Shown in pieces: positions 1 through 64,000 of a DNA stretch of 64,000 nt. Under the pieces are notes generated by a model, which was not told where the DNA came from, made no database searches, and saw nothing but the letters and a program-made list of their open reading frames with translations. Within the stretch, counting starts at the first letter, position 1. The number at the start of each line of letters is the position of its first letter. The translations under genes and the position numbers were made by a program. The DNA is from an uncultured bacterium. Lineage in GTDB: Bacteria > Omnitrophota > Omnitrophia > Omnitrophales > Aquincolibacteriaceae. The stretch spans positions 15,389 through 79,388 of the forward strand of contig CAZLTL010000010.1 of assembly GCA_964562525.1 (NCBI GenBank), in the 5' to 3' direction.

Positions 1-10
1 TCTGACGGAC

Positions 11-349
11 ATGCGTCCTTTTTTTTCTGCCGCGATCTGCCTTTTTGCCGCAGCTCTAATTTTTGTCTTGCCTGCTTTTGCCGCAGAGGAATCTTTAACC
101 GACATTGATCGTCAGCGTGCCTTTGTTGACCAATTCAATCACGATCTCGAAAAACAGCAGCTGAAAAAAGAGGCCGAGCGACAAGCAGAAGAAAAAAGGC
201 GGAGGGCTCTTAAGCGGCGACGTGATGAAGCACGTATTTCAGCGCAGTTCGCTGGGCTTTCCAATAAGCTATCAGGGCTGCCTGAGTTGCCCAAGTTTGA
301 AGGGCAGTTTACGACTGAGAAATCGAATCGAGATTCTTTGGAGAGCTAG
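11..349 (+). CDS. hypothetical secreted protein (N-terminal signal peptide, charged K/R/E-rich C-terminal half)
   Basis: ORF track 112 aa; hydrophobic N-terminus MRPFFSAAICLFAAALIFVLPAFA followed by AEES; no recognisable family. Confidence 0.4.
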   Translation: MRPFFSAAICLFAAALIFVLPAFAAEESLTDIDRQRAFVDQFNHDLEKQQLKKEAERQAEEKRRRALKRRRDEARISAQFAGLSNKLSGLPELPKFEGQFTTEKSNRDSLES

Positions 350-356
350 CGCTTAT

Positions 357-1457
357 TTATTCGTGATTAGCGCGGTCGAGTTGAAAGAGCATGACCGCAA
401 AAAACGCTCCGTGATGAAGCCATGCGCCCAGCCAGGGCCAAATCTTGCCTGACTTTCCCAATGCCGTGAAAACCGCGCCCAAAACGTGGTAAGCAAAAAT
501 GATCGCGAGACATTGCAATACCATTCCGGCAAGCGCTTTGCGCGACCGCACCGTGCCGAGAACCGGAAGCGTCAAGAAAATCATCAGAAAGCTTTGCCAA
601 GGTAAAGCGAGGCGTTGATAGAACTGAACTTCTTCATCGGAAGCATCAATCCCTTTGGCCTTCATTTTTTGAACGAGGTTTCCAAGTTCAAAAATGGACA
701 TTTTTGCCGGATCTTTTGATTCATGAATCAAATCCTCGGGCTTGACGGTAATTTCAGGCATGCTTGTCTTTGCTGAATGCTCCGGCTGCCCCAGTACTTT
801 ACCCTGCGAATCTGTTTGGTAAGAAATGACCTCGTAAAGATCCCAGCCTTGGCCGTTGTAATGCGCTTTTTTAGCGGTTAATTTTTGATAGCGGTTGGGA
901 AGAGCTTCGTCCCACTTCAGAATGATCGCTTCCAGGGCGACGTTTTTTGCCGGGCTGAATTTTTTGAAGTAGATCAAAAGCCGGTCGCCTGCGTTATAAG
1001 TTAAGTTTTTATAAATCAGCGATTCTTTGAGCGTTTGATTTTTATCAATGTAAACATCCAGAATTTTATGCGCTTTGGAATAGGATGGCGGCACAATCCA
1101 TTCGCTGACAACAAACACGAATATTCCGATCAAGAATCCTAAGAACAGAATGGGCTTAACGATGGTGGTGATCGGAAGCCCGGCGGCTTTCATGGCGGTC
1201 ATTTCATTGTGCAGACCAAGCTGGATCAAGAGAAATACGGTGCCGATCCAGGCTGCCCAGCAGGCAATTTGAACGTAAGAAAAAGGAATGAGGTTCAGGT
1301 AATATTCAAAAATGATTTGGATGGGAACCTTGTTGCTGAGCAAAGAATCCAAATTATCAAATAAGTCCGCGATTAAAAAAATGAATACCAATGACGCCGA
1401 AAGAATGGCAATTGGAAAAAAAAGCTCACGAGTTAAATAGCGGTCCAATACTTTCAT
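357..1457 (-). CDS. LptF/LptG-family (YjgP/YjgQ) LPS export permease
   Basis: 366 aa with N-terminal MKVLDRYLTRELFFP motif typical of LptF/LptG; multiple TM segments and a central periplasmic beta-jellyroll-like region. Confidence 0.8.
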   Translation of the reverse strand: MKVLDRYLTRELFFPIAILSASLVFIFLIADLFDNLDSLLSNKVPIQIIFEYYLNLIPFSYVQIACWAAWIGTVFLLIQLGLHNEMTAMKAAGLPITTIVKPILFLGFLIGIFVFVVSEWIVPPSYSKAHKILDVYIDKNQTLKESLIYKNLTYNAGDRLLIYFKKFSPAKNVALEAIILKWDEALPNRYQKLTAKKAHYNGQGWDLYEVISYQTDSQGKVLGQPEHSAKTSMPEITVKPEDLIHESKDPAKMSIFELGNLVQKMKAKGIDASDEEVQFYQRLALPWQSFLMIFLTLPVLGTVRSRKALAGMVLQCLAIIFAYHVLGAVFTALGKSGKIWPWLGAWLHHGAFFAVMLFQLDRANHE

Positions 1458-1466
1458 TTTTTTACC

Positions 1467-2162
1467 TTAGTCGTTATGCCGAACTTGTTTTTCGGAGCGG
1501 GCCAAAGTGAATAAATCCACTTGCTTGGCTCCCTGATTAAGAAGAGCGCGTGCGGCTTCGCTCGCTGTCGCGCCCGTCGTGATAATGTCATCCATCAATA
1601 AAAAAGATTTTCCCTGAATCAGGCGCGGGTGTTTTGTCCCGAAGGCGCCGAATAAATTCCATTTTCTTTCTTCTTTGCCCAGGCCGTGCTGCGGGCGAAA
1701 ACCCCAACGTTTATAAAGAATTTTGGTCCGGATGGGAACTTTTTTTTCTTGGCAAAGGGAAGCTGCCAAAATTTCGGTTTGATTATAGCGCCTGCTCCAG
1801 CGTCCGGGGAAATCAATCGGCATGGGAATCACTGCGTCGTAATGCGATTCGGTGGTGATTGCATCAAAGAGCGGCTTGGCCCTCAGGACAAGTAAGTCCA
1901 AAAGATAAAACTCATGCTTAAACTTGATGCGGCGCAAATAGTCTTGAACTACGCCCCGGTAAGGCAGAACAGACCAGGCGCAGCGGATGCCCGGGAGTGT
2001 GTCGGGATGCCATGCATTTTGCCATGAGAAATCATGCTCGCTGAGATGCGTAAAACAGCCCTGGCAAAGCTTGCTTTGAGAGGGGGTGAGCGGTTTGCCG
2101 CATCCCTGGCAGTCAGCCGGAAAAACAGAGGCAACCAAAGCCTCGAAAGCGGTTAAAATCAT
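1467..2162 (-). CDS. comF: ComF family protein (phosphoribosyltransferase-like, competence ComFC)
   Basis: N-terminal CxxC...CxxC zinc finger and C-terminal PRTase motif LLMDDIITTGATASEAARAL. Confidence 0.75.
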   Translation of the reverse strand: MILTAFEALVASVFPADCQGCGKPLTPSQSKLCQGCFTHLSEHDFSWQNAWHPDTLPGIRCAWSVLPYRGVVQDYLRRIKFKHEFYLLDLLVLRAKPLFDAITTESHYDAVIPMPIDFPGRWSRRYNQTEILAASLCQEKKVPIRTKILYKRWGFRPQHGLGKEERKWNLFGAFGTKHPRLIQGKSFLLMDDIITTGATASEAARALLNQGAKQVDLFTLARSEKQVRHND

Positions 2163-2279
2163 GCGGTTATTGTAGTGTGAATCGGGCTTCCCGCAAGCAA
2201 AACCTTATTCTTGCTTATGGAGGGGCTTTTGCATATAATCCTCGAACTTTTTCCAAGCTTGAAAGAAAGGTGATTATCT

Positions 2280-2459
2280 GTGCTGAAAGTAGAAATTAGC
2301 GAGCATGAACCGCTCGAAAAGGCGTTGAAACGTCTCAAGAAAAAAATGGAGCGCGAAGGAATTTTAAAAATTCTTAAAGCGCGTAAGACGTTCGAAAAGC
2401 CGAGCGAAAAGCGCCGTCGTAAGATCCGCTCTCCGAAGTCGAAGAAAACCAGATTCTAA
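2280..2459 (+). CDS. rpsU: 30S ribosomal protein S21
   Basis: 59-aa basic ORF (VLKVEISEHEPLEKALKRLKKKMEREGILKILKARKTFEKPSEKRRRKIRSPKSKKTRF) with GTG start and upstream AAAGAAAGG ribosome-binding site; not in the ORF track because it is <60 aa; matches the S21 pattern (ENEPxExALRRFKR...GxLxExRRREFYEKPxExRKR). Confidence 0.7.
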   Translation: MLKVEISEHEPLEKALKRLKKKMEREGILKILKARKTFEKPSEKRRRKIRSPKSKKTRF

Positions 2460-2573
2460 GCCTTAAGGCTTGTCTTTGTTTCAATCCATCACGCATGCGA
2501 CGGCCTCTGGTCGTAGCCATGCGTGGTGGGATTTGATATACTCCCGCAGTTCCGCCATCCGAAACCAAATGGA

Positions 2574-3878
2574 ATGACTTTGAAGTATCAGTCTTTTCCG
2601 GGTATGGACGATGTCCTGCCCTCGACAATTCAGGCTTGGCAGCAGCTCGAGAAGCGCGCCCGTATTTTTCTCGAAAGCGAAGGTTTTCGTGAAATCCGTA
2701 CCCCTATTTTAGAACCGACGGAACTTTTTTGCCGCGCCATTGGTGAGACCAGCGATATCGTCGGTAAGGAAATGTATACCTTTGAAGATCGCGGTGCGCG
2801 TTCGATGACGATGCGACCTGAAATGACCGCGTCGGTTGCGCGTTCGATTATCCAAAACTCCATGCTTCGCAACGGAGTGGGACAATTGGTTTATTACATT
2901 GCCCCTATGTTTCGTGCCGAACGCCCTCAGGCTGGCCGTAAACGTCAATTTCATCAAATCGGCGTTGAGTTGGTGAATCACGCCGAAAAAACCGTAGCGG
3001 ATGAGCATGCGATTACTTCTTTATATTTTTTTCTCAAGAGTCTTGGCGTTCCAAATCTTAAAATTAAATTAAATGATCTGAGCCTGATCAATGGCGATCA
3101 GGCCGATGCCGTGCGGGGACGCATGCGCGATTATTTTTCCGCTAACAAAGCGGCTTTGGATGAAGACTCTGTTAACCGCCTTGATAAAAATGTTTTGCGC
3201 ATTTTCGACAGTAAAAATCCCGCGATGCAGAAATTGATCGAAGCTTTTCCTTGGGATACAGCAGTGCCGCTATCGGATGAATTTAAAAAACTCGAAGAAA
3301 AATTGAAACAGCGCGGCGTGGAAGTTGAAATTCAACGCCGGCTTGTGCGTGGTTTAGATTATTATACGGGTGTTGTTTTTGAAGCCGCATCCGGCGGGCT
3401 GGGTGCGCAGGATGCTTTGGCGGGCGGCGGGCGTTACGATAAGCTCTACGGTGAACTGGGCGGCGGCGACGTCCCTTGCACGGGATGGAGCATTGGTTTT
3501 GAGCGGCTGTTGATGGCACTTGATTCCGTCGAGTCTAAATTTTCCGATAAGATCAGTTCTAAAACATTCGGATTCATTTGTCTGTCGCAGCAGGACGCGG
3601 CGATTGATTATTTTAAAGCTCAAGCTCGCTGTGTGGCATGGGCGGGAGTTTCGGTTTCAGTTGAACCGCTTTTTTTGAAGAAAAGTGTGAAGGCGGGGAA
3701 AGAAATTGAGCGTGCTCTTAAATCCGGATTACGATATGTCGTGCTTTTTGGCGACGATGAATTTCAGAAAAAAGTTTGGACGGTCAAAGACCTCCAAGAG
3801 AAAACTCAAATTGAAGTGGCTTCCGAAAATTTGGAAGCGACCTTACGGGGTCTTTTAGCGAAAGGTAGAACGGTATGA
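2574..3878 (+). CDS. hisS: histidine--tRNA ligase
   Basis: Class II aaRS; KYQSFPGMDDVLP, MRPEMTASVAR and YYIAPMFRAERPQAGRKRQFHQIGVE HisRS motifs. ORF track opens at 2523 on an alternative codon; the ATG at 2574 (MTLKYQ) is the likelier start. Confidence 0.9.
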   Translation: MTLKYQSFPGMDDVLPSTIQAWQQLEKRARIFLESEGFREIRTPILEPTELFCRAIGETSDIVGKEMYTFEDRGARSMTMRPEMTASVARSIIQNSMLRNGVGQLVYYIAPMFRAERPQAGRKRQFHQIGVELVNHAEKTVADEHAITSLYFFLKSLGVPNLKIKLNDLSLINGDQADAVRGRMRDYFSANKAALDEDSVNRLDKNVLRIFDSKNPAMQKLIEAFPWDTAVPLSDEFKKLEEKLKQRGVEVEIQRRLVRGLDYYTGVVFEAASGGLGAQDALAGGGRYDKLYGELGGGDVPCTGWSIGFERLLMALDSVESKFSDKISSKTFGFICLSQQDAAIDYFKAQARCVAWAGVSVSVEPLFLKKSVKAGKEIERALKSGLRYVVLFGDDEFQKKVWTVKDLQEKTQIEVASENLEATLRGLLAKGRTV

Positions 3879-5647
3879 TGCGGACACAGACTTGCGGCGA
3901 ATTGAACGCTTCCTTTGATGGGAAAAATGTAACGCTTTGCGGATGGGTGGATACTCGCCGCGACCATGGTCAGTTGATCTTTATTGATTTGCGCGACCGT
4001 TATGGCCGCACTCAGGTTGTGTTTGATCCGAAGCTTAACGCGGAAAGCCATAAGGTTGCAGAAGGTGTCCGTTCGGAGTATGTCATTCGCGTCAGCGGTA
4101 AAGTGGTTTTGCGCCCGAAGAATAATGTTAATTCAAAGATTCCTACCGGCGAAATCGATATCTTGGCCGATAAGATCGAGATTTTAAATGCCTGCGCGCC
4201 AACGCCCTTTAATATCGGTGACTCCGATGTGAACGAAGAATTGCGCCTGGAATACCGCTTTTTGGATTTGCGCCGCGAAGAGATGAGCCGCAATCTGCTT
4301 TTCCGATCGAAGATCGCGAAAATTGCCCATAAGCATTTTGACGAAAATGGATTTATCGAAGTTGAAACACCGTGTTTGACCAAGTCGACGCCGGAAGGAG
4401 CGCGCGACTTTCTCGTGCCGTCGCGTTTAACGGCCGGAACTTTTTATGCTTTGCCGCAATCGCCCCAGCTTTTTAAACAGCTGATGATGGTCGCGGGCTA
4501 TGATCGTTATTATCAAATCGCGCGTTGCTTTCGCGATGAAGATTTGCGCAAAGACCGTCAGTTGGAGCATACCCAAATCGACTTGGAAATGTCTTTTATC
4601 GATGAAGAAGACATTATGGGATTGGTTGAGGGATTTGTGATCCGCGTCATGAAAGAAATGATGGGCAAGGACTACCCGAAAGGGTTTCGCCGTATTTCTT
4701 ATGCCGAAGCGATGAGCCGTTACGGCTGTGATAAGCCGGATATGCGTTTCGGAATGCCGATTGAAGATTTAACCGAAGTGTTTAAAAACTCCGGCTTCAA
4801 AGTGTTTGATGAGACGATCGCAAAGGGTGGAGTCATTCGTTGTATTACGCTTCCCAACGCTGGAGACTATTCACGTAAAGACGTCGATGATTTGACAACG
4901 TGGATTAAGCAGTACGGGGCGCAGGGCTTGGCATGGCTGCAGTTAAAAGGCAGCGAAATCAATTCACCGATTGCGAAGTTTTTCAAAAAAGAAACTTTGG
5001 ATGCGGCGGTTGCGAAAACCGGCGCGAAACCGGGCGATATGATTTTCTTTGTGGCAAGCAACGAGAAGGTTGCTTCGACTGCGCTTGGAGCTTTGCGCCT
5101 GAACTTGGCAGAAAAGCATAAGCTGATTCCCGAAGGCGTTTATGAGTATTTGTGGGTGACCGATTTTCCGATGTTCGGCTGGAACGAAGAAGAAAAACGC
5201 TGCGACGCATTGCATCATCCTTTTACTTCGCCGAAGCTTGAAGATGCGCATCTTATTGGCACAGAGCCTTTGAAGGTCCGCGCGAAAGCCTATGACCTTG
5301 TATTGAACGGTACGGAAATCGGCGGAGGAAGTATTCGTATCCATGATCGCGCTTTGCAAGAGAAAGTTTTTACGGCATTGCAAATTACGCCGGAACAGCA
5401 GACCGGTAAATTTGGCTTTCTATTGAACGCACTTTCTTTCGGCGCTCCGCCGCATGGCGGGCTTGCCATGGGGCTCGACCGTTTTTGTGCAATGCTGCTC
5501 GGCACGCCTTCGATACGCGATGTGATCGCATTTCCGAAAACGCAAAAGGGTACCTGTCTTATGACGCAGGCTCCGTCCGAAGTCGCACAGAAACAGCTCG
5601 ATGAACTTTCGATCCGTATCAAACCAGTTATTCAAACAAAAGATTAA
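3875..5647 (+). CDS. aspS: aspartate--tRNA ligase
   Basis: 590 aa; N-terminal OB-fold (GWVDTRRDHGQLIFIDLRD), class II motifs FRDEDLR, QLDLEMSF and GGGSIRIHD. Confidence 0.9.
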   Translation: MMRTQTCGELNASFDGKNVTLCGWVDTRRDHGQLIFIDLRDRYGRTQVVFDPKLNAESHKVAEGVRSEYVIRVSGKVVLRPKNNVNSKIPTGEIDILADKIEILNACAPTPFNIGDSDVNEELRLEYRFLDLRREEMSRNLLFRSKIAKIAHKHFDENGFIEVETPCLTKSTPEGARDFLVPSRLTAGTFYALPQSPQLFKQLMMVAGYDRYYQIARCFRDEDLRKDRQLEHTQIDLEMSFIDEEDIMGLVEGFVIRVMKEMMGKDYPKGFRRISYAEAMSRYGCDKPDMRFGMPIEDLTEVFKNSGFKVFDETIAKGGVIRCITLPNAGDYSRKDVDDLTTWIKQYGAQGLAWLQLKGSEINSPIAKFFKKETLDAAVAKTGAKPGDMIFFVASNEKVASTALGALRLNLAEKHKLIPEGVYEYLWVTDFPMFGWNEEEKRCDALHHPFTSPKLEDAHLIGTEPLKVRAKAYDLVLNGTEIGGGSIRIHDRALQEKVFTALQITPEQQTGKFGFLLNALSFGAPPHGGLAMGLDRFCAMLLGTPSIRDVIAFPKTQKGTCLMTQAPSEVAQKQLDELSIRIKPVIQTKD

Positions 5648-5688
5648 AGACCCGCGGCTGAGCCAAGCTCAGCGCTAAAGGAGAAGTA

Positions 5689-6630
5689 GTGGAAAAAATC
5701 ATCCGTTTGTTTTCGAATCAGGAAGCGGTTTATCTTTACGGAAATTTGGACCAAAATTTAAAGCACGCGGAAAAGCAATATCATGTGACAGTTTCGGCGA
5801 AGAATGAACGCCTCAAGATTAACGGAGATGACGCTCAAGTTGAGCAAGCCTATGATTTTTTTATGGGGCTTTTGACGAAGTTCCGTAAAGGCGTGCCCGC
5901 CGTCAATCAACCTGAAGCTACGATTGCGCATAAGCAGGCGGAAGTCGCTGCTGCGGCAGGAGAACACGAGGCTATTTTCCATAAGGGGAAGCTGTTTGAG
6001 CCTAAAAGCAAAACGCAGCTAGCCTATTTAAAATCCATTCAAACGCATGATGTGGTGTTCGCAATCGGACCTGCCGGTACGGGTAAAACATATTTGGCTG
6101 TGGCGGCGGCGGTTCATGCCTTACGTAAACGAGAAGTCAAAAAAATCATTTTAGCGCGCCCTGCTGTGGAAGCCGGCGAAAGTCTCGGGTTTTTGCCGGG
6201 TGATTTGGAAGAGAAAGTGAATCCGTATCTTCGTCCGCTTTATGACGCGCTTTACGACATGATGGATGTGGATGAAGTCGCGAAATGCTTCGACCGCGAA
6301 ATGATTGAAATCGCGCCGCTCGCGTATATGCGCGGACGAACGCTCAACGGCGCGTTTATTATTTTGGACGAAGCGCAGAACTGTACCTACAGTCAGATGA
6401 AAATGTTTTTGACCCGTCTCGGGCAATCTTCCAAAATGGTTTTAACCGGCGACGTGACTCAAATCGATTTACCCCGCGGCCAGCTTTCCGGCCTTGTCGA
6501 AGCCAAAAAGGTTTTGACTGATGTGGAAGGGATTGAGTTTATTCAGATGGACGATAAGGATGTGGTGAGACATCCGTTGGTTCGCAGTATTATTAAGGCG
6601 TACGAGTCGCACGAAACCGCTCAGAGATAA
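5689..6630 (+). CDS. phoH: PhoH-family ATPase (YbeZ-like)
   Basis: Walker A GPAGTGKTYLAVA, ILDEAQN motif; conserved phoH-ybeY pairing with the next gene; GTG start with AAGGAG ribosome-binding site. Confidence 0.85.
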   Translation: MEKIIRLFSNQEAVYLYGNLDQNLKHAEKQYHVTVSAKNERLKINGDDAQVEQAYDFFMGLLTKFRKGVPAVNQPEATIAHKQAEVAAAAGEHEAIFHKGKLFEPKSKTQLAYLKSIQTHDVVFAIGPAGTGKTYLAVAAAVHALRKREVKKIILARPAVEAGESLGFLPGDLEEKVNPYLRPLYDALYDMMDVDEVAKCFDREMIEIAPLAYMRGRTLNGAFIILDEAQNCTYSQMKMFLTRLGQSSKMVLTGDVTQIDLPRGQLSGLVEAKKVLTDVEGIEFIQMDDKDVVRHPLVRSIIKAYESHETAQR

Positions 6631-6647
6631 TTCGCTGAAAACGGCTC

Positions 6648-6745
6648 GTCTGCGGCGTTACAAACTCGCAGCCTTCAGTCAATGTGCGTTTCACCGCACA
6701 CCTCCTTCGACTGCTCGTTTGTGCCTAGCATCCAAGCTGTTTTGA
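6648..6745 (+). repeat. ~90-bp intergenic repeat, family member (downstream of phoH)
   Basis: TCTGCGGCGTTACAAACTCGCAG...GTGCGTTTCACCGCACACCTCCTTCGACTGCTCGTTTGTGCCTAGCATCCAAGCTGTTTTGAGC aligns with 11656-11750 and 25093-25172. Confidence 0.5.
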
Positions 6746-6769
6746 GCGAATTGTGATAGATTCCAACCT

Positions 6770-7258
6770 ATGAAATTATTTATTGATTTATCTTCCCATA
6801 AAAAGTCGGACGAGAAGCTGTTTCCTCAGTTTCGGAAATACGCTGAGGCCGTTTTAAAGGCGCTTAATTTTAAGTCGGCCGGGCTCAGTGTGATTTTGGT
6901 GCGTGATAAGAAGATGGCCGAGCTGAATCAGAAGCTGATGAAACACAAAGGGACAACGGATGTCCTTTCATTCAGCTACATTGAGAAAAAAGGTAAGGTT
7001 AAGCTTTCTTCCAAGGTTTTGAACTCAAATCCGCCGCTTTTCCTGGGAGAGATCATCATTTGTTTGGATGTCGCTGAGCGGAATGCTCAAGAATATGGAA
7101 CCAGCTTTGAATACGAGTCCGCGCTTTATCTTTGTCACGGCATTTTGCATTGTCTTGGCTATAACGATATCAATCGTAAAGACCATGCCGAAATGCACAA
7201 GAAACAGAATCAAATTTTGAAGCATCTCGCGGTTGCGCGGAGCGCAGAGCCAAAATGA
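6770..7258 (+). CDS. ybeY: rRNA maturation endoribonuclease YbeY
   Basis: HGILHCLGYND zinc-binding motif (HxxxHxxGYxH) near the C-terminus; follows phoH. Confidence 0.8.
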   Translation: MKLFIDLSSHKKSDEKLFPQFRKYAEAVLKALNFKSAGLSVILVRDKKMAELNQKLMKHKGTTDVLSFSYIEKKGKVKLSSKVLNSNPPLFLGEIIICLDVAERNAQEYGTSFEYESALYLCHGILHCLGYNDINRKDHAEMHKKQNQILKHLAVARSAEPK

Positions 7259-8004
7259 TACTGAAAACCGAAGCCATTGTTCTTCGCACGCGGCCTTTTC
7301 GTTCCAGCTCGCTGATCATTACTTTTTTTACGCGTGAGTACGGAAAAATTCAGGGGATTGCCAAGGGGATTCACCGCGAAGGCGAACGGCGCGGTGCTGA
7401 GTTTGAGCTTTTCACCAATCTTGAAATTCTTTTCTACGAGAAAAAGCGTTCGGATCTTCAGTTGGTTTCCGAAACTTCGATTATCGATAGTTATCCGCAT
7501 ATGCGTTCATCGCTGGAGAGCCTTCTCGACGCTTCCTTTTTTTGTGAGCTGACCGAAGAGTTAACGGAAACTCGCGATCCGCATCCGCAAATTTTTGAGT
7601 TGTTGCAGATTTGCTTTCGATACTTAAGCGTGCTGCCTGCAGTTAAACTGCGCAATCTTTTTGAAATGAAGCTTTTAAATGAAGTGGGTTGGCAGCCGCA
7701 TTTAGATCATTGCTTGAAATGTGCCGTACCTTTGCCGGAATCCGCTTTCTTTTCTGTGCGTGAAGGCGGATTGCTGTGTTCCGCACATAAAGGGGATGAT
7801 TTGGGCTCCAAAAAAATCGGGGCGGAGTCTCTTCGGTTGCTTCGTTTTTTGTCGTCTCAGGCCATTGAGGCTTGTTTGCGTGAAACTTTCACGCTTCAGG
7901 CTGAGGTTGAGGTTCAAAATATGCTCTATCAGTTCCTTTTGTACCGACTTGGGAAACCGCTTAAATCCCTTAAAGTCCGTGCGCAATTACTTAGAAACAC
8001 CTAA
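7255..8004 (+). CDS. recO: DNA repair protein RecO
   Basis: N-terminal OB-fold MILKTEAIVLRTRPFRSSSL...; C-terminal CxxC...CSAH zinc motif; ATGA overlap with ybeY. Confidence 0.8.
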   Translation: MILKTEAIVLRTRPFRSSSLIITFFTREYGKIQGIAKGIHREGERRGAEFELFTNLEILFYEKKRSDLQLVSETSIIDSYPHMRSSLESLLDASFFCELTEELTETRDPHPQIFELLQICFRYLSVLPAVKLRNLFEMKLLNEVGWQPHLDHCLKCAVPLPESAFFSVREGGLLCSAHKGDDLGSKKIGAESLRLLRFLSSQAIEACLRETFTLQAEVEVQNMLYQFLLYRLGKPLKSLKVRAQLLRNT

Positions 8005-8122
8005 AATCTCCCTCTAGAGAAGCTTTTTTAGCCTGAAATTTGACTTCATAAATGTCCTATGCTATGTTCTCAATAGAAGATAAATAATTTAAAAAAGGCT
8101 TAAATGCTATAATCTGATCTAT

Positions 8123-8914
8123 ATGAAAAAGCAAAAACAACCCGACAATCAGTTTATTTATTTTGATATGACCGCGAACGAGCGTGACTCGGCTTTGCGG
8201 TTTCTTTTATCCGCGATTATTAAGACCAAAGAAGAGCACCCGCAATTAGTACGAAAGCAAAGCACCGATGAAGATGTGAATGTTTATTTAGCGCATTTGA
8301 TGTTTGCGATTGCTTTGCCGGAGTATCACGAAATGGCCGATCCGTATCTTTCCAAACATTCTAGCGACATTATGGAGTGGGTGAAAAGCACGGAAGATCG
8401 CACGGTGCGTTACTTCATTTACAAGGTGAACGCGGATCACCTTTTGATGCACACATCACTGTTTCAGGATTTAACGAATAAAAGCAAGCGCAAGGTTTTG
8501 TTTCAATCCACGGACGGGCATTATCAGGAGCTTGCCGCGCAATATTATGCTGAAGCCGCCAAATATCATCAGCAGATGAACCGCAAGAAAACCGGTATCG
8601 CGCTTGTGCTGGAGAAAATGGCCGGTGATTTTAAGTATTATCAGCGGATTATAGAATTGGTCCGTGAAGATTATTTTACTTTTGTGCAGACATTCCGGGA
8701 TAAGCACTTTAACAGTTTGGTCACAGAAATTAATCTTTATGAAAAAGAAAATTTTTATGACAAGAAAATGGATGAGTTCTTGAGCGCCTTTTATGAGTGG
8801 AATGAAGCACAGAATGACGCCATGAAAGCCAAAGTGGCTCAGCTTGCCGCCGATTTAAAACGCATGAACCCTGAGTTTCAGTTCCAGTTTCCTAACCGCA
8901 ACAGCGTCGCTTAA
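8123..8914 (+). CDS. hypothetical protein (263 aa, no recognisable family)
   Basis: Clean ORF preceded by an extended -10-like TGCTATAAT at 8105-8113; no family recognised. Confidence 0.5.
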   Translation: MKKQKQPDNQFIYFDMTANERDSALRFLLSAIIKTKEEHPQLVRKQSTDEDVNVYLAHLMFAIALPEYHEMADPYLSKHSSDIMEWVKSTEDRTVRYFIYKVNADHLLMHTSLFQDLTNKSKRKVLFQSTDGHYQELAAQYYAEAAKYHQQMNRKKTGIALVLEKMAGDFKYYQRIIELVREDYFTFVQTFRDKHFNSLVTEINLYEKENFYDKKMDEFLSAFYEWNEAQNDAMKAKVAQLAADLKRMNPEFQFQFPNRNSVA

Positions 8915-9025
8915 TTCCCATTTAGAATCCGCGCTGAATATCATAGGGTTTCTTTCTTTGCCGCCCCCAATGAGCATCCTTTTGAGCCTATCTCCCCAAG
9001 GTGTCGGTCTGATATACTTTGCCTC

Positions 9026-9553
9026 ATGCAAAACAAAGTTTTTATAGGTTTGGGAGCCAACCTCGGACGGCGAGAGGCGTGTTTAACTTCGGCACTGGGC
9101 GCATTAAAAGCCTTGGCTCTTCCGCAGTCCTGGCAGGCATCCTCTTTCTACGAAACCGCTCCTGTTGATGGCGGGGGTCCTGACTATTTGAACGCGATAT
9201 GCTCATTTGATACCGAATTGCCGGCCAAGGAATTGCATCAACTTTTAATGATGATGGAGATTGAGGCCGGGCGCGTGCGCGGTGCTCTCAACGCTCCGCG
9301 TGTTTTGGATTTAGATTTGCTTTTTTACGGCTCAGAGATAATTTTAACCGCGGATTTGATTGTCCCACATCCGCGGCTTCAAGCTCGGGCTTTTGTTCTT
9401 GTTCCGCTCGCCGAGATTGCTCCTGAGTGGAAACATCCGCAAATTAGAAAGAGTGTTCGTGAAATGTTATCTTTGTTATCTGCCGTTGAATTGAGCGGAG
9501 TTAAAAAATATGATTCTGATTCGATCTGCCAAACAATTTCAAGCAACGCTTGA
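9026..9553 (+). CDS. folK: 2-amino-4-hydroxy-6-hydroxymethyldihydropteridine diphosphokinase (HPPK)
   Basis: IGLGANLG, ETAPVDGGG, LDLDLLFYG and VPHPRLQARAFVLVPLAEIAP HPPK motifs. Confidence 0.85.
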   Translation: MQNKVFIGLGANLGRREACLTSALGALKALALPQSWQASSFYETAPVDGGGPDYLNAICSFDTELPAKELHQLLMMMEIEAGRVRGALNAPRVLDLDLLFYGSEIILTADLIVPHPRLQARAFVLVPLAEIAPEWKHPQIRKSVREMLSLLSAVELSGVKKYDSDSICQTISSNA

Positions 9554-10379
9554 GAAGGCCCGCCGAAGCGGGAAGTCGATCGGCTTTGTCCCGACCATGG
9601 GGGCTTTGCATGAGGGGCATCTTTGGTTGGTGCGCAAATCTAAAAAACAAAATAGCCTGACCGCGGTCAGCATTTTTGTGAACCCGACTCAATTCGGGCC
9701 GAAAGAAGATTTTAAAAAATATCCGCGTGTTTTAAAGCAAGATTCCGCGCTTTTAAAAAAGGCGGGGGTGGATTATTTGTTTTATCCTTCTGTCGAAGAG
9801 ATTTACCCCGTGGGTACGGTTTGTTCCGTCAAAATCGATGCGGTGAAGAATCCGTATTTAATTAACTCACTTTGCGGTAAATACCGTCCCGGGCATTTTG
9901 AAGGCGTCGCCACTGTGGTCGCCAAGCTTTTTAATTTATCCGGCGCATGCGCCGCTTACTTTGGTGAAAAAGACTGGCAACAAACCCGTGTGATCAAAAA
10001 GTTGATTGAGGATTTTAAATTTCAGGTTGAACTGAAGGTTTTGCCGACTTTGCGCGAAAGCGACGGTTTGGCCATGAGTTCGCGGAACCGCTACTTATCT
10101 TTTTCTGACCGCCGGAAAGCAGGATTATTTGCCCAGATTTTAAAGTCCGCGGTTAAAAAAGCGGCCGCGAAGGAGCCTTTGTTCCGCGTTCGCCAAGCGG
10201 CTTTGTGGGATTTAAGGCAGCTTGGGATCAAGACGCAATACTTTGAGTTTGTGGATGGTCAAACCTTAAAGCCGATTACATCAGGAGGGCAAAGCGGAAT
10301 GCGGCTTGTCGCGGCTTGTTTTGTCGGGAAGACACGGCTCATTGACAATGTTATAATCCCTGCCTCAAGGAGCCGGTAA
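9510..10379 (+). CDS. panC: pantoate--beta-alanine ligase
   Basis: GFVPTMGALHEGHLWLV (HIGH-class motif), VSIFVNPTQFGP and MSSRNRYL motifs; start overlaps the folK 3' end. Confidence 0.9.
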   Translation: MILIRSAKQFQATLEKARRSGKSIGFVPTMGALHEGHLWLVRKSKKQNSLTAVSIFVNPTQFGPKEDFKKYPRVLKQDSALLKKAGVDYLFYPSVEEIYPVGTVCSVKIDAVKNPYLINSLCGKYRPGHFEGVATVVAKLFNLSGACAAYFGEKDWQQTRVIKKLIEDFKFQVELKVLPTLRESDGLAMSSRNRYLSFSDRRKAGLFAQILKSAVKKAAAKEPLFRVRQAALWDLRQLGIKTQYFEFVDGQTLKPITSGGQSGMRLVAACFVGKTRLIDNVIIPASRSR

Positions 10380-10428
10380 TCCGGCTTTTGTTTGTTATTA
10401 TAAAATGATGATTTGAGAGGATTCGTTA

Positions 10429-10812
10429 ATGCAAAGACAGATTTTGGGCGGAAAAATTCAGCGCGTTACGGTTACGGAAGCGAAAGTGGATTATGAAGGC
10501 AGCATTACTATCGATGAAACCTTGATGAAAGCCGCCGGCTTTGTTTCGTTTGAAAAAGTCACTATTGCCAACTTGACCAATGGCGCACGCATGGAAACTT
10601 ATGCCATCCCCGGTCCGGCGGGTTCCGGTAAAATTTGTTTAAACGGCGGATGCGCGAAGCACGGTAAGCCAGGCGACATGCTGATTGTGATGACCTTTGT
10701 TGTTTTAGACGAGAAAGAACTTTTGACCCACCATCCTTTGGTTGTTTCCGTGGATGCGCAGAACAAATTAGTTAAGACGGATAAGGCTTCGATTCCCGCG
10801 CTGCTCGGTTAA
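10429..10812 (+). CDS. panD: aspartate 1-decarboxylase
   Basis: MQRQILGGKIQRVTVTEAKVDYEGSITID with the Gly-Ser self-processing site; 127 aa. Confidence 0.9.
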   Translation: MQRQILGGKIQRVTVTEAKVDYEGSITIDETLMKAAGFVSFEKVTIANLTNGARMETYAIPGPAGSGKICLNGGCAKHGKPGDMLIVMTFVVLDEKELLTHHPLVVSVDAQNKLVKTDKASIPALLG

Positions 10813-10821
10813 AAAGTCTCC

Positions 10822-11634
10822 ATGAAAAAAGTCAAAGTCGGACTTATCGGTTGCGGTGCTATTGGCGCCCGCCTCGCGCAATCGCTTCAGACGCACTTTT
10901 CTGAGTTTGCTCAGCTAGCTTATATTTGCGAGCATCGCACGGACAAAGCCCGCGACCTTTTAAAGAAAATGCGTTCTCGCGCGGAATTGGCGGATTTCGA
11001 CGAAACGATCGAGTACTCTGATTTTTTGATTGAAGCCGCAACGCCTGACTTAGCCACGAATTTAATTTCGAAAGCCGTACCGCTCGGGAAATCCATGTTG
11101 ATTATGAGCGTTGGCGGATTGCTGGCAGTCAGCCCGAGATTTTTTAGAAAATATCCTGAGTCGTCAGTTCTTTGCCCGTCCGGAGCGGTCGTCGGCATCG
11201 ACGGCGTGCTCGCCGCGCGCGAAGCCGGTCCGCTTAAAGTGAAACTCATTACGCGTAAACCGCCGGAAGCTCTTGAAGGCGCGCCTTATTTTAAAGGCAG
11301 GAAAATTGCCGGCTTGTTAACAGGCACGACTCCCGTTTGCTTGTTTCGCGGCACAGCCGAAAAAGCGGTTGCAGGATTTCCTAAGAATATCAACGTATCT
11401 ATGATATTGAGCCTGGCCGGAGCCGGAGCAAAAAAGACTCAGGTCGAAATTTGGTCGGCGCGGGGCTGGAAACGGAATGAACATGAAATCCAAGTGCAAG
11501 GGAAATTCGGAAAAATCGAATGTGTTACTTCCAATGTTCCTTCGCCGGATAATCCGAAAACCAGTTATTTGGCTGTGCTCTCCGCGATTGCCTGTTTGCG
11601 CAAATATTTCTATTCCGTCAAAATCGGGACATAA
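10822..11634 (+). CDS. L-aspartate dehydrogenase-like protein (NadX / DUF108 family)
   Basis: N-terminal Rossmann KVGLIGCGAIGARLA; C-terminal PKNINVSMILSL and SNVPSPDNPKTSYLAVLSAIACLRK align closely to the Thermotoga NadX C-terminus. Confidence 0.75.
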   Translation: MKKVKVGLIGCGAIGARLAQSLQTHFSEFAQLAYICEHRTDKARDLLKKMRSRAELADFDETIEYSDFLIEAATPDLATNLISKAVPLGKSMLIMSVGGLLAVSPRFFRKYPESSVLCPSGAVVGIDGVLAAREAGPLKVKLITRKPPEALEGAPYFKGRKIAGLLTGTTPVCLFRGTAEKAVAGFPKNINVSMILSLAGAGAKKTQVEIWSARGWKRNEHEIQVQGKFGKIECVTSNVPSPDNPKTSYLAVLSAIACLRKYFYSVKIGT

Positions 11635-11655
11635 CGAATGCTGAAAAAAATCACC

Positions 11656-11750
11656 CGCTGCGTTACAAGACAAACTTCCTTGTGCGCCGTAGGTTTCACT
11701 ACGGCTCCGCGGGCGTTTGCTTGTGCCTTGCGGCTGAGCTTTTTTGAGCA
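11656..11750 (+). repeat. ~90-bp intergenic repeat, family member (between nadX-like and uvrA)
   Basis: GCTGCGTTACAAGACAAAC...GGTTTCACTACGGCTCCGCGGGCGTTTGCTTGTGCCTTGCGGCTGAGCTTTTTTGAGC; same architecture, ending in a T-run. Confidence 0.5.
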
Positions 11751-11770
11751 TTCGCTGACTGAGGTTTAAG

Positions 11771-14605
11771 GTGAAAATGAAACCAGGTAGTCAATCCTCG
11801 GTTCTTCAGCCTCCGGCCACCGGCCTAGTTCAAGAGTGGATCACAGTTCGTGGTGCTCGCGAAAACAACCTCAAAAATATTTCGGTCAAAATACCGCGCA
11901 ATAAAATCACCGTGATTACCGGCCTTTCCGGCTCGGGTAAGTCGACCCTCGCTTTTGATACGATTTACGCTGAGGGGCAGCGGCGCTATCTGGAAAGTTT
12001 GTCTTCCTATGCCCGTCAATTTCTTGAAAAGTTAAAAAAGCCGGAAGTCGATTATATCGGCGGGCTTTCGCCCAGTGTTGCGATTGACCAAAAGTCCGGC
12101 GCACATCATCCTCGCTCCACTGTGGCAACGACGACCGAGATTTTTGATTTTCTTCGTCTGCTTTTTGCTAAAGCCGGAGCCTCGGAAGATGCTGATGAAA
12201 ATACGGGGATTGCGCTTGAAGATCTTGCTGACCGGCTTGAAGAGCGGTACAAAGAAAAACAGCTGACTGTGTTAGCGCCCGTGGTGCGTGGCCGGAAAGG
12301 GGAGCACAATCAAGTGTTTCAGGTTTTGGTTAAAAAGGGTTTCGATTATCTCCGTGTCGACGGTAAACCGCAATGGATCAAGCCTGATACAAAGCTGAAA
12401 AAAACATTCCGTCATGACATTGAAGTGATTGTCGATGAGCTGACGATTCGAACTTCTGACCGTTCGCGTTTAGAAAAAGCTATTCAAACTGCGGCAGAGC
12501 TCGCGGAAGGTGAAGTCGTGGTTTGGGACGGGAAGAAAACCGGCCCGGATGCCATTGAGCGGTTTCTTTTGGCGCGCGCTGAAGATGGCGCAAGTTTTAA
12601 ATCAAGACTGACGCCTAACCTTTTTTCATTCAATAGCCCGTATGGTGCTTGCGCGTCTTGCCGCGGTTTGGGCAAGCTTTCCACGATTTCCGAAAAGAAA
12701 ATTATTCTCCACCCCGAAAAACCTCTTTTGCGCGGCGCTCTCAATGAAGATATTTTTTTCTCGTTTAATAAATATTTTATTGAAGACTTGGTTTACGACC
12801 TCAGCAAAAAATATGACTTTGAAATTAAAGCTCCTTTTCGGGATTGGCCGGAAGCCGCACGGGAAGCGTTGCTTTTAGGAGATGGGAATTTGTCGGGTTT
12901 AACGGAAGAATGGGAGCGTCTTCTGCATGAGACGGAATCTGAAAATATCCGCTCAAAAATCCGTCAGTTTATGAAAACGGATGTCTGCCCTGACTGCGAA
13001 GGTAAACGCCTTAAAAAAGAAAGCCTTGCGGTTAAGATTGATGGAAAAAACATTATCGAAATGACGGAGCTTCCGGTGGAGACCGCTGTGCCTTATTTTG
13101 ACGGGCTTCGGCTTCCTGAGAAAATGCGCTCGGTGACCGACCCCATTATGAAGGAAATCCGCTTACGCATTCGATTTTTAAATGATGTAGGGCTCGGGTA
13201 TTTGAGTTTGGACCGCACGGTGAATACGCTTTCCGGCGGAGAGCTGCAGCGTATTCGTTTGGCCGCGCAGTTGGGGCTGGGGCTGACTGGGGTGATGTAT
13301 GTTTTGGATGAACCGAGTATTGGGCTTCATCCGCGAGATCATGAAAAACTGCTTAAAAGCCTTGAGAATTTGCGTGACCAGGGCAATACCATTTTGATTG
13401 TGGAACATGATGAAGAAACCATGCTGCGTGCGGATTACTTTATTGACTTGGGCCCCGGTGCCGGAGTGCATGGCGGGGAGATTTTATGTGCGGGACCGAT
13501 CAAGCAGCTTCTTGCCTCTGCGTCTTCGGCGCAACCGGCGATTCAACATTCAATTACGCTGGATTATCTAGCCGGCAGAAAGAAAATCAAAATAGATAAG
13601 CCGCGGCTTGATTTTAAAAAAGCTCCTAAGCTGATTTTGCGCGGCTGCGCGGAGCATAATCTTAAGAAAGTAGACGCGGTTTTTCCTTTGGGTCTTTTTA
13701 CTTGTGTTACCGGTGTGTCGGGCTCCGGAAAAAGTACTTTGGTACATGACACGCTTTATAAAGCCTTGCACAATCGGCTTTGGAAAACAGATTACGCGGT
13801 GGGCGCGCACAAAAAAATGGAAGGCGCCGAAAAAATTGAGCGCATTATTGAAATTGATCAATCGCCGATTGGCCGGACACCGCGTTCCACGCCGGCGACG
13901 TATACGGACGTGTTTGGATTTATCCGCCAAATGTTTGGACATGTGGAATTGGCGCGTCTCCGAAACTATAAACCGTCGCATTTTAGTTTTAACCTCAAAG
14001 GTGGACGTTGCGAAATGTGCCGCGGCGAAGGGTTGATGAAACTTGAGATGAGTTTTATGCCGGATGTTTATGTCACATGCGAATCTTGCCAGGGAAAGCG
14101 TTATACGGATTCATTGCTTGAAGTCCGCTATCAGGGGAAAAATATCGCGGAAGTTTTGGATATGCCTGTTTCGGAAGCCGCTGTTTTCTTTAATTCAATC
14201 AGCTCGATCCGCGATAAATTGCTTCTGCTTGAAAAGTTGGGGTTGGGCTATATTAAATTAGGGCAGCCTTCAACGACTGTTTCCGGTGGAGAAGCGCAAC
14301 GCATTAAAATCGCGACCGAATTAAGCAAAAAAGCTTTCGGTCCAACCATTTATATTTTGGATGAGCCCACAACGGGGTTGCATTTTGAGGATGTTTCTAA
14401 GCTCTTACTGGCGCTTTTTGAATTACGTGATCAGGGACATACGGTGATTGTGATCGAGCATCACTCGGATGTGATTCGCAGCGCGGATTATGTCATTGAC
14501 CTGGGTCCTGAAGGGGGAAAAGAAGGCGGGGATATTCTTTTCCAAGGTTCTCCGGTCGAGCTTTCCCGTGTCCAAGGGTCCTATACAGGTCAGTTTTTGC
14601 GGTAA
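11771..14605 (+). CDS. uvrA: excinuclease ABC subunit A
   Basis: 944 aa; two ABC ATPase modules ([20 protein letters not shown]), [12 protein letters not shown] and [12 protein letters not shown] signatures, zinc-finger CxxC motifs. Confidence 0.95.
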
Positions 14606-14709
14606 AATTAGGCTTTGCGCGCCTGATGCTGTGCTATACTTCTACTAACTGTTTTGAAGAGTTTACCCGTGATCAGAGGTGCTCTTTTTAACGGATAAAA
14701 GGAAAGTTT

Positions 14710-14913
14710 ATGATTACAGAAATTGGAATTGTCGCCGGAGAAATTTGGAATTTGCTGGATAAAAAAACAACCGCGCCCGTTGATACGATTGTTGACAGTC
14801 TCAAGCGCAACCGTGATTTAGTTTTGATGAGTTTGGGATGGCTTTCCCGTGAAGGTCACGTTTCATTAGCGCCCACGGAACGCGGATTAGTCGCCTCTTT
14901 AAATAAACGTTAA
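14710..14913 (+). CDS. small hypothetical protein, possible winged-helix fold
   Basis: 67-aa ORF with a good ribosome-binding site (AAAGGAAAG); weak resemblance to small winged-helix proteins only. Confidence 0.4.
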   Translation: MITEIGIVAGEIWNLLDKKTTAPVDTIVDSLKRNRDLVLMSLGWLSREGHVSLAPTERGLVASLNKR

Positions 14914-14919
14914 GCGAGC

Positions 14920-15240
14920 ATGCGCTTTGTTTGTGTTTTGACGACAGCGCCCCGATTATCTTCTGCCCGTAAACTTGCGGATTTATTAGTTAAGCAAAAG
15001 CTGGCAGCTTGTGTTTCATTGATACCCTCGATTGAGTCGCATTATTGTTGGAAGGGAAAAAAAGAAAAATCCCGCGAGGTACAATTAATCATTAAGACCA
15101 CCGCAAGTCAGTTTCAAAAAATAGAACAGTTCTTGAAGAAGAATCACTCTTATGAATTGCCCGAGTTGATCAGTTTGCCTGTGACTCAAATATCCAAAAA
15201 ATATGCCGCATGGATGAATCATTCACTTTCGAAAGATTAA
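14920..15240 (+). CDS. cutA: divalent-cation tolerance protein CutA
   Basis: 106 aa; the AACVSLIPSIESHYCWKGK core is typical of the CutA1 trimer family. Confidence 0.8.
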   Translation: MRFVCVLTTAPRLSSARKLADLLVKQKLAACVSLIPSIESHYCWKGKKEKSREVQLIIKTTASQFQKIEQFLKKNHSYELPELISLPVTQISKKYAAWMNHSLSKD

Positions 15241-15272
15241 GTTTTTATTCTTTCTCTCCGTAAACACTTTCT

Positions 15273-15866
15273 ATGGCTAACAAAAAATCATCTTGGCTGA
15301 AAAAAATAGCGAATTGGGTTCAGGGATCTTTGCAGCGCTTTGCTGATGAAGGATTTTCTGAAGATAAAAAAAAGCGGAAGCGAACGAAGCGAGCGGTTCG
15401 CGCAGGTGCTTCAAAAAACTTGCCCAAAAAGAAGTCCGTAAAAAGGGGATCTTCAAAAGTTAAGACGGTTAAAAAAATTGCCGCCCAAAAAGCGAAGGCT
15501 ACCGTAAAACCTAAGCCCGTCAAAGTTTCCAAGGCTAAAGCCGCGACGGTGAAGCCTGTTCCGGTTAAAAATAAATTAAAAACCTTGGCGGCACCTGTTG
15601 TTAAGGCGAAGCCTGCGCCCGGCATTTTAGTGGGAGAAATCGCTTATTACTTCGCGAAAGCCAATGCCTGCGCTTTTAAGGTTATGAATGTTGAACTCAA
15701 AGAGGGTGCAACGATTTTAATTCAAGGTCCGGAAACAAAATTAAAGATGAAGCTTAAGTCGATTCAGATTAACCGCATTCCTGTCCCAAGCGGCAAGCCC
15801 GGAGAAGATGTCGGAATTGGAGTGACGAAACCCGTTGCGGTCGGTGATAAGGTTTACTTAGTTTAG
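15273..15866 (+). CDS. lysine/alanine-rich histone H1-like protein with C-terminal small beta-barrel domain
   Basis: N-terminal 120 aa is a KKxxxKxAKA low-complexity basic tail (Hc1/H1-like). The C-terminal ~75 aa (GILVGEIAYYFAKANACAFKV...GDKVYLV) resembles a translation-factor-type beta-barrel. Confidence 0.55.
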   Translation: MANKKSSWLKKIANWVQGSLQRFADEGFSEDKKKRKRTKRAVRAGASKNLPKKKSVKRGSSKVKTVKKIAAQKAKATVKPKPVKVSKAKAATVKPVPVKNKLKTLAAPVVKAKPAPGILVGEIAYYFAKANACAFKVMNVELKEGATILIQGPETKLKMKLKSIQINRIPVPSGKPGEDVGIGVTKPVAVGDKVYLV

Positions 15867-15972
15867 AACTCAGAACTCAAAAATTAAAACCCTAGATCAA
15901 AAGCATTACGATGAGCTTGGGGATCTTTTAGCTTTTAGTTGTGGCTCTGATCTTTGATTTCTGCGTTTTGAT

Positions 15973-16530
15973 TTAGATCTTGGCGGGGGAAACCGCGACA
16001 AAAACTTTAGCTGCCTTGGCGCTCTCGTTGAAGATTTGATGCGGATAAGAAGCGTCAAAGTAAAAAGTGTCGCCGGATTTCAGGTCGAACTCTTCTTTTT
16101 CCAGCTTTACCTTTACGGCACCTTCCTGAACCCAAACAAATTTTTCCACGCCGCGTTCTTTTTTTTCTTTTTCAGTTTCAGCATTCGCACCAAGCTCAAT
16201 TAAAAGCGGCGTCATTTTTTTATTGCCGACTTGCTGGGTCAGTAGAGTGACGCGGACATTGCGGCTAAGCGTGCTGGCTTTTTTGAGATCGTCTTCCTTG
16301 CCTACCGCGGTTTTTGCGGAGCGGTCATCAATGTCTTGATAAAGTTCGGGCAGCCCAACTCCGATGACTTCGGCGATTTTAGCGTGGCTTTCGATCGTTC
16401 CGATCATGACGCCTGTTTCAATTCGAGAAAGGGTTGCTTGGGCAACGCCAGTTTTTTCGGCAATCTCGACCAGGGTGAGGCCTTTTTGTTTGCGGAGTTC
16501 TCGCATCCGGGCGCCAAGATTTTTGAGCAT
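15973..16530 (-). CDS. XRE-family HTH transcriptional regulator with C-terminal cupin domain
   Basis: N-terminal LGARMRELRKQKGLTLVEIAEKTGVAQATLSRIETG HTH_3 domain; C-terminal beta-rich cupin-like region. Confidence 0.8.
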   Translation of the reverse strand: MLKNLGARMRELRKQKGLTLVEIAEKTGVAQATLSRIETGVMIGTIESHAKIAEVIGVGLPELYQDIDDRSAKTAVGKEDDLKKASTLSRNVRVTLLTQQVGNKKMTPLLIELGANAETEKEKKERGVEKFVWVQEGAVKVKLEKEEFDLKSGDTFYFDASYPHQIFNESAKAAKVFVAVSPAKI

Positions 16531-16627
16531 AAAATAGTCCTTATTGAATTGAGCGGGCGATAAAGATCAAACCTGCTCTATCCTAGCCAAAATCAGTCCC
16601 TCGTCAAGAAGCTCATGTAAAAAAATA

Positions 16628-16690
16628 ATATGACAAAAAGTAATAATAATATTGACATATAACAAATAATAATTTAAGCTTTTGTCATAT
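16628..16690. promoter_or_regulatory. divergent promoter region between the XRE regulator and comEA, with a 12-bp inverted repeat ATATGACAAAAG ... CTTTTGTCATAT flanking a TTGACA hexamer
   Basis: Arms at 16628-16639 and 16679-16690 are exact reverse complements; TTGACA at 16652-16657; region is extremely AT-rich. Confidence 0.4.
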
Positions 16691-16727
16691 CAACCAATGA
16701 ATGACCCAATCAAATTAAGGAGGGGTT

Positions 16728-17039
16728 ATGAAGAATAGAAACAAAATCAGCTGTTTGCTCGCTTCGGCGGCATTGGCTTTTTTACTGACAGCGGGAAGTT
16801 CGATTGCCTTGGCCGCCCCTGCGGCTGAAGCACAGGCTTCGGTGCAGTCCTCGGTTAACTTAAATAAGGCGTCAGCGGAAGAGCTGATGACTTTAAAGGG
16901 GATTGGTCCTAAGACGGCTGAGCGGATTATTGCTTACCGTCAGGAGCAAGGTCCTTTTCAAACAGTGGACCAGCTGGTCATGGTGAAGGGGATTGGCAAC
17001 GCCAAGTTCGAAAAGCTGAAAGACCGTATTACGGTTTAA
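16728..17039 (+). CDS. comEA: ComEA-family helix-hairpin-helix DNA-binding protein
   Basis: Signal peptide plus VNLNKASAEELMTLKGIGPKTAERIIAYRQEQGPF...VKGIGNAKFEKL tandem HhH motif. Confidence 0.8.
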   Translation: MKNRNKISCLLASAALAFLLTAGSSIALAAPAAEAQASVQSSVNLNKASAEELMTLKGIGPKTAERIIAYRQEQGPFQTVDQLVMVKGIGNAKFEKLKDRITV

Positions 17040-17062
17040 ATTTTTAGCTTTTGATTCATCTG

Positions 17063-17097
17063 AGCCCCGCAGAACCCTGCGGGGCTTTCTATTTTCT
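17063..17097 (+). terminator. Rho-independent terminator after comEA
   Basis: Perfect 10-bp stem AGCCCCGCAG / CTGCGGGGCT with AACC loop, followed by TTCTATTTTCTT. Confidence 0.65.
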
Positions 17098-17233
17098 TAA
17101 GCTCTCATCTGGATTTGCCGATACGTTCCAATCGTTTTTATTAGTTTAAATCGACCCTATGATTAGACTGGACTTGATTTCAGGCTCTTGTCTATGGTCT
17201 AGGGTCCATGGTCTGTGCTAGAATTCCGCCCCT

Positions 17234-18133
17234 ATGGCAAAAAGCAAAAAACAAAAACCACTTACTTTTCAAGAGCTTGTTCAGCGTCTCAACCAGTTTT
17301 GGGGCGAGCAGGGCTGCTTGGTTGTTCAGCCTTACGATATGGAAGAAGGGGCCGGAACTTTCTCCCCCCATACTTTTTTGCGCGCTTTGGGGCCTGAGCC
17401 TTGGAAGGCTTCTTATGTTCAGCCTTCGCGCCGCCCAACGGACGGACGTTACGGCGAAAATCCGCACCGAACTCAGCATTATTATCAATACCAGGTTTTG
17501 TTGAAACCTGCGCCCTCCAATGTTTTAGAACTTTATCTGAAAAGTTTGGAGGCGGTCGGAATTCCGCTTTTATCGCATGACATTCGTTTTGTGGAAGATG
17601 ACTGGGAATCGCCGACTTTGGGCGCCTGGGGCGTAGGCTGGGAAGTTTGGCTCGATAGTTTGGAAATCACCCAGTTCACTTATTTTCAACAATGCGGAGG
17701 AATTGATCTCGAAGTGATTCCCGCGGAAATCACTTACGGTCTTGAACGCATCGCGATGTTTTTGCAGGGTAAAAACTCGATGTTCGATATTGAATGGAAT
17801 AATGGTGTGACATACGGCGATGTGCATTTGCAAGGGGAAAAAGAATTCTCAGAGTTTAATTTTAAGGGCTCCAACGCGGAAATGCTGCAGCAGCACTTTA
17901 ACGATTATGAACGTGAAGCGCAGAAGCTCATCGAAAAGAAACTGGTGCTGCCGGCTTATGATTATTGTTTGAAAGCCTCTCATGCGTTTAACTTGCTCGA
18001 CGCACGCGGCGCGGTGAGCGTGAACGAACGGCCGCGTTTTATTTCGCGCGTGCGTGTTTTGGCAAAGGCTTGTGCGGAAGGGTATTTGGAAAGCCGCCGT
18101 GAGCAGAACTTTCCTCTGATTAAAACAAAATGA
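17234..18133 (+). CDS. glyQ: glycine--tRNA ligase alpha subunit
   Basis: [28 protein letters not shown]..., 299 aa, highly conserved GlyQ. Confidence 0.9.
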
Positions 18134-20247
18134 AAAAACAACTCTCATCGCTTAATTTATTGGCGGAAATCGGCGCGGAAGAACTTCCGCTTTCCGCTTT
18201 AGATTTGATTTATTCCGAATTTCGTCCTGCCTTTTCAAAGTTACTCGAACGCGAACGTATTTCTTTTTCAGCCGTTCATGTTGAGGCAACTCCACGGCGC
18301 ATTGCTTTTTTTGTAGAAGGCTTAGCGGCTCAGCAGCAAGACTTAAGCCTTGAAATCTCAGGACCCTCGGTTGAAAAAGCTCATGGGGCGGATGGTAAGC
18401 CGACGCCGGCTTTGCTGGGTTTTATGAAAAGCAAAGAGATTACGGAAAAAGACGTCGAGGTTCGTGAAACGCCCAAAGGAAAATTCATTTTCGGGCATAA
18501 GGAACTGAAAGGGAAACCCGTCGCGCAAGTTTTGCCCGGGCTGATTCAGGAAGTTTTTCAAACCATGCAATTTAAGCGTGGCCTTCGTTGGGACGCCACC
18601 GGCTATAAGTTTCCGCGCCCGATCCGCTGGATCGTCGCCATTTTAGGCAGCTCCGTTTTAAAATTTAAAATCGCGGATGTGACTTCGGGCAACAAGAGCT
18701 TAGGGCATCGCTTTTTGTCGCCCAAATCTTTTGTAATTGCTAAAGCTGATTGGCAGGCTTATCACAAATTGCTTGAAAAACAGCAGGTGATTCTTTCGAT
18801 TGAGAAGCGTGAAACTTTGATCCGTGAAGGCTTGACTCGGACTTACGAACAAAAACATTTAGATGAAGAGCTCGTGCATGAATGCGCTCAGTTGGTTGAA
18901 AAACCCTTTTTGCTTGAAGGCGGTTTTTCGAAAGAGTATCTCGAGCTTCCGGCCGAAGTGCTCGCGACTTGCATGAAAAAACATCAGCGTGTTTTTGCGG
19001 TTTATCAGAACGGTCATTTGCAAAATAAATTTGTAGCCGTGATGAATGGCAAGCGTGAGGGGCTAAAGAAAATTGCGAGTGATTTTGAAAAAGTTTTGGA
19101 TTCGCGTCTCAAAGATGCCCGGTTCTTTTTCAGAGAAGATACGCAGAAGCCCCTTGAGAGTTACCGCGACAAGCTCAGTCAGTTAGCCTACTTGGGCGCG
19201 TTGGGCTCAATGCGTGATAAATCCGAGCGTCTCGAGAAAATGGCGCCCGTTTTTTGCGGTCTCGCGAAAAAGAAAGAGTCGGCTGAAGCTTTGAAGCGGG
19301 TATGCGTTCTCGCGAAGAATGATTTGCTGACGCATCTTGTTTTTGAAATGCCTGAGCTGCAGGGCGTTGTCGGCGGAGAATACGCCCGTCATTTTGGCGA
19401 GACGGAAGAAGTTTCGCGCGCTATCGCGACGCAGTATCTTCCCAAAAATTTAGCGGAAAAAAGAGTGCATGTTCAGGAACAGATGTCAGAACTGGGCGTT
19501 TTGTTCGGTGTCTTGGACCGTCTCGATCTTTTAGTGGGCGCCTTTGGAACGGGGATTGAACCTAGCGGCAGCCAGGATCCTTTTGCTTTGCGCCGTGCCG
19601 GTGGAATTTTAGTCAAGCTTGCGCACGCTTTTAATTTACGTTTTTCTTTGAATGAAACCGTGACTGCCATTGAACAGCTTTATGGTTCGAAGTTGACCAA
19701 GCCTGAAGGTAAAGCCCGGTTGATTCGATTTTTGCAGGAGCGTATTGCTTTTGAAATCGGCGTGAAACCCGGAACCTCGGAGCATGAGATTTTTCAGGCG
19801 GTAACCCGCTGCAATGTTGATGATCTTGCGGATGTTTTTGTGCGCTACGAAAAACTGAATCTTGTCAGCCGCGAAGCGCGGTCCGCGTTTGTCGGCGCGG
19901 TTCAAATTGTTCAGCGCATTTCAAATATTCTGAAAGGCGCGAAAGAGACTTTTTCAGGATGGGATTCGGCGCAATTGACCGAGGAAAAGGAAAAAGCGTT
20001 AGCTCAAGCTTATTCTTCCGTGCAGGCTGAAGTTAAGCGGCATGCTCAAGCCGGCGATTTTGAGGCTGCGAACCACCTTTATTCAACAGCTTTGGTCCAG
20101 CCCGTAACTGAGTTTTTTGACAAGGTGATGGTCAATGCCGAGGATCAGGCCGTGCGCCGCAACCGACTGGGACTTTTGACTGAAATTCGGGATCTTTATA
20201 CCAAGAATATCGCTGATCTTTCTCTACTATCCAGAATAGAAGGATGA
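18130..20247 (+). CDS. glyS: glycine--tRNA ligase beta subunit
   Basis: 705 aa directly coupled (ATGA overlap) to glyQ. Confidence 0.9.
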
Positions 20248-20325
20248 TGCTATAATTCGCGCTCTTTTGGGGGCTTTCCCCCGAAAGCTGCAATGATTTT
20301 TTTAACAACTCTCTAAGGAGACACA

Positions 20326-23010
20326 ATGGCAACTGCAACTAAGAACAAAGCAAAGTCGGGCTCAAAAGCCTCTAAAACTAAATACGTTTACTTTTTCGGT
20401 GCCGGTAAAGCCGAAGGTAAAGCGGAAATGAAACAGCTTCTCGGCGGAAAAGGTGCCAACCTCGCTGAAATGACCAATATCGGCGTGCCGGTTCCGGGTG
20501 GATTTACTCTGACCACGGAAACATGTGCTGAGTTTTATAAGAATAATAAGCAATGGCCGGCAGGTCTTGAACAGCAAGTTAAAGAAAACATCGTTAAGCT
20601 TGAAAAAGCGATGGGCGCCAAGTTTGGCGATCGTCACAATCCTTTGCTCGTTTCTGTTCGTTCCGGCGCCGCGGTCTCGATGCCCGGTATGATGGATACG
20701 GTTTTGAACTTGGGTTTAAATCCGGATGTTGTTCAGGGTTTGATCGTTAAAACCGAAAACGAACGTTTTGCGTGGGACTCCTATCGTCGCTTCATCCAGA
20801 TGTTCGGTGACGTTGTTATGAACGTTCCGCACGATGATTTTGAGCACATTCTTGAAAAGAAAAAAGCGGATCTTGGTATTGAGCTTGATACGGATCTTTC
20901 AGCCAATGACTTGAAAGAAATCGTACGCAAGTATAAAGAAGTTTATACGAAGCATACCGGCGAAGAATTCCCGAATGATGCTTTCGAACAGCTGAAGAAG
21001 TCAATCAACGCCGTTTTCATTTCTTGGAATAATCCGCGCGCTGAAAAATACCGTCAGATTTATGAAATCCGCGGTCTTCTCGGTACGGCTGTAACTTGCC
21101 AAGCGATGGTTTACGGAAATATGGGCGAAACATCCGGAACAGGTGTTTGCTTTACCCGCAATCCTTCGACCGGTGAAAATAAATTCTACGGCGAATACCT
21201 TGTGAACGCGCAGGGTGAAGACGTTGTGGCCGGTATCCGCACTCCGGAGCCGATCAGCGTGCTTGAAGATAAATGGCCGAAAATTTATAAGCAGTTGGAT
21301 GCGCTTCGCACCCGCCTTGAAAATCATTACAAGGATATGCAGGATATTGAGTTCACGATCCAAGAAGGAAAACTCTATATTCTCCAAACTCGTAACGGTA
21401 AACGCACAGGCGCGGCCGGTGTCCGTATCGCGGTTGAGCTTGTGAAGGAAAAGAAAATCACTCAGGATCAGGCGATTCTGCGCGTTGACCCGAAGTCGCT
21501 TGATCAATTGCTTCATCCGACATTCGATCCGAAGCAGAAGAAGAATGCGATCGGCAAAGGTTTGCCGGCATCTCCGGGCGCAGCGACAGGTAAAGCTGTT
21601 TTCTCCGCGGATGACGCAGAAGCACTTGCCGCCAAAGGCGAGCCGGTGATTCTTGTTCGTATCGAAACATCACCTGAAGATATCGGTGGTATGAACGTCG
21701 CTGAAGGTATCTTGACGGCACGCGGCGGTATGACTTCTCACGCGGCGGTTGTTGCGCGTGGTATGGGAACTTGCTGCGTTTCCGGTGCGCCTGAAGTGAA
21801 AATTGATTATGCCAAGAAGCAGTTTTCTTGCGGCGGCGTAACAATTAAAGAAGGTGACTGGGTTTCACTTGACGGTTCGCTCGGCGAAATTTATGCCGGC
21901 AAACTCGACACGGTGACCGCTCAGATGACCGGTGCTTTCGGAACATTGATGAAATGGGCTGATGCAACGCGTTCTCTCAAGATCCGTACAAATGCGGATA
22001 CACCGAATGATGCGCAAGTTGCACGCGGTTTTGGCGCTGAAGGTATTGGTCTTTGCCGCACAGAACATATGTTCTTTGAAGGCGATCGTATCATAGCAGT
22101 GCGTGAAATGATTTTAGCGAATGACCTTAAAGGTCGCGAAGCAGCGTTGGCGAAGCTTTTGCCGATGCAGCGCGGTGACTTTGAAGGTATCTTCAAGGCT
22201 ATGAACGGCTTGCCGGTAACGATCCGCTTGCTCGATCCGCCGTTGCATGAGTTCTTGCCGCATGAAGAAGGCAATCAACGTCAGATGGCTGAAGTCATGA
22301 AGGTTTCTATCGATATCGTGAAAGAAAAAGTGAACAAGCTTCACGAATTCAATCCGATGTTGGGACACCGCGGCTGCCGTCTCGGTATCACTTATCCCGA
22401 AATTTACAAAATGCAGGTACGCGCGATTATCGAAGCGGCATGCAATGTAAAAAAAGCGGGCATCAAAGTTCTTCCTGAAATCATGATTCCCCTTATCGGA
22501 ACCAAGAAGGAACTTGAAATTTTGAAGGCGGATGCGATCCAAGTGATCGACGAAGTTTTCAAAGCCAAGGGCTTCAAGATTCCGTATATGATCGGAACCA
22601 TGATTGAAATTCCGCGTGCTGCCGTTATCGCTGACAGCGTTGCGGAAGTCGCTGAGTTCTTTTCGTTCGGCACGAACGATTTGACCCAGATGATGTTCGG
22701 GTATTCCCGTGACGACGCAGGCGCGTTTATCGGTGAATATCTCAATCAGGGCATTCTTGAAAAAGATCCTTTCCAGACGATCGATGAAAACGGTGTGGGA
22801 CAAATCATGCGCATGGGCGTGGAACGCGGCCGTTCCACTCGTAAAGACCTCAAAGTGGGTATTTGCGGTGAGCATGGCGGAGACCCCGCTTCGGTTGATT
22901 TTTGTCACCGTATCGGCATGAACTATGTCAGCTGTTCGCCTTATCGTGTTCCTATCGCACGTTTGGCTGCGGCTCAGGCTGTGGTTCGCGCTAAAAAGAA
23001 AAAAAAGTAA
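20326..23010 (+). CDS. ppdK: pyruvate, phosphate dikinase
   Basis: 894 aa; N-terminal YFFGAGKAEGKAEMKQLLGGKGANLAEM ATP-grasp, central catalytic His region GGMTSHAAVVARGMG, C-terminal PEP-utilising TIM barrel with GICGEHGGDP. Confidence 0.95.
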   Translation: MATATKNKAKSGSKASKTKYVYFFGAGKAEGKAEMKQLLGGKGANLAEMTNIGVPVPGGFTLTTETCAEFYKNNKQWPAGLEQQVKENIVKLEKAMGAKFGDRHNPLLVSVRSGAAVSMPGMMDTVLNLGLNPDVVQGLIVKTENERFAWDSYRRFIQMFGDVVMNVPHDDFEHILEKKKADLGIELDTDLSANDLKEIVRKYKEVYTKHTGEEFPNDAFEQLKKSINAVFISWNNPRAEKYRQIYEIRGLLGTAVTCQAMVYGNMGETSGTGVCFTRNPSTGENKFYGEYLVNAQGEDVVAGIRTPEPISVLEDKWPKIYKQLDALRTRLENHYKDMQDIEFTIQEGKLYILQTRNGKRTGAAGVRIAVELVKEKKITQDQAILRVDPKSLDQLLHPTFDPKQKKNAIGKGLPASPGAATGKAVFSADDAEALAAKGEPVILVRIETSPEDIGGMNVAEGILTARGGMTSHAAVVARGMGTCCVSGAPEVKIDYAKKQFSCGGVTIKEGDWVSLDGSLGEIYAGKLDTVTAQMTGAFGTLMKWADATRSLKIRTNADTPNDAQVARGFGAEGIGLCRTEHMFFEGDRIIAVREMILANDLKGREAALAKLLPMQRGDFEGIFKAMNGLPVTIRLLDPPLHEFLPHEEGNQRQMAEVMKVSIDIVKEKVNKLHEFNPMLGHRGCRLGITYPEIYKMQVRAIIEAACNVKKAGIKVLPEIMIPLIGTKKELEILKADAIQVIDEVFKAKGFKIPYMIGTMIEIPRAAVIADSVAEVAEFFSFGTNDLTQMMFGYSRDDAGAFIGEYLNQGILEKDPFQTIDENGVGQIMRMGVERGRSTRKDLKVGICGEHGGDPASVDFCHRIGMNYVSCSPYRVPIARLAAAQAVVRAKKKKK

Positions 23011-23028
23011 GAGGCGCTTTTTAAGATT

Positions 23029-24153
23029 ATGCCTGCCAAAAAGGCATCGAAAAGCAAAAGCTCGAGCAAAGCCCGCAAAGCTTCACCTGTTAAAAAGGTG
23101 AAGCGGCGGGCTTTGCCTGTTTCTAAGCAGAAAAAAGTAAAAGCTGCTGTTGTAAAAAAACCATTGGTTTCTGCCGGAAAAAAAGCTTTGGATGATACTC
23201 TCAAAAAAAAGATAACTCCTTCATTTGTGCCGCAGCCGGAAGAGCGCCGCGCCAAGAAGAGAGAAATGACTTTGCCGCGTGAAGGGGAAGGTGAATATGA
23301 AAACACCGCGGACCGTTCCGCGATGCGTATTTACCTCGATCAAATTGAGCATATCCCGCTTTTAACCCCCGATGATGAAGTGACGTTAGCGCGCAAAGTA
23401 CAGGCAGGCGGCGAAGAAGGCCATGCCGCGCGTGAAAGAATGATTAAGTCGAATCTGCGGCTTGTGATAGCGATCGCGAAGCGTTATTCCAATATGGGGC
23501 TGCCTTTTTCGGATTTGGTTGAAGAAGGCAATATGGGATTGATGCGCGCAGTTGAAAAGTTTGACCCCGAGCGCGGTTACCGCTTTTCAACTTATTCTTC
23601 TTGGTGGATTAAGCAGGGCATAATGCGTTCTCTCTCTAATCAGGGTAAAACAATCCGCATTCCGGTTTATATGTATGACATTATCGCGAAATGGCGCAAG
23701 GTTCGCGACGGGTTAACCCAGCGTTTAGGGAAGGTTCCATCGGCCAAAGAAATTGCGGATGTGATGGAAGTGCCAGTCGAAAAAATCCGCGAGATTGAGC
23801 AGATTGTCGAACGTCCGAGCTCACTCAACGCGCCGATCAGTTTGGAAGGTTCCGCGGAGCTTATTGATTTAATCGAGGAAGATTCCAGTAAAAATCCGGA
23901 CTCGCTTCTGAGCGAGGTTTTGTGTTCCGAGCGAGTTGTGAAACTGCTCGCAACTTTGGATGAACGCGAACGCCGGATTCTGAATTTGCGGTTTGGTTTG
24001 GCGGAGGGCCAGACGCACACCTTGGAAGAAGTTGCGGCCCATTTTGATATTACGCGTGAAAGAGTCCGCCAAATTGAAGCTGCGGCCCTCAAGAAAATTA
24101 AAAAATATTTGGAAGATCAAGGCGATCGTCTTGAAAACTACCTTTCCAAGTAA
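23029..24153 (+). CDS. rpoD: RNA polymerase sigma-70 family factor (RpoD-like) with lysine-rich N-terminal tail
   Basis: Regions 1.2-4 present (DLVEEGNMGLMRAVEKFDPERGYRFSTYSSWWIKQGI; TLEEVAAHFDITRERVRQIE). The first ~70 aa are a K/A-rich basic low-complexity extension. Confidence 0.85.
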   Translation: MPAKKASKSKSSSKARKASPVKKVKRRALPVSKQKKVKAAVVKKPLVSAGKKALDDTLKKKITPSFVPQPEERRAKKREMTLPREGEGEYENTADRSAMRIYLDQIEHIPLLTPDDEVTLARKVQAGGEEGHAARERMIKSNLRLVIAIAKRYSNMGLPFSDLVEEGNMGLMRAVEKFDPERGYRFSTYSSWWIKQGIMRSLSNQGKTIRIPVYMYDIIAKWRKVRDGLTQRLGKVPSAKEIADVMEVPVEKIREIEQIVERPSSLNAPISLEGSAELIDLIEEDSSKNPDSLLSEVLCSERVVKLLATLDERERRILNLRFGLAEGQTHTLEEVAAHFDITRERVRQIEAAALKKIKKYLEDQGDRLENYLSK

Positions 24154-24167
24154 TTGGCCCGCTTGTA

Positions 24168-24689
24168 ATGGATATTAAGCAAATTCAATCTAAAATCCGA
24201 GACATTCCTGATTTTCCGAAGCCCGGAATTGTTTTTAAAGATATTACTCCCTTGCTGCAAGACTCACTCGCGTTTCATGCTTCCATTGAAAAAATTGCTG
24301 CGGCACTTGAACCTTACTCCGTGGATGCCATCGTCGGAATTGAATCGCGCGGGTTTATCTTTGGTCCTGCGGTCGCATTTCGCATGAAAAAGGGGTTTAT
24401 CCCTCTGCGCAAAAAAGGCAAACTTCCGTTCAAAACGGAACAAATTTCGTATGCATTGGAATATGGCGAGGCAACACTAGAGATTCATTCTGACGGCGTT
24501 TTAAAGGGTCAGAAGGTCGCGATTATCGATGATGTGCTTGCCACCGGCGGAACCGCGGCGGCGGCGCGCACACTTGTTGAAAGAATCGGCGGGCGGGTTG
24601 CCGCATTCGCATTCTTAGGGGAACTTGGCTTTCTCGATGGGCGGTCTAAGCTCATCGGTTATCCTTCCTTTTCTCTGCTTCAGTTTTAA
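24168..24689 (+). CDS. apt: adenine phosphoribosyltransferase
   Basis: DFPKPGIVFKDITPLL and VAIIDDVLATGGTA PRTase motifs, 173 aa. Confidence 0.9.
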   Translation: MDIKQIQSKIRDIPDFPKPGIVFKDITPLLQDSLAFHASIEKIAAALEPYSVDAIVGIESRGFIFGPAVAFRMKKGFIPLRKKGKLPFKTEQISYALEYGEATLEIHSDGVLKGQKVAIIDDVLATGGTAAAARTLVERIGGRVAAFAFLGELGFLDGRSKLIGYPSFSLLQF

Positions 24690-24708
24690 GCTGTTGATAT
24701 TAAATTGA

Positions 24709-24782
24709 GTCCCCATAGCTCAAATGGATAGAGCATCTCCGTCCTAAGGAGAGGGTTGCATGTTCGACTCATGCTGGGGACA
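24709..24782 (+). tRNA. tRNA-Arg (anticodon CCT)
   Basis: Hand-folded cloverleaf: acceptor GTCCCCA/TGGGGAC, D-arm GCTC-AAATGGATA-GAGC, anticodon stem TCTCC/GGAGA with loop GTCCTAA, T-arm GCATG-TTCGACT-CATGC, discriminator A. Confidence 0.8.
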
Positions 24783-25060
24783 TTTTTCACTGAAAACCCA
24801 TCATCTACTGCGTTGTATCCGCTTTCGCTTGTGCGATGTATTTTGGTATACATCTCCGCGCTCATTTGCATACGCCTTGTATCTGATGGGTTTTGAGTGA
24901 AAACGGTTGTGAAATATGAATCGAAGGGATCTTCGCAATTTATTCCGCTGAGTGGAGGACGAAGCTGACTAAGGTCAGCTTTGGACAGAATGAAGACCAG
25001 GCGAAGCGGGCGGCCGACTTGAAGTGAATGCCGCGGCTAGCGGACGTGAACGGAAAGTGC

Positions 25061-25078
25061 CGACTCATGCTGGGGACA
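25061..25078 (+). repeat. 18-bp direct repeat of the tRNA-Arg 3' end (CGACTCATGCTGGGGACA), an att-site-like duplication
   Basis: Exact copy of positions 24765-24782, lying 278 bp downstream of the tRNA. Confidence 0.6.
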
Positions 25079-25092
25079 CTATTTTGTTTTTG

Positions 25093-25172
25093 CTCTGCGC
25101 CGCCGGCGCAACCGCACGTTTCACTACGCCTCCTCATGCGCTTGTTTAGGCCTAGCATCTAAGACCTTTTTT
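25093..25172 (+). repeat. intergenic repeat element (GCGCC hairpin module plus GTTTCAC...GCCTAGCATC...TTTTTTGA module)
   Basis: Shares the CTCTGCGCC-N3-GGCGCAACCG hairpin with 30249, 32221 and 39737, and the ~60-bp GTTTCAC...T-run module with 6648-6745 and 11656-11750. Confidence 0.55.
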
Positions 25173-25260
25173 GAAAGAAAGGGAGATTACGTTTTTGTGA
25201 CTAAAAGCCTGAGAATCCATTCTCGCCAATCGAAGTAAATCAGGCTAAAATACCGCCCTT

Positions 25261-27228
25261 ATGAAAAGATTATTCAGCCATTGCCGACTTCAGCTTTTGT
25301 CAGCTGGAGTGATTTGTTTTTTTGGTATATCTGCTTTGCACGCCCAAACGGCTTCGTCGGGAAGCGCTCAGATTGACCCTGATTGGGAAAAAATCCGGGA
25401 TGCCCAGGTTCAAATGCTTAAAAAAAAGGAACAGGAGCTTGACCGTCTCAAGGAAGAAATTTTAAGCCGCGCACAACCCCAGACTTCCAATTCGGCGGAT
25501 TTACTTCAGGCTGAACTAAAGCAAAAAGAGCAGGCATGGACGGAGCGTATTCAAAAATACGAAAATGAAATCAGTTTGCTGCGAGTTAAGGCTGAAGATC
25601 AAAAAAAAGAAATCGATTCTTTGCGTTCTAATTCCGGGAAATCAGCAGAAATCAATCCTGCTTTGGCGGCAGCACCCGCTCTTTCCGGTCCATCAGAAGC
25701 TGCTTTAAAAGAGCGGGAAATTCAGATTCGAGCTCAGGAAAAAACTTTAGAGTCTAAAGACCAGGAGTTGATTCGTGCGCGCGCAGAGTTTGAGAAACAG
25801 TTAGCGGAGTTCGACAAAAAAATTAAATCAGAAGAAGACCGGCTTGACGATGAACGGCGCGAAATCTTGAACGGAAGGAATGCCTTAGAAACGGAAAAGC
25901 GCGCTTTGTCTGATGAGCGTAATGCAGTTAGCGCTCAAGTACAAGGGCTTAAAGAGAGCCAGAAGAAATTTGAAGATTTGCAAAATAAAGAAAAGGCTTT
26001 CGGTGAGCGCGAAGCTGCGCTCGTTCTAAAAGAAAAAACAGTAAGTGATAAATTAATCGAAGCCGCTGACCGCGAAAAGCGGATTGCGGATTCGCAAAAG
26101 CAGCTGGTGGAAGAGCGCCGCAAATGGCAGGTTGAGCGTAATCAGCTTACGGCGGATTTGGAAAAGAGATTTGCCGAAGCGGATGCCCGTTTGGAAAAAG
26201 CAGATAGCATTGATTTAGAACGCGACCGCATCCGTGCCGGATATGAGAAGCAGCTTAAAGAGATGCGTGGCGAAACTCAATATGAGAAAGACAAATTAGC
26301 TCAAAGAGAACTGGAATGGAAAGAGAAGACAAGGGAATTTGCTCAAACGCAGAATGATCTTGAGAAGCAGATTGCGGATTTGAAGGCGCAGCTTTTAGAT
26401 TCCGGAAAAACAACGGAAAAGGAAGCTGTTTTGACCCGGCAAGTGGAGGAATTGAATCAGAAGCTATTTGCGGCTGAAAATCTCAAGAAAAGCGCTGAGG
26501 CGGAGTTGATGACCGTTAAATCAAAAGTAGCGGCTCAAGCGGATCAGAGTGGCGAAACCTCAAAACTTCAAACACAAATTCAAGAGTTGCGGGATCAGCA
26601 GATTGCGCGTGAAAAAGAACTGAAAACCGAAAAAGAAGCCTATGAAAAAACAATCGCGGATCTGCGCGGACGGCTTGCCGATCGTGAAAGCGGTTTTGAG
26701 TCGAAAGAGACGGAGTTAAGTCGCAAATTGGCAGACATCGAGCAGAAATTAGCGGAATCGGAAAACAAAAAAATGTCATTGGAATCCCAAGTCAGCGATT
26801 TAAAGAGCCGTCCAATCCAGACAACCGGCGCTGATGCCCGGGATGTTGCTGATGTCTCCGCGCTCAAAAAAGAAATCGCGGCGCTTCAAATTGAGAATGA
26901 AGATTGGCGCCGGAGTCGCAGGGAAGTTGAGCAAACTTGGAGCGAATTTGTGAATCGCGAAACTCAATATCAAATGGAAATCAAGGCGCTTGAAAATCAG
27001 CTTGCGGCAGCGAGCGCCTCATCCGGAGGGCGTGATTGGAGTTCGGAAGCGAAGCGTGTTGTGGAAGAACGCCGTGCATTAAGCGATGAAAAATCGAGAA
27101 TGTACCGCGAGGTGACGCAAGAGCGCCAAAAGCTGGAACAAGAGAAAGTTGAATTTTTGCGTCATCAGCGTGAATTTGACCAATACATTAAAAAAGAGCA
27201 AGCGCGGCTTGACCGCGCGCGGCAATAG
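25261..27228 (+). CDS. secreted coiled-coil protein (655 aa, E/K/R/Q-rich)
   Basis: N-terminal signal peptide (LSAGVICFFGISALHAQ), then ~600 aa of heptad-like charged repeats; no enzymatic motif. Confidence 0.5.
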   Translation: MKRLFSHCRLQLLSAGVICFFGISALHAQTASSGSAQIDPDWEKIRDAQVQMLKKKEQELDRLKEEILSRAQPQTSNSADLLQAELKQKEQAWTERIQKYENEISLLRVKAEDQKKEIDSLRSNSGKSAEINPALAAAPALSGPSEAALKEREIQIRAQEKTLESKDQELIRARAEFEKQLAEFDKKIKSEEDRLDDERREILNGRNALETEKRALSDERNAVSAQVQGLKESQKKFEDLQNKEKAFGEREAALVLKEKTVSDKLIEAADREKRIADSQKQLVEERRKWQVERNQLTADLEKRFAEADARLEKADSIDLERDRIRAGYEKQLKEMRGETQYEKDKLAQRELEWKEKTREFAQTQNDLEKQIADLKAQLLDSGKTTEKEAVLTRQVEELNQKLFAAENLKKSAEAELMTVKSKVAAQADQSGETSKLQTQIQELRDQQIAREKELKTEKEAYEKTIADLRGRLADRESGFESKETELSRKLADIEQKLAESENKKMSLESQVSDLKSRPIQTTGADARDVADVSALKKEIAALQIENEDWRRSRREVEQTWSEFVNRETQYQMEIKALENQLAAASASSGGRDWSSEAKRVVEERRALSDEKSRMYREVTQERQKLEQEKVEFLRHQREFDQYIKKEQARLDRARQ

Positions 27229-27233
27229 GCTGA

Positions 27234-27791
27234 TTGATGGCAGTGAAAGAGAAATCGTCCGAAAAAGTATTGCTGCGAGCCCGCATCCGCAGCCTGCATT
27301 TTACCCCTTCAAAACGAAAAAAAAGCAGTCTTGCTGTTTGCCGGAAAATTGAAAAAACCACTTTTTTTCAGGATGCTCGGACAATCGGTTTTTATTCTGC
27401 TGCGAAAGATGAGCTGGATTTGTTTTCTTTGGCGGCAAAAGCGTTAAAGCTGAATAAGAAGATTTTTTTTCCGCGGGTGGTTGGAAGTAAAATCGAATTC
27501 CGCGAAGTTCGTGATTTGAAAAAAGATTTGCGCCCTGGAGCTTATCAGATTCTTGAACCCAATCCCCAAAAAACAAAAAAGCGCGTGCGGGAACCGGATT
27601 TGATTTTAGTTCCCGGTCGGGCCTTTGATTCGCAATGCAGAAGACTTGGGCGGGGTGGAGGCCATTATGACCGTTTGCTGGAGCGGTGGCATGGAAGTAC
27701 CCGCATCGGAGTGGGGTTTTGTGAACAGAAAGTACGGTATGTTCCGGTTGAGAAGCATGACATTCGCATGGATGCCGTGATTACAGGATGA
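27234..27791 (+). CDS. 5-formyltetrahydrofolate cyclo-ligase
   Basis: C-terminal DLILVPGRAFDSQCRRLGRGGGHYDRLL and HDIRMDAVIT motifs are typical of MTHFS/YgfA. Confidence 0.8.
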   Translation: MMAVKEKSSEKVLLRARIRSLHFTPSKRKKSSLAVCRKIEKTTFFQDARTIGFYSAAKDELDLFSLAAKALKLNKKIFFPRVVGSKIEFREVRDLKKDLRPGAYQILEPNPQKTKKRVREPDLILVPGRAFDSQCRRLGRGGGHYDRLLERWHGSTRIGVGFCEQKVRYVPVEKHDIRMDAVITG

Positions 27792-29014
27792 TGATGGATC
27801 TTTTTCAGCAGCAAGCCAAACGCCAAGTCTATTCTGTCAGCGATTTAAACCGTGAAATACGCGCTTGCCTTGAACCGCGCTTCGCGACCATTTGGGTTGA
27901 GGCCGAAATCTCGAATTTAAAACTACATACCTCCGGTCATATTTATTTAACTCTTAAAGATGAAAAGTCTCAGCTGAGCGCGGTTTTTTTCAGCCGTTAT
28001 AACCAGGGATTGAAGTTCCGTTTAAAAGACGGTTTAAAAGTTTTGGCTTTCGGTAAAGTTTCAGTTTATGAGCCGCGCGGTTCCTATCAGCTTTATATTG
28101 AAAAAATCCAGCCCAAGGGGATGGGCGAGCTTCAGCTTGCTTTCCTTCAGCTCAAAGAGAAATTGCAGAAAGAAGGTTTGTTTGATTCAGAGCATAAGAA
28201 ACCGATTCCGGCTTTTCCTAAAATTATCGGTGTGGTTACTTCTCCCACAGGCGCCGCGATTCAGGATATTTTAAACATTGTGAACCGCCGATTTCAGGGG
28301 GTGCATTTGATTTTAAATCCGGTTAAAGTACAGGGCGACGGCGCCGCGGAAGAAATCGCGCGGGCCATTCGGGAGTTTCAAACCATTGCGGGTGTGGATG
28401 TGCTTATCGTTGGCCGCGGCGGCGGAAGCTTGGAAGACCTTTGGGCTTTTAACGAAGAGGTTGTAGCGCGCGCGATATATGAATCACAAATTCCGGTGAT
28501 TTCCGCGGTGGGGCATGAAATTGATTGGACGATCGCGGATTTTGTTGCGGATTTACGGGCGCCGACGCCTTCGGCCGCCGCGGAGCTGGTGACTCAAAAC
28601 CAAGCGGACCTTTTACGAAAGCTGGGCGATGATTCTGAGCGAATTCAGAACGCTATGACTGGACTCTTGAGACAATACCAAGATCGGCTGGAAACTTTGG
28701 CTGAAAGCTATGCTTTTCGCGAGCCGCGCAAGCTCATTGACCAATTAGCTGAACGAGTCGATGAACAAGCCCGTCAAATGCAATCCTTTTTCCGTCATTT
28801 GCTTGAGCAGAAGGAACAAAATTGGAAACATCAAGCCGGTCGCTTGCACGCTTTAAGTCCGCTGGCGGTTTTGGACCGGGGTTATTCGATTGCTTTTGAT
28901 ACCAAAGGAAAAGTGCTTAAGAAGATCACACAGCTTAAAAAGGGTGACCGCCTTGAAACACGCCTCAAAGGCGGAAAAGTTTATTCGGAAATTACGGAAT
29001 TGAAAGCGGATTGA
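27788..29014 (+). CDS. xseA: exodeoxyribonuclease VII large subunit
   Basis: N-terminal OB-fold (IWVEAEISNLKLHTSGHIYLTLKDEKSQL), catalytic core and coiled C-terminus; 408 aa. Confidence 0.9.
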   Translation: MMMDLFQQQAKRQVYSVSDLNREIRACLEPRFATIWVEAEISNLKLHTSGHIYLTLKDEKSQLSAVFFSRYNQGLKFRLKDGLKVLAFGKVSVYEPRGSYQLYIEKIQPKGMGELQLAFLQLKEKLQKEGLFDSEHKKPIPAFPKIIGVVTSPTGAAIQDILNIVNRRFQGVHLILNPVKVQGDGAAEEIARAIREFQTIAGVDVLIVGRGGGSLEDLWAFNEEVVARAIYESQIPVISAVGHEIDWTIADFVADLRAPTPSAAAELVTQNQADLLRKLGDDSERIQNAMTGLLRQYQDRLETLAESYAFREPRKLIDQLAERVDEQARQMQSFFRHLLEQKEQNWKHQAGRLHALSPLAVLDRGYSIAFDTKGKVLKKITQLKKGDRLETRLKGGKVYSEITELKAD

Positions 29015-29061
29015 CAAGCGCGGGAGGCTTTGCCAAGCTATCCCGTTTTTGAAAGGAAAAA

Positions 29062-29364
29062 ATGAGCGAAAAATTTCAGTTTGAAAAGGCCTTGGCTGAA
29101 TTAGAAAAAATTGTGGAAGCTTTGGAAGCGGGCGAACTTTCTTTAGACGAAGCTTTAAAGCAATATGAAGAAGGCGTGAAGCTAACCCGTGCTTGCCAAG
29201 CCAAGCTGGAGGAAGCTGAGAAAAAAATTGAAATATTAACCAAGGGGTTAAACGGAGAGCTAAAAACCATGCCGTTTGAAGCAGATGCTTCAGATGACTC
29301 AGCGCCGTCCAAGAAAAAGCCGATCACAAAGAAAAAAAACAGCGAGGATGAAGATTTAATCTAA
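29062..29364 (+). CDS. xseB: exodeoxyribonuclease VII small subunit
   Basis: FEKALAELEKIVEALEAGELSLDEALKQYEEGVKL helical hairpin; follows xseA. Confidence 0.85.
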   Translation: MSEKFQFEKALAELEKIVEALEAGELSLDEALKQYEEGVKLTRACQAKLEEAEKKIEILTKGLNGELKTMPFEADASDDSAPSKKKPITKKKNSEDEDLI

Positions 29365-30197
29365 TGTCTTACACCGACTATTTTAAAAATGAATTGAAGC
29401 TGGTGAATGGATATCTTGAGCAGGAGTTGCCCGCTAAGACCCAATGTCCGCCGATGATTCATGAGGCTATGCGTTATGCGGTTCTCGGCGCGGGTAAGCG
29501 CTTCAGGCCTGTTTTGGCGTTAGCAACGGCCAAAGCTTGCGGAGGAAGTCCGAAATCAGCCCTTCCGGCGGCGGCAGCCCTGGAGCTGATACATGCCTAT
29601 TCATTGGTGCATGATGATTTGCCGGCGTTGGATAATGATGACTTTCGCCGCGGGCAGCCTTCTTGCCACAAAAAATACGGTGAAGCTATGGGGGTTTTGG
29701 CGGGGGATGGACTTTTGACCCTCGCTTTTGAATGGGTAGGCAGGATTAAGCCTGCTGAGGCTGCTATAAAGGCTTTGTCCGAGTTATCGACGGCTGCAGG
29801 AACATTTGGTATGATTGGCGGCCAAGTTGCGGATATTGCTGTCAAAGACCGGGACATGGCAATGCTGGATTACATCAGCATTCATAAAACGGGATGTCTT
29901 ATTCGGGCGGCGGCGGTGATCGGCGCTTTAAGCGCAGCGGCATCGGGTCCCGTATTGAAAAGCATTAAGAAGTACGGGGAATGCATTGGTTTGGCATTTC
30001 AAATCGCCGACGACATGAATGACTCGGACGGCTATATGAAAATGATTCCCATGGCGGATGCTGAGGAGCGAGTCAGGGATTTAATCGCGCAAGCTAAAAA
30101 AAACGTGCGTGGGCTTGGTAAGAAAGCCGACGGACTGATGTTTATTGCCAATGATTTAGTGGCCCGCATGGAATGCGATGCAGCCGCAGCCAAATAA
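29364..30197 (+). CDS. ispA: polyprenyl diphosphate synthase (farnesyl-diphosphate synthase type)
   Basis: First DDxxD motif LVHDDLPALDNDDFRRG and second FQIADDMND; classic xseB-ispA-dxs order. Confidence 0.85.
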   Translation: MSYTDYFKNELKLVNGYLEQELPAKTQCPPMIHEAMRYAVLGAGKRFRPVLALATAKACGGSPKSALPAAAALELIHAYSLVHDDLPALDNDDFRRGQPSCHKKYGEAMGVLAGDGLLTLAFEWVGRIKPAEAAIKALSELSTAAGTFGMIGGQVADIAVKDRDMAMLDYISIHKTGCLIRAAAVIGALSAAASGPVLKSIKKYGECIGLAFQIADDMNDSDGYMKMIPMADAEERVRDLIAQAKKNVRGLGKKADGLMFIANDLVARMECDAAAAK

Positions 30198-30248
30198 AAA
30201 GAAAAGTATGATGTATAAATTTATCGAACAAATCGGTAATGTCTTTGC

Positions 30249-30273
30249 CTCTGCGCAAAATGCGCAACCGGCA
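30249..30273 (+). promoter_or_regulatory. conserved hairpin motif CTCTGCGC-AAAA-TGCGCAACCGGCA, 14 nt upstream of the dxs start
   Basis: One of four copies of CTCTGCGCC-N3-4-GGCGCAACCG(G)CA in this window (25093, 30249, 32221, 39737). Stem conserved, loop variable. Confidence 0.5.
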
Positions 30274-30287
30274 ATCTAAAAATTTCT

Positions 30288-32195
30288 ATGTATAAGTTTA
30301 TCCAAAATATTAACTCTCCTGAAGATTTGAAGAAGATTCCTCTGGAGAAGCTTCCTGAAGTCGCGGAAGAGTACCGCCACTTTTTGATTGAAACAGTTTC
30401 CAAGACCGGCGGACACTTGGGCGCAAGTCTCGGCGCGTTAGAACTGAATATGGCGCTGCATTATGTCCTCGAATCGCCACAAGATAAAATTTGCTGGGAT
30501 GTCGGACATCAGGCTTATGTGCATAAATTGATTACCGGCCGCCGTGACCGTTTTTCTACTCTGCGTAAGACAGAGGGGATTAGCGGATTTCCTTCACCGT
30601 TTGAAAATGAACATGATCATTTTATTGTCGGTCATGCCGGAACTGCGATTGCTCAGGCTGTGGGACTTGCCGCGGCGCGTGATCATCTTAAGACCCATGA
30701 AAAAGTAGTTGCGGTGGTCGGTGACGGAGCCATGACAGCGGGGCTTTCTTATGAAGCCTTGAATAACGCGGGGCATCTCAAAAAAGAAATGCTCATTGTT
30801 TTAAATGACAATGAAATGTCGATCGCGAAAAATGTCGGTGCGATCAGCAAGTATTTGAATAAGGTTATTACGAACCCTGTTTATAACCGCATTCGTTCGG
30901 ATGTGGAGCATCAGCTTGATAAATTTCCGCGTTTACGCAAACTCGCCGCGCAGTCACTTGAAAGCATGAAGCATCTTTTTGTTCCGGGTATTTTATTTGA
31001 AGAATTGGGGTTCCGGTATTTTGGTCCTGTGGACGGTAATGATGTCGTTGGGTTAGTTCAGACTTTGCGACATGTTTTACCGCTGAAAGAGTGCGCGCTT
31101 TTACACATCATTACCAAAAAAGGAAATGGATGTCCTTATGCCGAACAAGATGTTGAAAAAGGGCATGGTGTCACGCCGTTTAACACGAAAACAGGCGAAA
31201 AGATTTTAAGTGTCTCCGAAAAAGCAGCGGTAGGGCAAATCAGCTATACCAAGGCCTTTGCGAATGCGTTATCCGAAGTCGCGCGCAAAGATCCAAAGGT
31301 GATTGCAATTACCGCGGCCATGCCTACGGGCACCGGCTTAAATGAGTTTCAAAAAGAATTTCCGGACCGTCTTTATGATGTGGGTATCGCAGAACAGCAT
31401 GCCGTGACTTTTGCCGGCGCTTTATCCAAAGCCGGGCTGAAGCCGGTTTGCGCGATTTACTCCACTTTTTTACAGCGGTCGCAAGATCAGATTTTGCATG
31501 ATGTCGCTTTACAAAGACAGCGTACTGTTCTTGCCATGGACCGCGCCGGGTTGGTGGGTGCGGACGGAGCAACGCATAACGGAGTTTTTGATATCAGTTA
31601 TTTAGGCCATGTTCCCAATGTCGTGATTGCGGCGCCGATTAACGCTTACGAAATGAAGCAAATGTTGGAGATGGGTGTCGAGTATCCGCACACTTTTGCA
31701 ATACGTTATCCGCGCGGTAACATTCCTGTTTCGCATGCGGCTGTTCCTCAGGAGAAATTTGAAATCGGCAAAGGTCAAATTTTGTCGGAAGGCAAAGATG
31801 GAACTCTTTTAGCTTTGGGCAGTATGGTGGAGATTGCGCTGCAGGTTCGCGATTTACTCAAAGCTTCGGGCGTGCAAGTGCGTGTGGTGAATATGCGTTT
31901 TGCAAAGCCTTTGGACGGCGCCTTGATTTTAGACAGTTTGGATAAATCAAAATATCTTTTTACTTTGGAAGAGCATGTGCTCGCCGGCGGATTCGGCGCA
32001 AAGGTGTTGGAATTTTTGGAACGCAATCAAAAAGATGATGCCGTTGTTCGCCGCTTTGCTTTACCGGATGAATTTATTGAGCAGGGTGACCGTGATTATC
32101 ATTATGAACGGATTGGGCTTTCTCCCGAAAAAATTACTGCTTCCATTCTTCAGACTTTGAATTCATCTTCCCATACTCAGCCCCTTGTCCGCTGA
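30288..32195 (+). CDS. dxs: 1-deoxy-D-xylulose-5-phosphate synthase
   Basis: 635 aa; TPP-binding GGHLGASLGALEL and GDGAMTAG motifs; transketolase-like C-terminal domains. Confidence 0.95.
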   Translation: MYKFIQNINSPEDLKKIPLEKLPEVAEEYRHFLIETVSKTGGHLGASLGALELNMALHYVLESPQDKICWDVGHQAYVHKLITGRRDRFSTLRKTEGISGFPSPFENEHDHFIVGHAGTAIAQAVGLAAARDHLKTHEKVVAVVGDGAMTAGLSYEALNNAGHLKKEMLIVLNDNEMSIAKNVGAISKYLNKVITNPVYNRIRSDVEHQLDKFPRLRKLAAQSLESMKHLFVPGILFEELGFRYFGPVDGNDVVGLVQTLRHVLPLKECALLHIITKKGNGCPYAEQDVEKGHGVTPFNTKTGEKILSVSEKAAVGQISYTKAFANALSEVARKDPKVIAITAAMPTGTGLNEFQKEFPDRLYDVGIAEQHAVTFAGALSKAGLKPVCAIYSTFLQRSQDQILHDVALQRQRTVLAMDRAGLVGADGATHNGVFDISYLGHVPNVVIAAPINAYEMKQMLEMGVEYPHTFAIRYPRGNIPVSHAAVPQEKFEIGKGQILSEGKDGTLLALGSMVEIALQVRDLLKASGVQVRVVNMRFAKPLDGALILDSLDKSKYLFTLEEHVLAGGFGAKVLEFLERNQKDDAVVRRFALPDEFIEQGDRDYHYERIGLSPEKITASILQTLNSSSHTQPLVR

Positions 32196-32220
32196 CATGT
32201 GTTCCTTCCTTTTTTTTAGC

Positions 32221-32245
32221 CTCTGCGCCATCGGCGCAACCGGCA
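32221..32245 (+). promoter_or_regulatory. conserved hairpin motif CTCTGCGCC-ATC-GGCGCAACCGGCA, 22 nt upstream of the nadK start
   Basis: Same motif family as 30249-30273; the flanks are conserved as well as the stem. Confidence 0.5.
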
Positions 32246-32267
32246 AAAGCACAGTGCTTATCCAATT

Positions 32268-33140
32268 ATGAAAAATTTAAAAATAAAGACGGTAGCTCTC
32301 TTCGTCAATAAGCAGAAAACCGGCGCGGCGGGGTTAAGCGGCCAAATTCAGACCTTCCTTGAAAAGCAAAAGATTAAAGTCAAAAGCTCCATTGATTGTG
32401 ATGCCCAGACCTGCCTTCAGAATGCTGATTTGGCGGTGAGCCTGGGCGGTGACGGAACTATTTTAGCTTTAGCGCGCGAAATGAAAAAACGCTCCGTACC
32501 TGTTTTGGGAATTAATTTAGGGCGGTTAGGTTTTTTAACTGAAGTGCGTCCGGCTGAAATGATCCAGGAATTGAAAGCTTGTTTGGCCGGCGAACTTAAA
32601 ATTGAAAAGCGGATGATGTTGGAATGCCGCTTACAAAGCAAAAAACATCAGGTTGATCGCAAACTTGTCGCCTTAAACGATATGGTAATCAGCCGCGAGG
32701 GCGTTTCCCGTTTAGCCGCGATTGATATTTTGGTTTCAGGCAAAACTTTGGCTGCGTTTCGTGGAGATGGGGTGATTCTTGCGACTCCGACAGGGTCGAC
32801 GGCCTATTCTCTTTCCGCCGGTGGGGCGGTGGTGCATCCCGAAGTGGATTCAATCATGATTACGCCGATTTGTCCGCATGCTTCGAGTATGCATCCGACC
32901 ATTATTCCCGCGAATGAGAAAATCGCCATCGCGATCCGCCGAGAAAGACGCGATGCAAAAGCCGTTCTCACCGCCGATGGTCAAGAAATTGTAGAAGTGG
33001 ACGATAGTTTTAGTATCGAGGTGACGCGCTTTAAATTGCCTTTCAGGCTGGTTAAAAGCAGTCACCGGAATTATTACGAAACGATTAGAAAACATTTACA
33101 CTTTTCGAGTATTCACCATGGCACGACTCCTGATTATTGA
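32268..33140 (+). CDS. nadK: NAD(+) kinase
   Basis: GGDGTILALAREM and NDMVISREGVSRLAAID; the PTGSTAYSLSAGG motif is diagnostic for NadK. Confidence 0.9.
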   Translation: MKNLKIKTVALFVNKQKTGAAGLSGQIQTFLEKQKIKVKSSIDCDAQTCLQNADLAVSLGGDGTILALAREMKKRSVPVLGINLGRLGFLTEVRPAEMIQELKACLAGELKIEKRMMLECRLQSKKHQVDRKLVALNDMVISREGVSRLAAIDILVSGKTLAAFRGDGVILATPTGSTAYSLSAGGAVVHPEVDSIMITPICPHASSMHPTIIPANEKIAIAIRRERRDAKAVLTADGQEIVEVDDSFSIEVTRFKLPFRLVKSSHRNYYETIRKHLHFSSIHHGTTPDY

Positions 33141-33489
33141 TGACGAAAAAATGATTTGCCAAGAATTCTGCGAAACAATGAATGAAATGGGGCATCAAAC
33201 CGATTTTGCTTTGAACGGCGATGATGCTTTAAGAAAAATCGAAGCCACTCCTTATCAGCTTGTTTTTTTGGATCTTTCTATGCCGCGCATGAATGGAGCG
33301 GATGTGTATAAGAAGATTCTGGAAGTACGGCGTGTACCCGTCACTTTTATGACTGGATTTATGTCGCCTGCCACCGAAAGGGAAGTGATGTCGATGGGAG
33401 CTTTGCGTTGTTTGCGTAAACCCGTGGATCTTTCCGAAGTGGTGCATTTGATCGACCGCCTTGATTCGTTCGATTCTCAGGTTAATTAA
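33118..33489 (+). CDS. single-domain response regulator (CheY-like receiver)
   Basis: LLIIDDE...LVFLDLSMPRMNG... receiver-domain acidic pocket and phospho-acceptor Asp context; 123 aa, no output domain. Confidence 0.8.
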   Translation: MARLLIIDDEKMICQEFCETMNEMGHQTDFALNGDDALRKIEATPYQLVFLDLSMPRMNGADVYKKILEVRRVPVTFMTGFMSPATEREVMSMGALRCLRKPVDLSEVVHLIDRLDSFDSQVN

Positions 33490-33502
33490 GAGCGTTTTCT
33501 CC

Positions 33503-34861
33503 ATGTCCTCAACTCCCTTACCTCCGGCACCTATTTGCGTTCGTTTTGCGCCTTCACCGACGGGACGTTTGCATATCGGCGGAGTCCGTACGGCACTTTT
33601 TAATTATCTTTATGCTCGTCAGCAAGGCGGAAAATTTGTCCTGCGAATTGAGGACACTGACCGCGAAAGATCCGAGAAACAATACGAAGACGAAATTCTT
33701 TTTTCCATGCGCTGGCTGGGTTTGGAATGGGACGGGGAACCGATTCGCCAAAGCGAAAGATTGCCCCGTTATCAAGAAGCCGCCGCGGAATTAATCGCTA
33801 AAGGGTTAGCTTACGAGTCTATTGAAGAAGGCAAGAAGGCTGTGCGCTTTCGTATGCCAAAGCAGATAGTGAAATTTAAAGACAGTGTCCATGATGACGT
33901 GTCGTTTGATTCTTCGCTTTGGGAAGATTTAGTGATTATGAAATCCGACGGCTATCCCACTTATCATTTTGCCGTGGTTGTGGATGATCATGATATGGGA
34001 ATTACGCATGTGATCCGCGGCGACGACCACCTTACCAATACGCCCAAACACATTCTGCTTTATCTTGCCTTCGGCTGGAAACCGCCCAAATATGCGCATT
34101 TGCCTTTGATTATGGGCACGGATGGAACCCCGCTCTCCAAGCGCCATGGCGCGGTGGCGGCATCGGATTACCGCGAGCAAGGGTATTTGGCGCAAGCCAC
34201 GCTCAATTATCTGGCGCTTTTGGGTTGGGGGCCCGAGGGCAATGAAGAAATTTTTAATTTGCCGCAATTGGTTAAAAAGTTTTCGCTGAAAAGAATTACC
34301 AAATCAAACTCCCGTTTTAATCCCGAAAAATTTTTGTGGCTGAACAGCCAGCATCTGAAAAATATGCCTGATGATGAATACGCCCGCGGAATGACTGAAT
34401 ACTGGGCGGAGCGAAATATTTCTTCCTCTGCGGCTTCGCCGCAACCGGGTTGGACTAAGCATCCCAACTGGGATAAAATTTTAAAGCTGTATAAGACGCG
34501 CGCGCGCAATTGGAAGGACTTGGAAGTTCAGGCGGGCTATGTTTTTCAAAAAGATTTAGATCTTGATCCGGTCATTTGTTCTGAAATGACCGCGGATGCG
34601 CATGCTGTGGCGGGGGTGAAGGCTTGGGCGGAAAAAGCTCAGGGCATGAGTTTTGACGATCCAATGAAGCTTGAGCAAATGACGCGGGAATTAGCCGAAA
34701 GTTTAGGCGTGAAACCGGCGGTGTTGATTCATCCCTTACGGTTTGCTGTTTCAGGCACGAAGGTCACCCCGGGATTGTTTGAGCTGATGCAGGTGATTGG
34801 TAAAGAAACATGTTTGAACCGAATTCAAATTTTACTTGGGAAAGCTTCCCAAACCGCCTAA
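33503..34861 (+). CDS. gltX: glutamate--tRNA ligase
   Basis: RFAPSPTGRLHIGGVRTAL (HIGH) and LSKRHG (KMSKS-like). ORF track opens at 33461; the ATG at 33503 (MSSTPLPP) is the likelier start. Confidence 0.9.
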   Translation: MSSTPLPPAPICVRFAPSPTGRLHIGGVRTALFNYLYARQQGGKFVLRIEDTDRERSEKQYEDEILFSMRWLGLEWDGEPIRQSERLPRYQEAAAELIAKGLAYESIEEGKKAVRFRMPKQIVKFKDSVHDDVSFDSSLWEDLVIMKSDGYPTYHFAVVVDDHDMGITHVIRGDDHLTNTPKHILLYLAFGWKPPKYAHLPLIMGTDGTPLSKRHGAVAASDYREQGYLAQATLNYLALLGWGPEGNEEIFNLPQLVKKFSLKRITKSNSRFNPEKFLWLNSQHLKNMPDDEYARGMTEYWAERNISSSAASPQPGWTKHPNWDKILKLYKTRARNWKDLEVQAGYVFQKDLDLDPVICSEMTADAHAVAGVKAWAEKAQGMSFDDPMKLEQMTRELAESLGVKPAVLIHPLRFAVSGTKVTPGLFELMQVIGKETCLNRIQILLGKASQTA

Positions 34862-34942
34862 ATCTTAGGCTTGTTCCCGCATCTCCGTGCCGATATAATC
34901 TCCAACTTTCCGGAACTCATTTTTTAAGAGGTTTGACCATAT

Positions 34943-35824
34943 ATGATTCGCAGCATGACTTGTTTTTCACGGGGAAGCCGCAGCTTTGCTGGCCGTAATT
35001 GGAATTTTGAGCTCAAGTCAGTTAATCAAAAATATTTTGAGCTTGCATTAAGACTTCCGCAGATTTTAACTCCTTATGAGAATGACATCCGCAATTTAGT
35101 ACATGCTTCGATTGAACGGGGTAAGGTTACGTTAACGATGTCCGACTCTGAAGAGCCCACGGGCGAAGTGAAACAGGTATTGAACCAAAACCAGATAGAT
35201 TATTATCTTTCCGTTTCAGATAAGCTGCGCAAAGAGCATGGTCTGACCGGAGAACTGCAAGTGAATGATTTGCTCCGATTGCCCGGGACGATTCATGACG
35301 CGGCGTCCGAGGCAAAAAAAGTGGAATGGAAAGAGCTTGAGAAAGCTTTGCAGAGCTTGCTCAAAGAAGCATTGGCGAACCGTGAAGAGGAAGGAAAGCG
35401 TTTGGCTGCGGATATCTCGGAACGCTTGGCTATAATTCAAAAGCTTGCGGTTAAAATTGAAACTGCCGCGAAGAAAAATGTCCGGCATTCGTTTGAAAAT
35501 TTAAAAAAGCGCATGGTTGAAATCTTGCGCGAAAGCGGAGCTACCGCTGATCCCGACCGGATTTACCGTGAAGCCGCAATTGTGGCGGAGCGCAGTGATA
35601 TTACGGAGGAAGTGGTTCGCATGAAAAGCCACTTGGCTCTCTTCTTGGGTAAAATGAAATTGGCTTCAGCGGTTGGCCGTTCGCTTGATTTTATTTGTCA
35701 GGAGATGCACCGCGAGGCGAACACGATGGGTTCTAAGGCGCAGCTGTTTGAGATTTCCAAAGAAGTGATTCAGCTGAAATCCGAAATCGAAAAAATTCGC
35801 GAACAGGTACAAAACATTGAGTAA
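34943..35824 (+). CDS. yicC: YicC-family stress-induced protein (UPF0701)
   Basis: MIRSMTCFSRGS... N-terminus and C-terminal DUF1732-like region; conserved yicC-gmk-rpoZ order. Confidence 0.8.
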   Translation: MIRSMTCFSRGSRSFAGRNWNFELKSVNQKYFELALRLPQILTPYENDIRNLVHASIERGKVTLTMSDSEEPTGEVKQVLNQNQIDYYLSVSDKLRKEHGLTGELQVNDLLRLPGTIHDAASEAKKVEWKELEKALQSLLKEALANREEEGKRLAADISERLAIIQKLAVKIETAAKKNVRHSFENLKKRMVEILRESGATADPDRIYREAAIVAERSDITEEVVRMKSHLALFLGKMKLASAVGRSLDFICQEMHREANTMGSKAQLFEISKEVIQLKSEIEKIREQVQNIE

Positions 35825-36386
35825 AGGTTTGGCAGTTATCATTTCGTCACCCTCCGGCGGCGGAAAAACGACCGTGGTGGATGAGCTTTTAAAAAAGCAT
35901 TCGGATTGGATGCGTTCGATTTCTATGACGACGCGGGCTCCGCGAGCGGGGGAAGTGCATGGGCGCGATTATTTTTTTTCAACTAGCAAAGACTTTGATG
36001 ATCTTAAAGAGCGCGGAGGATTGCTGGAAAGCGCCCAGGTTCATTTGAACCAATACGGTACACCTAGGGCGTTCGTAGAAGAAAAAGTTAGCGCCGGGCA
36101 TGTGGTTTTTTTGACCGTGGATGTGCAGGGCGCCGATAAAATTAAGCGGGTTTGGCAGGGGAAAGATGGCTTAATCAGCATTTTTATCATGCCTTTATCC
36201 GTGGATGTGCTCCGGCAAAGGCTTTTAAGGCGCAATACAGAGAAACCTGAGCAAATTGAGGTGCGTTTGGCCGCCGCCGAGCAGGAAATGAAACAGGCTC
36301 CACATTATGACTTTACCGTGTATAATCATGACCTTGAACAAACTGTGGCGGATATCGAACGGATTATCCTGCAGAAACTGAAATAA
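35817..36386 (+). CDS. gmk: guanylate kinase
   Basis: P-loop SPSGGGKTT and SISMTTRAPRAGEVHGRDYFF GMP-binding motif. Confidence 0.9.
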   Translation: MSKGLAVIISSPSGGGKTTVVDELLKKHSDWMRSISMTTRAPRAGEVHGRDYFFSTSKDFDDLKERGGLLESAQVHLNQYGTPRAFVEEKVSAGHVVFLTVDVQGADKIKRVWQGKDGLISIFIMPLSVDVLRQRLLRRNTEKPEQIEVRLAAAEQEMKQAPHYDFTVYNHDLEQTVADIERIILQKLK

Positions 36387-36396
36387 GGAGTAACGA

Positions 36397-36618
36397 ATGA
36401 CTTACGTGCCTCTCGAAAAGTTGCTGGCTAAAAAAGATTCCAGCGTATTTAAGACCGCTTTGCTTGCCGCGCAGCGCGCGAATGAACTTGCTTGCGGAGC
36501 TCAGCCTTTAACTCAGGCTTCTACGACCAAGGTTTCCACGATTGCTCTCGAAGAAATCGCGCATAACCGCGTTTGGTATGTTGAAGAACCCGTTGCAAAG
36601 GGCAAAGACTCTGAGTAA
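36397..36618 (+). CDS. rpoZ: DNA-directed RNA polymerase subunit omega
   Basis: 73 aa, KTALLAAQRANEL core motif; follows gmk. Confidence 0.8.
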   Translation: MTYVPLEKLLAKKDSSVFKTALLAAQRANELACGAQPLTQASTTKVSTIALEEIAHNRVWYVEEPVAKGKDSE

Positions 36619-37159
36619 GAAGAAAGTCGTCCACATCCTTTCGGGGAGCATTGCCGCGTATAAGGCCCCCGAAATCAGCGAACGTCTGCGGCAGTCCGGT
36701 TTGGATGTAACCTGTGTTCTGACCGCAGCGGCTAAGAAGTTTGTTACTGTCGACACATTACGCGCTTTGAGCGGTAATCCGGTTTATGATGACATGTGGC
36801 TGCTGAATTCGCCTCATGATGTTCTGCATACGGCACTTGCCGATTCCGCGGATTTAATCCTTGTTGCTCCGGCATCGGCGGATTTTCTGGCGCGAGCTTC
36901 AAACGGAATGGCGAATGATTTAGCGGCCTGTGTTTTGCTTGCTTCCCAAGCCCCTGTATGGTGGGTTCCGGCGATGAATGACAATATGTACAAAAATCCG
37001 CTGACCCAAGCCAATATCGAGAAACTCAAGAAAGCCGGTCATCATTTTATTGCTCCCGTTGAAGGTTATTTAGCTTGCGGCAGAACTGCCATCGGACACA
37101 TCGCTGATACTGACACGATTGTGAAGTCCGTAACTCAAGCTTTAGCTGCAGGAAAATAA
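36581..37159 (+). CDS. coaC: phosphopantothenoylcysteine decarboxylase (CoaC flavoprotein), encoded separately from CoaB
   Basis: KKVVHILSGSIAAYKAPEISERL matches the Dfp N-terminal flavin-binding motif (KKIxLGVxGGIAAYK). Start chosen at ATG 36581 (MLKNPLQRAKTLSKKK...); ORF track frame opens at 36542. Confidence 0.75.
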   Translation: MKNPLQRAKTLSKKKVVHILSGSIAAYKAPEISERLRQSGLDVTCVLTAAAKKFVTVDTLRALSGNPVYDDMWLLNSPHDVLHTALADSADLILVAPASADFLARASNGMANDLAACVLLASQAPVWWVPAMNDNMYKNPLTQANIEKLKKAGHHFIAPVEGYLACGRTAIGHIADTDTIVKSVTQALAAGK

Positions 37160-37168
37160 GAGATTTTC

Positions 37169-37867
37169 GTGAAATCCTCGCGATTGCGCACGGCGCAACA
37201 TTCTTCCAATAATAAAATCAAAAAACTTTTGATTACCGCGGGTCCTACCCGTGAAATGCTCGATCCCGTGCGTTTTATTTCCAATCTTTCGACGGGTGAA
37301 TTAGGTTACAAACTTGCCCGGCTTGCGGTGAAAAAAGGTTACGACGTTACTTTGATCAGCGGGCCTACGGCTTTGAAGCCTATTGCCGGTGCGAAGCATG
37401 TCGCGGTTGTAAGTTCCGAGGATATGCGCGTTGCTTGTCTGAAGCATTTTAAAGACAGTGATGCTCTGATTATGACCGCGGCGGTTGCTGATTTTACGCC
37501 CGCGCACCGCGAGCGCCAAAAAATCAAGCGGCGTGAAACGCAATCGGTTGTTTTAAAAAGAACCAAAGATATTTTGGCGGAGTTGGGACCGATCAAAGGG
37601 AGTCGGCTTGTGATTGGATTTTGTTTAGAAACCGAGAAGTGGCTGGAGTATGCCAAGTTAAAGCTTCTTAAGAAAAAAATGACCGGCATCGTGGCGAATT
37701 ACTACGAACCCGGAAAAGTTTGCCCTTTTGGACATAACCCGATGACTTCGGTTTTTATGGACTCGGATCTTCGTACCCGTAAGCACTCGAATCTCTCAAA
37801 GTTGAGCATGGCCAAGAAGATATTGAGTTGGATGGAAGAGCTATCTGCCGCGCAAAAAAATCTTTGA
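37169..37867 (+). CDS. coaB: phosphopantothenate--cysteine ligase (CoaB), separate ORF
   Basis: LLITAGPTREMLDPVRFISNLSTGELGYKLA matches the CoaB domain of Dfp; GTG start 9 nt after the coaC stop. Confidence 0.8.
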   Translation: MKSSRLRTAQHSSNNKIKKLLITAGPTREMLDPVRFISNLSTGELGYKLARLAVKKGYDVTLISGPTALKPIAGAKHVAVVSSEDMRVACLKHFKDSDALIMTAAVADFTPAHRERQKIKRRETQSVVLKRTKDILAELGPIKGSRLVIGFCLETEKWLEYAKLKLLKKKMTGIVANYYEPGKVCPFGHNPMTSVFMDSDLRTRKHSNLSKLSMAKKILSWMEELSAAQKNL

Positions 37868-38003
37868 TTTTCAAAGCTGACCTTATATCATAATCCCGAT
37901 TTTGGCAACCTTTTGAGTTGTTGCCGTCTCATTTTATGTGAATAAAAAGCCCGGGGCTTTTCGTCTTAATAGCAGAGTTTATTTTTAACGGAGGTTAAAG
38001 AGT

Positions 38004-38474
38004 ATGCGTGTTTATCAGAAATCATTAAGTTTGCTTTTTGCCGGTGTTTTGCTTTTTAGTGGCTGCGCCACGGAATCAGGCGGAATCACAGAACGTGAAT
38101 CAGGTGCTTTATTGGGTGCCGGATTGGGTGCCGGTCTTGGTGCTTTGGCCGGAGCCGCAACGGGTAATGCCGGTGTGGGAACCGCGATTGGCGCGGGTGC
38201 GGGTGCTTTGACAGGTGCGATCGCGGGTGAAGCGGCGCGGCGTCAAAAAGAAAATACTAAACGCGAAATTCGTCAGGAAATGATGCAGCAGCAGTATCAG
38301 CCGCAGTATGCGCCGCAAGCTTACCAGCAACCTGTTCAGCAGCAGCCGGTTTATAACCAAACTGCGCAGGCACCTGAGCTTCACACGAAGTATAATCCGC
38401 GGACAGGTCAGACTTTCCCCGGTAGTTTTACTTTTGACCCTGCGACGGGTGAGCAGCTCAAGAATCTTCAGTAA
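38004..38474 (+). CDS. lipoprotein with glycine-zipper domain and Q/P-rich C-terminus
   Basis: Lipobox LLFSGC; GAGLGAGLGALAGAATGNAGVGTAIGAGAGALTGAIAG glycine zipper; QQQYQPQYAPQAYQQPVQQQPVY low-complexity tail. Confidence 0.5.
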   Translation: MRVYQKSLSLLFAGVLLFSGCATESGGITERESGALLGAGLGAGLGALAGAATGNAGVGTAIGAGAGALTGAIAGEAARRQKENTKREIRQEMMQQQYQPQYAPQAYQQPVQQQPVYNQTAQAPELHTKYNPRTGQTFPGSFTFDPATGEQLKNLQ

Positions 38475-38486
38475 GTTCGGTCCTTT

Positions 38487-39593
38487 TTGAAACCTTTGCA
38501 GTCTCCTATCCGAATCGGTATTTTAACTTCGGGAGGAGACTGCCCTGGTTTGAATGCCGTTATTCGCGCTGTCGTTAAAACGGCTCGTTGTGCTTACGGG
38601 ATGGAAGTGTTTGGAATAGAAGACGGCTATTTAGGATTGATTGAAAAGCGCGGACACCTTTTAGATCGTCATGATGTTTCCGGAATTCTTCATTTAGGCG
38701 GGACAATTTTAGGTACGGATAATCGTGCTAACCCTTTTCGTGTTCCGATCAAACGCGGCAAGAAAATTATTTTTGAAGACCGCTCCGATGAGGTGATCAA
38801 GCATTTGCGGGAATTAGGAATTGATGTCTTGATTGCTGTGGGTGGTGATGGAACTCTTTCGATTGCGAACAAACTTTCAAAAAAGGGAGTTCGTGTGATC
38901 GGGATTCCTAAAACCATCGATAATGATTTGAGCTGCACCGATTATACTTTTGGATTTGATACGGCAGTTTCGATTACTACCGAAGCGCTTGACCGTCTGC
39001 ATACCACGGCGGCATCGCATCATCGTGTGATGATTCTTGAAGTGATGGGACGCAATGCAGGCTGGATTGCGCTTTATGCCGGATCTGCGGGCGGCGCGGA
39101 CGTCATATTGATTCCGGAAATTCCTTTTAGCGTGAATAAAATATGTGACGTGGTTATGGAAAGAGCGCTGCATACCAAGCGTTATTCGTTGATTGTGGTT
39201 GCGGAAGGCGCTAAGGAGAAGGGGAAGAAGGCGATTGAAAAAGCCCCGGACAAACTTAATCCTTATCCGACTAAGCTTGGTGGCGTGGGTGAATATTTAA
39301 GGCAGCGCATTGAAAAGGCAACCGGTCTTGAGACGCGTGCTGCGAATCTTGGGCATATTCAGCGCGGTGGATCACCGACTCCGTATGACCGCAACTTGGG
39401 GACTTTGTTCGGTAAAACAGCGATCGACTTAGTCGCGCAGAAAAAATGGAATCATATGGTGGGTTTTGTGGGAAACCAAATCAAGGCGTTTCCGATTGAG
39501 AAAGCTGTGAGTAAGATCAAAACCGTACCGTTGAATCATCGGTTGATCGAATCGGGTAAGGCTATTCAGATTTCTTTTGGAAGTCATTTTTAA
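38487..39593 (+). CDS. pfkA: 6-phosphofructokinase (PFK-A family)
   Basis: GILTSGGDCPGLNAVIRAVV, GGDGTLSIA, PKTIDNDL, MGRNAGWIALYAG and HIQRGGSPTPYDR motifs. G104-equivalent Gly retained (ATP-type); K at the 124-equivalent position. Confidence 0.85.
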   Translation: MKPLQSPIRIGILTSGGDCPGLNAVIRAVVKTARCAYGMEVFGIEDGYLGLIEKRGHLLDRHDVSGILHLGGTILGTDNRANPFRVPIKRGKKIIFEDRSDEVIKHLRELGIDVLIAVGGDGTLSIANKLSKKGVRVIGIPKTIDNDLSCTDYTFGFDTAVSITTEALDRLHTTAASHHRVMILEVMGRNAGWIALYAGSAGGADVILIPEIPFSVNKICDVVMERALHTKRYSLIVVAEGAKEKGKKAIEKAPDKLNPYPTKLGGVGEYLRQRIEKATGLETRAANLGHIQRGGSPTPYDRNLGTLFGKTAIDLVAQKKWNHMVGFVGNQIKAFPIEKAVSKIKTVPLNHRLIESGKAIQISFGSHF

Positions 39594-39651
39594 AAAGCAG
39601 TTTTTTTTAATGCCCGAAAGAGTTATCATTCGTTCTCATTTTTATTGATTC

Positions 39652-39723
39652 GGCGCGGTAGCAAAGTGGTAATGCACGGCTCTGCAAAAGCTGTATTCGG
39701 GAGTTCGATTCTCCCCCGCGCCT
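39652..39723 (+). tRNA. tRNA-Cys (anticodon GCA)
   Basis: Hand-folded: acceptor GGCGCGG/CCGCGCC, anticodon stem CGGCT/AGCTG (one G-U) with loop CTGCAAA, T-arm GGGAG-TTCGATT-CTCCC, discriminator T. Confidence 0.75.
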
Positions 39724-39736
39724 CGATTTCTTTCGG

Positions 39737-39760
39737 CTCTGCGCCTTTGGCGCAACCGCA
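39737..39760 (+). promoter_or_regulatory. conserved hairpin motif CTCTGCGCC-TTT-GGCGCAACCGCA immediately 3' of tRNA-Cys
   Basis: Fourth copy of the CTCTGCGCC-N-GGCGCAACCG family. Confidence 0.5.
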
Positions 39761-39770
39761 GTTTATGCCC

Positions 39771-39808
39771 GGGTGGCGAAATTGGCAGACGCAACGGACT
39801 TAAAAGCT
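39771..39808 (+). pseudogene. 5' half of a tRNA-Leu(UAA) (acceptor 5' strand, D-arm, 5' anticodon stem and loop) with no matching 3' half
   Basis: GCCCGGGTGGCGAAATTGGCAGACGCAACGGACTTAAAA matches the tRNA-Leu 5' half through the anticodon loop CTTAAAA. The following GCTGA cannot pair with ACGGA, and no 3' exon (..TCCGT..GGTTCGA..CCCGGGCA) occurs in the next 0.8 kb. Confidence 0.5.
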
Positions 39809-40552
39809 GATTTCAAGATTTTCGTAACTTCAATGTTTTGAACCTAATCCATTACCTGCGCTAGATTTAGACATGATATTTGATGATATCGTGTGATACC
39901 TAAAAACATCGATTTCTACTTGGTATAGTCACACCCTAGTCACACGGAAATTGATCAGAAACCTGCCTTTTAAATTCTCTGCTCATTACGCGATTATGAG
40001 TTTGTCTTGGGCTGGAAATTAACCAGTCATGGCTAAAATTTGACCAATCGATTAAAGGGCATATTACATCGCGTGCTCTTAGGGCTTTGTTAGATGGGTC
40101 TATTATGCTTTTAAATGGCCCAAGGCAAACGAGGGGAATGTTCCCCAGCAGGCCAACCCATTATTGACTCACATGTGCCCCTTAGGAGCTTTTTTCGGGC
40201 CTTTTTGAGATTTTAGCCGAATTGAGGGCGGCTGTGCTCTTCTACCTTATTGGATTAGGCGCCCAAAGCTGTTATTTATGATTGCCTGTCTTTAGCGTTC
40301 TGACTAAACGGAGATTTTTAGGCTGTCGTACCGGGAGGAAACGATTTCGATGAATTTAGTTTTGGTGCTGGGAGGGCGTTGGCTCGCTTTGATGAACTCG
40401 AAGCAATAGCTTTATTGATACCAGGCATTATTAATAAATTGAGCTGGGGCATCAAGTCTTTGCAGAGGCTTGAAGTTTTAAGGTGTGAATCAGCATTACC
40501 CTTGGTTTAAAATGGTGATAGTCTTAAAAAAAGAGGTTGAAATGTCTCAAAA

Positions 40553-40572
40553 TTAAGATAAGCTTATCTTAA
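40553..40572. promoter_or_regulatory. 20-bp perfect palindrome TTAAGATAAGCTTATCTTAA (predicted Rrf2/NsrR-type operator), 20 bp upstream of the truncated Rrf2 gene
   Basis: Identical 20-mer at 56972-56991; same GATAAGCTTATC core at 58253-58270 and 58775-58794, each 15-45 bp upstream of a start codon. Confidence 0.6.
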
Positions 40573-40592
40573 TTAGGGCTGAGGGAGGCTAT

Positions 40593-40847
40593 GTGCTATA
40601 TTCGAAAACTTGTGAGTATGCAATTCGGGCATTGGCCTATATTGCGTCAAAAGACGATGCTTTAACTACAGCCACTGTTGAAGTGAAGAAAGCCACGGTG
40701 ATACCCGGACCTTATTTATCGAAAGTGTTTGGGGTTCTGGTTAGAAAGACAATTTTGAAAGCAAAGCAAGGGCCGGGGAGCAGCTTTTCTTTTGCACGAG
40801 ATTTCAAAGAAATCTCACTTTTAAATCAAAAAAAGAAAAAAACATGA
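40593..40847 (+). CDS. Rrf2-family transcriptional regulator, truncated paralog (N-terminal wHTH only, Cys ligands absent)
   Basis: 84 aa. First ~70 aa are near-identical to the N-terminus of the 155-aa Rrf2 protein at 58288 (MLYSKTCEYAIRALAYIAS...GPYLSKVFGVLVRK). It ends in KKKKT within A7 tracts before the three-Cys segment; GTG start; stop overlaps the next gene (ATGA). Confidence 0.6.
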   Translation: MLYSKTCEYAIRALAYIASKDDALTTATVEVKKATVIPGPYLSKVFGVLVRKTILKAKQGPGSSFSFARDFKEISLLNQKKKKT

Positions 40848-41593
40848 TCACAAAAAAACAACGGCCCGAAACCTTATTCGAAATACCTCAGGTTTTGATT
40901 CAATCGATTCGAGCGAATTCGGACTTATCGAAATTGCCGGCTGATGCGATTGAAGATTTGGCGAAACAAGCGGCACGCAGGAAGTTTGTCCGCCGACAAA
41001 TTATTTTTGAAGCCGGTCAGCCCGCGCAGGATGCTTGGATTTTGATTAGCGGTAAAGCGGTGCTGGGCTATACGGCGCTCTCGGGGGCTTCTTCTGCGAC
41101 TTGCGTGGCGGGACCGGGAGATTTGTTCTGCTGCCTGCCGATTTTGGACGGCGAAGGTTATCCCGTTACGGCGATCAGTGAAAAGAAAAGCGAAGTTCTT
41201 ACGATTCCGCTTGCTGTTTTTAAGCAAATGCTTTGGCAGCATCCGGAAGTTTTTCAGTCTGTGTTAAAACGGATGTCCGCTAGTTTAAGAGCGGTTGAGT
41301 GCGGGCATTGTCACCGTGTTGATCGTGTTTCGGTAAGAATTGCGCGCACTTTGCTTGATTTAAGCCTAAAGCATCAGGATGTGATTCCGCTAACCAAGTG
41401 GGATATCGCGCGGCTTTCCGGAACTACGGTTGAGACGACGATTCGCGTGATGGCAGAAATGAAAAAGAAGAAAGCGATTGCCGGGGCAAAAGAAGCGATC
41501 AAAATTTTAGATTTTGATAAGCTGCGTGATTTCCTTACCGAATCCGATCAAGATTCAAGCGGCTGCGCCTCGCAAACCAAAAAAAGAAAATAA
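40844..41593 (+). CDS. Crp/Fnr-family transcriptional regulator (Dnr/NnrR-like; no FNR N-terminal Cys cluster)
   Basis: N-terminal cNMP-binding beta-roll (RRQIIFEAGQPAQDAWILISGKA) and C-terminal HTH (ARLSGTTVETTIRVMAEM); translationally coupled to the truncated Rrf2. Confidence 0.8.
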   Translation: MITKKQRPETLFEIPQVLIQSIRANSDLSKLPADAIEDLAKQAARRKFVRRQIIFEAGQPAQDAWILISGKAVLGYTALSGASSATCVAGPGDLFCCLPILDGEGYPVTAISEKKSEVLTIPLAVFKQMLWQHPEVFQSVLKRMSASLRAVECGHCHRVDRVSVRIARTLLDLSLKHQDVIPLTKWDIARLSGTTVETTIRVMAEMKKKKAIAGAKEAIKILDFDKLRDFLTESDQDSSGCASQTKKRK

Positions 41594-42310
41594 CGGTTTA
41601 ATTTTAGCGCAAAGCTCGCGCACCGATTTCGGATCAGGTTCGTCCAGCAGCTTTGCTTCGCAACCCTGATTGCGGAAAAGCTGCAAAAAAAAAGTTTTTG
41701 AACCCAGACCCGCAAAATATTCCGCAGTTTCCAGAACTTCGGCTTCACTTAAAAGATCTGGATGATAGGTCATGCGCAGTTCATGCGGGATGTCCGATGC
41801 AGCCAGCAATTTTGCGCTATCCGCAACTTGATCAAAAGCTGCCGCACCTGTGAGTGAAGCATAGCTTTGTTTGGGAGCTTTAACATCGAGGCCAACCCAA
41901 TCACAAAAGGGGAGTATTTCTTTTAATCTGCGTGGATGCATGCCGTTGGTGTGAAGCCCAACGGCATAACCATGGTCTTTTATCTTTTGCGCGAGCTGGG
42001 GAAGATTTTTATGTAAGGTGGGCTCACCGCCTGAGATTACGATCGCTTCAAGCATATTTTTTCGGCTGTGCAAAAAAGAATCGATAGCTTCTTCGGTGAT
42101 CACGCTCTCGGACTCAAGCGGCTGCAGATGAGGGTTGTGACAGTAAGTGCAGCGCCAAGGACAGCCTTGAGTAAAAAAGACCGCCGCGAGTTTTCCGGGG
42201 TAATCCACGGAGGAAAATCCCGTAATTCCCGCGACGGGAACTTTTTGATCCGTTTTATTTACAAATGGCAACGGACTGGGGGCATTCACGGAAATGCAGT
42301 CTTTCAGCAT
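41555..42310 (-). CDS. nrdG: anaerobic ribonucleoside-triphosphate reductase activating protein (radical SAM)
   Basis: VDYPGKLAAVFFTQGCPWRCTYCHNPHL. The CxxxCxxC motif embedded in GCPWRCTYCHNP is diagnostic for NrdG. Confidence 0.85.
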   Translation of the reverse strand: MLKDCISVNAPSPLPFVNKTDQKVPVAGITGFSSVDYPGKLAAVFFTQGCPWRCTYCHNPHLQPLESESVITEEAIDSFLHSRKNMLEAIVISGGEPTLHKNLPQLAQKIKDHGYAVGLHTNGMHPRRLKEILPFCDWVGLDVKAPKQSYASLTGAAAFDQVADSAKLLAASDIPHELRMTYHPDLLSEAEVLETAEYFAGLGSKTFFLQLFRNQGCEAKLLDEPDPKSVRELCAKIKPLFSFFGLRGAAA

Positions 42311-42450
42311 GTTCGCTTTTTTTCCCGGGGTTAAATTCTGAAACCGGCCGATGATAGCCCATCACGCGTGTCCAGATTTCACAGCGCTGACGCTCTTCCG
42401 GCTTTAACTGAATCAAACTTTCTGTTTTTGACATGATTTCCCTTCCTTTT

Positions 42451-44478
42451 TTAAATAACCGGTGAAAACTCACCGGCTTGTTTTTGAGCTATGATTTCAT
42501 CGTCGCAAGTCGGGCAAAATTCATGTTCTCCTTTCAGATAACCGTGCTTGGGGCAAATCGAAAAAGTAGGTGTAATGGTGATATAAGGCAGCTTAAAATT
42601 TTCAAGCGCACGCCGCACGAGCTTACGGCAAGCGTCTGCATTTGAAAGCCGCTCATTCATGTAAAGATGCAGCACTGTTCCGCCGGTATATTTGGTTTGC
42701 AAAGCATCTTGCCGCATTAAAGCTTCAAACGGATCATCCGTCAGCCCCACGGGTAATTGCGACGAGTTGGTGTAATAAGGCCGCTCAGGTGTTCCGGCTT
42801 GCAGAATTTGCGGGAAGCGTTTCGCATCTTCTTTGGCGAAGCGGTAAGTGGTGCCTTCGGCCGGCGTGGCTTCCAGATTGTAGAGATGTCCGGTTTCTTC
42901 CTGAAATTCTCGAATGCGCGTGCGGACATGGTCAAGCAGACGAATGGCAAAAGCATGGCCCCACTCACTCGCAATATCGGTTCGGCCGTCGGTGAAATTG
43001 CGAATGCATTCATTAATCCCATTGACCCCGATGGTGGAAAAGTGATTGCGCAAAGTCCCGAGATAGCGTTTGGTGTAAGGCAATAATCCGCCGTCAATCA
43101 AGCGCTGGACATATTTACGCTTCATTTCCAAACTTTCTTTGGCGAGCTGCATCAGATAGTCCACTTTTTCAAGCAAGGCGGTTTCATTACCTTTGTAAAG
43201 GTAACCCAAGCGCGCGCAGTTGATTGTAACCACTCCGATCGAGCCGGTTTGCTCGGCCGATCCGAAGAGGCCGTTGCCGCGTTTCAAAAGCTCACGCAAA
43301 TCGAGCTGCAGTCGGCAGCACATGGAACGAATTTGATTCGGCTTCATATCTGAGTTTAAAAAATTTTGAAAATAAGGGAGCCCGTATTTTGCGGTGAGCT
43401 CGAATAAAAGTTCGCTATTAGGATGATCCCAAAGAAAATCGGGTGTGATGTTGTATGTGGGAATCGGAAAAGTGAAAATGCGGCCACGGCGGTCGCCCTG
43501 CAGCATGACTTCCAGATAAGCTTGGTTGATGGTATCCATTTCTTTTTGCAATTCGCCGTAAGTAAAATCCATTTCTTTGCCGCCGACAAAAGGTTTTTCC
43601 TGCCGCAAATCTTCGGGGCAAACCCAATCGAAAGTAACATTGGTAAACGGAGTTTGTGTGCCCCAGCGTGAAGGAACATTGAGGTTATAAATAAACTCCT
43701 GCATTTGCTGTTTGACTTGAGCATGAGTGAGTTTGTCCGTGCGCACGAAGGGAGCTAAATAGGTGTCGAAAGAAGAAAAGGCTTGAGCGCCGGCCCATTC
43801 ATTTTGCAGGGTTCCGAGAAAATTCACCATTTGCCCCACCGCGGCCGAGAGATGTTTGGGCGGAGCCGCCTCCACTTTTCCGGGGACACCGTTGAAGCCT
43901 TCGCGTAAAAGTGTTTTAAGAGACCATCCCGCGCAATAACCACACAGCATATCAAGATCATGAATATGAATATCCGCGTCGCGATGCGCTTTGCCGATGG
44001 CTTCGGTATAAACATGCGAAAGCCAATAATTCGCAACCACTTTGCCGGATAAGTTAAGGATGAGTCCGCCGAGCGAATAACCTTGGTTGGCGTTTGCGTT
44101 CACACGCCAGTCGAGACGGTCTAAATATTCATTCACGGTGGAAGCGACATCGACCACAGTGCGCGCATCTTCGCGTGCGACGCGCCGTTTTTCGCGGTAA
44201 ATGACATAGGCTTTTGCTGTGCGCGGATAATTGGATGTGATTAAAACCTGTTCGACAATGTCCTGAATTTCTTCGATGGAAATTTCCTGTGGCGCACGAT
44301 GATCAATCACTTTGATGGCTTGGCGCGCCAAGATAAGAGCTTCTTCGTTGTCAATTTCTCCGGTGGCTTGGGCTGCTTTTTGAATGGCGCGATGAATTCG
44401 AACTCCATCAAATGAATTTTTTGAGCCATCGCGTTTGCGGACGGCAGGAATGTTTTTTGGGGTTAACAGATCCGACAT
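42451..44478 (-). CDS. nrdD: anaerobic ribonucleoside-triphosphate reductase
   Basis: N-terminal ATP-cone (MSDLLTPKNIPAVRKRDGSKNSFDGVRIHRAIQKA), large glycyl-radical barrel, C-terminal CPKHG...CPTCDDEI zinc ribbon. Start chosen at ATG 44478 (AGGAGA ribosome-binding site upstream); the ORF track extension to 44670 is unsupported. Confidence 0.9.
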   Translation of the reverse strand: MSDLLTPKNIPAVRKRDGSKNSFDGVRIHRAIQKAAQATGEIDNEEALILARQAIKVIDHRAPQEISIEEIQDIVEQVLITSNYPRTAKAYVIYREKRRVAREDARTVVDVASTVNEYLDRLDWRVNANANQGYSLGGLILNLSGKVVANYWLSHVYTEAIGKAHRDADIHIHDLDMLCGYCAGWSLKTLLREGFNGVPGKVEAAPPKHLSAAVGQMVNFLGTLQNEWAGAQAFSSFDTYLAPFVRTDKLTHAQVKQQMQEFIYNLNVPSRWGTQTPFTNVTFDWVCPEDLRQEKPFVGGKEMDFTYGELQKEMDTINQAYLEVMLQGDRRGRIFTFPIPTYNITPDFLWDHPNSELLFELTAKYGLPYFQNFLNSDMKPNQIRSMCCRLQLDLRELLKRGNGLFGSAEQTGSIGVVTINCARLGYLYKGNETALLEKVDYLMQLAKESLEMKRKYVQRLIDGGLLPYTKRYLGTLRNHFSTIGVNGINECIRNFTDGRTDIASEWGHAFAIRLLDHVRTRIREFQEETGHLYNLEATPAEGTTYRFAKEDAKRFPQILQAGTPERPYYTNSSQLPVGLTDDPFEALMRQDALQTKYTGGTVLHLYMNERLSNADACRKLVRRALENFKLPYITITPTFSICPKHGYLKGEHEFCPTCDDEIIAQKQAGEFSPVI

Positions 44479-44607
44479 GTTTTCTCCTGTGAATAGTAGT
44501 ACATAAAAAATAAACCACCAGATACGGTAGTTTACGGGTGTTTTATTTCGATCTTGTATGACGCAAATCATATGAAGCAAAAAAAGATTCGTTGAAAATA
44601 TCTCCTT

Positions 44608-45021
44608 ATGCAAAACAAAGAGATCAAACCTCTCATCTATGCCTGTTCTGGGTGCTCCAATGCCGGGCAAATGTCCAACTGGATTGCGGTTCGTATTGAT
44701 CGACTTGGCGGCGCAGAAATGTCCTGCATGACCGGCGTCGGCGGAGGTGTGCTCGCACTTGTCAACAAAGCCCGAACACGAAAAAAAATTGTCATCGAGG
44801 GCTGCAAACTCAGTTGTGCTTCAGCTTGCCTGCGTCAGCAAAATTTAGAAGCCGAGATGACTTTGAATTTACAGGATTGGGGTGTCATTCGGCGTGAACA
44901 TGACGATTTTGATCAGGCCGTGGCTGAAAAATTGGTGGAGCAAGTGATCGCCCAAATGCAGGCAAAAAGGCTTTGGAAATCAAGTTCTGAGGATGGCGGA
45001 GAAAAGAGGGCGGCATCATGA
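44608..45021 (+). CDS. small Cys-rich protein, possibly DGC-domain-like metal-binding protein
   Basis: 137 aa; IYACSGCSNAGQ ... IEGCKLSCASAC pattern resembles the DGC/zinc-chelating family; first gene of a tightly packed six-gene plus-strand operon. Confidence 0.45.
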   Translation: MQNKEIKPLIYACSGCSNAGQMSNWIAVRIDRLGGAEMSCMTGVGGGVLALVNKARTRKKIVIEGCKLSCASACLRQQNLEAEMTLNLQDWGVIRREHDDFDQAVAEKLVEQVIAQMQAKRLWKSSSEDGGEKRAAS

Positions 45022-46463
45022 CTTTGAAGCAAGTTGTTGTGATTGGCGGTGGAATTTCAGGTCTTGCGACGACTTATTTTTTAAAAAAAGAAAGTCAGCG
45101 GCGTGGGCGGCCTATTTCTGTTCACGGTATCGAAGCTTCACCGCGTTTGGGAGGGATGATTCAAACCCATTTCCATGAAGGTTGCCTGATCGAACAAGGG
45201 CCTGATGCGTTTGCAACGGAAAGACCCGCCATGCTTGATTTGTGCCGCGAATTGGGTTTGGAATCGGAGTTGATTTCAGTTCAGCCCGAAAGCCATGGTC
45301 TTTTTCTGCGTGAGAATAACAAGCTTTGTCGTTTGCCAGATGATTTTTGTGGAATGACTTCGATGAAACTATCGACTTTGTTGCGTTTGCCTTGTCTTAG
45401 TTTGAAGGGCAAATTGCGTATGGCTTGTGAAGGCTTGGTGCCGCGCCGGCGTGATTATTTGCCCGAGAGTTTAGGGAGTTTTATCGCGCGCCGTTTTGGA
45501 AGCGAGGCTTTGCAGAGATTAGCGCAGCCTTTTTTGGGAAGCATTTTCGGTCTCGACCTTCGGCAAGTCAGCTTGCAGGCATCCTTTCCGCAGTGGGCGT
45601 TACTTGAAGCAAAACACGGGAGTTTGACAAAAGCATTTTGGGCGGCAAAAAGAAACTCTTCGGCGATTATTTCGACAGGTTTTCGTAGTTTTAAGCGAGG
45701 GCTTTCCGTGCTTGTTGAAAAGTTGGCTGAATCATCGGGTGTTGATTGGAAAACCGGTGTTCATGTTGTGGATCTGAAAAAAAACAATGAAGGTTGGAAA
45801 ATTCTTTGCGCGGACGGAAAAGAATTACAAGCGGATGCAATTTTTTTATGTTTGGCTGCCAAGCCGGCCGGCAGGTTGATTGAGGGAGATTTTCCGGAGC
45901 TCGGAGAATGCCTAAAACTTCAGCCGGTGCGGTCTGTTTTTTTGGTTAATGCAATTTTTTACCGAAAGGACTGGCCTGATAACTTGCGTGGAAGCGGAAT
46001 CATTAGCGGAATGGATCCAGCTTACGAAATGCAAGGCGCCACTTTTTCCGGTTTTAAATTTGAAGGGCGATCACCGGGGGGGAAAGTTTTAGTTCGTATC
46101 TTTGGTTCTTCCTTAAAGTCAAAGTCTTTTGCGGAGTTTTCAAACGAACAAGTTGCAAAACGCATTCTTCACGATTTTAGTGCGGTGAGCGGATTAAAAT
46201 CAAAACCGTTATGGTCAGAAGGTTTGCGCTACGAAGAGATATTGCCAAGCTATGACATGAGTTATTTCGCTTGGAAACAAAAAACCGAATCGCTCTTGAA
46301 AAACCAAAGCGAAATTTATTTTGCCTCACAATCGTATCAATCGGGAGGTTTGTCGGGATGTGTTGCGGGAGCGCGAAAAGCAGCGGAGACTTTTTTTAGC
46401 CGATTGGAAAAGAATGGCTCTGCAAAGTATCAAAGGAAGGATTCGAATTATGCCCATTCATGA
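45018..46463 (+). CDS. HemY-family FAD-dependent oxidase (protoporphyrinogen/coproporphyrinogen oxidase-like)
   Basis: N-terminal dinucleotide-binding VVVIGGGISGLATTYFL and IEASPRLGGMIQT match HemY/PPO signatures; 481 aa. Confidence 0.7.
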   Translation: MTLKQVVVIGGGISGLATTYFLKKESQRRGRPISVHGIEASPRLGGMIQTHFHEGCLIEQGPDAFATERPAMLDLCRELGLESELISVQPESHGLFLRENNKLCRLPDDFCGMTSMKLSTLLRLPCLSLKGKLRMACEGLVPRRRDYLPESLGSFIARRFGSEALQRLAQPFLGSIFGLDLRQVSLQASFPQWALLEAKHGSLTKAFWAAKRNSSAIISTGFRSFKRGLSVLVEKLAESSGVDWKTGVHVVDLKKNNEGWKILCADGKELQADAIFLCLAAKPAGRLIEGDFPELGECLKLQPVRSVFLVNAIFYRKDWPDNLRGSGIISGMDPAYEMQGATFSGFKFEGRSPGGKVLVRIFGSSLKSKSFAEFSNEQVAKRILHDFSAVSGLKSKPLWSEGLRYEEILPSYDMSYFAWKQKTESLLKNQSEIYFASQSYQSGGLSGCVAGARKAAETFFSRLEKNGSAKYQRKDSNYAHS

Positions 46464-47547
46464 TCAATTTGATTTTAATCAAAAGCCTTTTTTGGTGATT
46501 TGGGAAACGACACGCGCTTGTGATTTAGCCTGTGTGCATTGTCGCGCCTGTGCTCAACCATTGCCCGCGCCCGATGAATTGACAACGGAACAGGGCAAAA
46601 TGCTTTTGCGTCAGATTCAGGAGGCGGGAGCACCGTTGGTTGTTTTTAGCGGTGGCGATGCGTTGAAACGACCCGATATCTTTGAGTTGATTCGTGAAGC
46701 CAAGCGTTTGCGTCTGCGCGCGGCGGCAATTCCCGCGGTGACGCCGGCATTGACGCCTGAGGTTTTTAAAGAGTTTAAAGCGGCTGGTTTGGATCAGTTG
46801 GCGTTTAGTTTGGATGATGCTGACCCGGTTGTTCATGATCAATTTCGCCGTACGCCCGGAGTTTTTGACCGGACGCTGGAAGCGGTTCGTCTTGCGCGGG
46901 AGGCGGGGCTGGGTGTGCAGATTAATTCGCTGGTGAATGTTCATAATCAGGATCGTTTGGAGCCGTTAATGCGACTGATGGAAGGCTTGGACATTGTTTT
47001 TTGGGAGGTTTTCTTTTTAGTGCCGATGGGGCGCGGAAAAGATGTGGAAGTGATGACCCCGGAACTTTTTGACGCGGCATTTAAAAAGATTTATGCATTT
47101 GGGAAGCGTGTTTCTTTTATCATCAAAGTTACCGAAGCGCCGCATTACCGCAGATATTTTCTTGAGCAGGAAGAAAAACAAGAAGCTCGAAAAGTGGCGC
47201 TTTTAGGATCGAGCGCGCATGGCAAAAAAAATGTGCGACAACAAGCCGGTCGTGTGAATTCAGGGAAAGGATTTGCGTTTGTTTCTTATCGCGGCGATGT
47301 TTATCCCAGCGGTTTTCTCCCGATCGCGACCGGGAATATTCTTCAAACACCGATCGGTGAAATTTACCGCAATCATCCGGTGTTTCGCGAACTTCGAAAT
47401 GAATCGCTTTTAAAAGGTCGGTGCGGTCTTTGTGAATATCGTGAAACTTGCGGCGGCTCGCGCGCAAGAGCCTACGCGCTGACGGGCGACTATTTGGCGG
47501 AAGACCCGACCTGCGCTTATCAGCCGGCTTGCGTGCTTAAAACATGA
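46450..47547 (+). CDS. radical SAM / SPASM-domain protein (AhbD/NirJ-like)
   Basis: FLVIWETTRACDLACVHCRA (CxxxCxxC) and C-terminal SPASM/twitch CGLCEYRETCGGSRARAYALTGD...DPTC. Start placed at the internal ATG 46450 (MPIHDQ); ORF track opens at 46321 inside the HemY-like gene. Confidence 0.7.
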   Translation: MPIHDQFDFNQKPFLVIWETTRACDLACVHCRACAQPLPAPDELTTEQGKMLLRQIQEAGAPLVVFSGGDALKRPDIFELIREAKRLRLRAAAIPAVTPALTPEVFKEFKAAGLDQLAFSLDDADPVVHDQFRRTPGVFDRTLEAVRLAREAGLGVQINSLVNVHNQDRLEPLMRLMEGLDIVFWEVFFLVPMGRGKDVEVMTPELFDAAFKKIYAFGKRVSFIIKVTEAPHYRRYFLEQEEKQEARKVALLGSSAHGKKNVRQQAGRVNSGKGFAFVSYRGDVYPSGFLPIATGNILQTPIGEIYRNHPVFRELRNESLLKGRCGLCEYRETCGGSRARAYALTGDYLAEDPTCAYQPACVLKT

Positions 47548-48539
47548 TAAAACCTTCGATGCCTTTGTCCTTGCCGAAATGTGATCAAAAGCTGAAAAGA
47601 AACGGAATTTCTTTTGATCTTGCAATGCGTTTAATTCAGCTTGAAAAAGAAGAAGATGTGCGGGCGGTGATGAATTTAGCAGCCGAACTGACGACTGTGA
47701 TTCATGGTAGGCGTGCGGATCTGTGCCAAATTATGAACGCAAAGAGCGGTCTTTGCGGAGAAGACTGTGGTTTTTGTTCTCAGTCGCTCCGCCATCATTC
47801 TGAAACTGAAAAATTTAAGCTGACTCCACTTGAGATAGCAATCCAAAGAGCGCGAACAGCTCGGGAAAATGGCGCGGAGGAGTTCTGTATTGTGACGTCC
47901 GGTCGCCGATTGAATTCGGAAGAGTTTAAGCGGGTGATCGAAATGATTCGTGAAATTCGAAAGCAAGTTGCCATCAAAGTGGATGTTTCGATTGGTTTTT
48001 TAAGCAGGGAGGAGGCGGTGGCGCTTCGAGAAGCCGGGGCGCATCGTGTAAATCACAATCTTCAAACTTCGCCGGATTTCTACACCAAGGTTGTCAGTAC
48101 GCACTCGTATCAAGACCGCAAAGAAACTTTGCAGGCGATTCGCGGAGCGGGTCTTGAAATTTGTTGCGGAGTGATTTGGGGAATGGGAGAAACTCGTGAA
48201 GATCGCATCCGCTGCGCGTTTGAAATTAGATCTTTTAATCCCGAGTGTGTTCCTGTGAATATTTTGGATCCGCGTCCCGGGACACCGCTTGAGAACCAAC
48301 CTGGTATTGATACCGCGGAAGTTTTAAAAACATTGGCAGTGTATCGGTTGATTTTTCCCCAGACCTGTTTGAGGCTTGCGGCCGGGCGAAAGCGGCAATT
48401 GGGAAAGGATCAAAAAAAGGCATGGAATGCGGGCGTGAACGGATTAATTATCGGAGATTATTTGACGGTTTCAGGTGTGGCACTTGAAGAAGATTTTAGA
48501 ATGCTTAAAGAACTTGGCGTGAAATGGGCGCGACCATAA
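47544..48539 (+). CDS. BioB-family radical SAM protein (biotin-synthase-like)
   Basis: SGLCGEDCGFCSQS (CxxxCxxC), VNHNLQTSPDFY, SYQDRKETL, GLEICCGVIWGMGET and RLAAGRK align with E. coli BioB motifs. The BioB Cys128 ligand position appears to be Asp (IKVDVSIGF) by hand alignment. Confidence 0.75.
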   Translation: MIKPSMPLSLPKCDQKLKRNGISFDLAMRLIQLEKEEDVRAVMNLAAELTTVIHGRRADLCQIMNAKSGLCGEDCGFCSQSLRHHSETEKFKLTPLEIAIQRARTARENGAEEFCIVTSGRRLNSEEFKRVIEMIREIRKQVAIKVDVSIGFLSREEAVALREAGAHRVNHNLQTSPDFYTKVVSTHSYQDRKETLQAIRGAGLEICCGVIWGMGETREDRIRCAFEIRSFNPECVPVNILDPRPGTPLENQPGIDTAEVLKTLAVYRLIFPQTCLRLAAGRKRQLGKDQKKAWNAGVNGLIIGDYLTVSGVALEEDFRMLKELGVKWARP

Positions 48540-48554
48540 AAAATCAAAAATTTT

Positions 48555-49847
48555 ATGCAAAAAGAAATTGATTTAGCCAAACAATCTCAGGGAACTTTAT
48601 ATGTGTTTCTCTCAGAAAAGGATCATCAATGTCTTGAGGAAATTCATCAATGCTATGGTTTGACGCATCAAGATTTGCGCGAATTATGCGAAAACGCACG
48701 TGATCTCGAAATGTGGGGTGAATCTTTTGCCAGCGAATGGAATCGATTTGAACAAGAGGTCAGCCGGGTTTTTTTATCAAGGCAAAGAAAGAAGAGGCTC
48801 ATCGCTCATATTCGGCAAAGGATGGCGGATTTACGCGCTCGGTTAAGGGAATATCCCTCTCAGGATGTTGTTTCGAATCGATGCGAATCAAAACCGCCGC
48901 AAATCACTTGGCAAAAATCTCCGGAAGTAACTTGGGGGAAGTGTCCGGCATCTGTGCCCGCGCTTTTATGCTGTGGTCTGACGACGTTGGAGACAGCGGC
49001 TAACTGTGCATTTGAATGCAGTTATTGCGCGGTAAAACCCTTTTACGGAAATCAAATGGCGATTTATTCGGAATTGCGTCAAAGATTGACCCGCATGGAG
49101 TTGGATCCTAAACGCTATTACCACATCGGGACCGGACAATCTTCGGACTCTTTGGCTTGGGGTGATTCTGGAGGCATTTTAACCGATTTGTGCGAATGGG
49201 CAGCGCAACATCCTCAGGTTTTGCTCGAGCTAAAAACAAAATCAAGCCAAGTAGATTTTTTTTTAAAAAACAAAGTCCCCTCGAATCTGGTTTGTAGCTG
49301 GAGCCTGAACACGCAAAAAGTGATCGAGCATGAGGAGCAACGGACCGCGTCTTTGGAGTCACGTTTGGATGCGGCATGGAAACTTGCCCACAAAGGACAA
49401 AAGGTGGGCTTCCACTTTCATCCGTTGGTGAATTACGAAGGAGGTGCGAAGGAATATGATGCGCTTGCAAAAAAAATACAAAACAAATTCAAATCAGATC
49501 AAATTGCTTTTATCTCGTTTGGGACGCTTGTCTTTGGTAAATCAACTCTGCGCTTAATTCGCGAGCGAGGCGGGGCTGACAAAATTCTTCGGATGGAAAC
49601 GGAAATCGGACCTCACGATAAAGCAACTTATCCGGAGGCAACAAGGGAGTTTCTTTTTCGTGGGATGGTTGACAGTTTTAAAGATTGGCGCGACAAAGTT
49701 TTTATGTATTTGTGTATGGAAGATTCGGAGATGTGGCGCAAAGTTTTTGGATGGAGCTATGATAGCTCCCTTGCTTTTGAGCGAGATTTCTTTTCGAAAA
49801 TAGGTCCTCAAGTGGGGCTCCGTTTGGCTTCGGGTACCGAGATTTAA
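48555..49847 (+). CDS. radical SAM protein, spore-photoproduct-lyase (SplB)-like family, with ~130-aa N-terminal extension
   Basis: CAFECSYC (CxxxCxxC) at ~residue 155; the downstream region is SPL-like; the N-terminal domain is unrecognised. Confidence 0.55.
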   Translation: MQKEIDLAKQSQGTLYVFLSEKDHQCLEEIHQCYGLTHQDLRELCENARDLEMWGESFASEWNRFEQEVSRVFLSRQRKKRLIAHIRQRMADLRARLREYPSQDVVSNRCESKPPQITWQKSPEVTWGKCPASVPALLCCGLTTLETAANCAFECSYCAVKPFYGNQMAIYSELRQRLTRMELDPKRYYHIGTGQSSDSLAWGDSGGILTDLCEWAAQHPQVLLELKTKSSQVDFFLKNKVPSNLVCSWSLNTQKVIEHEEQRTASLESRLDAAWKLAHKGQKVGFHFHPLVNYEGGAKEYDALAKKIQNKFKSDQIAFISFGTLVFGKSTLRLIRERGGADKILRMETEIGPHDKATYPEATREFLFRGMVDSFKDWRDKVFMYLCMEDSEMWRKVFGWSYDSSLAFERDFFSKIGPQVGLRLASGTEI

Positions 49848-49849
49848 AA

Positions 49850-50887
49850 ATGACAGCGATTCAATTTGAGCGCGGAAACATATCCTTAGTTGAAGCGGAG
49901 GTTCTTCTTCAAAACGGCAGTGAAGAACAATGGAAGGCTCTTTTTTTGTATGCACGCGAATTAACCGAAATAAATTTCGACCACAAAATCGACTTCTTCG
50001 CACCGCTTTATTACTCAGATTATTGCGTGAATGATTGTGCTTACTGCTCTTTTCGAATTAAAAACCGTCAATTTTCAAGAAAAGTGCTTTCAGTCAAAGA
50101 ATTTTTAAAAGAGGCGGAATATCTTTGGCAGGAAGGGCACAGGTCGATTCTTTTGGTTGCGGGTGAGCATACTCCCGTTGCGGGAGCTGCTGCGTTGGTT
50201 GAGTATGCAAAAGCTTTGCATGCCTCAGAGTTTTTCTTTGAATTAGCCGCTGAGACTGGCGCGCTCACTTCTGAAAGCTATGCACAGCTTGTTAAGGCAG
50301 GGATCTCACGTAATTTGCTTTACCAAGAAACCTATGATCGCCAAGTTTACGCGCAGGTCCATTTATCCGGACCCAAGCAGGATTTTGATTGGCGATACGA
50401 AGCTCCGCTCCGCGCCCTTCAGGCGGGCGTCCAAAGTTTTGGCATGGGAGTCTTGCTAGGGCTTGCGCCGGATTGGAGAAAAGAGATCTTGGAGCTTTTC
50501 CGGCATGCCATGGCTTTAAAAGCCAAAGCTACGCGCCCTTTCTTTTTGACTTTTTCTTTTCCGCGTTTGTGTTCAGCCCAAGGTAGTGACATCGCTTCTT
50601 TCCCGGTGACCGATCAGGATTATGAAAAAATTATTGCGCTCACGCGGGTTGTTTTTCCCGATGCCGGGATTGTTTTAAGTACGCGCGAAACAGCTGCGTT
50701 TAGAAAAGAATTATTGCAAAAAAAAATGGGTATTACGCATATGAGCGCGGGGGTTTCAACGACGGTTGGTGGCTACACGAAAGCAAAAAAGATGAGCCTG
50801 GGGCAATTTGATATTTCAGATGAGCGGCCGCTGAAAGAAATTGCAACGGAAATGACCAAAATGGGATTTATTTTAAACCGCGTCTAG
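49850..50887 (+). CDS. radical SAM protein of the ThiH/HydE/MqnC-like family
   Basis: PLYYSDYCVNDCAYCSF (CxxxCxxC in the YSNYCxNxCxYC context typical of the ThiH/HydE/HydG/Mqn group); 345 aa. Confidence 0.6.
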   Translation: MTAIQFERGNISLVEAEVLLQNGSEEQWKALFLYARELTEINFDHKIDFFAPLYYSDYCVNDCAYCSFRIKNRQFSRKVLSVKEFLKEAEYLWQEGHRSILLVAGEHTPVAGAAALVEYAKALHASEFFFELAAETGALTSESYAQLVKAGISRNLLYQETYDRQVYAQVHLSGPKQDFDWRYEAPLRALQAGVQSFGMGVLLGLAPDWRKEILELFRHAMALKAKATRPFFLTFSFPRLCSAQGSDIASFPVTDQDYEKIIALTRVVFPDAGIVLSTRETAAFRKELLQKKMGITHMSAGVSTTVGGYTKAKKMSLGQFDISDERPLKEIATEMTKMGFILNRV

Positions 50888-51290
50888 CTTTTTTTGCGTC
50901 ATGGATCATCCGTTTAACCATGAGAGTGGCCGTTGCCTTGGCAACTAACTTTCGGTTTAATCCGCGGATTTCACATTCCAAAAACGAGAGCGTTTTCCCT
51001 TGCGATACGACATGCGCTCTTGCGTGGAGGACTGTGTTGATAAAGACAGGCCGAATAAATTGAATCTTCAATTCAACTGTCACTCCGGTTATATTTTTTT
51101 TGAATGAAGTTAGGAAAGCTTTTCCCATCGTTTCGTCGGCAAGCATGCAAAGCATGCCCCCGTGGATATGCTTGAAAATATTAACATGCTCTTCACTCAC
51201 TTTAAATCGGCACACGGCCTTACCGTTCGAAGGGCTTATGACATGCAGACCCAAAAGCTGTGTGGCAGGAGAGTGATCGATTTTTTTCAT
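50868..51290 (-). CDS. PaaI/YbgC-type hotdog-fold thioesterase
   Basis: HGGMLCMLADETMGKAF hotdog active-site motif, 140 aa; ATGA-coupled downstream of the B12-radical-SAM gene. Confidence 0.75.
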   Translation of the reverse strand: MKKIDHSPATQLLGLHVISPSNGKAVCRFKVSEEHVNIFKHIHGGMLCMLADETMGKAFLTSFKKNITGVTVELKIQFIRPVFINTVLHARAHVVSQGKTLSFLECEIRGLNRKLVAKATATLMVKRMIHDAKKARRGLK

Positions 51291-53404
51291 GAGAGAGTGG
51301 GGTGGTTAACGTCGCGTTGATAGAATCCGACTTCGAAAATGATGGCCCACACAAACCGAACGAGCAACGCCGTTTCTTGGAGGCTGACTTTTATCAACTC
51401 CACGAGGTTTAATCTCAAAATATGCCCGTGTTTTAAGTTGAGCTGAAAACTTTTCCAGTAATGATTTAAAAAACTTCGATTCGGAAGCAGAGCGATAGAA
51501 AATAAATTCAGTTTTTTTATCCAAAGTTGAAGTTTTGAAGGGATGCTGTGGGAGGTATTCTTTTCCGGCGTTATTGCGGCATGTCGGTAAAGAGATTGGA
51601 GGGTTGACAATTTGATTTTACGCCAATCGGTGAATTGGGTTTGAAGTTTTCCAAGTTCGAACAGAACCTTTTTTTCAAGTCGGCTACGTGGGCGAGTGAT
51701 AAGCCAAACCTCTTCCATTTCAATCAATAGGCGGCACCAACCGACTAATGTTTCGATGCGTGCCCATAAGCGTTGCTTAAAATGAACCCACGGGTTTTCT
51801 CGGGGGAAGAGACCGCGGCGTGTCAGGCGATCTTTAAAACGAAAAAACCCATGAATCATGGGGTGCCCTTTCTCAACCTGAATGGAATTTTTGCACCAAA
51901 TGAAATTAAGAAAGATATCCCAGTACCGCCTAGGGTGAATGTGGGTAAGAATTCTTTTCAAATTTTCAGGGGCGTAAAAAATTTGCCATGCTGATTCATA
52001 CACACGAGTCCATTCCCCGGGACGCATTTGAGCATGGCGATAAGTTTCGTGAAATGTGTCAAAATTATTTAAGTCAGCATCAATCATGAAGCCACGGTTC
52101 TTTCCATGGACATAGTCCATGGATCCAGGGAGAGGTGTCAGCATAAAAAAAGATGCTTGCTCGGCGTTCAACTCCAACAAGTTTGCCATGTTGCGTTGAA
52201 CGGATTCGGCAGTGTCAAACGGGAAACCAATAATGTAGGCTAGGTGGGTTGCAATGGCTGCGCTATGATAGGCCTCAATCATGGTCGAAAACTCGGAAAC
52301 TTTATTTTGTTTTTTAGAAGCAGCTTTGAGATTTTCTTCGTTGAGGCTTTCCATGCCGATGAAAACTTGCCGACAGCCCGCTTGAGAGGCCTTGGTGATA
52401 AAGTTTTGAATTTTATGAGAGAGCGTATCGACCTGAATCATGAATGTGATTGCAATATTCTCATTTTTCCGCAACTGAATCAGTCCATCGAAAATGAGTT
52501 CCCAGTTTTTATTCCGTGAAAAATTGTCATCCGTAAAAAAATAGTAAGATATTTTCTTCTCTCGATAATTATCGCGAATCCAATCGATAATGCGGTTGAC
52601 GGCACGAAAACGCATTTGGCGACCCTGAACATTGATGACTGTGCAGAAGCTGCATTGAAAAGGGCAGCCGCGGCCGCAATCCAGCGTCGCAAAATGTGAG
52701 ACGGCATAACGCGAGAGGAGATTCTTTGGAATTTCAGGCATAGGAGCCGCTGAAAGATCAGGCGCTTCATGCAAAAAATTGTAAACAGGTTGCGTTGAAT
52801 TGGTTAAAACATCGCGTAAAATTTCTTCCCAGCGATGTTCAATTTCACCGGCAACGAGAATAACGCCTGCGGATTTCAAATCAGCCAATTCAGGCGAGAG
52901 ATTAGCGAGAGTTGAAATCACGCCGCTGACATGAAAGCCCCCGATCATAACGTCGATATTACTTTTCTTTAATTCCAAAGCCAGGTCGTAAGCACGCGGG
53001 AATTGATTGGATTGAACTCCCACAAGACAAACGAGAGTATGCGTATTTTTTTTACGACTCTCGCGGATAATCCGTTGTGTGTCAACCTTCTGAACCGTTT
53101 CATCAATAGCCTCAACTTGCCATTTCAAATTAGGTCCAAGAGCTTGCCGTTTGCGAACATCCTCCGTTAGTCCGTAGAGGCAGGCAAGGGTATTGCTCGG
53201 CAATACACCTTTCCAGTAGCGTATGACATAGCCGTCATCATCATATTTTGAAGGCTTGATCAGATGAATCTTCAGCCGACGCGGAGAGTGGGAATCGGTT
53301 AAGTGTTTAGCGGATGACGCCGCATTTTTTTCTACATCGGCACTACACTGCTTACAAATCGGAACACGCTTCGACAAAGTATTAAATCTCCACAGGTTAG
53401 ACAA
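51287..53404 (-). CDS. B12-binding-domain radical SAM protein (class B-type) with long C-terminal extension
   Basis: N-terminal cobalamin-binding Rossmann-like region (LVCLVGVQSNQFPRAYDLALELKKSNIDVMIGGFHVSG), then CGRGCPFQCSFC (CxxxCxxC); 705 aa. Confidence 0.7.
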   Translation of the reverse strand: MSNLWRFNTLSKRVPICKQCSADVEKNAASSAKHLTDSHSPRRLKIHLIKPSKYDDDGYVIRYWKGVLPSNTLACLYGLTEDVRKRQALGPNLKWQVEAIDETVQKVDTQRIIRESRKKNTHTLVCLVGVQSNQFPRAYDLALELKKSNIDVMIGGFHVSGVISTLANLSPELADLKSAGVILVAGEIEHRWEEILRDVLTNSTQPVYNFLHEAPDLSAAPMPEIPKNLLSRYAVSHFATLDCGRGCPFQCSFCTVINVQGRQMRFRAVNRIIDWIRDNYREKKISYYFFTDDNFSRNKNWELIFDGLIQLRKNENIAITFMIQVDTLSHKIQNFITKASQAGCRQVFIGMESLNEENLKAASKKQNKVSEFSTMIEAYHSAAIATHLAYIIGFPFDTAESVQRNMANLLELNAEQASFFMLTPLPGSMDYVHGKNRGFMIDADLNNFDTFHETYRHAQMRPGEWTRVYESAWQIFYAPENLKRILTHIHPRRYWDIFLNFIWCKNSIQVEKGHPMIHGFFRFKDRLTRRGLFPRENPWVHFKQRLWARIETLVGWCRLLIEMEEVWLITRPRSRLEKKVLFELGKLQTQFTDWRKIKLSTLQSLYRHAAITPEKNTSHSIPSKLQLWIKKLNLFSIALLPNRSFLNHYWKSFQLNLKHGHILRLNLVELIKVSLQETALLVRFVWAIIFEVGFYQRDVNHPTLS

Positions 53405-53455
53405 ATTGCCACTAGATTCGAGAGCTTATTCTAAGCGTTGTTAGTTCGATTCTCC

Positions 53456-53471
53456 TATGATCGGGATCATA
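53456..53471. promoter_or_regulatory. palindrome TATGATCGGGATCATA in the divergent promoter region between the B12-radical-SAM operon and fabB-like gene
   Basis: 7-bp perfect arms TATGATC/GATCATA; a second TATGAT-N4-ATCATA site lies 120 bp away (53576-53591). Confidence 0.45.
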
Positions 53472-53575
53472 TTAGTTGTTGGGGAGGGGGATAGAAACTC
53501 TGTTCAGATTAGAGACATCGTGCTTTGTGAATCAGCTTCAAAATGCTAAACACCCACCCCCAAGTTATCGGCGAG

Positions 53576-53591
53576 TATGATGCAGATCATA
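53576..53591. promoter_or_regulatory. second TATGAT-N4-ATCATA palindrome (TATGATGCAGATCATA)
   Basis: 6-bp perfect arms; ~80 bp upstream of the fabB-like start. Confidence 0.45.
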
Positions 53592-53672
53592 TAGCTGTTT
53601 AGAATTCCCGATTAAACTGCAACCTGTTGTTTTTTGCTTATATGAGTTCGTTTAAAATTAAATCTAAGGGAC

Positions 53673-54899
53673 ATGATGCGCAGAACGGTGGTGACGGGGA
53701 TCGGGGTTGTATCATGTCTGGGGAATAATCAGCGCGAAGTTTTTGACTCGCTTTATCACGGGCGTTCCGGAATTTCCTACCAAGAAGAATATCGGAGACG
53801 GGGTCTTCGCAGCCAAATCGCGGGAAGCATTCGCATTCAACCGGCTGATTACATTGACAGAAAATCACTGCGCTTTATGGGAAGCGCGGCGGCTTATGCG
53901 TGTATTGCGATGCAGCAAGCTGTAGAGGATGCGGGCCTGAAGCTTGAATCGATTTCAGATGATCGAATTGGGGTTGTCGCGGGTTCAGGCGGAGCGTCTT
54001 CCTGCAATCTAGTTGATGCTGCGGACTCGTTAAGAGCGCAAGGTATACGCGGTGTGGGGCCTTTTCGTGTGCCGCGTACGATGAGCAGTACGGTTTCGGC
54101 TTGTCTGGCCAATTATTTCAAAATAAGAGGGGTGAATTATTCGATGACATCGGCATGCGCGACCAGTGCGCATTGCATCGGACATGCGATGGAACTGATT
54201 CAGCTTGGAAAACAAGATCTTGTTTTTGCGGGCGGCGGCGAAGAAGAGCATTGGACTTTGAGCATGCTCTTTGATGCGATGGGTGCGCTTTCGTCCGAAT
54301 ATAACACTGTTCCGGAAAAAGCGTCGCGGCCGTTTGATATGAGTCGCGATGGGTTTGTGATTGCGGGCGGCGGCGGAATTTTGGTTTTAGAAGAACGCGA
54401 ACGGGCTTTGCGGCGGGGAGCAAAAATTTATGCAGAGCTGGCGGGTTACGGCGCAAATTCGGATGGTTTTGATATGGTGCTTCCCTCAGGGGAAGGTGCC
54501 GCGCGTTGTATGCGTCAAGCGATTCAATCCCTTGGACAGGATGAGTCGGTAGACTATGTCAACGCTCATGGTACGGGAACCCAGCAAGGAGATTTGAAAG
54601 AAATGGCGGCGATACGGGAAGTGTTCGGTACGAAAATTCCCCGCATCAGTTCGACGAAGTCTTTGTCCGGCCATTCGCTTGGTGCCGCCGGAGTTCACGA
54701 AGCTATTTACAGTTTAATCATGATGGAAAAGGGTTTTGTTGCCGCTTCAGCCAATATTGATCATTTGGATTCTGCATTTGAAAATATGCCGATTGTGCGC
54801 CAAAGACAAGAGGGTGTGAAGCTGGATGTTGTGATGTCCAACAGCTTTGGATTTGGCGGGACCAATGCTTGCCTGCTATTTCGGCGTGATCAAAAATAA
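53673..54899 (+). CDS. fabB: 3-oxoacyl-[ACP] synthase I (FabB-type KAS)
   Basis: Near-colinear with E. coli FabB from the N-terminus ([27 protein letters not shown] vs MKRAVITGLGIVSSIGNNQQEVLASL); active-site Cys in [16 protein letters not shown], His-His in NAHGTGT and SGHSLGAAG; FGFGGTNA C-terminus. Confidence 0.9.
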
Positions 54900-54910
54900 A
54901 AAGGAATTTC

Positions 54911-56725
54911 ATGTCAGTTCATTCATTTCATATCCCTGTGATGGGGACCGGTTTTACGATCGATACCCCTCTTAAGGTGGCGCGTTACGGCATTTCCTCG
55001 GTGATGTCGGTTGATGACAATCTGATGGAGAAATTGCGCGAATATTATTCAGCGCAAGAGGGGCTTCCGTTTCAGCCGATTGCTAAAAACTTACTTGATT
55101 CCCGGGCACGGAGAATTACGGCTTATTTAAATTTAGTGCATGACTTGGTTCAAAAGCAATTTTCAGAATTAAAGCAATCTTCGTTTGAGCCTGGAAGCGA
55201 AATTACAAAATATTTTGAGTTGCTGGCGGATGACAGTGAACTCAAAAAAGAGTATAGCCGAATGATGGCGATGGAAGCGGGTGATGCAAAGATTCAGCTT
55301 CAAAGTGAATTGCGTCAAAAGCTAGAGGTCGGCTCGATCGATGTTAATTTGCTCACCAAGCTCGATCGTGAAAACTATCAGAAGGGAGAAAAACTTTCGC
55401 GTGATTATGCCGATGGCGTGGCGGCTTTGCGCGGCTTTGCCCAAAGTAAATTAGAGTCTTCAGTTGTTTTTTCGGCGGGAATTAATCCGTATCTGTACGG
55501 TTCTTTAGAGCAGTATTCTGATTTTTTTCCTGATCCGCTGGGTGCGGTAAAAAAGAAAATTATTATCAAAGTCAGTGATTTCCGTTCGGCAGTGGTGCAG
55601 GGACGGTTTCTGGCCAAAAAAGGGTTATGGGTTTCCGAGTTCCGCGTCGAGTCGGGGCTGAATTGCGGAGGGCATGCCTTTGCGACAACGGGGCAGCTGC
55701 TGGGAGTCATTTTGGAAGAATTCAAAAAAGAGCGGGAAAGTTTTTCCGCGGAGCTTTTTGAAATTTATAAAAAAGCACTTCTTGCAAAAGGAAAAATGTG
55801 CCCTTCGGTTAAACCTCGATTGAGAGTTACAGCTCAGGGAGGCGTGGGAACTTTTGCCGAACATCAATTTTTATTGCGGCACTATCAGTTGGATAGCGTG
55901 GGCTGGGGAAGTCCGTTTCTTTTGGTGCCGGAGGTGACATGTGTGGATCCGGATTCTTTGACTAAGTTAAGTCAAGCCGACGAAAACACCGTTTATTTGA
56001 GTGATTTGTCTCCGCTTGGCGTACCGATTTATAGTCTTAGAAATTCGGCGAGTGAAGCGATGCGTCTTCAGCGTATTGCTGCGGGAAAGCCCGGGAGTCC
56101 GTGTTTGAATAAGTATATGGCTTATAACACGGAATTTCCCGGAGAACCTCTGTGTGCGGCTTCCTCAGAGTATCAATCAAAAAAGATCGCGCAATTAAAG
56201 ACTCAAGATTTAAGCCCTGAAAAATACAGCGAAGAATACAAAAAAATCGTAGATAAAGCCTGTGTTTGTCATGATCTCGGGGAAGGTGCGCTTCTTAAAT
56301 ATGGTATTCCGTCCCGCAGTGTTAAGCCTGTTCCGGCGGTTTGTCCCGGGCCGAATATTGTTTATTTTTTTAAAATCGCGACTCTGCGCGAAATGGTGGA
56401 TCATATTTATGGTCGGATGAATTTGCTCAAGAAGGAAAAAAATCGGCCGCACATGCTGATTAATGAATTCCGGATCTATATTGATTTTTTCAAGAAAAAG
56501 AGGGCGCAGTTTTCAGAGCCTTTGAATGATAAAGATAAAAACTATTTGTCGGATTTCTTAACAAATTTGAATGGTTGTTTGAATTATTATTTTCAGATGA
56601 TTGACCAACTGTTTGAAGAGTCGCTTGCAGCCAGAGATTCTTTTCTTGAAAGTCTGAAGGCTTTTCAACAAGACGTGGACTCTTTGACAGCTTCTTTGAT
56701 TGGACTTCGTTTTGGCACAAGCTAG
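54911..56725 (+). CDS. hypothetical protein (604 aa), possibly with N-terminal NMO/FabK-like flavoprotein segment
   Basis: No firm family. The N-terminal IPVMGTGFTIDTPLKVARYGISSV loosely resembles the [26 protein letters not shown] start of nitronate-monooxygenase-like TIM barrels. GLNCGGHAF motif mid-protein; follows fabB-like after an 11-nt gap. Confidence 0.45.
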   Translation: MSVHSFHIPVMGTGFTIDTPLKVARYGISSVMSVDDNLMEKLREYYSAQEGLPFQPIAKNLLDSRARRITAYLNLVHDLVQKQFSELKQSSFEPGSEITKYFELLADDSELKKEYSRMMAMEAGDAKIQLQSELRQKLEVGSIDVNLLTKLDRENYQKGEKLSRDYADGVAALRGFAQSKLESSVVFSAGINPYLYGSLEQYSDFFPDPLGAVKKKIIIKVSDFRSAVVQGRFLAKKGLWVSEFRVESGLNCGGHAFATTGQLLGVILEEFKKERESFSAELFEIYKKALLAKGKMCPSVKPRLRVTAQGGVGTFAEHQFLLRHYQLDSVGWGSPFLLVPEVTCVDPDSLTKLSQADENTVYLSDLSPLGVPIYSLRNSASEAMRLQRIAAGKPGSPCLNKYMAYNTEFPGEPLCAASSEYQSKKIAQLKTQDLSPEKYSEEYKKIVDKACVCHDLGEGALLKYGIPSRSVKPVPAVCPGPNIVYFFKIATLREMVDHIYGRMNLLKKEKNRPHMLINEFRIYIDFFKKKRAQFSEPLNDKDKNYLSDFLTNLNGCLNYYFQMIDQLFEESLAARDSFLESLKAFQQDVDSLTASLIGLRFGTS

Positions 56726-56893
56726 AAGCGGTTTCATAAGTATTCATAAGCGTCGAATTGACATAGACTTCGGCTGGCTGCGTCGTCCTGCATCGACAAT
56801 GTGCTTTGGACATTGCCTGCTTCGGACTCCTTGCCATCCTCGTCTCTCTCAATTCTTTGGCTTTACGACTACTTATGAAACCGCTTCTAGCAT
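56720..56893. repeat. MITE-like element / large hairpin: 21-bp perfect terminal inverted repeats (GCTAGAAGCGGTTTCATAAGT ... ACTTATGAAACCGCTTCTAGC) flanking ~130 bp
   Basis: The arms are exact reverse complements; the left arm overlaps the last 6 nt of the 604-aa ORF including its stop; the inner flanks continue as imperfect inverted repeats. Confidence 0.55.
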
Positions 56894-56971
56894 TATCTGA
56901 TTTGTCGCAGTTCCGTTGGTGAATGGCATACTCAGAATAGATCTAAAAAAGACCTTGCATGGCGTTTTTAA

Positions 56972-56991
56972 TTAAGATAAGCTTATCTTAA
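56972..56991. promoter_or_regulatory. 20-bp perfect palindrome TTAAGATAAGCTTATCTTAA (predicted Rrf2/NsrR-type operator), 45 bp upstream of the RIC gene
   Basis: Identical to 40553-40572. Confidence 0.6.
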
Positions 56992-57035
56992 TTCGATTTT
57001 TGAAATGTTTTAAGACTTACTAATGGGAGCTATTC

Positions 57036-57743
57036 ATGGATGTCCGGGAAAAAACTGTCGCGCAGGTTGTGGCCGAAAATTATAAGGCCGCCGCCGTATT
57101 TAAAAAAAATGGGATTGATTTTTGCTGTGGCGGAAAAATAGCGGTTGCTGAAGCGTGCCGAAGCAAAGAAATTAATCTTGATCGTTTCGTTCAAGAATTA
57201 GAAAAAGTTATGCAAGAGCCGGCGCTGAAAGATGTTGCCGGGCTGGACCCTAGCAAGCTGGTAGATTACATTGTTGATGAGCATCATGCTTATGTGCGTA
57301 GGCGCATTCCCGAGATTGAACCTTTCCTTGATAAGGTCGCACGGGTGCACGGAGATCGCCATCCCGAGCTTGTGCAAACACGCGATCTTTTTAATGTTGT
57401 TAAGAGCGAGCTTCTCTCGCATATGCTTGACGAAGAGACCGAGCTTTTTGCTCAAATCAAGCAAATGACAGTTTCCCGCGAGGCTGAGACCTTGTCCGCA
57501 AAGATTCCGTCGGGAGTACTGAAGAAACAAATTTTGGCATTAGAAGAAACCCATAGCGGTGTCGGACAGAATTTTAAGGAAATACGAAAAATAACAAATG
57601 ATCTCACCCCGCCGGAAGACGCCTGCAATACCTATCGTGTGACATTCTCAATGCTTGCTGAATTTGAGGACGATTTGCATCGGCATATTCATTTAGAAAA
57701 CAATGTGCTGTTCCCCAGCCTAATTAACTTGGGGGAGGGATGA
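57036..57743 (+). CDS. ytfE: iron-sulfur cluster repair di-iron protein (RIC / YtfE / ScdA family)
   Basis: N-terminal ScdA_N motif GIDFCCGG, then a hemerythrin-like four-helix domain with H/E ligands (DEHHAYVRRRIPEIE, HMLDEE, HIHLENNVLFP). Confidence 0.85.
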   Translation: MDVREKTVAQVVAENYKAAAVFKKNGIDFCCGGKIAVAEACRSKEINLDRFVQELEKVMQEPALKDVAGLDPSKLVDYIVDEHHAYVRRRIPEIEPFLDKVARVHGDRHPELVQTRDLFNVVKSELLSHMLDEETELFAQIKQMTVSREAETLSAKIPSGVLKKQILALEETHSGVGQNFKEIRKITNDLTPPEDACNTYRVTFSMLAEFEDDLHRHIHLENNVLFPSLINLGEG

Positions 57744-57744
57744 G

Positions 57745-58095
57745 ATGCCCATTGATCCAGTGATAAAATCAGAGGATGGTGTCAATGTCATTCCCGTTTC
57801 GACGATACGTGTTTTTGGTTCCCAAATCTGGCTCTTTGATTATTTTATGAAGAAGACAGAGCGCAATCTTCGGATCAATCCCCAGGCAGGGTTGGTTTGC
57901 TGGAAAGCCATGGACGCTTATCAATTTAAAGGCAAAAGTGGATACAAAACATCCGGAATGGATTTTGACCGCGCCAAAGAGATTACGGCGGAATTAAATC
58001 CTGAAAGAAGACTGAAGGGGCTTGTTGTTTTTACGCCCGAGCAGATATTTTTAGTGAGCCCTCAAAGCGATTCGACTAAAAATATTCTGAAATAA
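57745..58095 (+). CDS. pyridoxamine-5'-phosphate-oxidase-like (FMN-binding split-barrel) small protein
   Basis: 116 aa, beta-rich; pattern consistent with the PNPOx-like / general stress protein 26 fold; low certainty. Confidence 0.45.
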   Translation: MPIDPVIKSEDGVNVIPVSTIRVFGSQIWLFDYFMKKTERNLRINPQAGLVCWKAMDAYQFKGKSGYKTSGMDFDRAKEITAELNPERRLKGLVVFTPEQIFLVSPQSDSTKNILK

Positions 58096-58252
58096 AAATA
58101 TCCCGGCCACAGATTCATAAATCAGCGATTCCTTTTGGCCGTGACGCGTACCGTGTGAATATAACTTCAACCCGCTGAAGAGTCGCTTTTCCATAGCTGC
58201 GCATTTGTGATGTTTCGTAATCTTTAAAAAACACTTGCCTTTGTTTCTAAAT

Positions 58253-58270
58253 CAAGATAAGCTTATCCTT
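58253..58270. promoter_or_regulatory. imperfect copy of the GATAAGCTTATC palindrome (CAAGATAAGCTTATCCTT), 18 bp upstream of the Rrf2/NsrR-like gene
   Basis: Shares the 12-bp core with the two perfect 20-mers. Confidence 0.55.
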
Positions 58271-58287
58271 ATTTAGCTGAGGTTAAA

Positions 58288-58755
58288 ATGCTTTACTCTA
58301 AAACATGTGAATATGCAATTCGGGCGCTGGCGTATATTGCTTCTCAAAAGAATTATGCCGGCTACACATCAAGCTCCGAAGTTAAAAAAGCGACCGGAGT
58401 CCCAGGGCCCTATTTATCAAAAGTATTTGGGGTGTTAGTGCGCAAAGAGGTTTTGAATGCCAAACAAGGCCCCGGAGGGGGAGTTGCTTTTGCGCGTTCC
58501 CCAAAAGAGATTTCACTTCTCGATATTATTTCGTCGATTGAGACGACTGAGCTCGTGGAAAAAAAATGTATCATGGGCCTCTCAGAGTGCAGCGCTAAGC
58601 ATGCTTGCCCGATGCATGATGAGTGGGGAGAGTTAAAGCGAAAAATGGTGCGTAAGTTGTCTAAAATTTCAATTTTTGACATATCCCAGGCTTTGGGAAC
58701 GAGACAATTTCGTGAGTTGAGCCGTGCCAAACTCAAAGACTGGGCGGCGGCATAA
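58288..58755 (+). CDS. nsrR: Rrf2-family [Fe-S] transcriptional regulator (NsrR-like)
   Basis: N-terminal wHTH (MLYSKTCEYAIRALAYIAS); three-Cys cluster-ligand segment CIMGLSECSAKHACPMH; 155 aa; preceded by its own palindromic site. Confidence 0.75.
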   Translation: MLYSKTCEYAIRALAYIASQKNYAGYTSSSEVKKATGVPGPYLSKVFGVLVRKEVLNAKQGPGGGVAFARSPKEISLLDIISSIETTELVEKKCIMGLSECSAKHACPMHDEWGELKRKMVRKLSKISIFDISQALGTRQFRELSRAKLKDWAAA

Positions 58756-58774
58756 CATTTTTTTAATCAAAACA

Positions 58775-58794
58775 AGGATAAGCTTATCTTTAAT
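58775..58794. promoter_or_regulatory. imperfect copy of the palindrome (AAGGATAAGCTTATCTTTAA), 11 bp upstream of the hemerythrin gene
   Basis: GATAAGCTTATC core conserved. Confidence 0.55.
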
Positions 58795-58804
58795 TGGAGG
58801 ATAA

Positions 58805-59293
58805 ATGAATATTGAATCAAAAAATCAAGTTTTAACGGCCTATTTTGAAGCAGATCATGATCGTTTGGATGCGCTTTTAAATAACTTTGCTAATCTGAAA
58901 GACTCGGATTTTTTAGCGGCAAAGCCTTTTTTTAAAACCTTTCTTCAGGGGTTGAAGCGGCACATTGTGTGGGAAGAGGATGTTTTGTTTCCGGCTTTTG
59001 AGGCGAAGACCGGAATGCGTAGCGCCGGGCCGACGGAAGTGATGCGAATGGAGCATCGTTTGATCGGTCAAGCTTTAGAGCGGCTGCATGATAAAGTTCG
59101 CCGTGCCGATGCGGTTTGTGAGGATGAAATTGAACGGTTGATTGAAACATTAGAGCCGCATAATCAAAAAGAAGAACAAGTGCTTTATCCTGCATTGGAT
59201 TCAATGTTAAGCTGTGAAGAGGCAGCGGAGATTTTTCGCGCTATGGAGGCCATTCCGGCGGAGCGCTATCTCACTTGTTGCGGTGTGCATTAA
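58805..59293 (+). CDS. hemerythrin-like (HHE cation-binding) domain protein
   Basis: H/E ligand pattern HIVWEEDVLFPAFE, MEHRLIGQALERLHD, HNQKEEQVLYPALD; 162 aa; heads the qNOR operon. Confidence 0.75.
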   Translation: MNIESKNQVLTAYFEADHDRLDALLNNFANLKDSDFLAAKPFFKTFLQGLKRHIVWEEDVLFPAFEAKTGMRSAGPTEVMRMEHRLIGQALERLHDKVRRADAVCEDEIERLIETLEPHNQKEEQVLYPALDSMLSCEEAAEIFRAMEAIPAERYLTCCGVH

Positions 59294-59326
59294 CCCCAAA
59301 TAAAATAATTAACGAGGAAAACTGAA

Positions 59327-61615
59327 ATGATATCGGACATGAAACCAAAAAGTAATTTAGGTATATCTCCGTGGTGGCGGCATGGTGCTGTTATCACAAT
59401 TATGGTTGGGCTGACTGGACTTATTTTTATGGGCCGCACCACAGTCAAAGGTGCGCCTCCTATTTTTGAAAAAGTGGTCACCGAGGCCGGTGAATCGGTT
59501 TTTACAGGGGAAGATATTTTGGCGGGGCAAGCCGTATTTCAAAAATACGGTCTCATGGATTATGGCAGTGTTTTTGGACACGGCGCCTACCGCGGACCTG
59601 ATTTTACGGCGGATTATTTGCATCGTTTGGCGGTGGGGATGCAGGATGCCGCAGCGCAAAAATTATTTCAAAAAAACTATGCGGACCTATCAAATGAATT
59701 AAAGCCTTCCGTGGATCAAGCGGTTCGCTCAGAACTTAAGACGAACCGTTATGATGAAATATCTAAGATTTTGACGGTTAGTGATGCGCAGGCGAAAGTA
59801 TTTGGTGAATTAACGCGGCATTATCGGCGTGAATTTAAAGAGGGGGAAGCCAGTTCCTTGCCGCCGAATTATATCGAGGATGAAAATGAAATTCGGCAGG
59901 TCACCAGTTTTTTTGCATGGACGGCTTGGTCTGCGGTGACTCCGCGGCCGGGGAAGGATTATTCCTTTACGAACAATTGGCCGCCCGATGAAACCGCGGG
60001 GAATCGCCCCTCTACCGCCGTTTTTATTTGGAGCGCCATTAGTTTAATTGCATTTTTCGGGGTTATGGGATTGGTGCTGATGTTCTTTGGCCGTTTTAAA
60101 ACATTGGGTTGGGGGCACGGCAAGCCCGATGAAATTTATTTTGAACCCGTTGCCAATACGCCTTTGACGGAAAGTCAGCGCGCGACTTATAAGTTTTTTG
60201 CCGTGGTGGCGATTCTTTTCTTTTTTCAAACTTTTATGGGGGTTGTGACGGCGCATTATTTTGTGGAGTCAGGCGGATTTTATGGAATTGATATTCGCGA
60301 AATCCTGCCCATTTCCATTACACGCAGCTGGCATCTGCAGCTTTCCATTTTTTGGATCGCTACCGCATGGCTCGCAACCGGTATTTTTGTGGGGCCGATG
60401 ATTTCAAAGCAGGAACCTAAACATCAAGCTTTGCTTGTGAATATTTTGTTTGCAGCGGTGATTATCGTTGCCGTGGGGAGCATTTTTGGTGAGTGGCTTG
60501 GAATTAAAAATATGTTGGGGAGCCTTTGGTTTTGGCTGGGGCATCAGGGTTGGGAATATTTGGAGCTTGGCCGTCTATGGCAAATTTTACTTACAGTCGG
60601 TATGTTGATTTGGGCGGTGATTGTTTTCAGATCCATCCGGCCAACATTACGCGGACAAGATAAAGGCAGCATGCCTTATTTGCTGCTTTATTCGGTGCTT
60701 GCTATTCCCTTGATGTATTCATTCGGCATGTCGTATGGTCATCATACTAATTTTGCGGTGGCCGATTTTTGGCGTTGGTGGATTGTGCATTTGTGGGTGG
60801 AGGGTTTCTTTGAGCTCTTTACCACGGTTGTGGTGGCGCATATTTTTGTTATTCTTGGCATTGTGCGCGCAGACTCCGCATTGCGGGTTGTTTATCTCGA
60901 CATCATTCTGTATTTAGGCAGCGGTATGATTGGAACGGGGCATCATTATTATTGGACAGCCCAGCCTGCTATTAACCTTGCTTTGGGCGCGGTTTTTTCC
61001 GCAGCGGAAGTGGTACCGTTGGTTCTGCTGACACTGGAAGCTTGGGATTTTATCAGTCTTCGCTATAACCAAAGCATTGTCGATGTCAGCCCTGAAAAAT
61101 TTCCGCATAAATGGGCTGTGATGTTTTTGATGGCAGTCGGCTTTTGGAACTTCCTAGGCGCCGGTGTCTTCGGGTTTTTGATTAACCTGCCGATCGTGAG
61201 TTATTACGAGCACGCAACCTATCTCACATCGAATCATGGACATGGTGCCTTGATGGGGGTTTATGGAAACCTTGCTCTGGCCGCACTTGCATTTTGCGCT
61301 CGAATTACGGTCAAGCCTGAAAAATGGAATCACCGGATTTGGAATGTTTCGTTTTGGAGCATTAACTTGGGATTAGCGGCCATGCTTTTCTTAAGTATTT
61401 TCCCAGCCGGCATCTATCAATTAGTGCAAAGTTTTAATCATGGGTTTTGGTTCGCGCGTTCAAACGAAGTGATTCAATCTGATTTTTTTCAGAAGGTGAC
61501 TTGGCTTAGAGTTGTGGGTGATTTGCTTTTTGTGGTCGGCGGGACGGTGCCGATTATGTATTTTATGGTGACGCGCTGGTTTTCTCTGCGCCCGGCTCAA
61601 AAAAATAATCCGTAA
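59327..61615 (+). CDS. norZ: quinol-dependent nitric-oxide reductase (qNOR / NorZ, haem-copper oxidase superfamily)
   Basis: 762 aa; N-terminal TM plus ~250-aa periplasmic extension, then a 12+ TM NorB core with conserved His ligands (HHTNFAVADFWRWWIVHLWVEG, GTGHHYYW, HGHGALMGVYG). Confidence 0.9.
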   Translation: MISDMKPKSNLGISPWWRHGAVITIMVGLTGLIFMGRTTVKGAPPIFEKVVTEAGESVFTGEDILAGQAVFQKYGLMDYGSVFGHGAYRGPDFTADYLHRLAVGMQDAAAQKLFQKNYADLSNELKPSVDQAVRSELKTNRYDEISKILTVSDAQAKVFGELTRHYRREFKEGEASSLPPNYIEDENEIRQVTSFFAWTAWSAVTPRPGKDYSFTNNWPPDETAGNRPSTAVFIWSAISLIAFFGVMGLVLMFFGRFKTLGWGHGKPDEIYFEPVANTPLTESQRATYKFFAVVAILFFFQTFMGVVTAHYFVESGGFYGIDIREILPISITRSWHLQLSIFWIATAWLATGIFVGPMISKQEPKHQALLVNILFAAVIIVAVGSIFGEWLGIKNMLGSLWFWLGHQGWEYLELGRLWQILLTVGMLIWAVIVFRSIRPTLRGQDKGSMPYLLLYSVLAIPLMYSFGMSYGHHTNFAVADFWRWWIVHLWVEGFFELFTTVVVAHIFVILGIVRADSALRVVYLDIILYLGSGMIGTGHHYYWTAQPAINLALGAVFSAAEVVPLVLLTLEAWDFISLRYNQSIVDVSPEKFPHKWAVMFLMAVGFWNFLGAGVFGFLINLPIVSYYEHATYLTSNHGHGALMGVYGNLALAALAFCARITVKPEKWNHRIWNVSFWSINLGLAAMLFLSIFPAGIYQLVQSFNHGFWFARSNEVIQSDFFQKVTWLRVVGDLLFVVGGTVPIMYFMVTRWFSLRPAQKNNP

Positions 61616-61649
61616 AGCGTTTTTTGCGCGGTTTTTTTAAGGAGAGATT

Positions 61650-63008
61650 GTGAATTTAAGAATGTTTGTCGTTTTTCTGGGGGTTTCTTTTTGCGGCTGG
61701 ACGGCGCATGCGGCCGAAACCGTTCAAGAGATTCCGGTTTGGAAAAAGCCTTTTCAGGCGCATTCGATTGCGGGCTCAGACTGGAGTTTAAAGCCGGGCA
61801 TTGAAAGCCGCTACCGCTTTGAATACCGCAATAATTTCAATCTCCGTGATCAAACTTACGAAGACGACGCGGTTAACTTGCTGCGCAATCGGATTAATCT
61901 CGACTTGATTTATCAGCCCGAAAAAGAGGGCGGAAAAATGCGGTTTTTTTCCGAGGCGCAGGATTCGCGCAGTTTTGCTTCAAGTGCGCTGAACCGTAAC
62001 GCGGGGTTTGTGAATGAGTTTGACCTGCGGCAGCTTTTCGCGGAATGGTCGGGCGATCCCGGAAAAATACCGGTTCAGATTAAAATCGGGCGGCAAGAGT
62101 TAAACTATGGCGATGAGCGCCTGGTTGGCGCCTTTAATTGGAGTAATGTGGCGCGCGTGTTTAATGCCGCGAAATTGGTTTATTCTCCGACCTCCTGGCT
62201 TCAGCTCGATTCATTTATTTCGCGGGTTGTGCGGGTTGAGCGCGAGCGTCCCGATCATGATTCTTCCAATGATAATTTTTTTGGATTGGTATCGGCGGTG
62301 AAGCCCGCGAAGGAGCATGCGCTCGACACTTATTTTTTCGCTCGTAATTTGCGTGATAATAGTTTGGCGAGTGAGCGCGCGGGTATCCGGGGGCCGCTGA
62401 AAGAGTACACGCTCGGGAATCGTTTTCGCGGTAAGAAATGGAATTTTGATTATGGCACCGAATACGCCATTCAATTCGGAAGCCGTGCGCATGATGATAT
62501 CCAAGCCTGGATGTTTCATCAGGATCTTGCCTATACTTTTGCCAGGCTGCCGTGGGCACCTAAACTGTTGACCGAGTTTAATCACGCGTCGGGAGACCGA
62601 AATCCGACGGACGGTGTTACACAGACTTTTGATCAGCTTTATCCCACGAATCATGACAAGTACGGGTTCATGGATTTAGTCGGTTTGAGGAATATGAATA
62701 ATGTCCGCCTCGGGCTTTCCGCCAAGCCCTGTTCGCGGGTGACATTGAGCTCGGATTTTCATTGGTTTTTCCGCGATGCCAAAGAGTCCGCTTGGTTTTC
62801 AGCTTCCGGTGCTTTGGCAAGAGCCGCTAATGTGCGCGCCGGGCGCCAAATCGGTGAAGAGCTGGATTTAACGGCAGCAGTCAAAATAACGCAGAACCTG
62901 AACGGCTTAATCGGATATTCCCATTTTTTTGCTGGTCCGTTTATTCAAGACACCGGCAGTAATGATGATGCTGATTTTTTTTATGTTCAAACCGTTTTTA
63001 AAATCTAA
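61650..63008 (+). CDS. outer-membrane beta-barrel, alginate-export (AlgE)-like family
   Basis: Signal peptide (FLGVSFCGWTAHA), the ESRYRFEYRNN motif typical of Alginate_exp barrels, alternating amphipathic strands, C-terminal aromatic-rich strand; GTG start with AAGGAGAG ribosome-binding site. Confidence 0.55.
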   Translation: MNLRMFVVFLGVSFCGWTAHAAETVQEIPVWKKPFQAHSIAGSDWSLKPGIESRYRFEYRNNFNLRDQTYEDDAVNLLRNRINLDLIYQPEKEGGKMRFFSEAQDSRSFASSALNRNAGFVNEFDLRQLFAEWSGDPGKIPVQIKIGRQELNYGDERLVGAFNWSNVARVFNAAKLVYSPTSWLQLDSFISRVVRVERERPDHDSSNDNFFGLVSAVKPAKEHALDTYFFARNLRDNSLASERAGIRGPLKEYTLGNRFRGKKWNFDYGTEYAIQFGSRAHDDIQAWMFHQDLAYTFARLPWAPKLLTEFNHASGDRNPTDGVTQTFDQLYPTNHDKYGFMDLVGLRNMNNVRLGLSAKPCSRVTLSSDFHWFFRDAKESAWFSASGALARAANVRAGRQIGEELDLTAAVKITQNLNGLIGYSHFFAGPFIQDTGSNDDADFFYVQTVFKI

Positions 63009-63035
63009 AGAGCTAATTTAAACAAGGGGGAAGTT

Positions 63036-64000
63036 ATGATCAACGCGGCGGATAAAAGCAGGAAACAGAGAATGTGTTTTCTTGCTGTTTTTTTCTTTTC
63101 TTTTTTTAGTGTTTTTTCTTACCCGGGATGGAGCGCAACACCTGAGGCGGAAGAAATCAAGGGTGAGGAACAGGCTGTTTTAACGAATGCGCCTGAAGTC
63201 CCACCGCCAATCACGCGTAAGCATGCCACCAAAGTGATTGTAAAAATAGAGGTTCGTGAAGCCGTCAGCCGGCTTGCGGATGGAGTGGATTACACTTTTT
63301 GGACTTTTGGCGGCCATGTGCCTGGTCCCTTTGTGCGCGTGCGTGAGGGCGATCTTGTTGAAGTCCATCTCAGTAATCATCCTGACAGTAAAATGCCGCA
63401 TAATATTGATCTTCATTCCGTTACGGGACCGGGTGGCGGTGCGGCGTCTTCATTTACAGCGCCCGGGCACACATCTATTTTTTCATTTAAAGCCATCAAT
63501 TCGGGGCTTTATGTTTATCATTGCGCGACGGCTCCCGTTGGTATGCATGTCGCGAATGGAATGTATGGATTGATTTTGGTTGAGCCCAAGCATGGTTTGG
63601 AGAAAGTCGATCGCGAATACTATGTCATGCAGAGCGAATTTTATACCAAAGATAAATACGGCACCGCAGGACTGCAGCCTTTTGATATGGAGAAAGCTTT
63701 GAAGGAGCAGCCCGATTATGTGGTGTTCAATGGCTCCGTTGGAGCTTTGTCGGGAGATGCCGCTCTGAAAGCGAATGTCGGTGAAACAGTGCGATTGTTT
63801 GTTGGTAATGGCGGACCCAATTTAGTTTCGTCTTTTCATGTTATCGGTGAAATTTTTGATAGGGTTTATATTGAGGGCGGCGGCATTTTTTCCAGCAATG
63901 TTCAAACTACTTTGGTTCCCGCAGGCGGATCAGCCATTACTCAATTTAAAGTCGAAGTGCCCGGAACTTATATTCTTGTGGATCACTCTATTTTTAGAGC
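63036..64000 (+). CDS. nirK: copper-containing nitrite reductase (NirK), 3'-truncated by the window end
   Basis: Signal peptide; type-1/type-2 Cu ligands in [15 protein letters not shown] and [26 protein letters not shown]; ribosome-binding site AAGGGGGAAG; the ORF runs off the window. Confidence 0.9.

Follow-up and report, generated by a model that had tools for sequence, protein, structure and literature searches.

Results

A tRNA-Arg(CCT) gene followed by a second copy of its own 3′ end

The window, as we call the whole 64,000-nt stretch of DNA that was analysed, carries a tRNA-Arg(CCT) gene identified by ARAGORN (Table 1), with apt, a sigma-70 factor gene, and genes for a 655-aa protein and 5-FTHF cyclo-ligase as its neighbours. 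The tRNA sequence is 74/74 identical in the related lineages L001, L081 and L083-L086. Its last 18 nt, CGACTCATGCTGGGGACA, which extend from T-loop position C56 to the discriminator base, occur exactly twice in the window, on the same strand and in the same orientation, with 278 bp between the two copies (24783-25060). No such match was expected by chance and 100 dinucleotide shuffles gave 0 matches, bearing out the exact duplication described in the initial annotation. In all lineages, ..GC stands directly before copy 2 and a U-rich tract after it, the junction between ..GC and the first C of the copy being constant. The duplication was also found in independent assemblies of related genomes, and is therefore not an assembly artefact.

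The base composition of the segment is native (GC 0.45-0.52, compared with about 0.47 for the window). RNA folding of the 278-bp insert and of the whole precursor surpassed that of shuffled sequences (z = -3.4 and z = -4.6, respectively). The insert consists of two parts: hairpin A, about 120 nt long and belonging to a dispersed family, followed by domain 2, which is specific to this locus. We found no conserved open reading frame in the unit, with 2-8 stops per reading frame in every frame of every lineage; minus-strand ORFs are predicted over domain 2 in some loci, but these frames are stop-ridden and none is conserved, and a small protein was rejected. ARAGORN, run with and without its intron mode, detected no tmRNA, permuted tmRNA or intron-containing tRNA, and the sequence 5′ of copy 2 showed neither similarity to a tRNA body nor a cloverleaf that would point to a pseudo-tRNA origin.

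Table 1 Features of the tRNA-Arg(CCT) locus and of the dispersed repeats in the window.
Feature	Position	Strand	Basis or description
tRNA-Arg(CCT) gene	24709-24782	+	ARAGORN; Rfam tRNA, 60 bits; CCA not encoded
Repeat copy 1	24765-24782	+	tRNA T-loop C56 to discriminator
Hairpin A	24784-24904	+	About 120 nt; 21-pair outer stem, internal loops, inner hairpin; member of dispersed intercistronic family
Domain 2	24906-25078	+	Locus-specific structured RNA of about 170 nt with three-way junction (predicted)
Helix H1	24913-24922/25062-25071	+	RNAalifold
X, "anti-T-loop" strand, ATGAATCGAA	24916-24925	+	5′ strand of H1, with copy 2
Helix H2	24930-24936/25001-25007	+	RNAalifold
Helix H3	24948-24953/24990-24995	+	RNAalifold
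Helix H4	24957-24969/24974-24986	+	RNAalifold
H4 tip, 7-bp hairpin AGCTGAC-TAAG-GTCAGCT	24963-24980	+	Sequence, covariation
Helix H5	25012-25020/25055-25061	+	RNAalifold
Helix H6	25024-25034/25040-25051	+	RNAalifold
Repeat copy 2 of tRNA 3′ end	25061-25078	+	Exact repeat; 3′ strand of H1 and unpaired tail GCUGGGGACA
U-rich tract and h	25079-25116	+	h, short dispersed hairpin GCTCTGCGCC-NNN-GGCGCAACCGCA, at 25092-25116
Hairpin A family, full copy	6630-6751	+	nhmmer 76 bits, E = 7e-23; between phoH-like gene and next ORF
Hairpin A family, full copy	11639-11751	+	nhmmer 91 bits, E = 2e-27; between two co-directional genes
Hairpin A family, 3′-half copy	25114-25180	+	nhmmer model positions 57-121, E = 1.7e-12

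Covariation in domain 2

We investigated domain 2 by consensus folding of related loci. The predicted consensus contains 47 pairs, with 94% of alignment cells paired, and compensatory double changes were observed at 17 of the 47 pairs among five sequences and at 21 of 47 among eight, the eight-sequence alignment (A7) having been fitted to the model and covering only 8 lineages that are related to each other. None of 500 shuffles reached the observed pairing, and only 31-44% of cells were paired when the partners were slid. A covariance model of the domain (R1) scored 181.7 bits in the window and 62-197 bits in 7 other lineages. The 7-bp hairpin highlighted in the initial annotation is present as the tip of H4, where the two strands covary across lineages (AGCTGAC/GTCAGCT, ACATGAC/GTCATGT, AGCCGAC/GTCGGGT). 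Compensatory changes beyond those of the controls, as expected of a structured non-coding RNA in general, were thus found in domain 2, and likewise in hairpin A (below).

Against Rfam 15, the tRNA alone gave a match, both in the window region (E ≤ 1) and in five related loci (E ≤ 5); no covariance-model match was obtained for the other classes, which include 6S, tmRNA, RNase P, Y RNA, riboswitches and ribozymes. The initial annotation had proposed searching the genome for further copies of the insert; domain 2 occurs only once in the window and has no additional copy in the related loci.

Hairpin A and h are dispersed structured repeats

The inverted repeat noticed earlier in the 278 bp proved longer than described, with 25-nt arms (24784-24808 and 24879-24903) that are 88% complementary. 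RNAalifold predicted 42 pairs for hairpin A, 21 of them with double changes; 89% of cells were paired, compared with 36-51% when the partners were slid, and the shuffles gave 0/500. Scanning of the window with nhmmer recovered hairpin A itself (24785-24903), two further full copies and a 3′-half copy just downstream of the module; several copies thus lie at unrelated intergenic sites of one genome, as dispersed palindromic repeats do. Alignment with L084 and L083 revealed the half copy to be native downstream flank, common to L084, which lacks the unit. More copies occupy the sigma-apt spacer of L093, L094 and L097. The nearby 5-FTHF cyclo-ligase gene had raised the idea of a 6S-like RNA, which obtained no Rfam support and is weakened because hairpin A is a dispersed repeat; the other copies of hairpin A were also without an Rfam match.

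The short hairpin h occurs 3 times in the window by pattern search (at 25092, 32220 and 39736), with 0 occurrences expected, and the U-run and h lie directly 3′ of the tRNA in L083, L084, L086 and L081. Like ERIC/REP/BIME-type repeats, hairpin A and h are multi-copy imperfect palindromes in intercistronic spacers, lying in the direction of the genes, and they share with these repeats a pattern of presence and absence, L093 and L097 having a copy in the sigma-apt spacer and the window none there. They differ from ERIC/REP/BIME repeats in that copies are only about 60% identical within a genome; their core is conserved and the outer stem shows compensatory changes, which suggests that they are old and selected for structure, and not MITEs of recent transposition. 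We saw no target-site duplication at these dispersed repeats.

A strand complementary to the tRNA T-loop changes together with both tRNA 3′ ends

The closing helix of domain 2, H1, would be formed by copy 2 and a strand designated X, which is the reverse complement of tRNA positions 54-63 (TTCGACTCAT) with 1 mismatch in the window. Comparison of the lineages revealed that X, copy 2 and the tRNA T-loop change together through three sequence states, AGTCG, ACTTG and AATCG in X matching CGACT, CAAGT and CGATT in the T-loop, so that H1 is represented by CG, GC and AU pair types. Copy 2 follows each lineage's own tRNA: in L101, a change in the acceptor strand from GGGGAC to GGGGGC is also carried by copy 2, which matches at 18/18 positions. 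Single disruptive changes were nevertheless found in copy 2 of L093, L097 and L086.

Folding of full precursors gave X an alternative partner, the T-arm of the genuine tRNA. X ends in an invariant AA, whose only possible partner is U54-U55 of the true tRNA. In L081, X is extended, with 17 nt complementary to the tRNA 3′ half, and in L001 X is kept at 10/10 positions despite the loss of copy 2.

Distribution, loss and inversion of the module

Relatives were gathered mostly through protein look-ups; scanning metagenomes with the last 46 nt of the tRNA yielded two loci only, and a genome scan with apt yielded one close relative. A common, apt-linked architecture emerged, in which the tRNA is followed by hairpin A (not in every case), X, the helices, ..GC with the adjoining copy of the tRNA 3′ end, and a U-run. 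We observed it in the window, L083, L086/L087, L093, L097, L095 (partial), L081 (at a contig end) and L101/L102, and in reduced form at the same locus in L100. The unit is at the same locus down to 60-62% apt identity (L093, L097, L095, L086, L101, L100). Nucleotide identity of domain 2 tracks that of apt (73 vs 75, 68 vs 70, 71 vs 69 and 63 vs 58%), which indicates vertical inheritance of the unit.

L084 corresponds to the window minus exactly one repeat unit, an "empty site", and is nested among unit-bearing lineages on the trees. All major lineages sampled carry the unit at this locus, which makes L084 a secondary loss; the simplest route to it is recombination between the direct repeats, whose length reaches 66 bp in L083, a relative of L084. 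The unit was lost several times (L084, L092, L085, L001/L088).

The whole module is inverted among relatives, with at least 3 inversions, while its orientation relative to the tRNA is constant. A shufflon-like inversion between the tRNA core, X and copy 2 was rejected, as hairpin A and domain 2 never flip alone but only with the whole module, and so was a seamless inversion through the 7-bp inverted repeat of the acceptor strand, the flanks in L081 and L086 differing from the prediction.

These patterns also bear on a reading without function, in which the 3′ region of the tRNA was tandemly duplicated long ago, padded with hairpin A and h, and kept alike only by gene conversion. Gene conversion or unequal exchange is clearly active, the repeat having grown to 66 bp in L083; hairpin A and h are dispersed repeats; a truncated copy of hairpin A follows copy 2 as hairpin A follows copy 1; and the unit was lost repeatedly. 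We nevertheless judge such a neutral by-product very improbable: six helices with compensatory changes are kept at a divergence like that of host genes (apt proteins 60-77% identical), and the co-variation of X, an inverted strand of 10 nt, is beyond the reach of gene conversion.

Comparison with integrative elements

The initial annotation had read the locus as the target of a tRNA-specific integrative element, either a decayed island with a tiny cargo or a small non-autonomous element or sRNA mobilised in trans. Integration at tRNA genes leaves an intact tDNA and a displaced 3′ fragment in the same orientation (PMC4383910), with the T-loop as one sublocation used by tyrosine integrases (Williams 2002, as cited in PMC4383910). 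CIMEs are att-flanked remnants of ICEs or IMEs that keep attL and attR and have lost the integration genes (PMC5704250). The locus shares with the islands and prophages catalogued by Islander its geometry, the block of identity from T-loop to tRNA end (18/18, same strand) and a relative with an empty site. It differs from them in having no tyrosine integrase or other gene in its interval, which is only 278 bp long and without a conserved ORF, in its native GC and its vertical descent with host-like divergence through all deep lineages of the clade, as opposed to a foreign or sporadic origin, and in an interval whose covarying RNA structure has the displaced copy as one strand of a helix. With CIMEs it shares direct att-like repeats at the tRNA 3′ end without an integrase, a formal match to their definition, and excision of the unit in trans, or by accretion, is conceivable in principle. 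CIMEs, in contrast, are decayed elements of kilobase size with recognisable remnants, whereas the unit showed no homology to a mobile element or phage in searches of viral contigs, and its deeply conserved content, with RNA-type covariation, does not point to decay from an ICE, IME or prophage.

The search for an integrase elsewhere gave none: Pfam scans of 29 window ORFs revealed no integrase or recombinase, all 29 being housekeeping genes, and none was present in the 21-kb gene lists of L084 and L086. Three exact-pattern scans of viral contigs with the 18-mers or the domain 2 core returned 0 matches. A fourth viral scan gave 13 hits, which were dismissed as chance matches in GC-rich coding DNA, read as AKRAAD codons, with covariance-model scores of at most 6.8 bits and no tRNA nearby.

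We then considered an att-flanked miniature element lacking its own integrase, CIME-like or otherwise non-autonomous, in which a tyrosine integrase from elsewhere would recombine the 18-bp cores and the structured DNA would serve as arms or cargo. The intact tDNA with its same-orientation fragment from T-loop to tRNA end is the island signature (PMC4383910), retention of attL and attR with loss of integration genes is what defines CIMEs (PMC5704250), the presence/absence polymorphism has precise boundaries in L084, the multiple losses fit a dispensable element, and the repeated inversions of the module suggest recombination activity at the tRNA. We regard this reading as unlikely, given that no integrase was found in the window or in the neighbours' gene lists, nor any copy at other sites or phage match, and that the unit is 278 bp long, far below known CIME and island sizes, with native base composition. 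The unit is in all deep lineages with host-like divergence, which makes the "empty" site the derived one, and neither 47 covarying pairs nor X, with its complementarity to the core, would survive in a decaying remnant.

The att-like geometry and the exact empty site of L084 speak for the earlier proposal; the lack of an integrase and of a second copy in the searches above, and the distribution of the unit, do not. The proposal had held that ordinary conserved intergenic DNA in relatives would speak against an element, and this is what related genomes show. The supposed cargo of a decayed island is a covarying RNA structure in which the second repeat serves as one strand of a helix. The sRNA mentioned as an alternative comes near to what the evidence favours.

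Discussion

A probable conserved structured RNA module 3′ of tRNA-Arg(CCU)

The explanation that we favour, and consider reasonably probable, is that the segment is a conserved, vertically inherited non-coding module 3′ of tRNA-Arg(CCU) in one Omnitrophota lineage. As part of this explanation, the 18-bp direct repeat would be a functional strand of the RNA structure rather than a leftover att site, the closing helix of domain 2 being formed by X, complementary to the T-loop and the 3′ side of the T-stem, and the second copy of the tRNA end. Copy 2 would be kept identical to the tRNA by gene conversion between the copies, as L083 shows with its identity extended to 66 bp. Selection would hold it as well, through the need for X to pair with this sequence. 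Incidentally, the repeat would allow recombination to delete the unit, giving rise to occasional "empty" relatives such as L084. The module is probably transcribed, and most likely co-transcribed with the tRNA, since it is always in the orientation of the tRNA, even where the block is inverted; the folds of full precursors hint at a possible effect of the module on the tRNA.

Several observations count against the RNA module. Its repeated loss marks it as dispensable, like selfish or accessory DNA; copy 2 is disrupted by single changes in L093, L097 and L086; the sharp boundary from T-loop to tRNA end is the one left by a T-loop-targeting tyrosine integrase; and hairpin A and h are dispersed, which makes the insert partly repeat DNA. 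An ancient event of the integrase type may well have produced the duplication in the first place.

Several known RNAs invite comparison with this structured module. Among tRNA-linked sRNAs are the 3′ external transcribed spacer (3′ ETS) RNAs of enterobacterial tRNA operons (reviewed in PMC8166272). Both they and the module are non-coding, directly follow the 3′ end of a tRNA and share its orientation, and the module, too, would be produced by tRNA 3′ processing. The 3′ ETS RNAs are, however, short and largely unstructured sponges, whereas the module is about 300 nt long, highly structured, and carries both a second tRNA 3′ half and a T-loop-complementary strand. Y RNAs such as YrlA (PMC4201824) and the tRNA-like domain of tmRNA are likewise larger non-coding RNAs with a tRNA-derived 3′ end, which in the module comprises the T-stem 3′ strand, the acceptor 3′ strand and the discriminator. 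Unlike YrlA and tmRNA, the module has no complete T-arm or acceptor stem of its own, copy 2 having no 5′ T-stem or acceptor partner within the unit, and its mimic is an exact copy of the neighbouring tRNA 3′ half rather than a generic tRNA-like fold. The linkage to rsr that would accompany a self-contained tRNA-like domain of the YrlA type is also lacking, no rsr/Ro gene being among the neighbours of the module.

A possible switch in tRNA maturation

A more specific version of the structured-module explanation, which we put forward tentatively, is a cis-acting RNA switch on the maturation of tRNA-Arg(CCU). The precursor would offer the tRNA body two identical 3′ halves, one proximal and one distal. 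In conformation I, the tRNA would fold with the proximal half while X is parked on the distal copy (H1), and 3′ processing would free the tRNA. In conformation II, X would invade the genuine T-arm over 10 bp, the 5′ strands of the acceptor and T-stem would close on the distal copy, and the tRNA would be locked inside an RNA of about 370 nt. The sensor that biases the choice, for example by binding a ligand or a protein, would be domain 2, which lies between X and the distal copy.

Conformation II is both the minimum free energy structure of the window precursor and the RNAalifold consensus of five full precursors. The energy of II minus that of I was -4.3 (window), -0.8 (L083), +0.8 (L093), -5.0 (L097) and -3.5 (L101) kcal/mol, the comparison of constrained folds leaving aside L086, where a 1-nt deletion in copy 2 shifts the register. 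These values come from an energy model that omits tRNA tertiary contacts, modifications, and the fact that the tRNA is transcribed and folded first; moreover, identical copies trivially give near-isoenergetic alternatives, between which covariation cannot discriminate. In copy 2, the T-loop part tracks the tRNA, and so do the 3′ strands of the T-stem and the acceptor stem; a switch would explain this, and it agrees with the terminal AA of X pairing solely with U54-U55 of the true tRNA, with the 17-nt complementarity of X in L081, and with its retention without copy 2 in L001. Disruptive changes in the tail of copy 2 (L093 and L086) and the dispensability of the unit in several lineages argue in the other direction.

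The anatomy of domain 2, with a closing switching helix and conserved junction nucleotides, resembles that of riboswitches: both are conserved multi-helix structures whose closing helix (here X with copy 2) has an alternative partner in the same transcript. Unlike in riboswitches, the alternative partner of X is a tRNA rather than a terminator or ribosome-binding site, and the element follows the RNA that it would regulate instead of preceding an mRNA. An undescribed class of cis-acting RNA device controlling the maturation of a rare-codon tRNA is thus conceivable, if doubtful. tRNA-Arg(CCU) is the decoder of rare AGG codons. If the switch is true, gating the release of this tRNA from its precursor would be a new mode of regulating tRNA supply.

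Implications

If the module is a real RNA, it would represent a new structured RNA family, absent from Rfam 15, in a poorly studied and largely uncultured phylum. Its design would be unusual, combining a co-evolving exact copy of the 3′ half of the neighbouring tRNA with an anti-T-loop strand, and it would provide a rare case in which what textbooks describe as the mark of island integration, a tRNA with its displaced 3′ fragment, turns out to be a working RNA helix. The module would then be a caution for island-finding pipelines. Even a conservative reading adds to the genome architecture of Omnitrophota a recurrently inverted tRNA module and two families of dispersed structured repeats, hairpin A and h.

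Duplication of the tRNA-Arg(CCT) 3' end in the window

The last 18 nt of tRNA-Arg(CCT) (CGACTCATGCTGGGGACA), which begin at C56 in the T-loop and end with the discriminator base of a gene that does not encode CCA, occur exactly twice in the 64-kb window, and none of 100 dinucleotide shuffles matched this repeat. The repeat and the 7-bp hairpin reported in the initial annotation were thus both recovered, and the inverted repeat noted there proved longer, with 25-nt arms that are 88% complementary. The 278 bp between the two copies, together with one repeat, are referred to as the unit, which comprises two parts, hairpin A and domain 2.

The surroundings are housekeeping genes: glyS, ppdK, a sigma-70 factor and apt lie upstream, and a 655-aa protein without a Pfam domain, 5-FTHF cyclo-ligase, xseA, xseB and ispA downstream. 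The GC content of the insert (0.45-0.52) compares with ~0.47 for the window. In the genome scan, apt was 90% identical to that of Candidatus Omnitrophica bacterium UBA2337, the nearest named genome, which suggests an Omnitrophota origin for the window. The N-terminus of the 655-aa neighbour resembles a signal peptide, and the protein contains long charged repeats. Its evolution is very rapid (83-85% identity to the closest relatives; 32-57% in genomes with apt identity of 73-93%). Rfam applied to the whole window at the gathering threshold reported tRNA-Cys only, and missed tRNA-Arg(CCT). In a search confined to the region, the same tRNA reached 60 bits (gathering score 29); the miss is apparently due to filtering in the large search.

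Features of the tRNA-Arg(CCT) region and related elements (window coordinates unless a locus is named)
Feature	Position	Strand	Description
apt	24168-24689
tRNA-Arg(CCT)	24709-24782	+	ARAGORN; Rfam tRNA model, 60 bits
Repeat copies 1; 2	24765-24782; 25061-25078		exact 18-mer
Hairpin A	24784-24904		long hairpin, 42 predicted pairs
Inverted-repeat arms	24784-24808; 24879-24903
Domain 2	24906-25078		three-way junction, six helices, 47 pairs; RNAalifold
X ("anti-T-loop" strand)	24916-24925		ATGAATCGAA; reverse complement of tRNA positions 54-63
7-bp hairpin	24963-24980
Hairpin A family, full copies	6630-6751; 11639-11751; 24785-24903 (hairpin A itself)		profile searches
Hairpin A family, 3' half	25114-25180		profile search
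Hairpin A family, sigma-apt spacer	L093 2708-2821; L097 3870-3980; also L094
h hairpin	25092-25116; 32220-32244; 39736-39760		GCTCTGCGCC-NNN-GGCGCAACCGCA
655-aa protein	25261-27228
tRNA-Leu(TAA) 5' half	39762-39800		GCCCGGGTGGCGAAATTGGCAGACGCAACGGACTTAAAA

Conserved structure and a co-evolving closing helix

The apt / tRNA-Arg(CCT) locus was compared in 14 distinct versions (handles L001-L102), which came from one genome scan, one metagenome scan using the tRNA as query, and protein-based look-ups. Across six lineages, hairpin A carries compensatory double changes in 21 of its 42 pairs; 89% of its cells are paired, sliding the partners lowers this to 36-51%, and 0/500 shuffles were as high. 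In five sequences of domain 2, 94% of cells are paired and 17 pairs show double changes, whereas slid partners gave 31-44% and again no shuffle of 500 reached the observed value. Extension to eight lineages gave 94% paired and 21 doubly changed pairs, in an alignment biased towards structure because it was fitted to a covariance model. Every reading frame across domain 2 contains 2-8 stops in every lineage, and Rfam 15 at permissive thresholds returned no match for it.

X pairs with the initial eight bases of the second copy to form the closing helix of domain 2. T-loop, X and second copy change together among lineages, the pair at the variable T-loop position being of CG, GC or AU type. The tRNA acceptor stem of L101 (GCCCCCA/TGGGGGC) differs likewise, and its second copy carries the same change; in L101/L102, whose tRNA 3' end differs from the window's, the unit ends in a copy that matches their own tRNA at 18/18 positions. 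Gene conversion between direct copies is demonstrated by L083, where repeat identity has spread to 66 bp. The inverted 10-nt X lies beyond the reach of gene conversion, so that its covariation argues for selection acting on base pairing.

The most fitting description of the segment is a conserved, structured non-coding module linked to tRNA-Arg(CCU). It combines a dispersed hairpin repeat with a three-way-junction RNA that is unique to this locus and has, as one strand of its closing helix, a duplicate of the tRNA 3' end that co-evolves with the tRNA. Its putative role, as judged from few lineages, is most likely cis-acting and would concern what becomes of the tRNA precursor.

States of related apt / tRNA-Arg(CCT) loci, nucleotide identity to the window, and matching motifs
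Locus	Unit	Domain 2 / apt identity	T-loop / X / second copy
Window clade			CGACT / AGTCG / CGACT
L083	present as in window; direct repeat 66 bp
L086/L087	present; second copy 277-302 bp beyond first (range includes L093, L097)	73% / 75% (L086)
L093	present	68% / 70%	CAAGT / ACTTG / CAAGT
L097	present	71% / 69%	CAAGT / ACTTG / CAAGT
L095	internal deletion
L081	contig end within unit
L101/L102	compact, ~125 nt; apt 60-62% identical to window's	63% / 58% (L101)	CGATT / AATCG / CGATT (L101)
L100	reduced; apt 60% identical to window's
L084	without unit
L092, L085	absent
L001/L082, L088-L091	tRNA and hairpin A kept (X too in L001); remainder missing

An alternative fold of the precursor

Folding of the whole precursor, from the tRNA to the second copy, yielded a different arrangement, on which the window minimum-free-energy structure and the five-lineage consensus agree. 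The 5' strands of the tRNA acceptor and T-stem pair with the distal copy, and X pairs over 10 bp with the T-loop and the 3' strand of the T-stem in the genuine tRNA, including U54-U55:AA, which is available from the true tRNA only. The predicted anatomy of X and domain 2 would be that of a switch, in which one strand has two possible partners and one of the two resulting helices closes a conserved multi-helix domain. A cis-acting switch on the tRNA-Arg(CCU) precursor through alternative X pairing is consistent with the extended X of L081 (17 nt complementary to the tRNA 3' half) and with the intact X of L001, where the second copy is absent. Constrained folds in five lineages placed the two conformations at most ~5 kcal/mol apart, but this closeness is partly trivial because the copies are identical, and the energy model leaves out tRNA tertiary structure and transcription order; we regard such a switch as unlikely.

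Inheritance and loss of the unit

Comparison of occupied and empty sites in relatives, as proposed in the initial annotation, identified an exact empty counterpart, L084, which equals the window less exactly one repeat unit: its tRNA is joined directly to what lies behind the window's second copy, and the flank is alignable as far as the downstream gene. In trees of apt and of the 655-aa neighbour, every major branch, outgroups included, contains genomes with the unit, and L084 is nested inside the group of the window and L083. Identity of domain 2 runs parallel to that of apt, and the 5' junction of the second copy is ..GC|C in all lineages. Taken together, these observations argue for a single duplication before the clade diversified, followed by vertical inheritance; the empty L084 is a later loss, most simply through recombination of the direct repeats.

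The initial annotation had read the locus as the trace of a tRNA-targeting element. The repeat geometry stands, since a tDNA with a displaced 3' fragment is a genomic-island signature (PMC4383910), and in formal terms the segment also matches a CIME, which is flanked by att sites but lacks an integrase (PMC5704250); a T-loop-targeting integrase may well have made the original duplication. A decayed element is nevertheless largely unsupported. Pfam scans of 29 window ORFs revealed no integrase, recombinase or transposase, mobile-element remnants and a second site were not found, and three scans gave no viral match; the unit is spread over a deep clade with host-like divergence and its contents are under RNA-type structural selection. 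We therefore do not class the segment as an island or CIME, either of which we consider quite improbable. A fourth viral scan gave 13 matches, rejected as chance hits in GC-rich coding DNA (covariance-model scores of at most 6.8 bits).

Dispersed hairpins and variation around the locus

Further copies of the 278-bp sequence were found for one part: hairpin A is dispersed, whereas domain 2 occurred at the tRNA-Arg(CCT) locus only, in the window and the collected loci. Hairpin A belongs to a structured family of ~120 nt (core TCATCTGCnGCGTTGCAA...GCGCCTTGCATCTGA, outer stems covarying), so that the inverted repeat noted initially is its outer stem. All copies are intercistronic and co-oriented with flanking genes, and Rfam returned no match for them. 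The sigma-apt spacer holds a copy in L093 and L097; that of the window is just 14 bp.

A short dispersed hairpin, h, occurs three times in the window, against a chance expectation of 0 copies. It lies behind tRNA-Cys, the dxs gene and the end copies of tRNA-Arg, is usually preceded by a T-rich run, and is also found in L083, L084, L086, L081, L093 (stem covarying to GGGC/GCCC) and L097; it looks like a REP-like element or an unusual terminator. Directly after tRNA-Cys and its h lies the 5' half of tRNA-Leu(TAA), which ends abruptly within the anticodon loop; the next ~1 kb (39800-40840) holds no ORF of at least 150 aa. The 3' half was not found in the window (ARAGORN intron mode, Rfam without a group I intron, direct search). 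Among the genes to the right, which comprise crp, nrdG, nrdD and radical-SAM enzymes, there is no integrase.

With apt and the downstream gene as reference, the orientation of the whole tRNA module flips among relatives, close ones included. L001/L082, L088-L091, L081, L085 and L101/L102 share one orientation, and the window, L083, L084, L086, L092, L093, L095, L097 and L100 the opposite; L086 is plus and L081 minus despite 81% identity in the 655-aa protein, and the trees require at least three independent inversions. L085 (1217-1345) has a 10-N scaffold gap between two copies of the tRNA 5' end (gagctataggggc / gagctatggggac) and a called tRNA with a mismatched acceptor stem; this may reflect assembly ambiguity caused by a repeat or by a population in which both orientations are present. 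L100 (3680-3765) carries direct (GCCCCCATAGCT) and inverted (GCTATGGGG) tRNA 5'-end copies upstream of tRNA-Arg(CCT); its tRNA T-stem differs (AGAGG/CCTCT), and the downstream 3'-end copy retains the clade-typical CATGC. Beside the module in L101/L102 (3961-6452), a Fic/RhuM-domain protein and then RmuC take the place of the 655-aa protein, and downstream synteny is thus replaced by typical accessory genes.

Follow-up and report, generated by a model that had tools for sequence, protein, structure and literature searches.

Recurrent hairpins in Candidatus Omnitrophota probably represent a REP-like miniature palindromic element

Hairpin copies in the 64-kb window

The window, i.e., the whole 64-kb stretch of DNA analyzed here, comes from a genome of Candidatus Omnitrophota, a group of bacteria that have not been cultured and are mostly ultra-small, with compact genomes. 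Between and within its genes, among them ybeY, recO, uvrA, ispA, dxs, nadK and gltX, lie seven copies of a hairpin, six of them on the plus strand (13516, 25093, 30249, 32221, 34426 and 39737) and one on the minus strand (7249). A covariance model (CM) returned exactly these seven matches at 34–51 bits, and the next best match reached 13.7 bits, a gap of ~20 bits. Searching the window for CTCTGCGC-N5-GCGCAACCG with at most two mismatches gave six matches compared to 0.03 expected, a number reached in none of 100 shuffles.

The initial annotation had described the hairpin as intergenic, with four copies that all lie where it placed them (25093–25114, 30249–30273, 32221–32245 and 39737–39760). 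Copy 25093 (25083–25122, plus strand; CM score 48.5 bits) starts 14 nt past a duplicated tRNA-Arg 3′ end (25061–25078) and is followed by a second conserved module from 25118; its orthologs in relatives are found 13–14 nt past tRNA-Arg itself. Copy 30249 (30239–30278, plus strand; 42.7 bits) is located in the ispA-dxs spacer, exactly 14 nt before the dxs ATG (30288) as claimed. Its stem had been listed, as for the other copies, as TGCGCC/GGCGCA, here with an AAAA loop, but is in fact TGCGCA/TGCGCA (variable part CGCA/TGCG) around AAA, which represents a compensatory change from C:G to A:T; orthologous copies in the relatives L119, L120 and L168 have altered stems and loops. In the dxs-nadK spacer, copy 32221 (32211–32250, plus strand; 51.4 bits) begins 25 nt past the dxs stop codon, and its reported distance of 22 nt to the nadK ATG (32268) is also exact. 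Copy 39737 (39727–39766, plus strand; 48.6 bits) does lie just after tRNA-Cys (39652–39724), beginning 12 nt past it, and occupies most of the 41-nt spacer to a truncated tRNA-Leu(UAA).

Three additional copies indicate that the family is not purely intergenic. Copy 13516 (13506–13545, plus strand; 43.9 bits) lies in uvrA and reads CTCTG CGTC ttc GGCG CAACCGG, with one G.U pair, and copy 34426 (34416–34455, plus strand; 43.6 bits) lies in gltX. The minus-strand copy 7249 (7222–7259; 34.4 bits), with a shorter inner stem of 5 bp (CTCTG CGC tcc GCG CAACCG), sits at the ybeY/recO junction (7231–7249), where it supplies, on the opposite strand, the codons for the C-terminal tail of YbeY (Pfam YbeY/RecO) and its A-tract complement leads into the recO ATG at 7255. 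An orthologous copy is present in L158.

A covarying two-helix structure

The full unit reads 5′-TTTT-N-S-C/UC/UG-NNNN-(loop of 3–5)-NNNN-CA/ACC/G-S-N-3′ and consists of a T-rich tract, a 3-bp outer helix, a 2×3 internal loop, a 6-bp inner helix and usually a triloop, with a core of 24–26 nt or ~35 nt including the T-tract. The CTCT and AACCG flanks noted initially are part of this unit, which is larger than had been assumed and reaches outward to the T-tract and the outer helix. Both helices are stacked and separated by the conserved internal loop (UC/ACC). The outer helix is built from a C:G, a covarying S:S and an N:N pair, and the inner helix from invariant U-A and G-C pairs followed by variable compensating pairs, with 5–7 bp across copies. 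Among 65 copies, the head is GCTC in 29 and CCTC in 30, with its first base paired, and the loop has 3 nt in 51; the unpaired 3-nt tail is an invariant ACC.

In pair columns, 92.8% of the cells are paired, compared to 78.6% in shuffles (reached in 0/500) and 22–42% in slid registers. Double compensatory changes were observed at five of nine pairs in one analysis and at seven of nine in another. The outer pair −4:+5 is C:G in 30 copies and G:C in 29, and even the invariant outer pair shows a single double change from C:G to U:A (L168, position 5901). The covariation analysis called for initially thus finds covarying stem pairs, and with pairing above the shuffled level the earlier suggestion of selection for structure rather than sequence drift is borne out. 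MFE folding gives back the two-helix fold, with RNA values of −9.6 to −14.3 kcal/mol; for the uvrA copy with its G.U pair, folding is obtained with RNA and not with DNA. A wobble-asymmetry test revealed no preferred strand (15 G.U-type vs. 12 A.C-type).

Distribution, turnover and in-frame insertions

A flank-only search gave 61 matches in 287 kb of Omnitrophota-like DNA, compared to ~0.8 expected, and the covariance model gave 67 matches in 277 kb. The density is ~1 per 9 kb, a value exceeded in the sampled ribosomal-protein, tuf and ATP-synthase regions; the genome fragments L147 and L134 carry up to seven copies within 3–7 kb. This multi-copy spread is lineage-restricted: in a GTDB scan, two Omnitrophota MAGs were the only multi-copy genomes among the matches listed. 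Rfam searches of the window and 13 loci detected only tRNAs at the gathering score and nothing relevant at E≤10 around copy 25093, and no interspersed repeat family for Omnitrophota was found in the literature searched. The same module occurs in a ~130-nt repeat downstream of terminators in Rhodobacterales, which have 65–70% GC compared to 46% in Omnitrophota, and in both groups a T/U-tract always precedes it.

Most copies are intergenic and lie right after stop codons (many of them by 9–20 nt), terminators or tRNA 3′ ends (9–14 nt past tRNA-Arg, tRNA-Cys and tRNA-Trp), and ~12% are truly intragenic. Copies are found in spacers of tuf, secE-nusG-rplKAJL, ATP synthase and tRNA genes. About four fifths are co-oriented with genes, with orientation flipping along with gene direction inside L031, and 8 of the ~10 reverse copies directly precede start codons; the distance from copy to start codon ranges from 14 to >400 nt. 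Apart from head-to-tail pairs in L147 (2257/2296), L027, L002 and L031 and one tail-to-tail pair in L158, the copies are mostly singletons. Of the pattern that the initial annotation had set against a selected motif, i.e., copies inside genes without positional bias, the first part is found, but a positional bias does exist and is tied to T-tracts at gene ends.

Presence of individual copies differs even between close relatives. L119, whose Dxs is 97% identical, lacks copies 32221 and 39737 and has an unrelated ~200-nt spacer in place of the latter; copy 32221 is also missing from L120 and L121. In a relative with 74% Dxs identity and the same gene order, the covariance model found no copies in the 21.8-kb locus, and relatives more distant than L119 lack any spacer between ispA and dxs or between dxs and nadK. 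Intergenic comparisons of filled and empty sites do not represent clean insertions, as the entire spacer differs. The orthologous copies at ispA-dxs and tRNA-Arg show stronger conservation in the motif than in the flanks.

Clean in-frame insertions are found among the copies in UvrA, Dxs, GltX, NuoL and ATP synthase subunits (AtpB/D/G). In-frame copies always translate as S-A-x-x-x-Q-P, and all seven independent deep intragenic sense copies use one frame. The uvrA copy is an 8-codon insertion (SASSAQPA) that is lacking in all 11 aligned UvrA homologs, one of which is 81% identical; L189 provides the empty-site DNA and L173 carries an orthologous copy. The gltX copy, which translates as SSAASPQPG between the catalytic and anticodon-binding domains, is kept in L119, L120 and L168, though decaying at the DNA level. 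Dxs of L168 has a 10-codon C-terminal insertion as well as a linker copy, both lacking in the window, and a decayed copy is present at the Dxs linker site of L120. Regarding the T-tract as target or as part of the unit, the uvrA insert (24 nt, with pre-existing T-rich codons) and the dxs C-terminal insert (30 nt, T-tract included) disagree.

A probable REP-type element and alternative readings

Among the roles proposed initially, a REP-like element fits best, as the hairpins are multi-copy and lineage-restricted, turn over between relatives and insert in frame. We consider it probable (roughly 60%) that they constitute a REP-type miniature interspersed palindromic element specific to a subgroup of Candidatus Omnitrophota, and our best reading is a variant not described before that is closest to the “CGTC/CCTC-tagged” REP superfamily. 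REP-like repeats typically occur in >100 dispersed copies per genome. New copies would arise by insertion or copy-replacement beside T-rich tracts, which would place forward copies just past stop codons, the U-tracts of terminators and the 3′ ends of tRNAs, and reverse copies just before A-rich start-codon regions. An occasional insertion into coding DNA would be kept only in the single frame that reads as a harmless Ser/Ala/Pro/Gln linker. The hairpin, together with its constant head (SCTC) and tail (ACC-G), may be what a hairpin-specific enzyme recognizes on single-stranded nucleic acid; such an enzyme could be HUH/Y1-transposase-like, as proposed for REPs. A phmmer search with E. coli RayT against 1852 ORF segments (window and loci, ~340 kb from many genomes) gave no match at E≤10. 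Since transcription of the neighboring genes presumably includes most copies, these are predicted to fold in mRNA (−10 to −14 kcal/mol) and may secondarily serve as 3′-end stabilizers or processing barriers.

In the REP superfamilies described earlier, a stem-loop is preceded by four unpaired head nucleotides (CGTC, or the variants TGTC and CCTC) and followed by a tail of 3 nt; CGTC-tagged REPs follow ORFs, are also found within uvrA and tRNA-synthetase genes and form a class without a dedicated transposase (Di Nocera, De Gregorio and Rocco 2013, PMC3733652). The Omnitrophota element shares the order of 4-nt head, stem, short loop, stem and 3-nt unpaired tail, and of its heads only the CCTC half matches a reported variant. 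Also shared are stems and loops that are heterogeneous within the family, with G.T pairs in stems, a position that in most cases is shortly past an ORF, with the neighboring genes unidirectional or convergent, intragenic copies in the same two kinds of gene, and the lack of a known associated transposase gene. In contrast, the Omnitrophota head is (G/C)CTC rather than CGTC, the stem has 5–7 bp starting from U-A and G-C rather than 8–9 bp from two A-T pairs, most loops have 3 nt rather than 4–5 nt, and the tail is ACC(G) rather than CCA. Moreover, the first head base and the post-tail bases form a covarying outer helix, the upstream T-tract is obligatory, and the host phylum is Omnitrophota. 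Instead of the head-to-head dimers that predominate among CGTC-tagged REPs, or the inverted dimers typical of REPINs and BIMEs, we mainly observe singletons and head-to-tail pairs.

GTAG REPs and REPINs, which are mobilized by RAYT (Y1 HUH) transposases encoded in the genome by a gene with REPs on its flanks, are likewise 20–40-nt GC-rich hairpins; they are numerous and transcribed along with their neighboring genes, as the Omnitrophota element may also be. GTAG REPs also carry a conserved single-stranded tag at the hairpin foot; by analogy, the CT dinucleotides in the head could be cleavage sites. However, the GTAG tetranucleotide is absent from both consensus strands and inverted doublets do not occur. 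No RAYT homolog was found in the window and loci. Rickettsia palindromic elements (RPE) are also in-frame palindromes in housekeeping genes with a strong frame preference and are tolerated in surface loops, but RPE-1 measures 100–150 bp, whereas the Omnitrophota insert is 24–30 nt (8–10 codons) and most copies are intergenic. The proposed mode of spread would resemble that of IS200/IS605 elements (IS608, ISDra2), with strictly oriented insertion 3′ of a short target (here the T-tract), no evident duplication of that target and a subterminal hairpin that is recognized; those elements, however, are 1–2 kb long with two different hairpin ends and tnpA, in contrast to the single hairpin here.

The density of copies, their turnover between near-identical strains and the 8–10-residue Ser/Ala/Pro/Gln linkers added to essential proteins (UvrA, Dxs, GltX, NuoL, AtpB/D/G) make the family a useful marker in strain typing and in the curation of MAGs, and a natural experiment on which protein loops accept insertions. 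It is also a source of annotation artefacts (over-extended ORFs, the mini-ORF before dxs) and a lead to how the “transposase-less” REP class spreads.

Conservation of the motif above its flanks and the ~80% sense orientation would also be expected of a structured RNA signal selected by the host, i.e., operon “punctuation” in which a conserved RNA-binding or processing protein reads U-tract and two-helix hairpin in precursors of mRNA and tRNA and intragenic copies are by-products. An RNase E-type cleavage within the U-tract, for instance, would yield an upstream RNA protected at its 3′ end and a downstream RNA protected by its 5′ hairpin. Such a signal would fit the orientation along gene direction inside L031, the copies in tuf, secE-nusG-rplKAJL, ATP synthase and tRNA spacers, the conserved internal-loop nucleotides, a motif that outlasts its spacer at orthologous sites with compensatory stems (CGCA/TGCG in the window vs. 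TGC/GCA in L168), the module downstream of terminators in Rhodobacterales, and the RNA-only fold of the uvrA copy. Nevertheless, we regard it as rather unlikely: seven unrelated coding regions hold copies, always in a single frame, the RNA flanks of reverse copies cannot be the same, copies come and go at 97% Dxs identity and are absent from the 74% relative despite the same gene order, G.U is not in excess over A.C, and start-codon distances vary from 14 to >400 nt.

Apart from a REP-type element confined to Omnitrophota, C-UC-UG ... CA-ACC-G could be the site of a horizontally distributed machinery common to Omnitrophota and Rhodobacterales, which we consider distinctly doubtful. This might be a hairpin-specific single-strand insertion enzyme moving a ~24–30-nt unit beside T-tracts, or a conserved RNA-processing factor for which the element would be operon and tRNA punctuation.

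The copies preceding the start codons of dxs (by 14 nt) and nadK (by 22 nt), which have no obvious Shine-Dalgarno (SD) sequence, had suggested a translational or regulatory 5′-UTR element making up for the missing SD, and several further copies 15–36 nt before starts would agree with this. However, these distances are short because the spacers are short (72–90 nt), the nadK copy is missing at 97% Dxs identity, dxs and nadK of L120 and L121 directly adjoin the preceding genes, and other copies are found ahead of genes that do have a good SD (L068, tuf, gyrB). With further copies past tRNAs, after stops in convergent spacers, in reverse orientation and inside seven housekeeping genes, a dedicated role of this kind is very improbable.

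A double-stranded DNA site for a dimeric regulator, as also proposed initially, or for a nucleoid protein, or else a promoter or terminator, would account for the palindromic core, the gene-boundary position and the T-rich flanks. It is nonetheless highly implausible, since the covarying stem shows no conservation of sequence, the two flanks are not symmetric (CTC vs. ACCG), the asymmetric loop interrupting the outer helix is a feature of a single-strand fold, and essential genes hold sense intragenic copies. No copy carries a sigma-70-like or terminator-like site, and the totals of such sites are at shuffle level; an intrinsic terminator, in which a U-tract follows a GC-rich hairpin, was rejected, as the T-tract lies 5′ and not downstream of the hairpin and no enrichment of T is seen from +7 to +16. 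The plus-strand bias in the window (6/7) and the frame bias of coding copies, as in uptake sequences, might point to a DNA uptake sequence or replication-oriented signal (Chi- or KOPS-like). This is scarcely conceivable given the variable hairpin interior and hence no fixed 9–12-mer, the density of ~1 per 9 kb, and an orientation that tracks local gene direction and not a single replichore (L031, L008).

Copies and fold of the hairpin element

The four hairpin copies reported in the initial annotation (25093, 30249, 32221 and 39737, all on the plus strand) have the coordinates and distances to neighbouring genes claimed there. A pattern search for CTCTGCGC-N5-GCGCAACCG with up to two mismatches returned six plus-strand copies in the window, compared to 0.03 expected, adding copies at 13516 (CTCTGCGTCttcGGCGCAACCG) and 34426 (CTCTGCGGCttcGCCGCAACCG). 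The minus strand has one copy, with a shorter stem, at 7231–7249. A covariance model built later retrieved the same seven window copies with 34–51 bits, the following match scoring 13.7 bits. Six of these copies are in sense orientation, four between genes and two within them; the seventh is antisense and lies where two genes meet. In the copy at 30249 the stem TGCGCA/TGCGCA (loop AAA) shows a compensatory C:G to A:T change, and the stem of the copy at 34426 carries a C:G to G:C swap.

A flank-only search (CTCTG-N9-14-CAACCG), which did not require pairing, yielded 61 matches in 287 kb versus about 0.8 expected, and the covariance model found 67 matches in 277 kb of Omnitrophota-like DNA (loci from other genomes and metagenomes compared with the window carry L numbers). 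The hairpin unit is larger than initially described, since the flank-only copies show additional conserved and paired positions. Counted outward from the inner stem, T is strongly enriched at −9 to −6 (34–47 of 59 flank-only copies), positions −4 and +5 pair in 53 of 59 copies (G:C in 26, C:G in 24; permutation p<1e-4), −5 and +6 pair in 36 of 59 (p=0.003), and the invariant C(−3) is paired with G(+4). The element folds into an outer helix of at least 3 bp, a conserved asymmetric internal loop (5′-UC / ACC-3′) and an inner helix with invariant U-A and G-C pairs followed by three to four variable pairs, closed by a triloop in 51 of 65 copies.

In an ungapped alignment of 40 sequences, 92.8% of pair cells were paired versus 78.6% in shuffles (0 of 500 reached the observed value), and slid registers paired only 22–42% of cells. 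The alignment of 67 matches contains double changes at seven of nine pairs, and one C:G to U:A double change occurs in an otherwise invariant outer pair. For five of the seven window copies, RNAfold recovered the two-helix fold (−9.6 to −14.3 kcal/mol); the fold was also obtained with DNA folding parameters. The mismatch counts (15 of G.U type versus 12 of A.C type), compared as a test of selection on the RNA strand, favour neither strand.

Placement relative to T-tracts and genes

Across loci, about four fifths of the copies are co-oriented with local genes. Within L031, element orientation flips together with gene direction, which argues against a replication-strand bias. Forward copies typically start 9–20 nt past the upstream stop codon or past a terminator-like hairpin with its T-tract, and also follow tRNA 3′ ends, at 9–14 nt for tRNA-Arg, tRNA-Cys and tRNA-Trp and at 31 nt for tRNA-Asn. 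About eight of ten reverse copies directly precede a start codon with their A-tract adjoining it, namely at recO (window), tuf (L134), gyrB (L035) and atpG (L124), and in L031, L054, L166 and L170. One rule fits both orientations: the element lies 3′ of a T-tract, whichever strand carries it. The translational role in 5′ UTRs initially proposed for the hairpin was not supported.

Several copies are inserted within coding sequence. In uvrA, the copy forms an insertion of eight codons (SASSAQPA) that all 11 aligned homologues lack, one of them 81% identical; where the filled allele reads CTT CTT, the empty allele has the T-rich codons GTT TTA. The Dxs of L168 (86.6% identical to that of the window) harbors a perfect copy in an inter-domain linker, a 14-residue segment that is absent in the window and in the close relative L119 (Dxs 97% identical) and represented by a decayed copy in L120. 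At its C-terminus the same protein has a further insertion of 10 codons, T-tract included. GltX, NuoL, AtpD and AtpG also contain in-frame copies, as does AtpB at its C-terminus. The seven independent sense copies deep within genes are all read in the frame TCT Gxx ... CAA CCG (S-A-x-x-x-Q-P), the chance of a single shared frame being ~(1/3)^6, likely because only this frame encodes a benign linker.

Copies also come and go between close relatives. L119 keeps three of the five window copies of the shared region, two of these with a point change in the head; at the dxs-nadK and tRNA-Cys positions it has unrelated spacers instead. The genes dxs and nadK are directly adjacent in L120 and L121. 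L121, a syntenic 21.8-kb locus (Dxs 74% identical) without any covariance-model match, also has ispA overlapping dxs. At orthologous sites, the flanks of the hairpin are kept and its stems and loops differ: the tRNA-Arg site has the loops gcc, tttgc, gta, gtg and taa, and the ispA-dxs spacer has the stem CGCA/TGCG in the window versus TGC/GCA in L168.

Some of these sites show further features. In the tRNA-Cys/tRNA-Leu spacer of L119 (19545–19580) the element is absent and a different hairpin, GCAATTCGCCtttGGCAAATTGC, is found instead; its inner stem, loop and 3′ GCAGTT are the same as in window copy 39737, and the outer arms differ. Upstream of dxs, a 23-codon mini-ORF at window 30208–30279 (MMYKFIEQIGNVFASAQNAQPAI, then stop) carries a repeat of the Dxs N-terminus (MYKFIQNI...), and in it the hairpin element is read in the frame used by every intragenic copy. 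This start-region duplication is common to the window, L119 and L168 and missing from L120; the mini-ORF may be left over from an insertion at the 5′ end of dxs, after which the start region was duplicated.

A probable REP-type element and alternative readings

The REP-like alternative raised in the initial annotation is supported by the properties of the element. Like REP-type elements, it is a small GC-rich stem-loop whose unpaired head and tail are fixed and whose stems and loops vary; it has many lineage-restricted copies placed mainly just past ORFs, turns over quickly, and occurs in frame in a few repair and aminoacyl-tRNA synthetase genes. This stem-loop/head/tail architecture was described for the GTAG and CGTC superfamilies by Di Nocera et al. 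(PMC3733652), who noted that the head can also be CCTC, that tails are 3 nt long, that uvrA and tRNA synthetase genes contain intragenic copies, and that no dedicated transposase serves the CGTC class. In contrast to GTAG/CGTC REPs, the Omnitrophota element has an SCTC head with its first base paired, a 6-bp stem beginning U-A, G-C, triloops, an ACC tail and an upstream T-tract, and its copies are single or in tandem pairs instead of head-to-head dimers. Because several defining details differ, we do not count it as a member of these families but regard it as a new variant with REP-like behaviour.

Its spread may involve a putative single-strand-specific enzyme that would recognise the hairpin foot, with oriented insertion beside T-tracts to follow. 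A phmmer search of ~340 kb of window and loci revealed no RAYT homologue, which is weak negative evidence. A literature search with the element sequence retrieved only unrelated primers, and the RepRanger paper does not mention Omnitrophota.

The main rival, that the hairpin is an RNA processing or stability signal selected by the host, could account for the sense bias of the copies and for the conservation both of the hairpin at orthologous sites and of its internal loop, but it appears unlikely given the copies within coding sequence, the reverse-oriented copies and the presence/absence pattern at the strain level. The two readings are compatible, since REPs are known to function as RNA elements after their insertion.

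Other readings were rejected. None of the copies coincides with a promoter-like or terminator-like site: sigma-54, sigma-70 and ECF promoters misfit in spacing and sequence, with a scan at chance level, and a terminator would have its T-tract on the other side of the hairpin. The TAAT-like “−10 box” before some copies is in several cases an upstream TAA stop plus T-tract, and only 19 of 59 copies have A at its second position. Likeness to type I-E CRISPR repeats (...AAACCG) is contradicted by variable stems and irregular spacing. Mimicry of a tRNA minihelix (hairpin plus A-CC) appears unlikely with a stem of just 6 bp and nothing further in its support. Rfam searches at the gathering score and at E<=10 returned tRNAs only and no family for the element. 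A likeness to the 5′ region of 4.5S RNA is presumably coincidental.

Distribution and neighbouring sequences

The window Dxs matches, at 100% identity, a protein encoded on a 94-kb NCBI contig, and its named relatives belong to Candidatus Omnitrophica/Omnitrophota. In a GTDB scan (one genome per species; pattern CTCTGCG-N7-CGCAACCG), two Omnitrophota MAGs were the only multi-copy genomes among the matches listed. The many Collinsella matches represent one conserved coding segment without hairpin, and most high-GC matches of the collection scans are single conserved coding segments or chance hits, their perfect-stem fraction equalling chance expectation. A metagenome scan anchored on a single stem variant gave 67 loci, of which low-GC loci (0.42–0.48) contain additional copies with different stems: seven each in L134 (7 kb) and L147 (3.1 kb), four in L124 and three in L158 (1 kb). 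On a 54%-GC metagenome contig (L130, 96–222), two hairpin copies with near-identical flanks lie within a ~105-nt tandem direct repeat.

The head/hairpin/tail module (gcCTCTG-stem-loop-stem-CAACCGgc) also occurs in high-GC DNA of Rhodobacterales, with a stop codon, GC hairpin and T-rich tract ahead of it. There it forms the start of a dispersed ~130-nt repeat, in which GCTCGGG...GCCTCCGGCGGGGATAT and a long inverted repeat come next. Two inverted copies in L057 (Rhodobacter sp. SGA-6-6; 3118–3250 and 5075–5209) flank WrbA-like and PfkB-like genes; further copies lie in L111 (Pseudogemmobacter; about 7900–8000), L131 (about 6690–6760), L153 and L139/L154, and those in three metagenome contigs have different neighbouring genes. 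Occurrence of the module in two phyla suggests that they share a recognition machinery or that the module has a common origin.

A second conserved non-coding module of ~80 nt (GTTTCACTACGSCTCC...GCGCTTG...GCCTnGCATCT...TTTTTGA) is found upstream of uvrA (window 11668–11752), directly after copy 25093 (25115–25180), and in L119 (4806–4870), L120 (4496–4560) and L068 (2395–2480, minus strand). It has no Rfam match, and a consensus fold for this module (GTTTCACTACG...) is weakly supported. Also past copy 25093, window 25261–27228 encodes a 655-residue protein without Pfam match; a 2183-residue protein, likewise without one, occupies the syntenic position in L121 (391–6942).

In the window, the last 18 nt of tRNA-Arg(CCU) (24765–24782) are repeated 296 nt downstream at 25061–25078; the ~278 nt between the repeats are missing in L119 and L120, where the hairpin element directly follows the tRNA. 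The arrangement resembles a scar left where a small insertion entered the tRNA 3′ end, the duplication being att-like. Only the 5′ half of tRNA-Leu(UAA) is present at 39766–39804, not called by ARAGORN and with no 3′ half found within the window. About 800 nt of AT-rich non-coding DNA (to about 40600) separate it from regulator-like genes, among them a Crp-family gene at 40844–41593, an arrangement that suggests a rearrangement or island junction.

Follow-up and report, generated by a model that had tools for sequence, protein, structure and literature searches.

Tyrosine integrases commonly carry out their crossover in the anticodon loop of a tRNA gene, and the incoming island usually brings the part of the tRNA that is needed for rebuilding the gene, while the displaced fragment is left at the other end. 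The classes of tDNA attachment sites reportedly go back to Williams in 2002. Among bacterial tRNA genes, tRNA-Leu(UAA) is also the one classically known to harbor group I introns. Split tRNAs occur in the archaeon Nanoarchaeum equitans, where they rely on a splicing endonuclease and on a 3' half whose leader is complementary; we know of no bacterial split tRNA, nor of the required splicing machinery in bacteria. The Islander collection holds 3919 tDNA islands, of which 159 are marked by a 5' fragment and the other 3760 by a 3' fragment, 5' fragments being accepted only if they lie upstream of a regenerated tDNA; anticodon-centred sites are recorded for 2083 islands (PMC4383910). tRNA-dependent lysogeny has been described for Cluster K4/L mycobacteriophages (Guerrero-Bustamante and Hatfull, 2024, PMC10865867).

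Here we analyzed a half tRNA-Leu(UAA) gene of an uncultured Omnitrophota genome within a window of 64 kb (the whole stretch of DNA that was analyzed). With modest confidence, we favor the reading that this half gene is the displaced-fragment junction left by a genomic island whose integration site is the anticodon loop of tRNA-Leu(UAA).

The tRNA-Leu Fragment and Its Counterparts in Relatives

The tRNA genes called in the window are tRNA-Arg(CCU) and tRNA-Cys(GCA) only. Comparison of gene order with relatives revealed that tRNA-Cys(GCA) is the final gene of a conserved syntenic block, and the half tRNA-Leu follows it on the same strand:

39652–39724, + strand: intact tRNA-Cys(GCA) (ARAGORN; Rfam RF00005, 65.5 bits; identical in seven relatives)
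39725–39766, + strand: spacer of 42 nt with the hairpin GCGCC-TTT-GGCGC at 39741–39753 (sequence reading, alignment)
39767–39805, + strand: tRNA-Leu(UAA) 5' fragment of 39 nt, GCCCGGGTGGCGAAATTGGCAGACGCAACGGACTTAAAA (39/39 identity with intact genes)
39799–39805, + strand: anticodon loop CTTAAAA, the last bases in common with the intact gene and the presumed crossover region (alignment of seven loci)

The fragment comprises the 5' strand of the acceptor stem, the D arm, the 5' strand of the anticodon stem and the full loop CTTAAAA, and it matches the start of the intact tRNA-Leu(UAA) in L001, L082 and L087 at 39/39 positions. Because these intact genes lie at the same position, a chance match is ruled out and 39767–39805 is a true gene fragment. 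Intact and disrupted sequences part directly after 39805 in all seven aligned loci, and a crossover would most naturally be placed at the loop (39799–39805). The bases after the loop are GCTGA in place of TCCGT, the 3' anticodon-stem strand needed for stem closure, and the junction in the window reads ...GGACTTAAAA|GCTGATTTCAAGA....

The initial annotation had described a tRNA-Cys followed by a 5' half of tRNA-Leu(UAA) that is whole through the anticodon loop and has no 3' half. The ARAGORN and Rfam calls for the former gene and the 39/39 identity of the latter agree with this description. Neither the 3' half of tRNA-Leu(UAA) (TCCGTCGGGRATTYAAACACCCATGCCGGTTCAATTCCGGCCCCGGGCA) nor a T arm with the CCCGGGC acceptor strand is present on either strand of the 64-kb window. 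ARAGORN, with introns of up to 3 kb allowed, detected no tRNA-Leu in the window or in L004. A complete tRNA-Leu at the locus, with or without an intron, was called neither by ARAGORN nor by the Rfam covariance models, and no regenerated full tRNA-Leu was found in 39806–64000. TTA makes up 17% of the leucine codons and is, to our knowledge, read only by tRNA-Leu(UAA), so a working copy of this tRNA must exist outside the window.

The phosphofructokinase (PFK) gene just upstream (38487–39593) has its best matches, 82–96% identical in amino acids, in Candidatus Omnitrophota, and its homologs allowed the same locus to be compared among relatives. PFK was the one window protein queried by exact sequence, and the look-up collection has no record of it. 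In L001, L082 and L087, an intact 90-nt tRNA-Leu(UAA) lies directly after tRNA-Cys, at the position of the fragment in the window. In L089 (PFK 96% identical in amino acids), L004 and L003 (PFK 83%), the gene is truncated at the same junction, and the fragments are again identical to that of the window at 39/39 positions. The junction common to the four carriers is ...GGACTTAAAA|(G/C)CTGATTTCAAGA..., and its occurrence in four independent assemblies led us to reject an assembly artefact. The gene is thus split in the window, L089, L004 and L003 at the anticodon loop, a recognized sublocation for tDNA islands, while L001, L082 and L087 represent the uninterrupted, empty site.

In the PFK tree, the truncated loci fall into two clades, each with an intact sister. 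The same break at the end of the loop in two clades points to a recurrent or transferable event rather than a random deletion. Upstream of the break, the 25-nt flank of L089, which is truncated, is identical to that of L001 and L082, which are intact. The spacer of the window lacks the long hairpin and the promoter-like TTGCTG-18-TATAAA that precede tRNA-Leu in L001, L081, L082 and L089, and its own hairpin differs by one compensatory change from that of L004. Neither the T-arm alleles of tRNA-Cys nor the spacer types follow the PFK tree.

Two of the Logan contigs (k = 31), L081 and L090, end exactly 30 nt (k-1) into tRNA-Leu, while L087, a Logan contig with the intact gene, reads straight through. 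Such ends fit a second copy of the tRNA-Leu 5' part with different upstream flanks in the carrier genomes; they are only suggestive of it, because co-occurring relatives that share the invariant 5' part of the tRNA could give the same breaks. The gene after the intact tRNA-Leu in L082, taken as a possible route to the far junction, gave distant homologs on short contigs only, with no tRNA upstream in L091.

Sequence and Gene Content Beyond the Junction

From the junction to the end of the window, the following features were recognized:

39806–39987, + strand: conserved block, proposed as the island arm of the attachment site (BLAST extent; identity with L004 and L089)
39891–39945, no strand: heptamer in three copies, GTGTGAT at 39891–39897 and inverted GTCACAC at 39928–39934 and 39939–39945 (sequence reading)
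40008–40053, + strand: second short patch shared with L004 (alignment)
40054–40550, no strand: ORF-free DNA without counterpart in relatives (no BLAST match in 91 loci; no six-frame Pfam match)
40551–40574, no strand: perfect 24-nt palindrome AATTAAGATAAGCTTATCTTAATT (identical copy at 56970–56993, upstream of a ScdA-type gene)
40593–40847, + strand: truncated Rrf2 gene, 84 aa, N-terminal DNA-binding half only (Pfam Rrf2 positions 2–75 of 132)
40844–64000, no strand: lineage-specific block with Crp/Fnr, nrdG, nrdD, a radical-SAM cluster, KAS, ScdA, Rrf2, hemerythrin, qNor and porin (Pfam)

The block next to the junction is more conserved than the neighboring genes in each pair of carriers compared (88.7% vs 72%, and 100% vs 89%). 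Positions 39806–39973 are identical to L004 at 149/168 sites (88.7%; flanking genes 71–75%), and the block is identical to L089 at 83/83 sites over the 83 nt available (PFK DNA 89.3%). Similarity between the window and L004 ends about 250 nt past the junction, where unrelated genes follow. A fragment and an arm that are more conserved than coding DNA across hosts differing by 11–28% make an unusual residue, one that would make sense if the island has stayed active or if its sequence serves some additional purpose.

All three heptamers are invariant in L004, the two GTCACAC copies lying 11 nt apart, and they are candidate protein-binding repeats. A small conserved ORF in the block was rejected, since stops occur in all frames in one or both species (window and L004). 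A structured RNA was likewise rejected: in the window as in L004, folding energies of either strand hardly differ from shuffled sequence (z-scores of -1.1 to -2.1), and Rfam gave no match at E ≤ 10; covariation, with two sequences only, was too thin to use. Given phased repeats, no ORF and no stable RNA fold, the block may be a protein-binding arm rather than an RNA gene. Its promoter-like hexamers are weak. In the patch at 40008–40053, a promoter-like CTGGAA-16-TAAAAT facing rightwards was read by eye and missed by the promoter scan, which did detect the counterpart in L004, TTGGAA-17-TAGAAT. Searches of viral contigs, metagenome contigs and plasmid records with the block and junction gave no match, and phage records matched the 5' half of tRNA-Leu only and not the block. 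A scan of viral proteins was likewise negative.

The region from 39806 to 40592 (787 nt) has longest start-to-stop ORFs of 33, 43 and 45 aa, and on the minus strand 74 codons run without a stop but have neither a start codon nor a Pfam match. The initial annotation had spoken of about 0.8 kb of AT-rich DNA without ORFs; the absence of any start-to-stop ORF above 45 codons fits this, and the GC content is indeed lower, although mildly so (0.41 vs about 0.47 for the window). An Rfam cmscan of 39500–41500 at E ≤ 10 returned tRNA-Cys and noise only. Pseudogene remnants were sought in 39806–40600 and discarded, as no Pfam match was found, and an IS or MITE was discarded as well, with no terminal inverted repeats and no second copy of the junction within the window. 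As a separate observation, a stretch of 20 nt across the junction can be aligned, in register, with the anticodon loop plus 3' stem of tRNA-Cys (15/20, p about 0.01–0.02, post hoc). Beyond these 20 nt the similarity ends, which bears on the idea of a Leu::Cys chimera with a decayed tRNA-Cys 3' half after the junction.

The palindrome at the end of this region is likely an Rrf2-type operator. The truncated Rrf2 gene behind it is a paralog of the full-length gene at 58288–58755, with 73% amino acid and 70% nucleotide identity to 58242–58518, and the copy covers the 5' half and the promoter of that gene. The same truncation is found in L086, whose Crp is 98% identical.

The locus is a synteny breakpoint. 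Over the 10 kb upstream lie exonuclease VII, ispA, dxs, NAD kinase, gltX, gmk, rpoZ, coaB/C, PFK and tRNA-Cys, and the upstream genes are collinear in L001–L005 and L081–L083, and in shorter contigs as far as these reach. Downstream of the tRNAs, only the post-junction block is shared with relatives, and gene content is lineage-specific: L001 and L082 encode a giant secreted protein there, L004 begins with an AbiEii/XRE toxin-antitoxin pair, and L005, which is without any tRNA-Leu, has a gene unrelated to the downstream region of the window. The downstream gene block of the window is absent after the tRNAs in L001, L004 and L005, and part of its cluster occurs in another context in L084, another Omnitrophota genome. 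We presume that 40844–64000 is island cargo running past the end of the window. Among all major ORFs of 40593–63008, the first 24 kb of the presumed island, Pfam detected no integrase or recombinase, phage or conjugation gene.

In composition, this downstream DNA does not stand out as foreign. Tetranucleotide usage on the two sides differs by a distance of 9.6, compared with 8.6 and 12.3 for internal controls, and leucine codon usage is equal on both sides of the junction; the cargo differs between lineages, yet its tetranucleotide and codon usage are host-like. The abrupt switch from core to accessory genes proposed in the initial annotation is therefore upheld in synteny, with order kept upstream in all relatives and different downstream in each lineage, but not in composition: tetranucleotide and codon usage are alike on both sides, and no k-mer shift was seen downstream (distance 9.6, within controls of 8.6 and 12.3).

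Explanations of the Half Gene

If an island did integrate here, a circular element carrying its own copy of the 5' part of the tRNA beside its attachment site would have recombined site-specifically with the tRNA-Leu(UAA) gene at its anticodon loop. The host 5' fragment (39767–39805) would thereby have become joined to the island arm, which extends from 39806 to about 39987 and whose heptamer repeats may be bound by the recombinase. At the far end, the island 5' part and the host 3' part would together have restored a working tRNA-Leu, probably beside the integrase gene; that end would lie more than 24 kb downstream, outside the window, and the variable genes from 40.6 kb on would be island cargo or later rearranged DNA. 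The recombinase, the position of the crossover, the distal rebuilt tRNA and how far the island reaches are all inferred. This reading accounts for the intact gene in three relatives as against an identical break with homologous sequence in four loci, for the broken state in two PFK clades that each have an intact sister, and for a block that surpasses neighboring genes in conservation ahead of lineage-specific gene content. It also has a known layout to draw on (5'-fragment islands and anticodon-centred sites of Islander), and the k-1 ends of L081 and L090 and the demand of TTA codons for a copy elsewhere are in line with it. Several results speak against it: no integrase, phage or conjugation gene lies in the 24 kb downstream, neither a rebuilt tRNA-Leu nor a 3' half, which would define the second end, is present in the window, tetranucleotide and codon usage downstream match those upstream, and the block is absent from the viral, metagenome, phage and plasmid sequences scanned. 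Moreover, divergence of the block (0%, about 10% and 11%) climbs with host divergence, which is more like constrained vertical descent than recent mobility, and tRNA-Cys alleles at odds with the PFK tree mean that homologous recombination could have spread the broken allele. An ancient integration or deletion at a tRNA locus had been suggested from the outset. Its integration part gains from the breakpoint shared by four genomes, the intact sisters and the synteny break; an ancient scar is doubtful, because the fragment is kept at 39/39, 168 nt are better kept than coding DNA, and the composition downstream is host-like.

The integration could instead have been of a non-rebuilding kind or have left a decayed remnant, an explanation that we consider unlikely. 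Here, in the manner of tRNA-dependent lysogeny, recombination through a short common core would have left the tRNA unrestored; decoding of leucine would rely on another tRNA-Leu(UAA) on the element or in the host, and most of the element would since have been lost or rearranged in the window. The tRNA is indeed not rebuilt at the junction seen, actinobacteriophages provide a precedent, their common core being about 10 bp long and the replacement tRNA being supplied by the phage (PMC10865867), and 0.5 kb of orphan ORF-free DNA and a truncated Rrf2 copy, with no integrase nearby, resemble rearrangement debris. However, a replacement tRNA-Leu is needed, and the 64 kb contain no tRNA-Leu gene or 3' half; a decaying remnant is also unlikely to keep a 39/39 fragment and an arm at 89–100% while genes stand at 72–89%. 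Equally improbable in our judgment is an origin without any mobile element, by one illegitimate deletion or rearrangement in an ancestor with a second tRNA-Leu(UAA), which then spread by descent and homologous recombination, the block being ordinary regulatory DNA (promoter, operator) under selection. The shuffled T-arm alleles of tRNA-Cys and spacer types show that allelic exchange takes place at the locus, and this origin would suit a block divergence that scales with host divergence, the host-like composition, the lack of mobility genes and the promoter-like motifs of the block. It does not readily explain a break placed precisely where the loop of the anticodon arm meets the stem, a classic target of recombinases, and homologous exchange requires shared DNA on the right-hand side, of which none was seen. 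Because the genes past the block are wholly different in the window and L004, the block does not serve one conserved gene.

The half gene could also be functional as it stands, although we regard this as very improbable: the 5' half would be a working piece of a split tRNA, joined in trans with the block as leader or guide, or of a reversible DNA inversion. Its invariance in all carriers, the apparent constraint on the adjoining 168 nt, which scales with host divergence, and the requirement for tRNA-Leu(UAA), of which the window holds no other copy, are compatible with such a role, but folding z-scores are weak and there is no convincing covariation in the block, the promoter-like element found before tRNA-Leu in other relatives has been lost from both the window and L004, and sister lineages have an ordinary intact gene at the same locus. 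Slightly more improbable still is the particular form in which tRNA-Leu(UAA) is split in this Omnitrophota lineage, with the 5' half transcribed together with a trailer of 170–250 nt and joined, as RNA or by reversible DNA rearrangement, to a 3' half elsewhere; if true, it would be the first bacterial split tRNA. The least probable explanation, with next to no chance of being correct, is a group I or other intron in tRNA-Leu(UAA) whose 3' exon was missed, an alternative that the initial annotation had raised for group I introns. The sequence after U34 does start with A's, as in cyanobacterial introns. An intron would require TCCGTCGGG...CCCGGGCA downstream in cis and a ribozyme core, whereas Rfam gave no group I or group II match in 39500–41500 at E ≤ 10, no 3' exon and no match to the T arm and acceptor was found on either strand within 24 kb, and ARAGORN with introns to 3 kb was negative in the window and L004. 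Similarity among carriers, including L004, stops about 250 nt past the junction. A group I intron is effectively refuted.

If integration of an island is the right reading, the locus marks one border of an island that spans 24 kb or more in an uncultured Omnitrophota genome, with cargo for anaerobic ribonucleotide reduction, a radical-SAM cluster and nitric-oxide defense genes, and tRNA-Leu(UAA) would be a hotspot used repeatedly in this Omnitrophota family. The junction ...GGACTTAAAA|GCTGATTTCAAGA... offers a precise marker for the other end of the island, its recombinase and its relatives. For annotation, it is a warning that the tRNA-Leu at this locus is a fragment.

Comparison With Known Systems

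The group I intron of cyanobacterial and plastid tRNA-Leu(UAA) interrupts the same tRNA species in the anticodon loop region; unlike it, the present locus has neither a ribozyme core nor a 3' exon, and unrelated protein genes follow. The likeness to the split tRNAs of N. equitans lies in a free-standing 5' half that stops just past the anticodon, with conserved sequence other than tRNA after it, but close relatives of the window have the ordinary unsplit gene. With tRNA-dependent lysogeny, the locus has in common integration at a tRNA gene, no rebuilding at the junction examined and the need for an isoacceptor from another gene, whereas no phage genes, integrase or replacement tRNA-Leu occur in the 64 kb.

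The 5'-fragment islands of Islander share with this locus a split at the anticodon loop, a 5' fragment upstream beside conserved host flank, and variable cargo thereafter, as well as empty intact sites in relatives, and the implied length of more than 24 kb is within their usual 2–200 kb. In contrast to Islander islands, the defining regenerated tRNA and integrase would lie beyond the window, and the presumed cargo, in an uncultured Omnitrophota host, is host-like in composition and housekeeping-like in content (nrdDG, radical-SAM enzymes, NO detoxification). On the strength of the sublocation and the empty sites, and with no integrase in the available DNA, the locus probably belongs to the 5'-fragment, anticodon-site class of tDNA islands and involves no new mechanism. 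It would thus be an otherwise ordinary example of a known minority layout, of a kind little described in the phylum Omnitrophota, with one unusual point, namely that fragment and arm are better conserved than the neighboring genes.

The tRNA-Cys locus and the tRNA-Leu junction

Two alleles, TATTCGGGAGTTCGATTCTCCC and AATGCGGCGGTTCAATTCCGCC, were found in the T-arm and variable loop of tRNA-Cys, and they separate the window copy (39652-39724) and three relatives (L003, L088 and L005) from the other loci. The distribution of these alleles is discordant with the tree built on the phosphofructokinase gene just upstream; for example, L003 and L004 differ although they are sisters. Because of this discordance, the sequences point to between-lineage recombination at the tRNA-Cys locus.

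The tRNA-Leu fragment of the window stops at the end of its anticodon loop (39805/39806), where an element is proposed to have integrated. The first 20 nt across this junction (39802-39821, AAAAGCTGATTTCAAGATTT) agree in register at 15 of 20 positions with tRNA-Cys 39686-39705 (AAAAGCTGTATTCGGGAGTT), the positions compared being the same in the adjacent tRNA-Cys, and the junction variant of L003, AAAACCTGA, equals the corresponding tRNA-Cys stretch of L005. This likeness may be a matter of chance, or the core site of the element may mimic an anticodon arm.

Spacer elements and contig ends in relatives

In the spacer between tRNA-Cys and tRNA-Leu, a long hairpin of ~105 nt was detected in six relatives, and a promoter-like TTGCTG-18-TATAAA, ending 7 nt upstream of tRNA-Leu position 1, was observed in long-spacer relatives:

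L001 2491-2600, hairpin
L082 9410-9520, hairpin
L003 11186-11290, hairpin
L081 11176-11300, hairpin, loop with insertion
L089 1371-1480, hairpin
L090 1750-1860, hairpin
L001 2628-2668, long spacer with promoter-like element
L081 11337-11377, long spacer with promoter-like element
L089 1508-1548, long spacer with promoter-like element

The window, L004 and L087 lack the hairpin. Its pairing is kept at 6 base pairs despite two-sided changes, and the Rfam search returned no family for it, only spurious miRNA-like matches. The hairpin may be either a palindromic mobile repeat or a small RNA transcribed together with the tRNAs. The spacers of the window (39725-39766, 42 nt) and L004 (80 nt) are short and lack the promoter-like element, so the window fragment may have lost its own promoter.

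Two Logan contigs from different samples, L081 (11378-11407) and L090 (1957-1986), both stop exactly 30 nt into tRNA-Leu. This length is k-1 at the k=31 of these assemblies; the stops imply that in those samples the 5' part of tRNA-Leu also stands in another sequence context.

Rrf2 copies and the palindrome

A perfect 24-nt palindrome, AATTAAGATAAGCTTATCTTAATT, is present twice in the window:

40551-40574, copy preceding the truncated Rrf2 gene
56970-56993, copy preceding a ScdA-type gene

The truncated Rrf2 (40593-40847), an 84-aa product confined to the DNA-binding half, is a paralogue (73% aa) of the full Rrf2/NsrR-like gene (58288-58755). Since it is also kept in the relative L086, whose Crp is 98% identical, it may encode a functional HTH-only protein rather than being a dead gene.

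tRNA-Arg(CCU) and CoaC/CoaB

The whole-window Rfam gathering run overlooked one tRNA, which a local run recovered:

24709-24782, tRNA-Arg(CCU), 60 bits

On long inputs the fast filters can discard genuine tRNAs, and the lack of a hit in the whole-window run is by itself untrustworthy.

The CoaC (flavoprotein, 36542-37159) and CoaB (DFP, 37169-37867) domains lie on separate adjacent ORFs in the window and in every relative examined; the two are usually fused as CoaBC. Their separation is a trait of the lineage and not the product of a frameshift.
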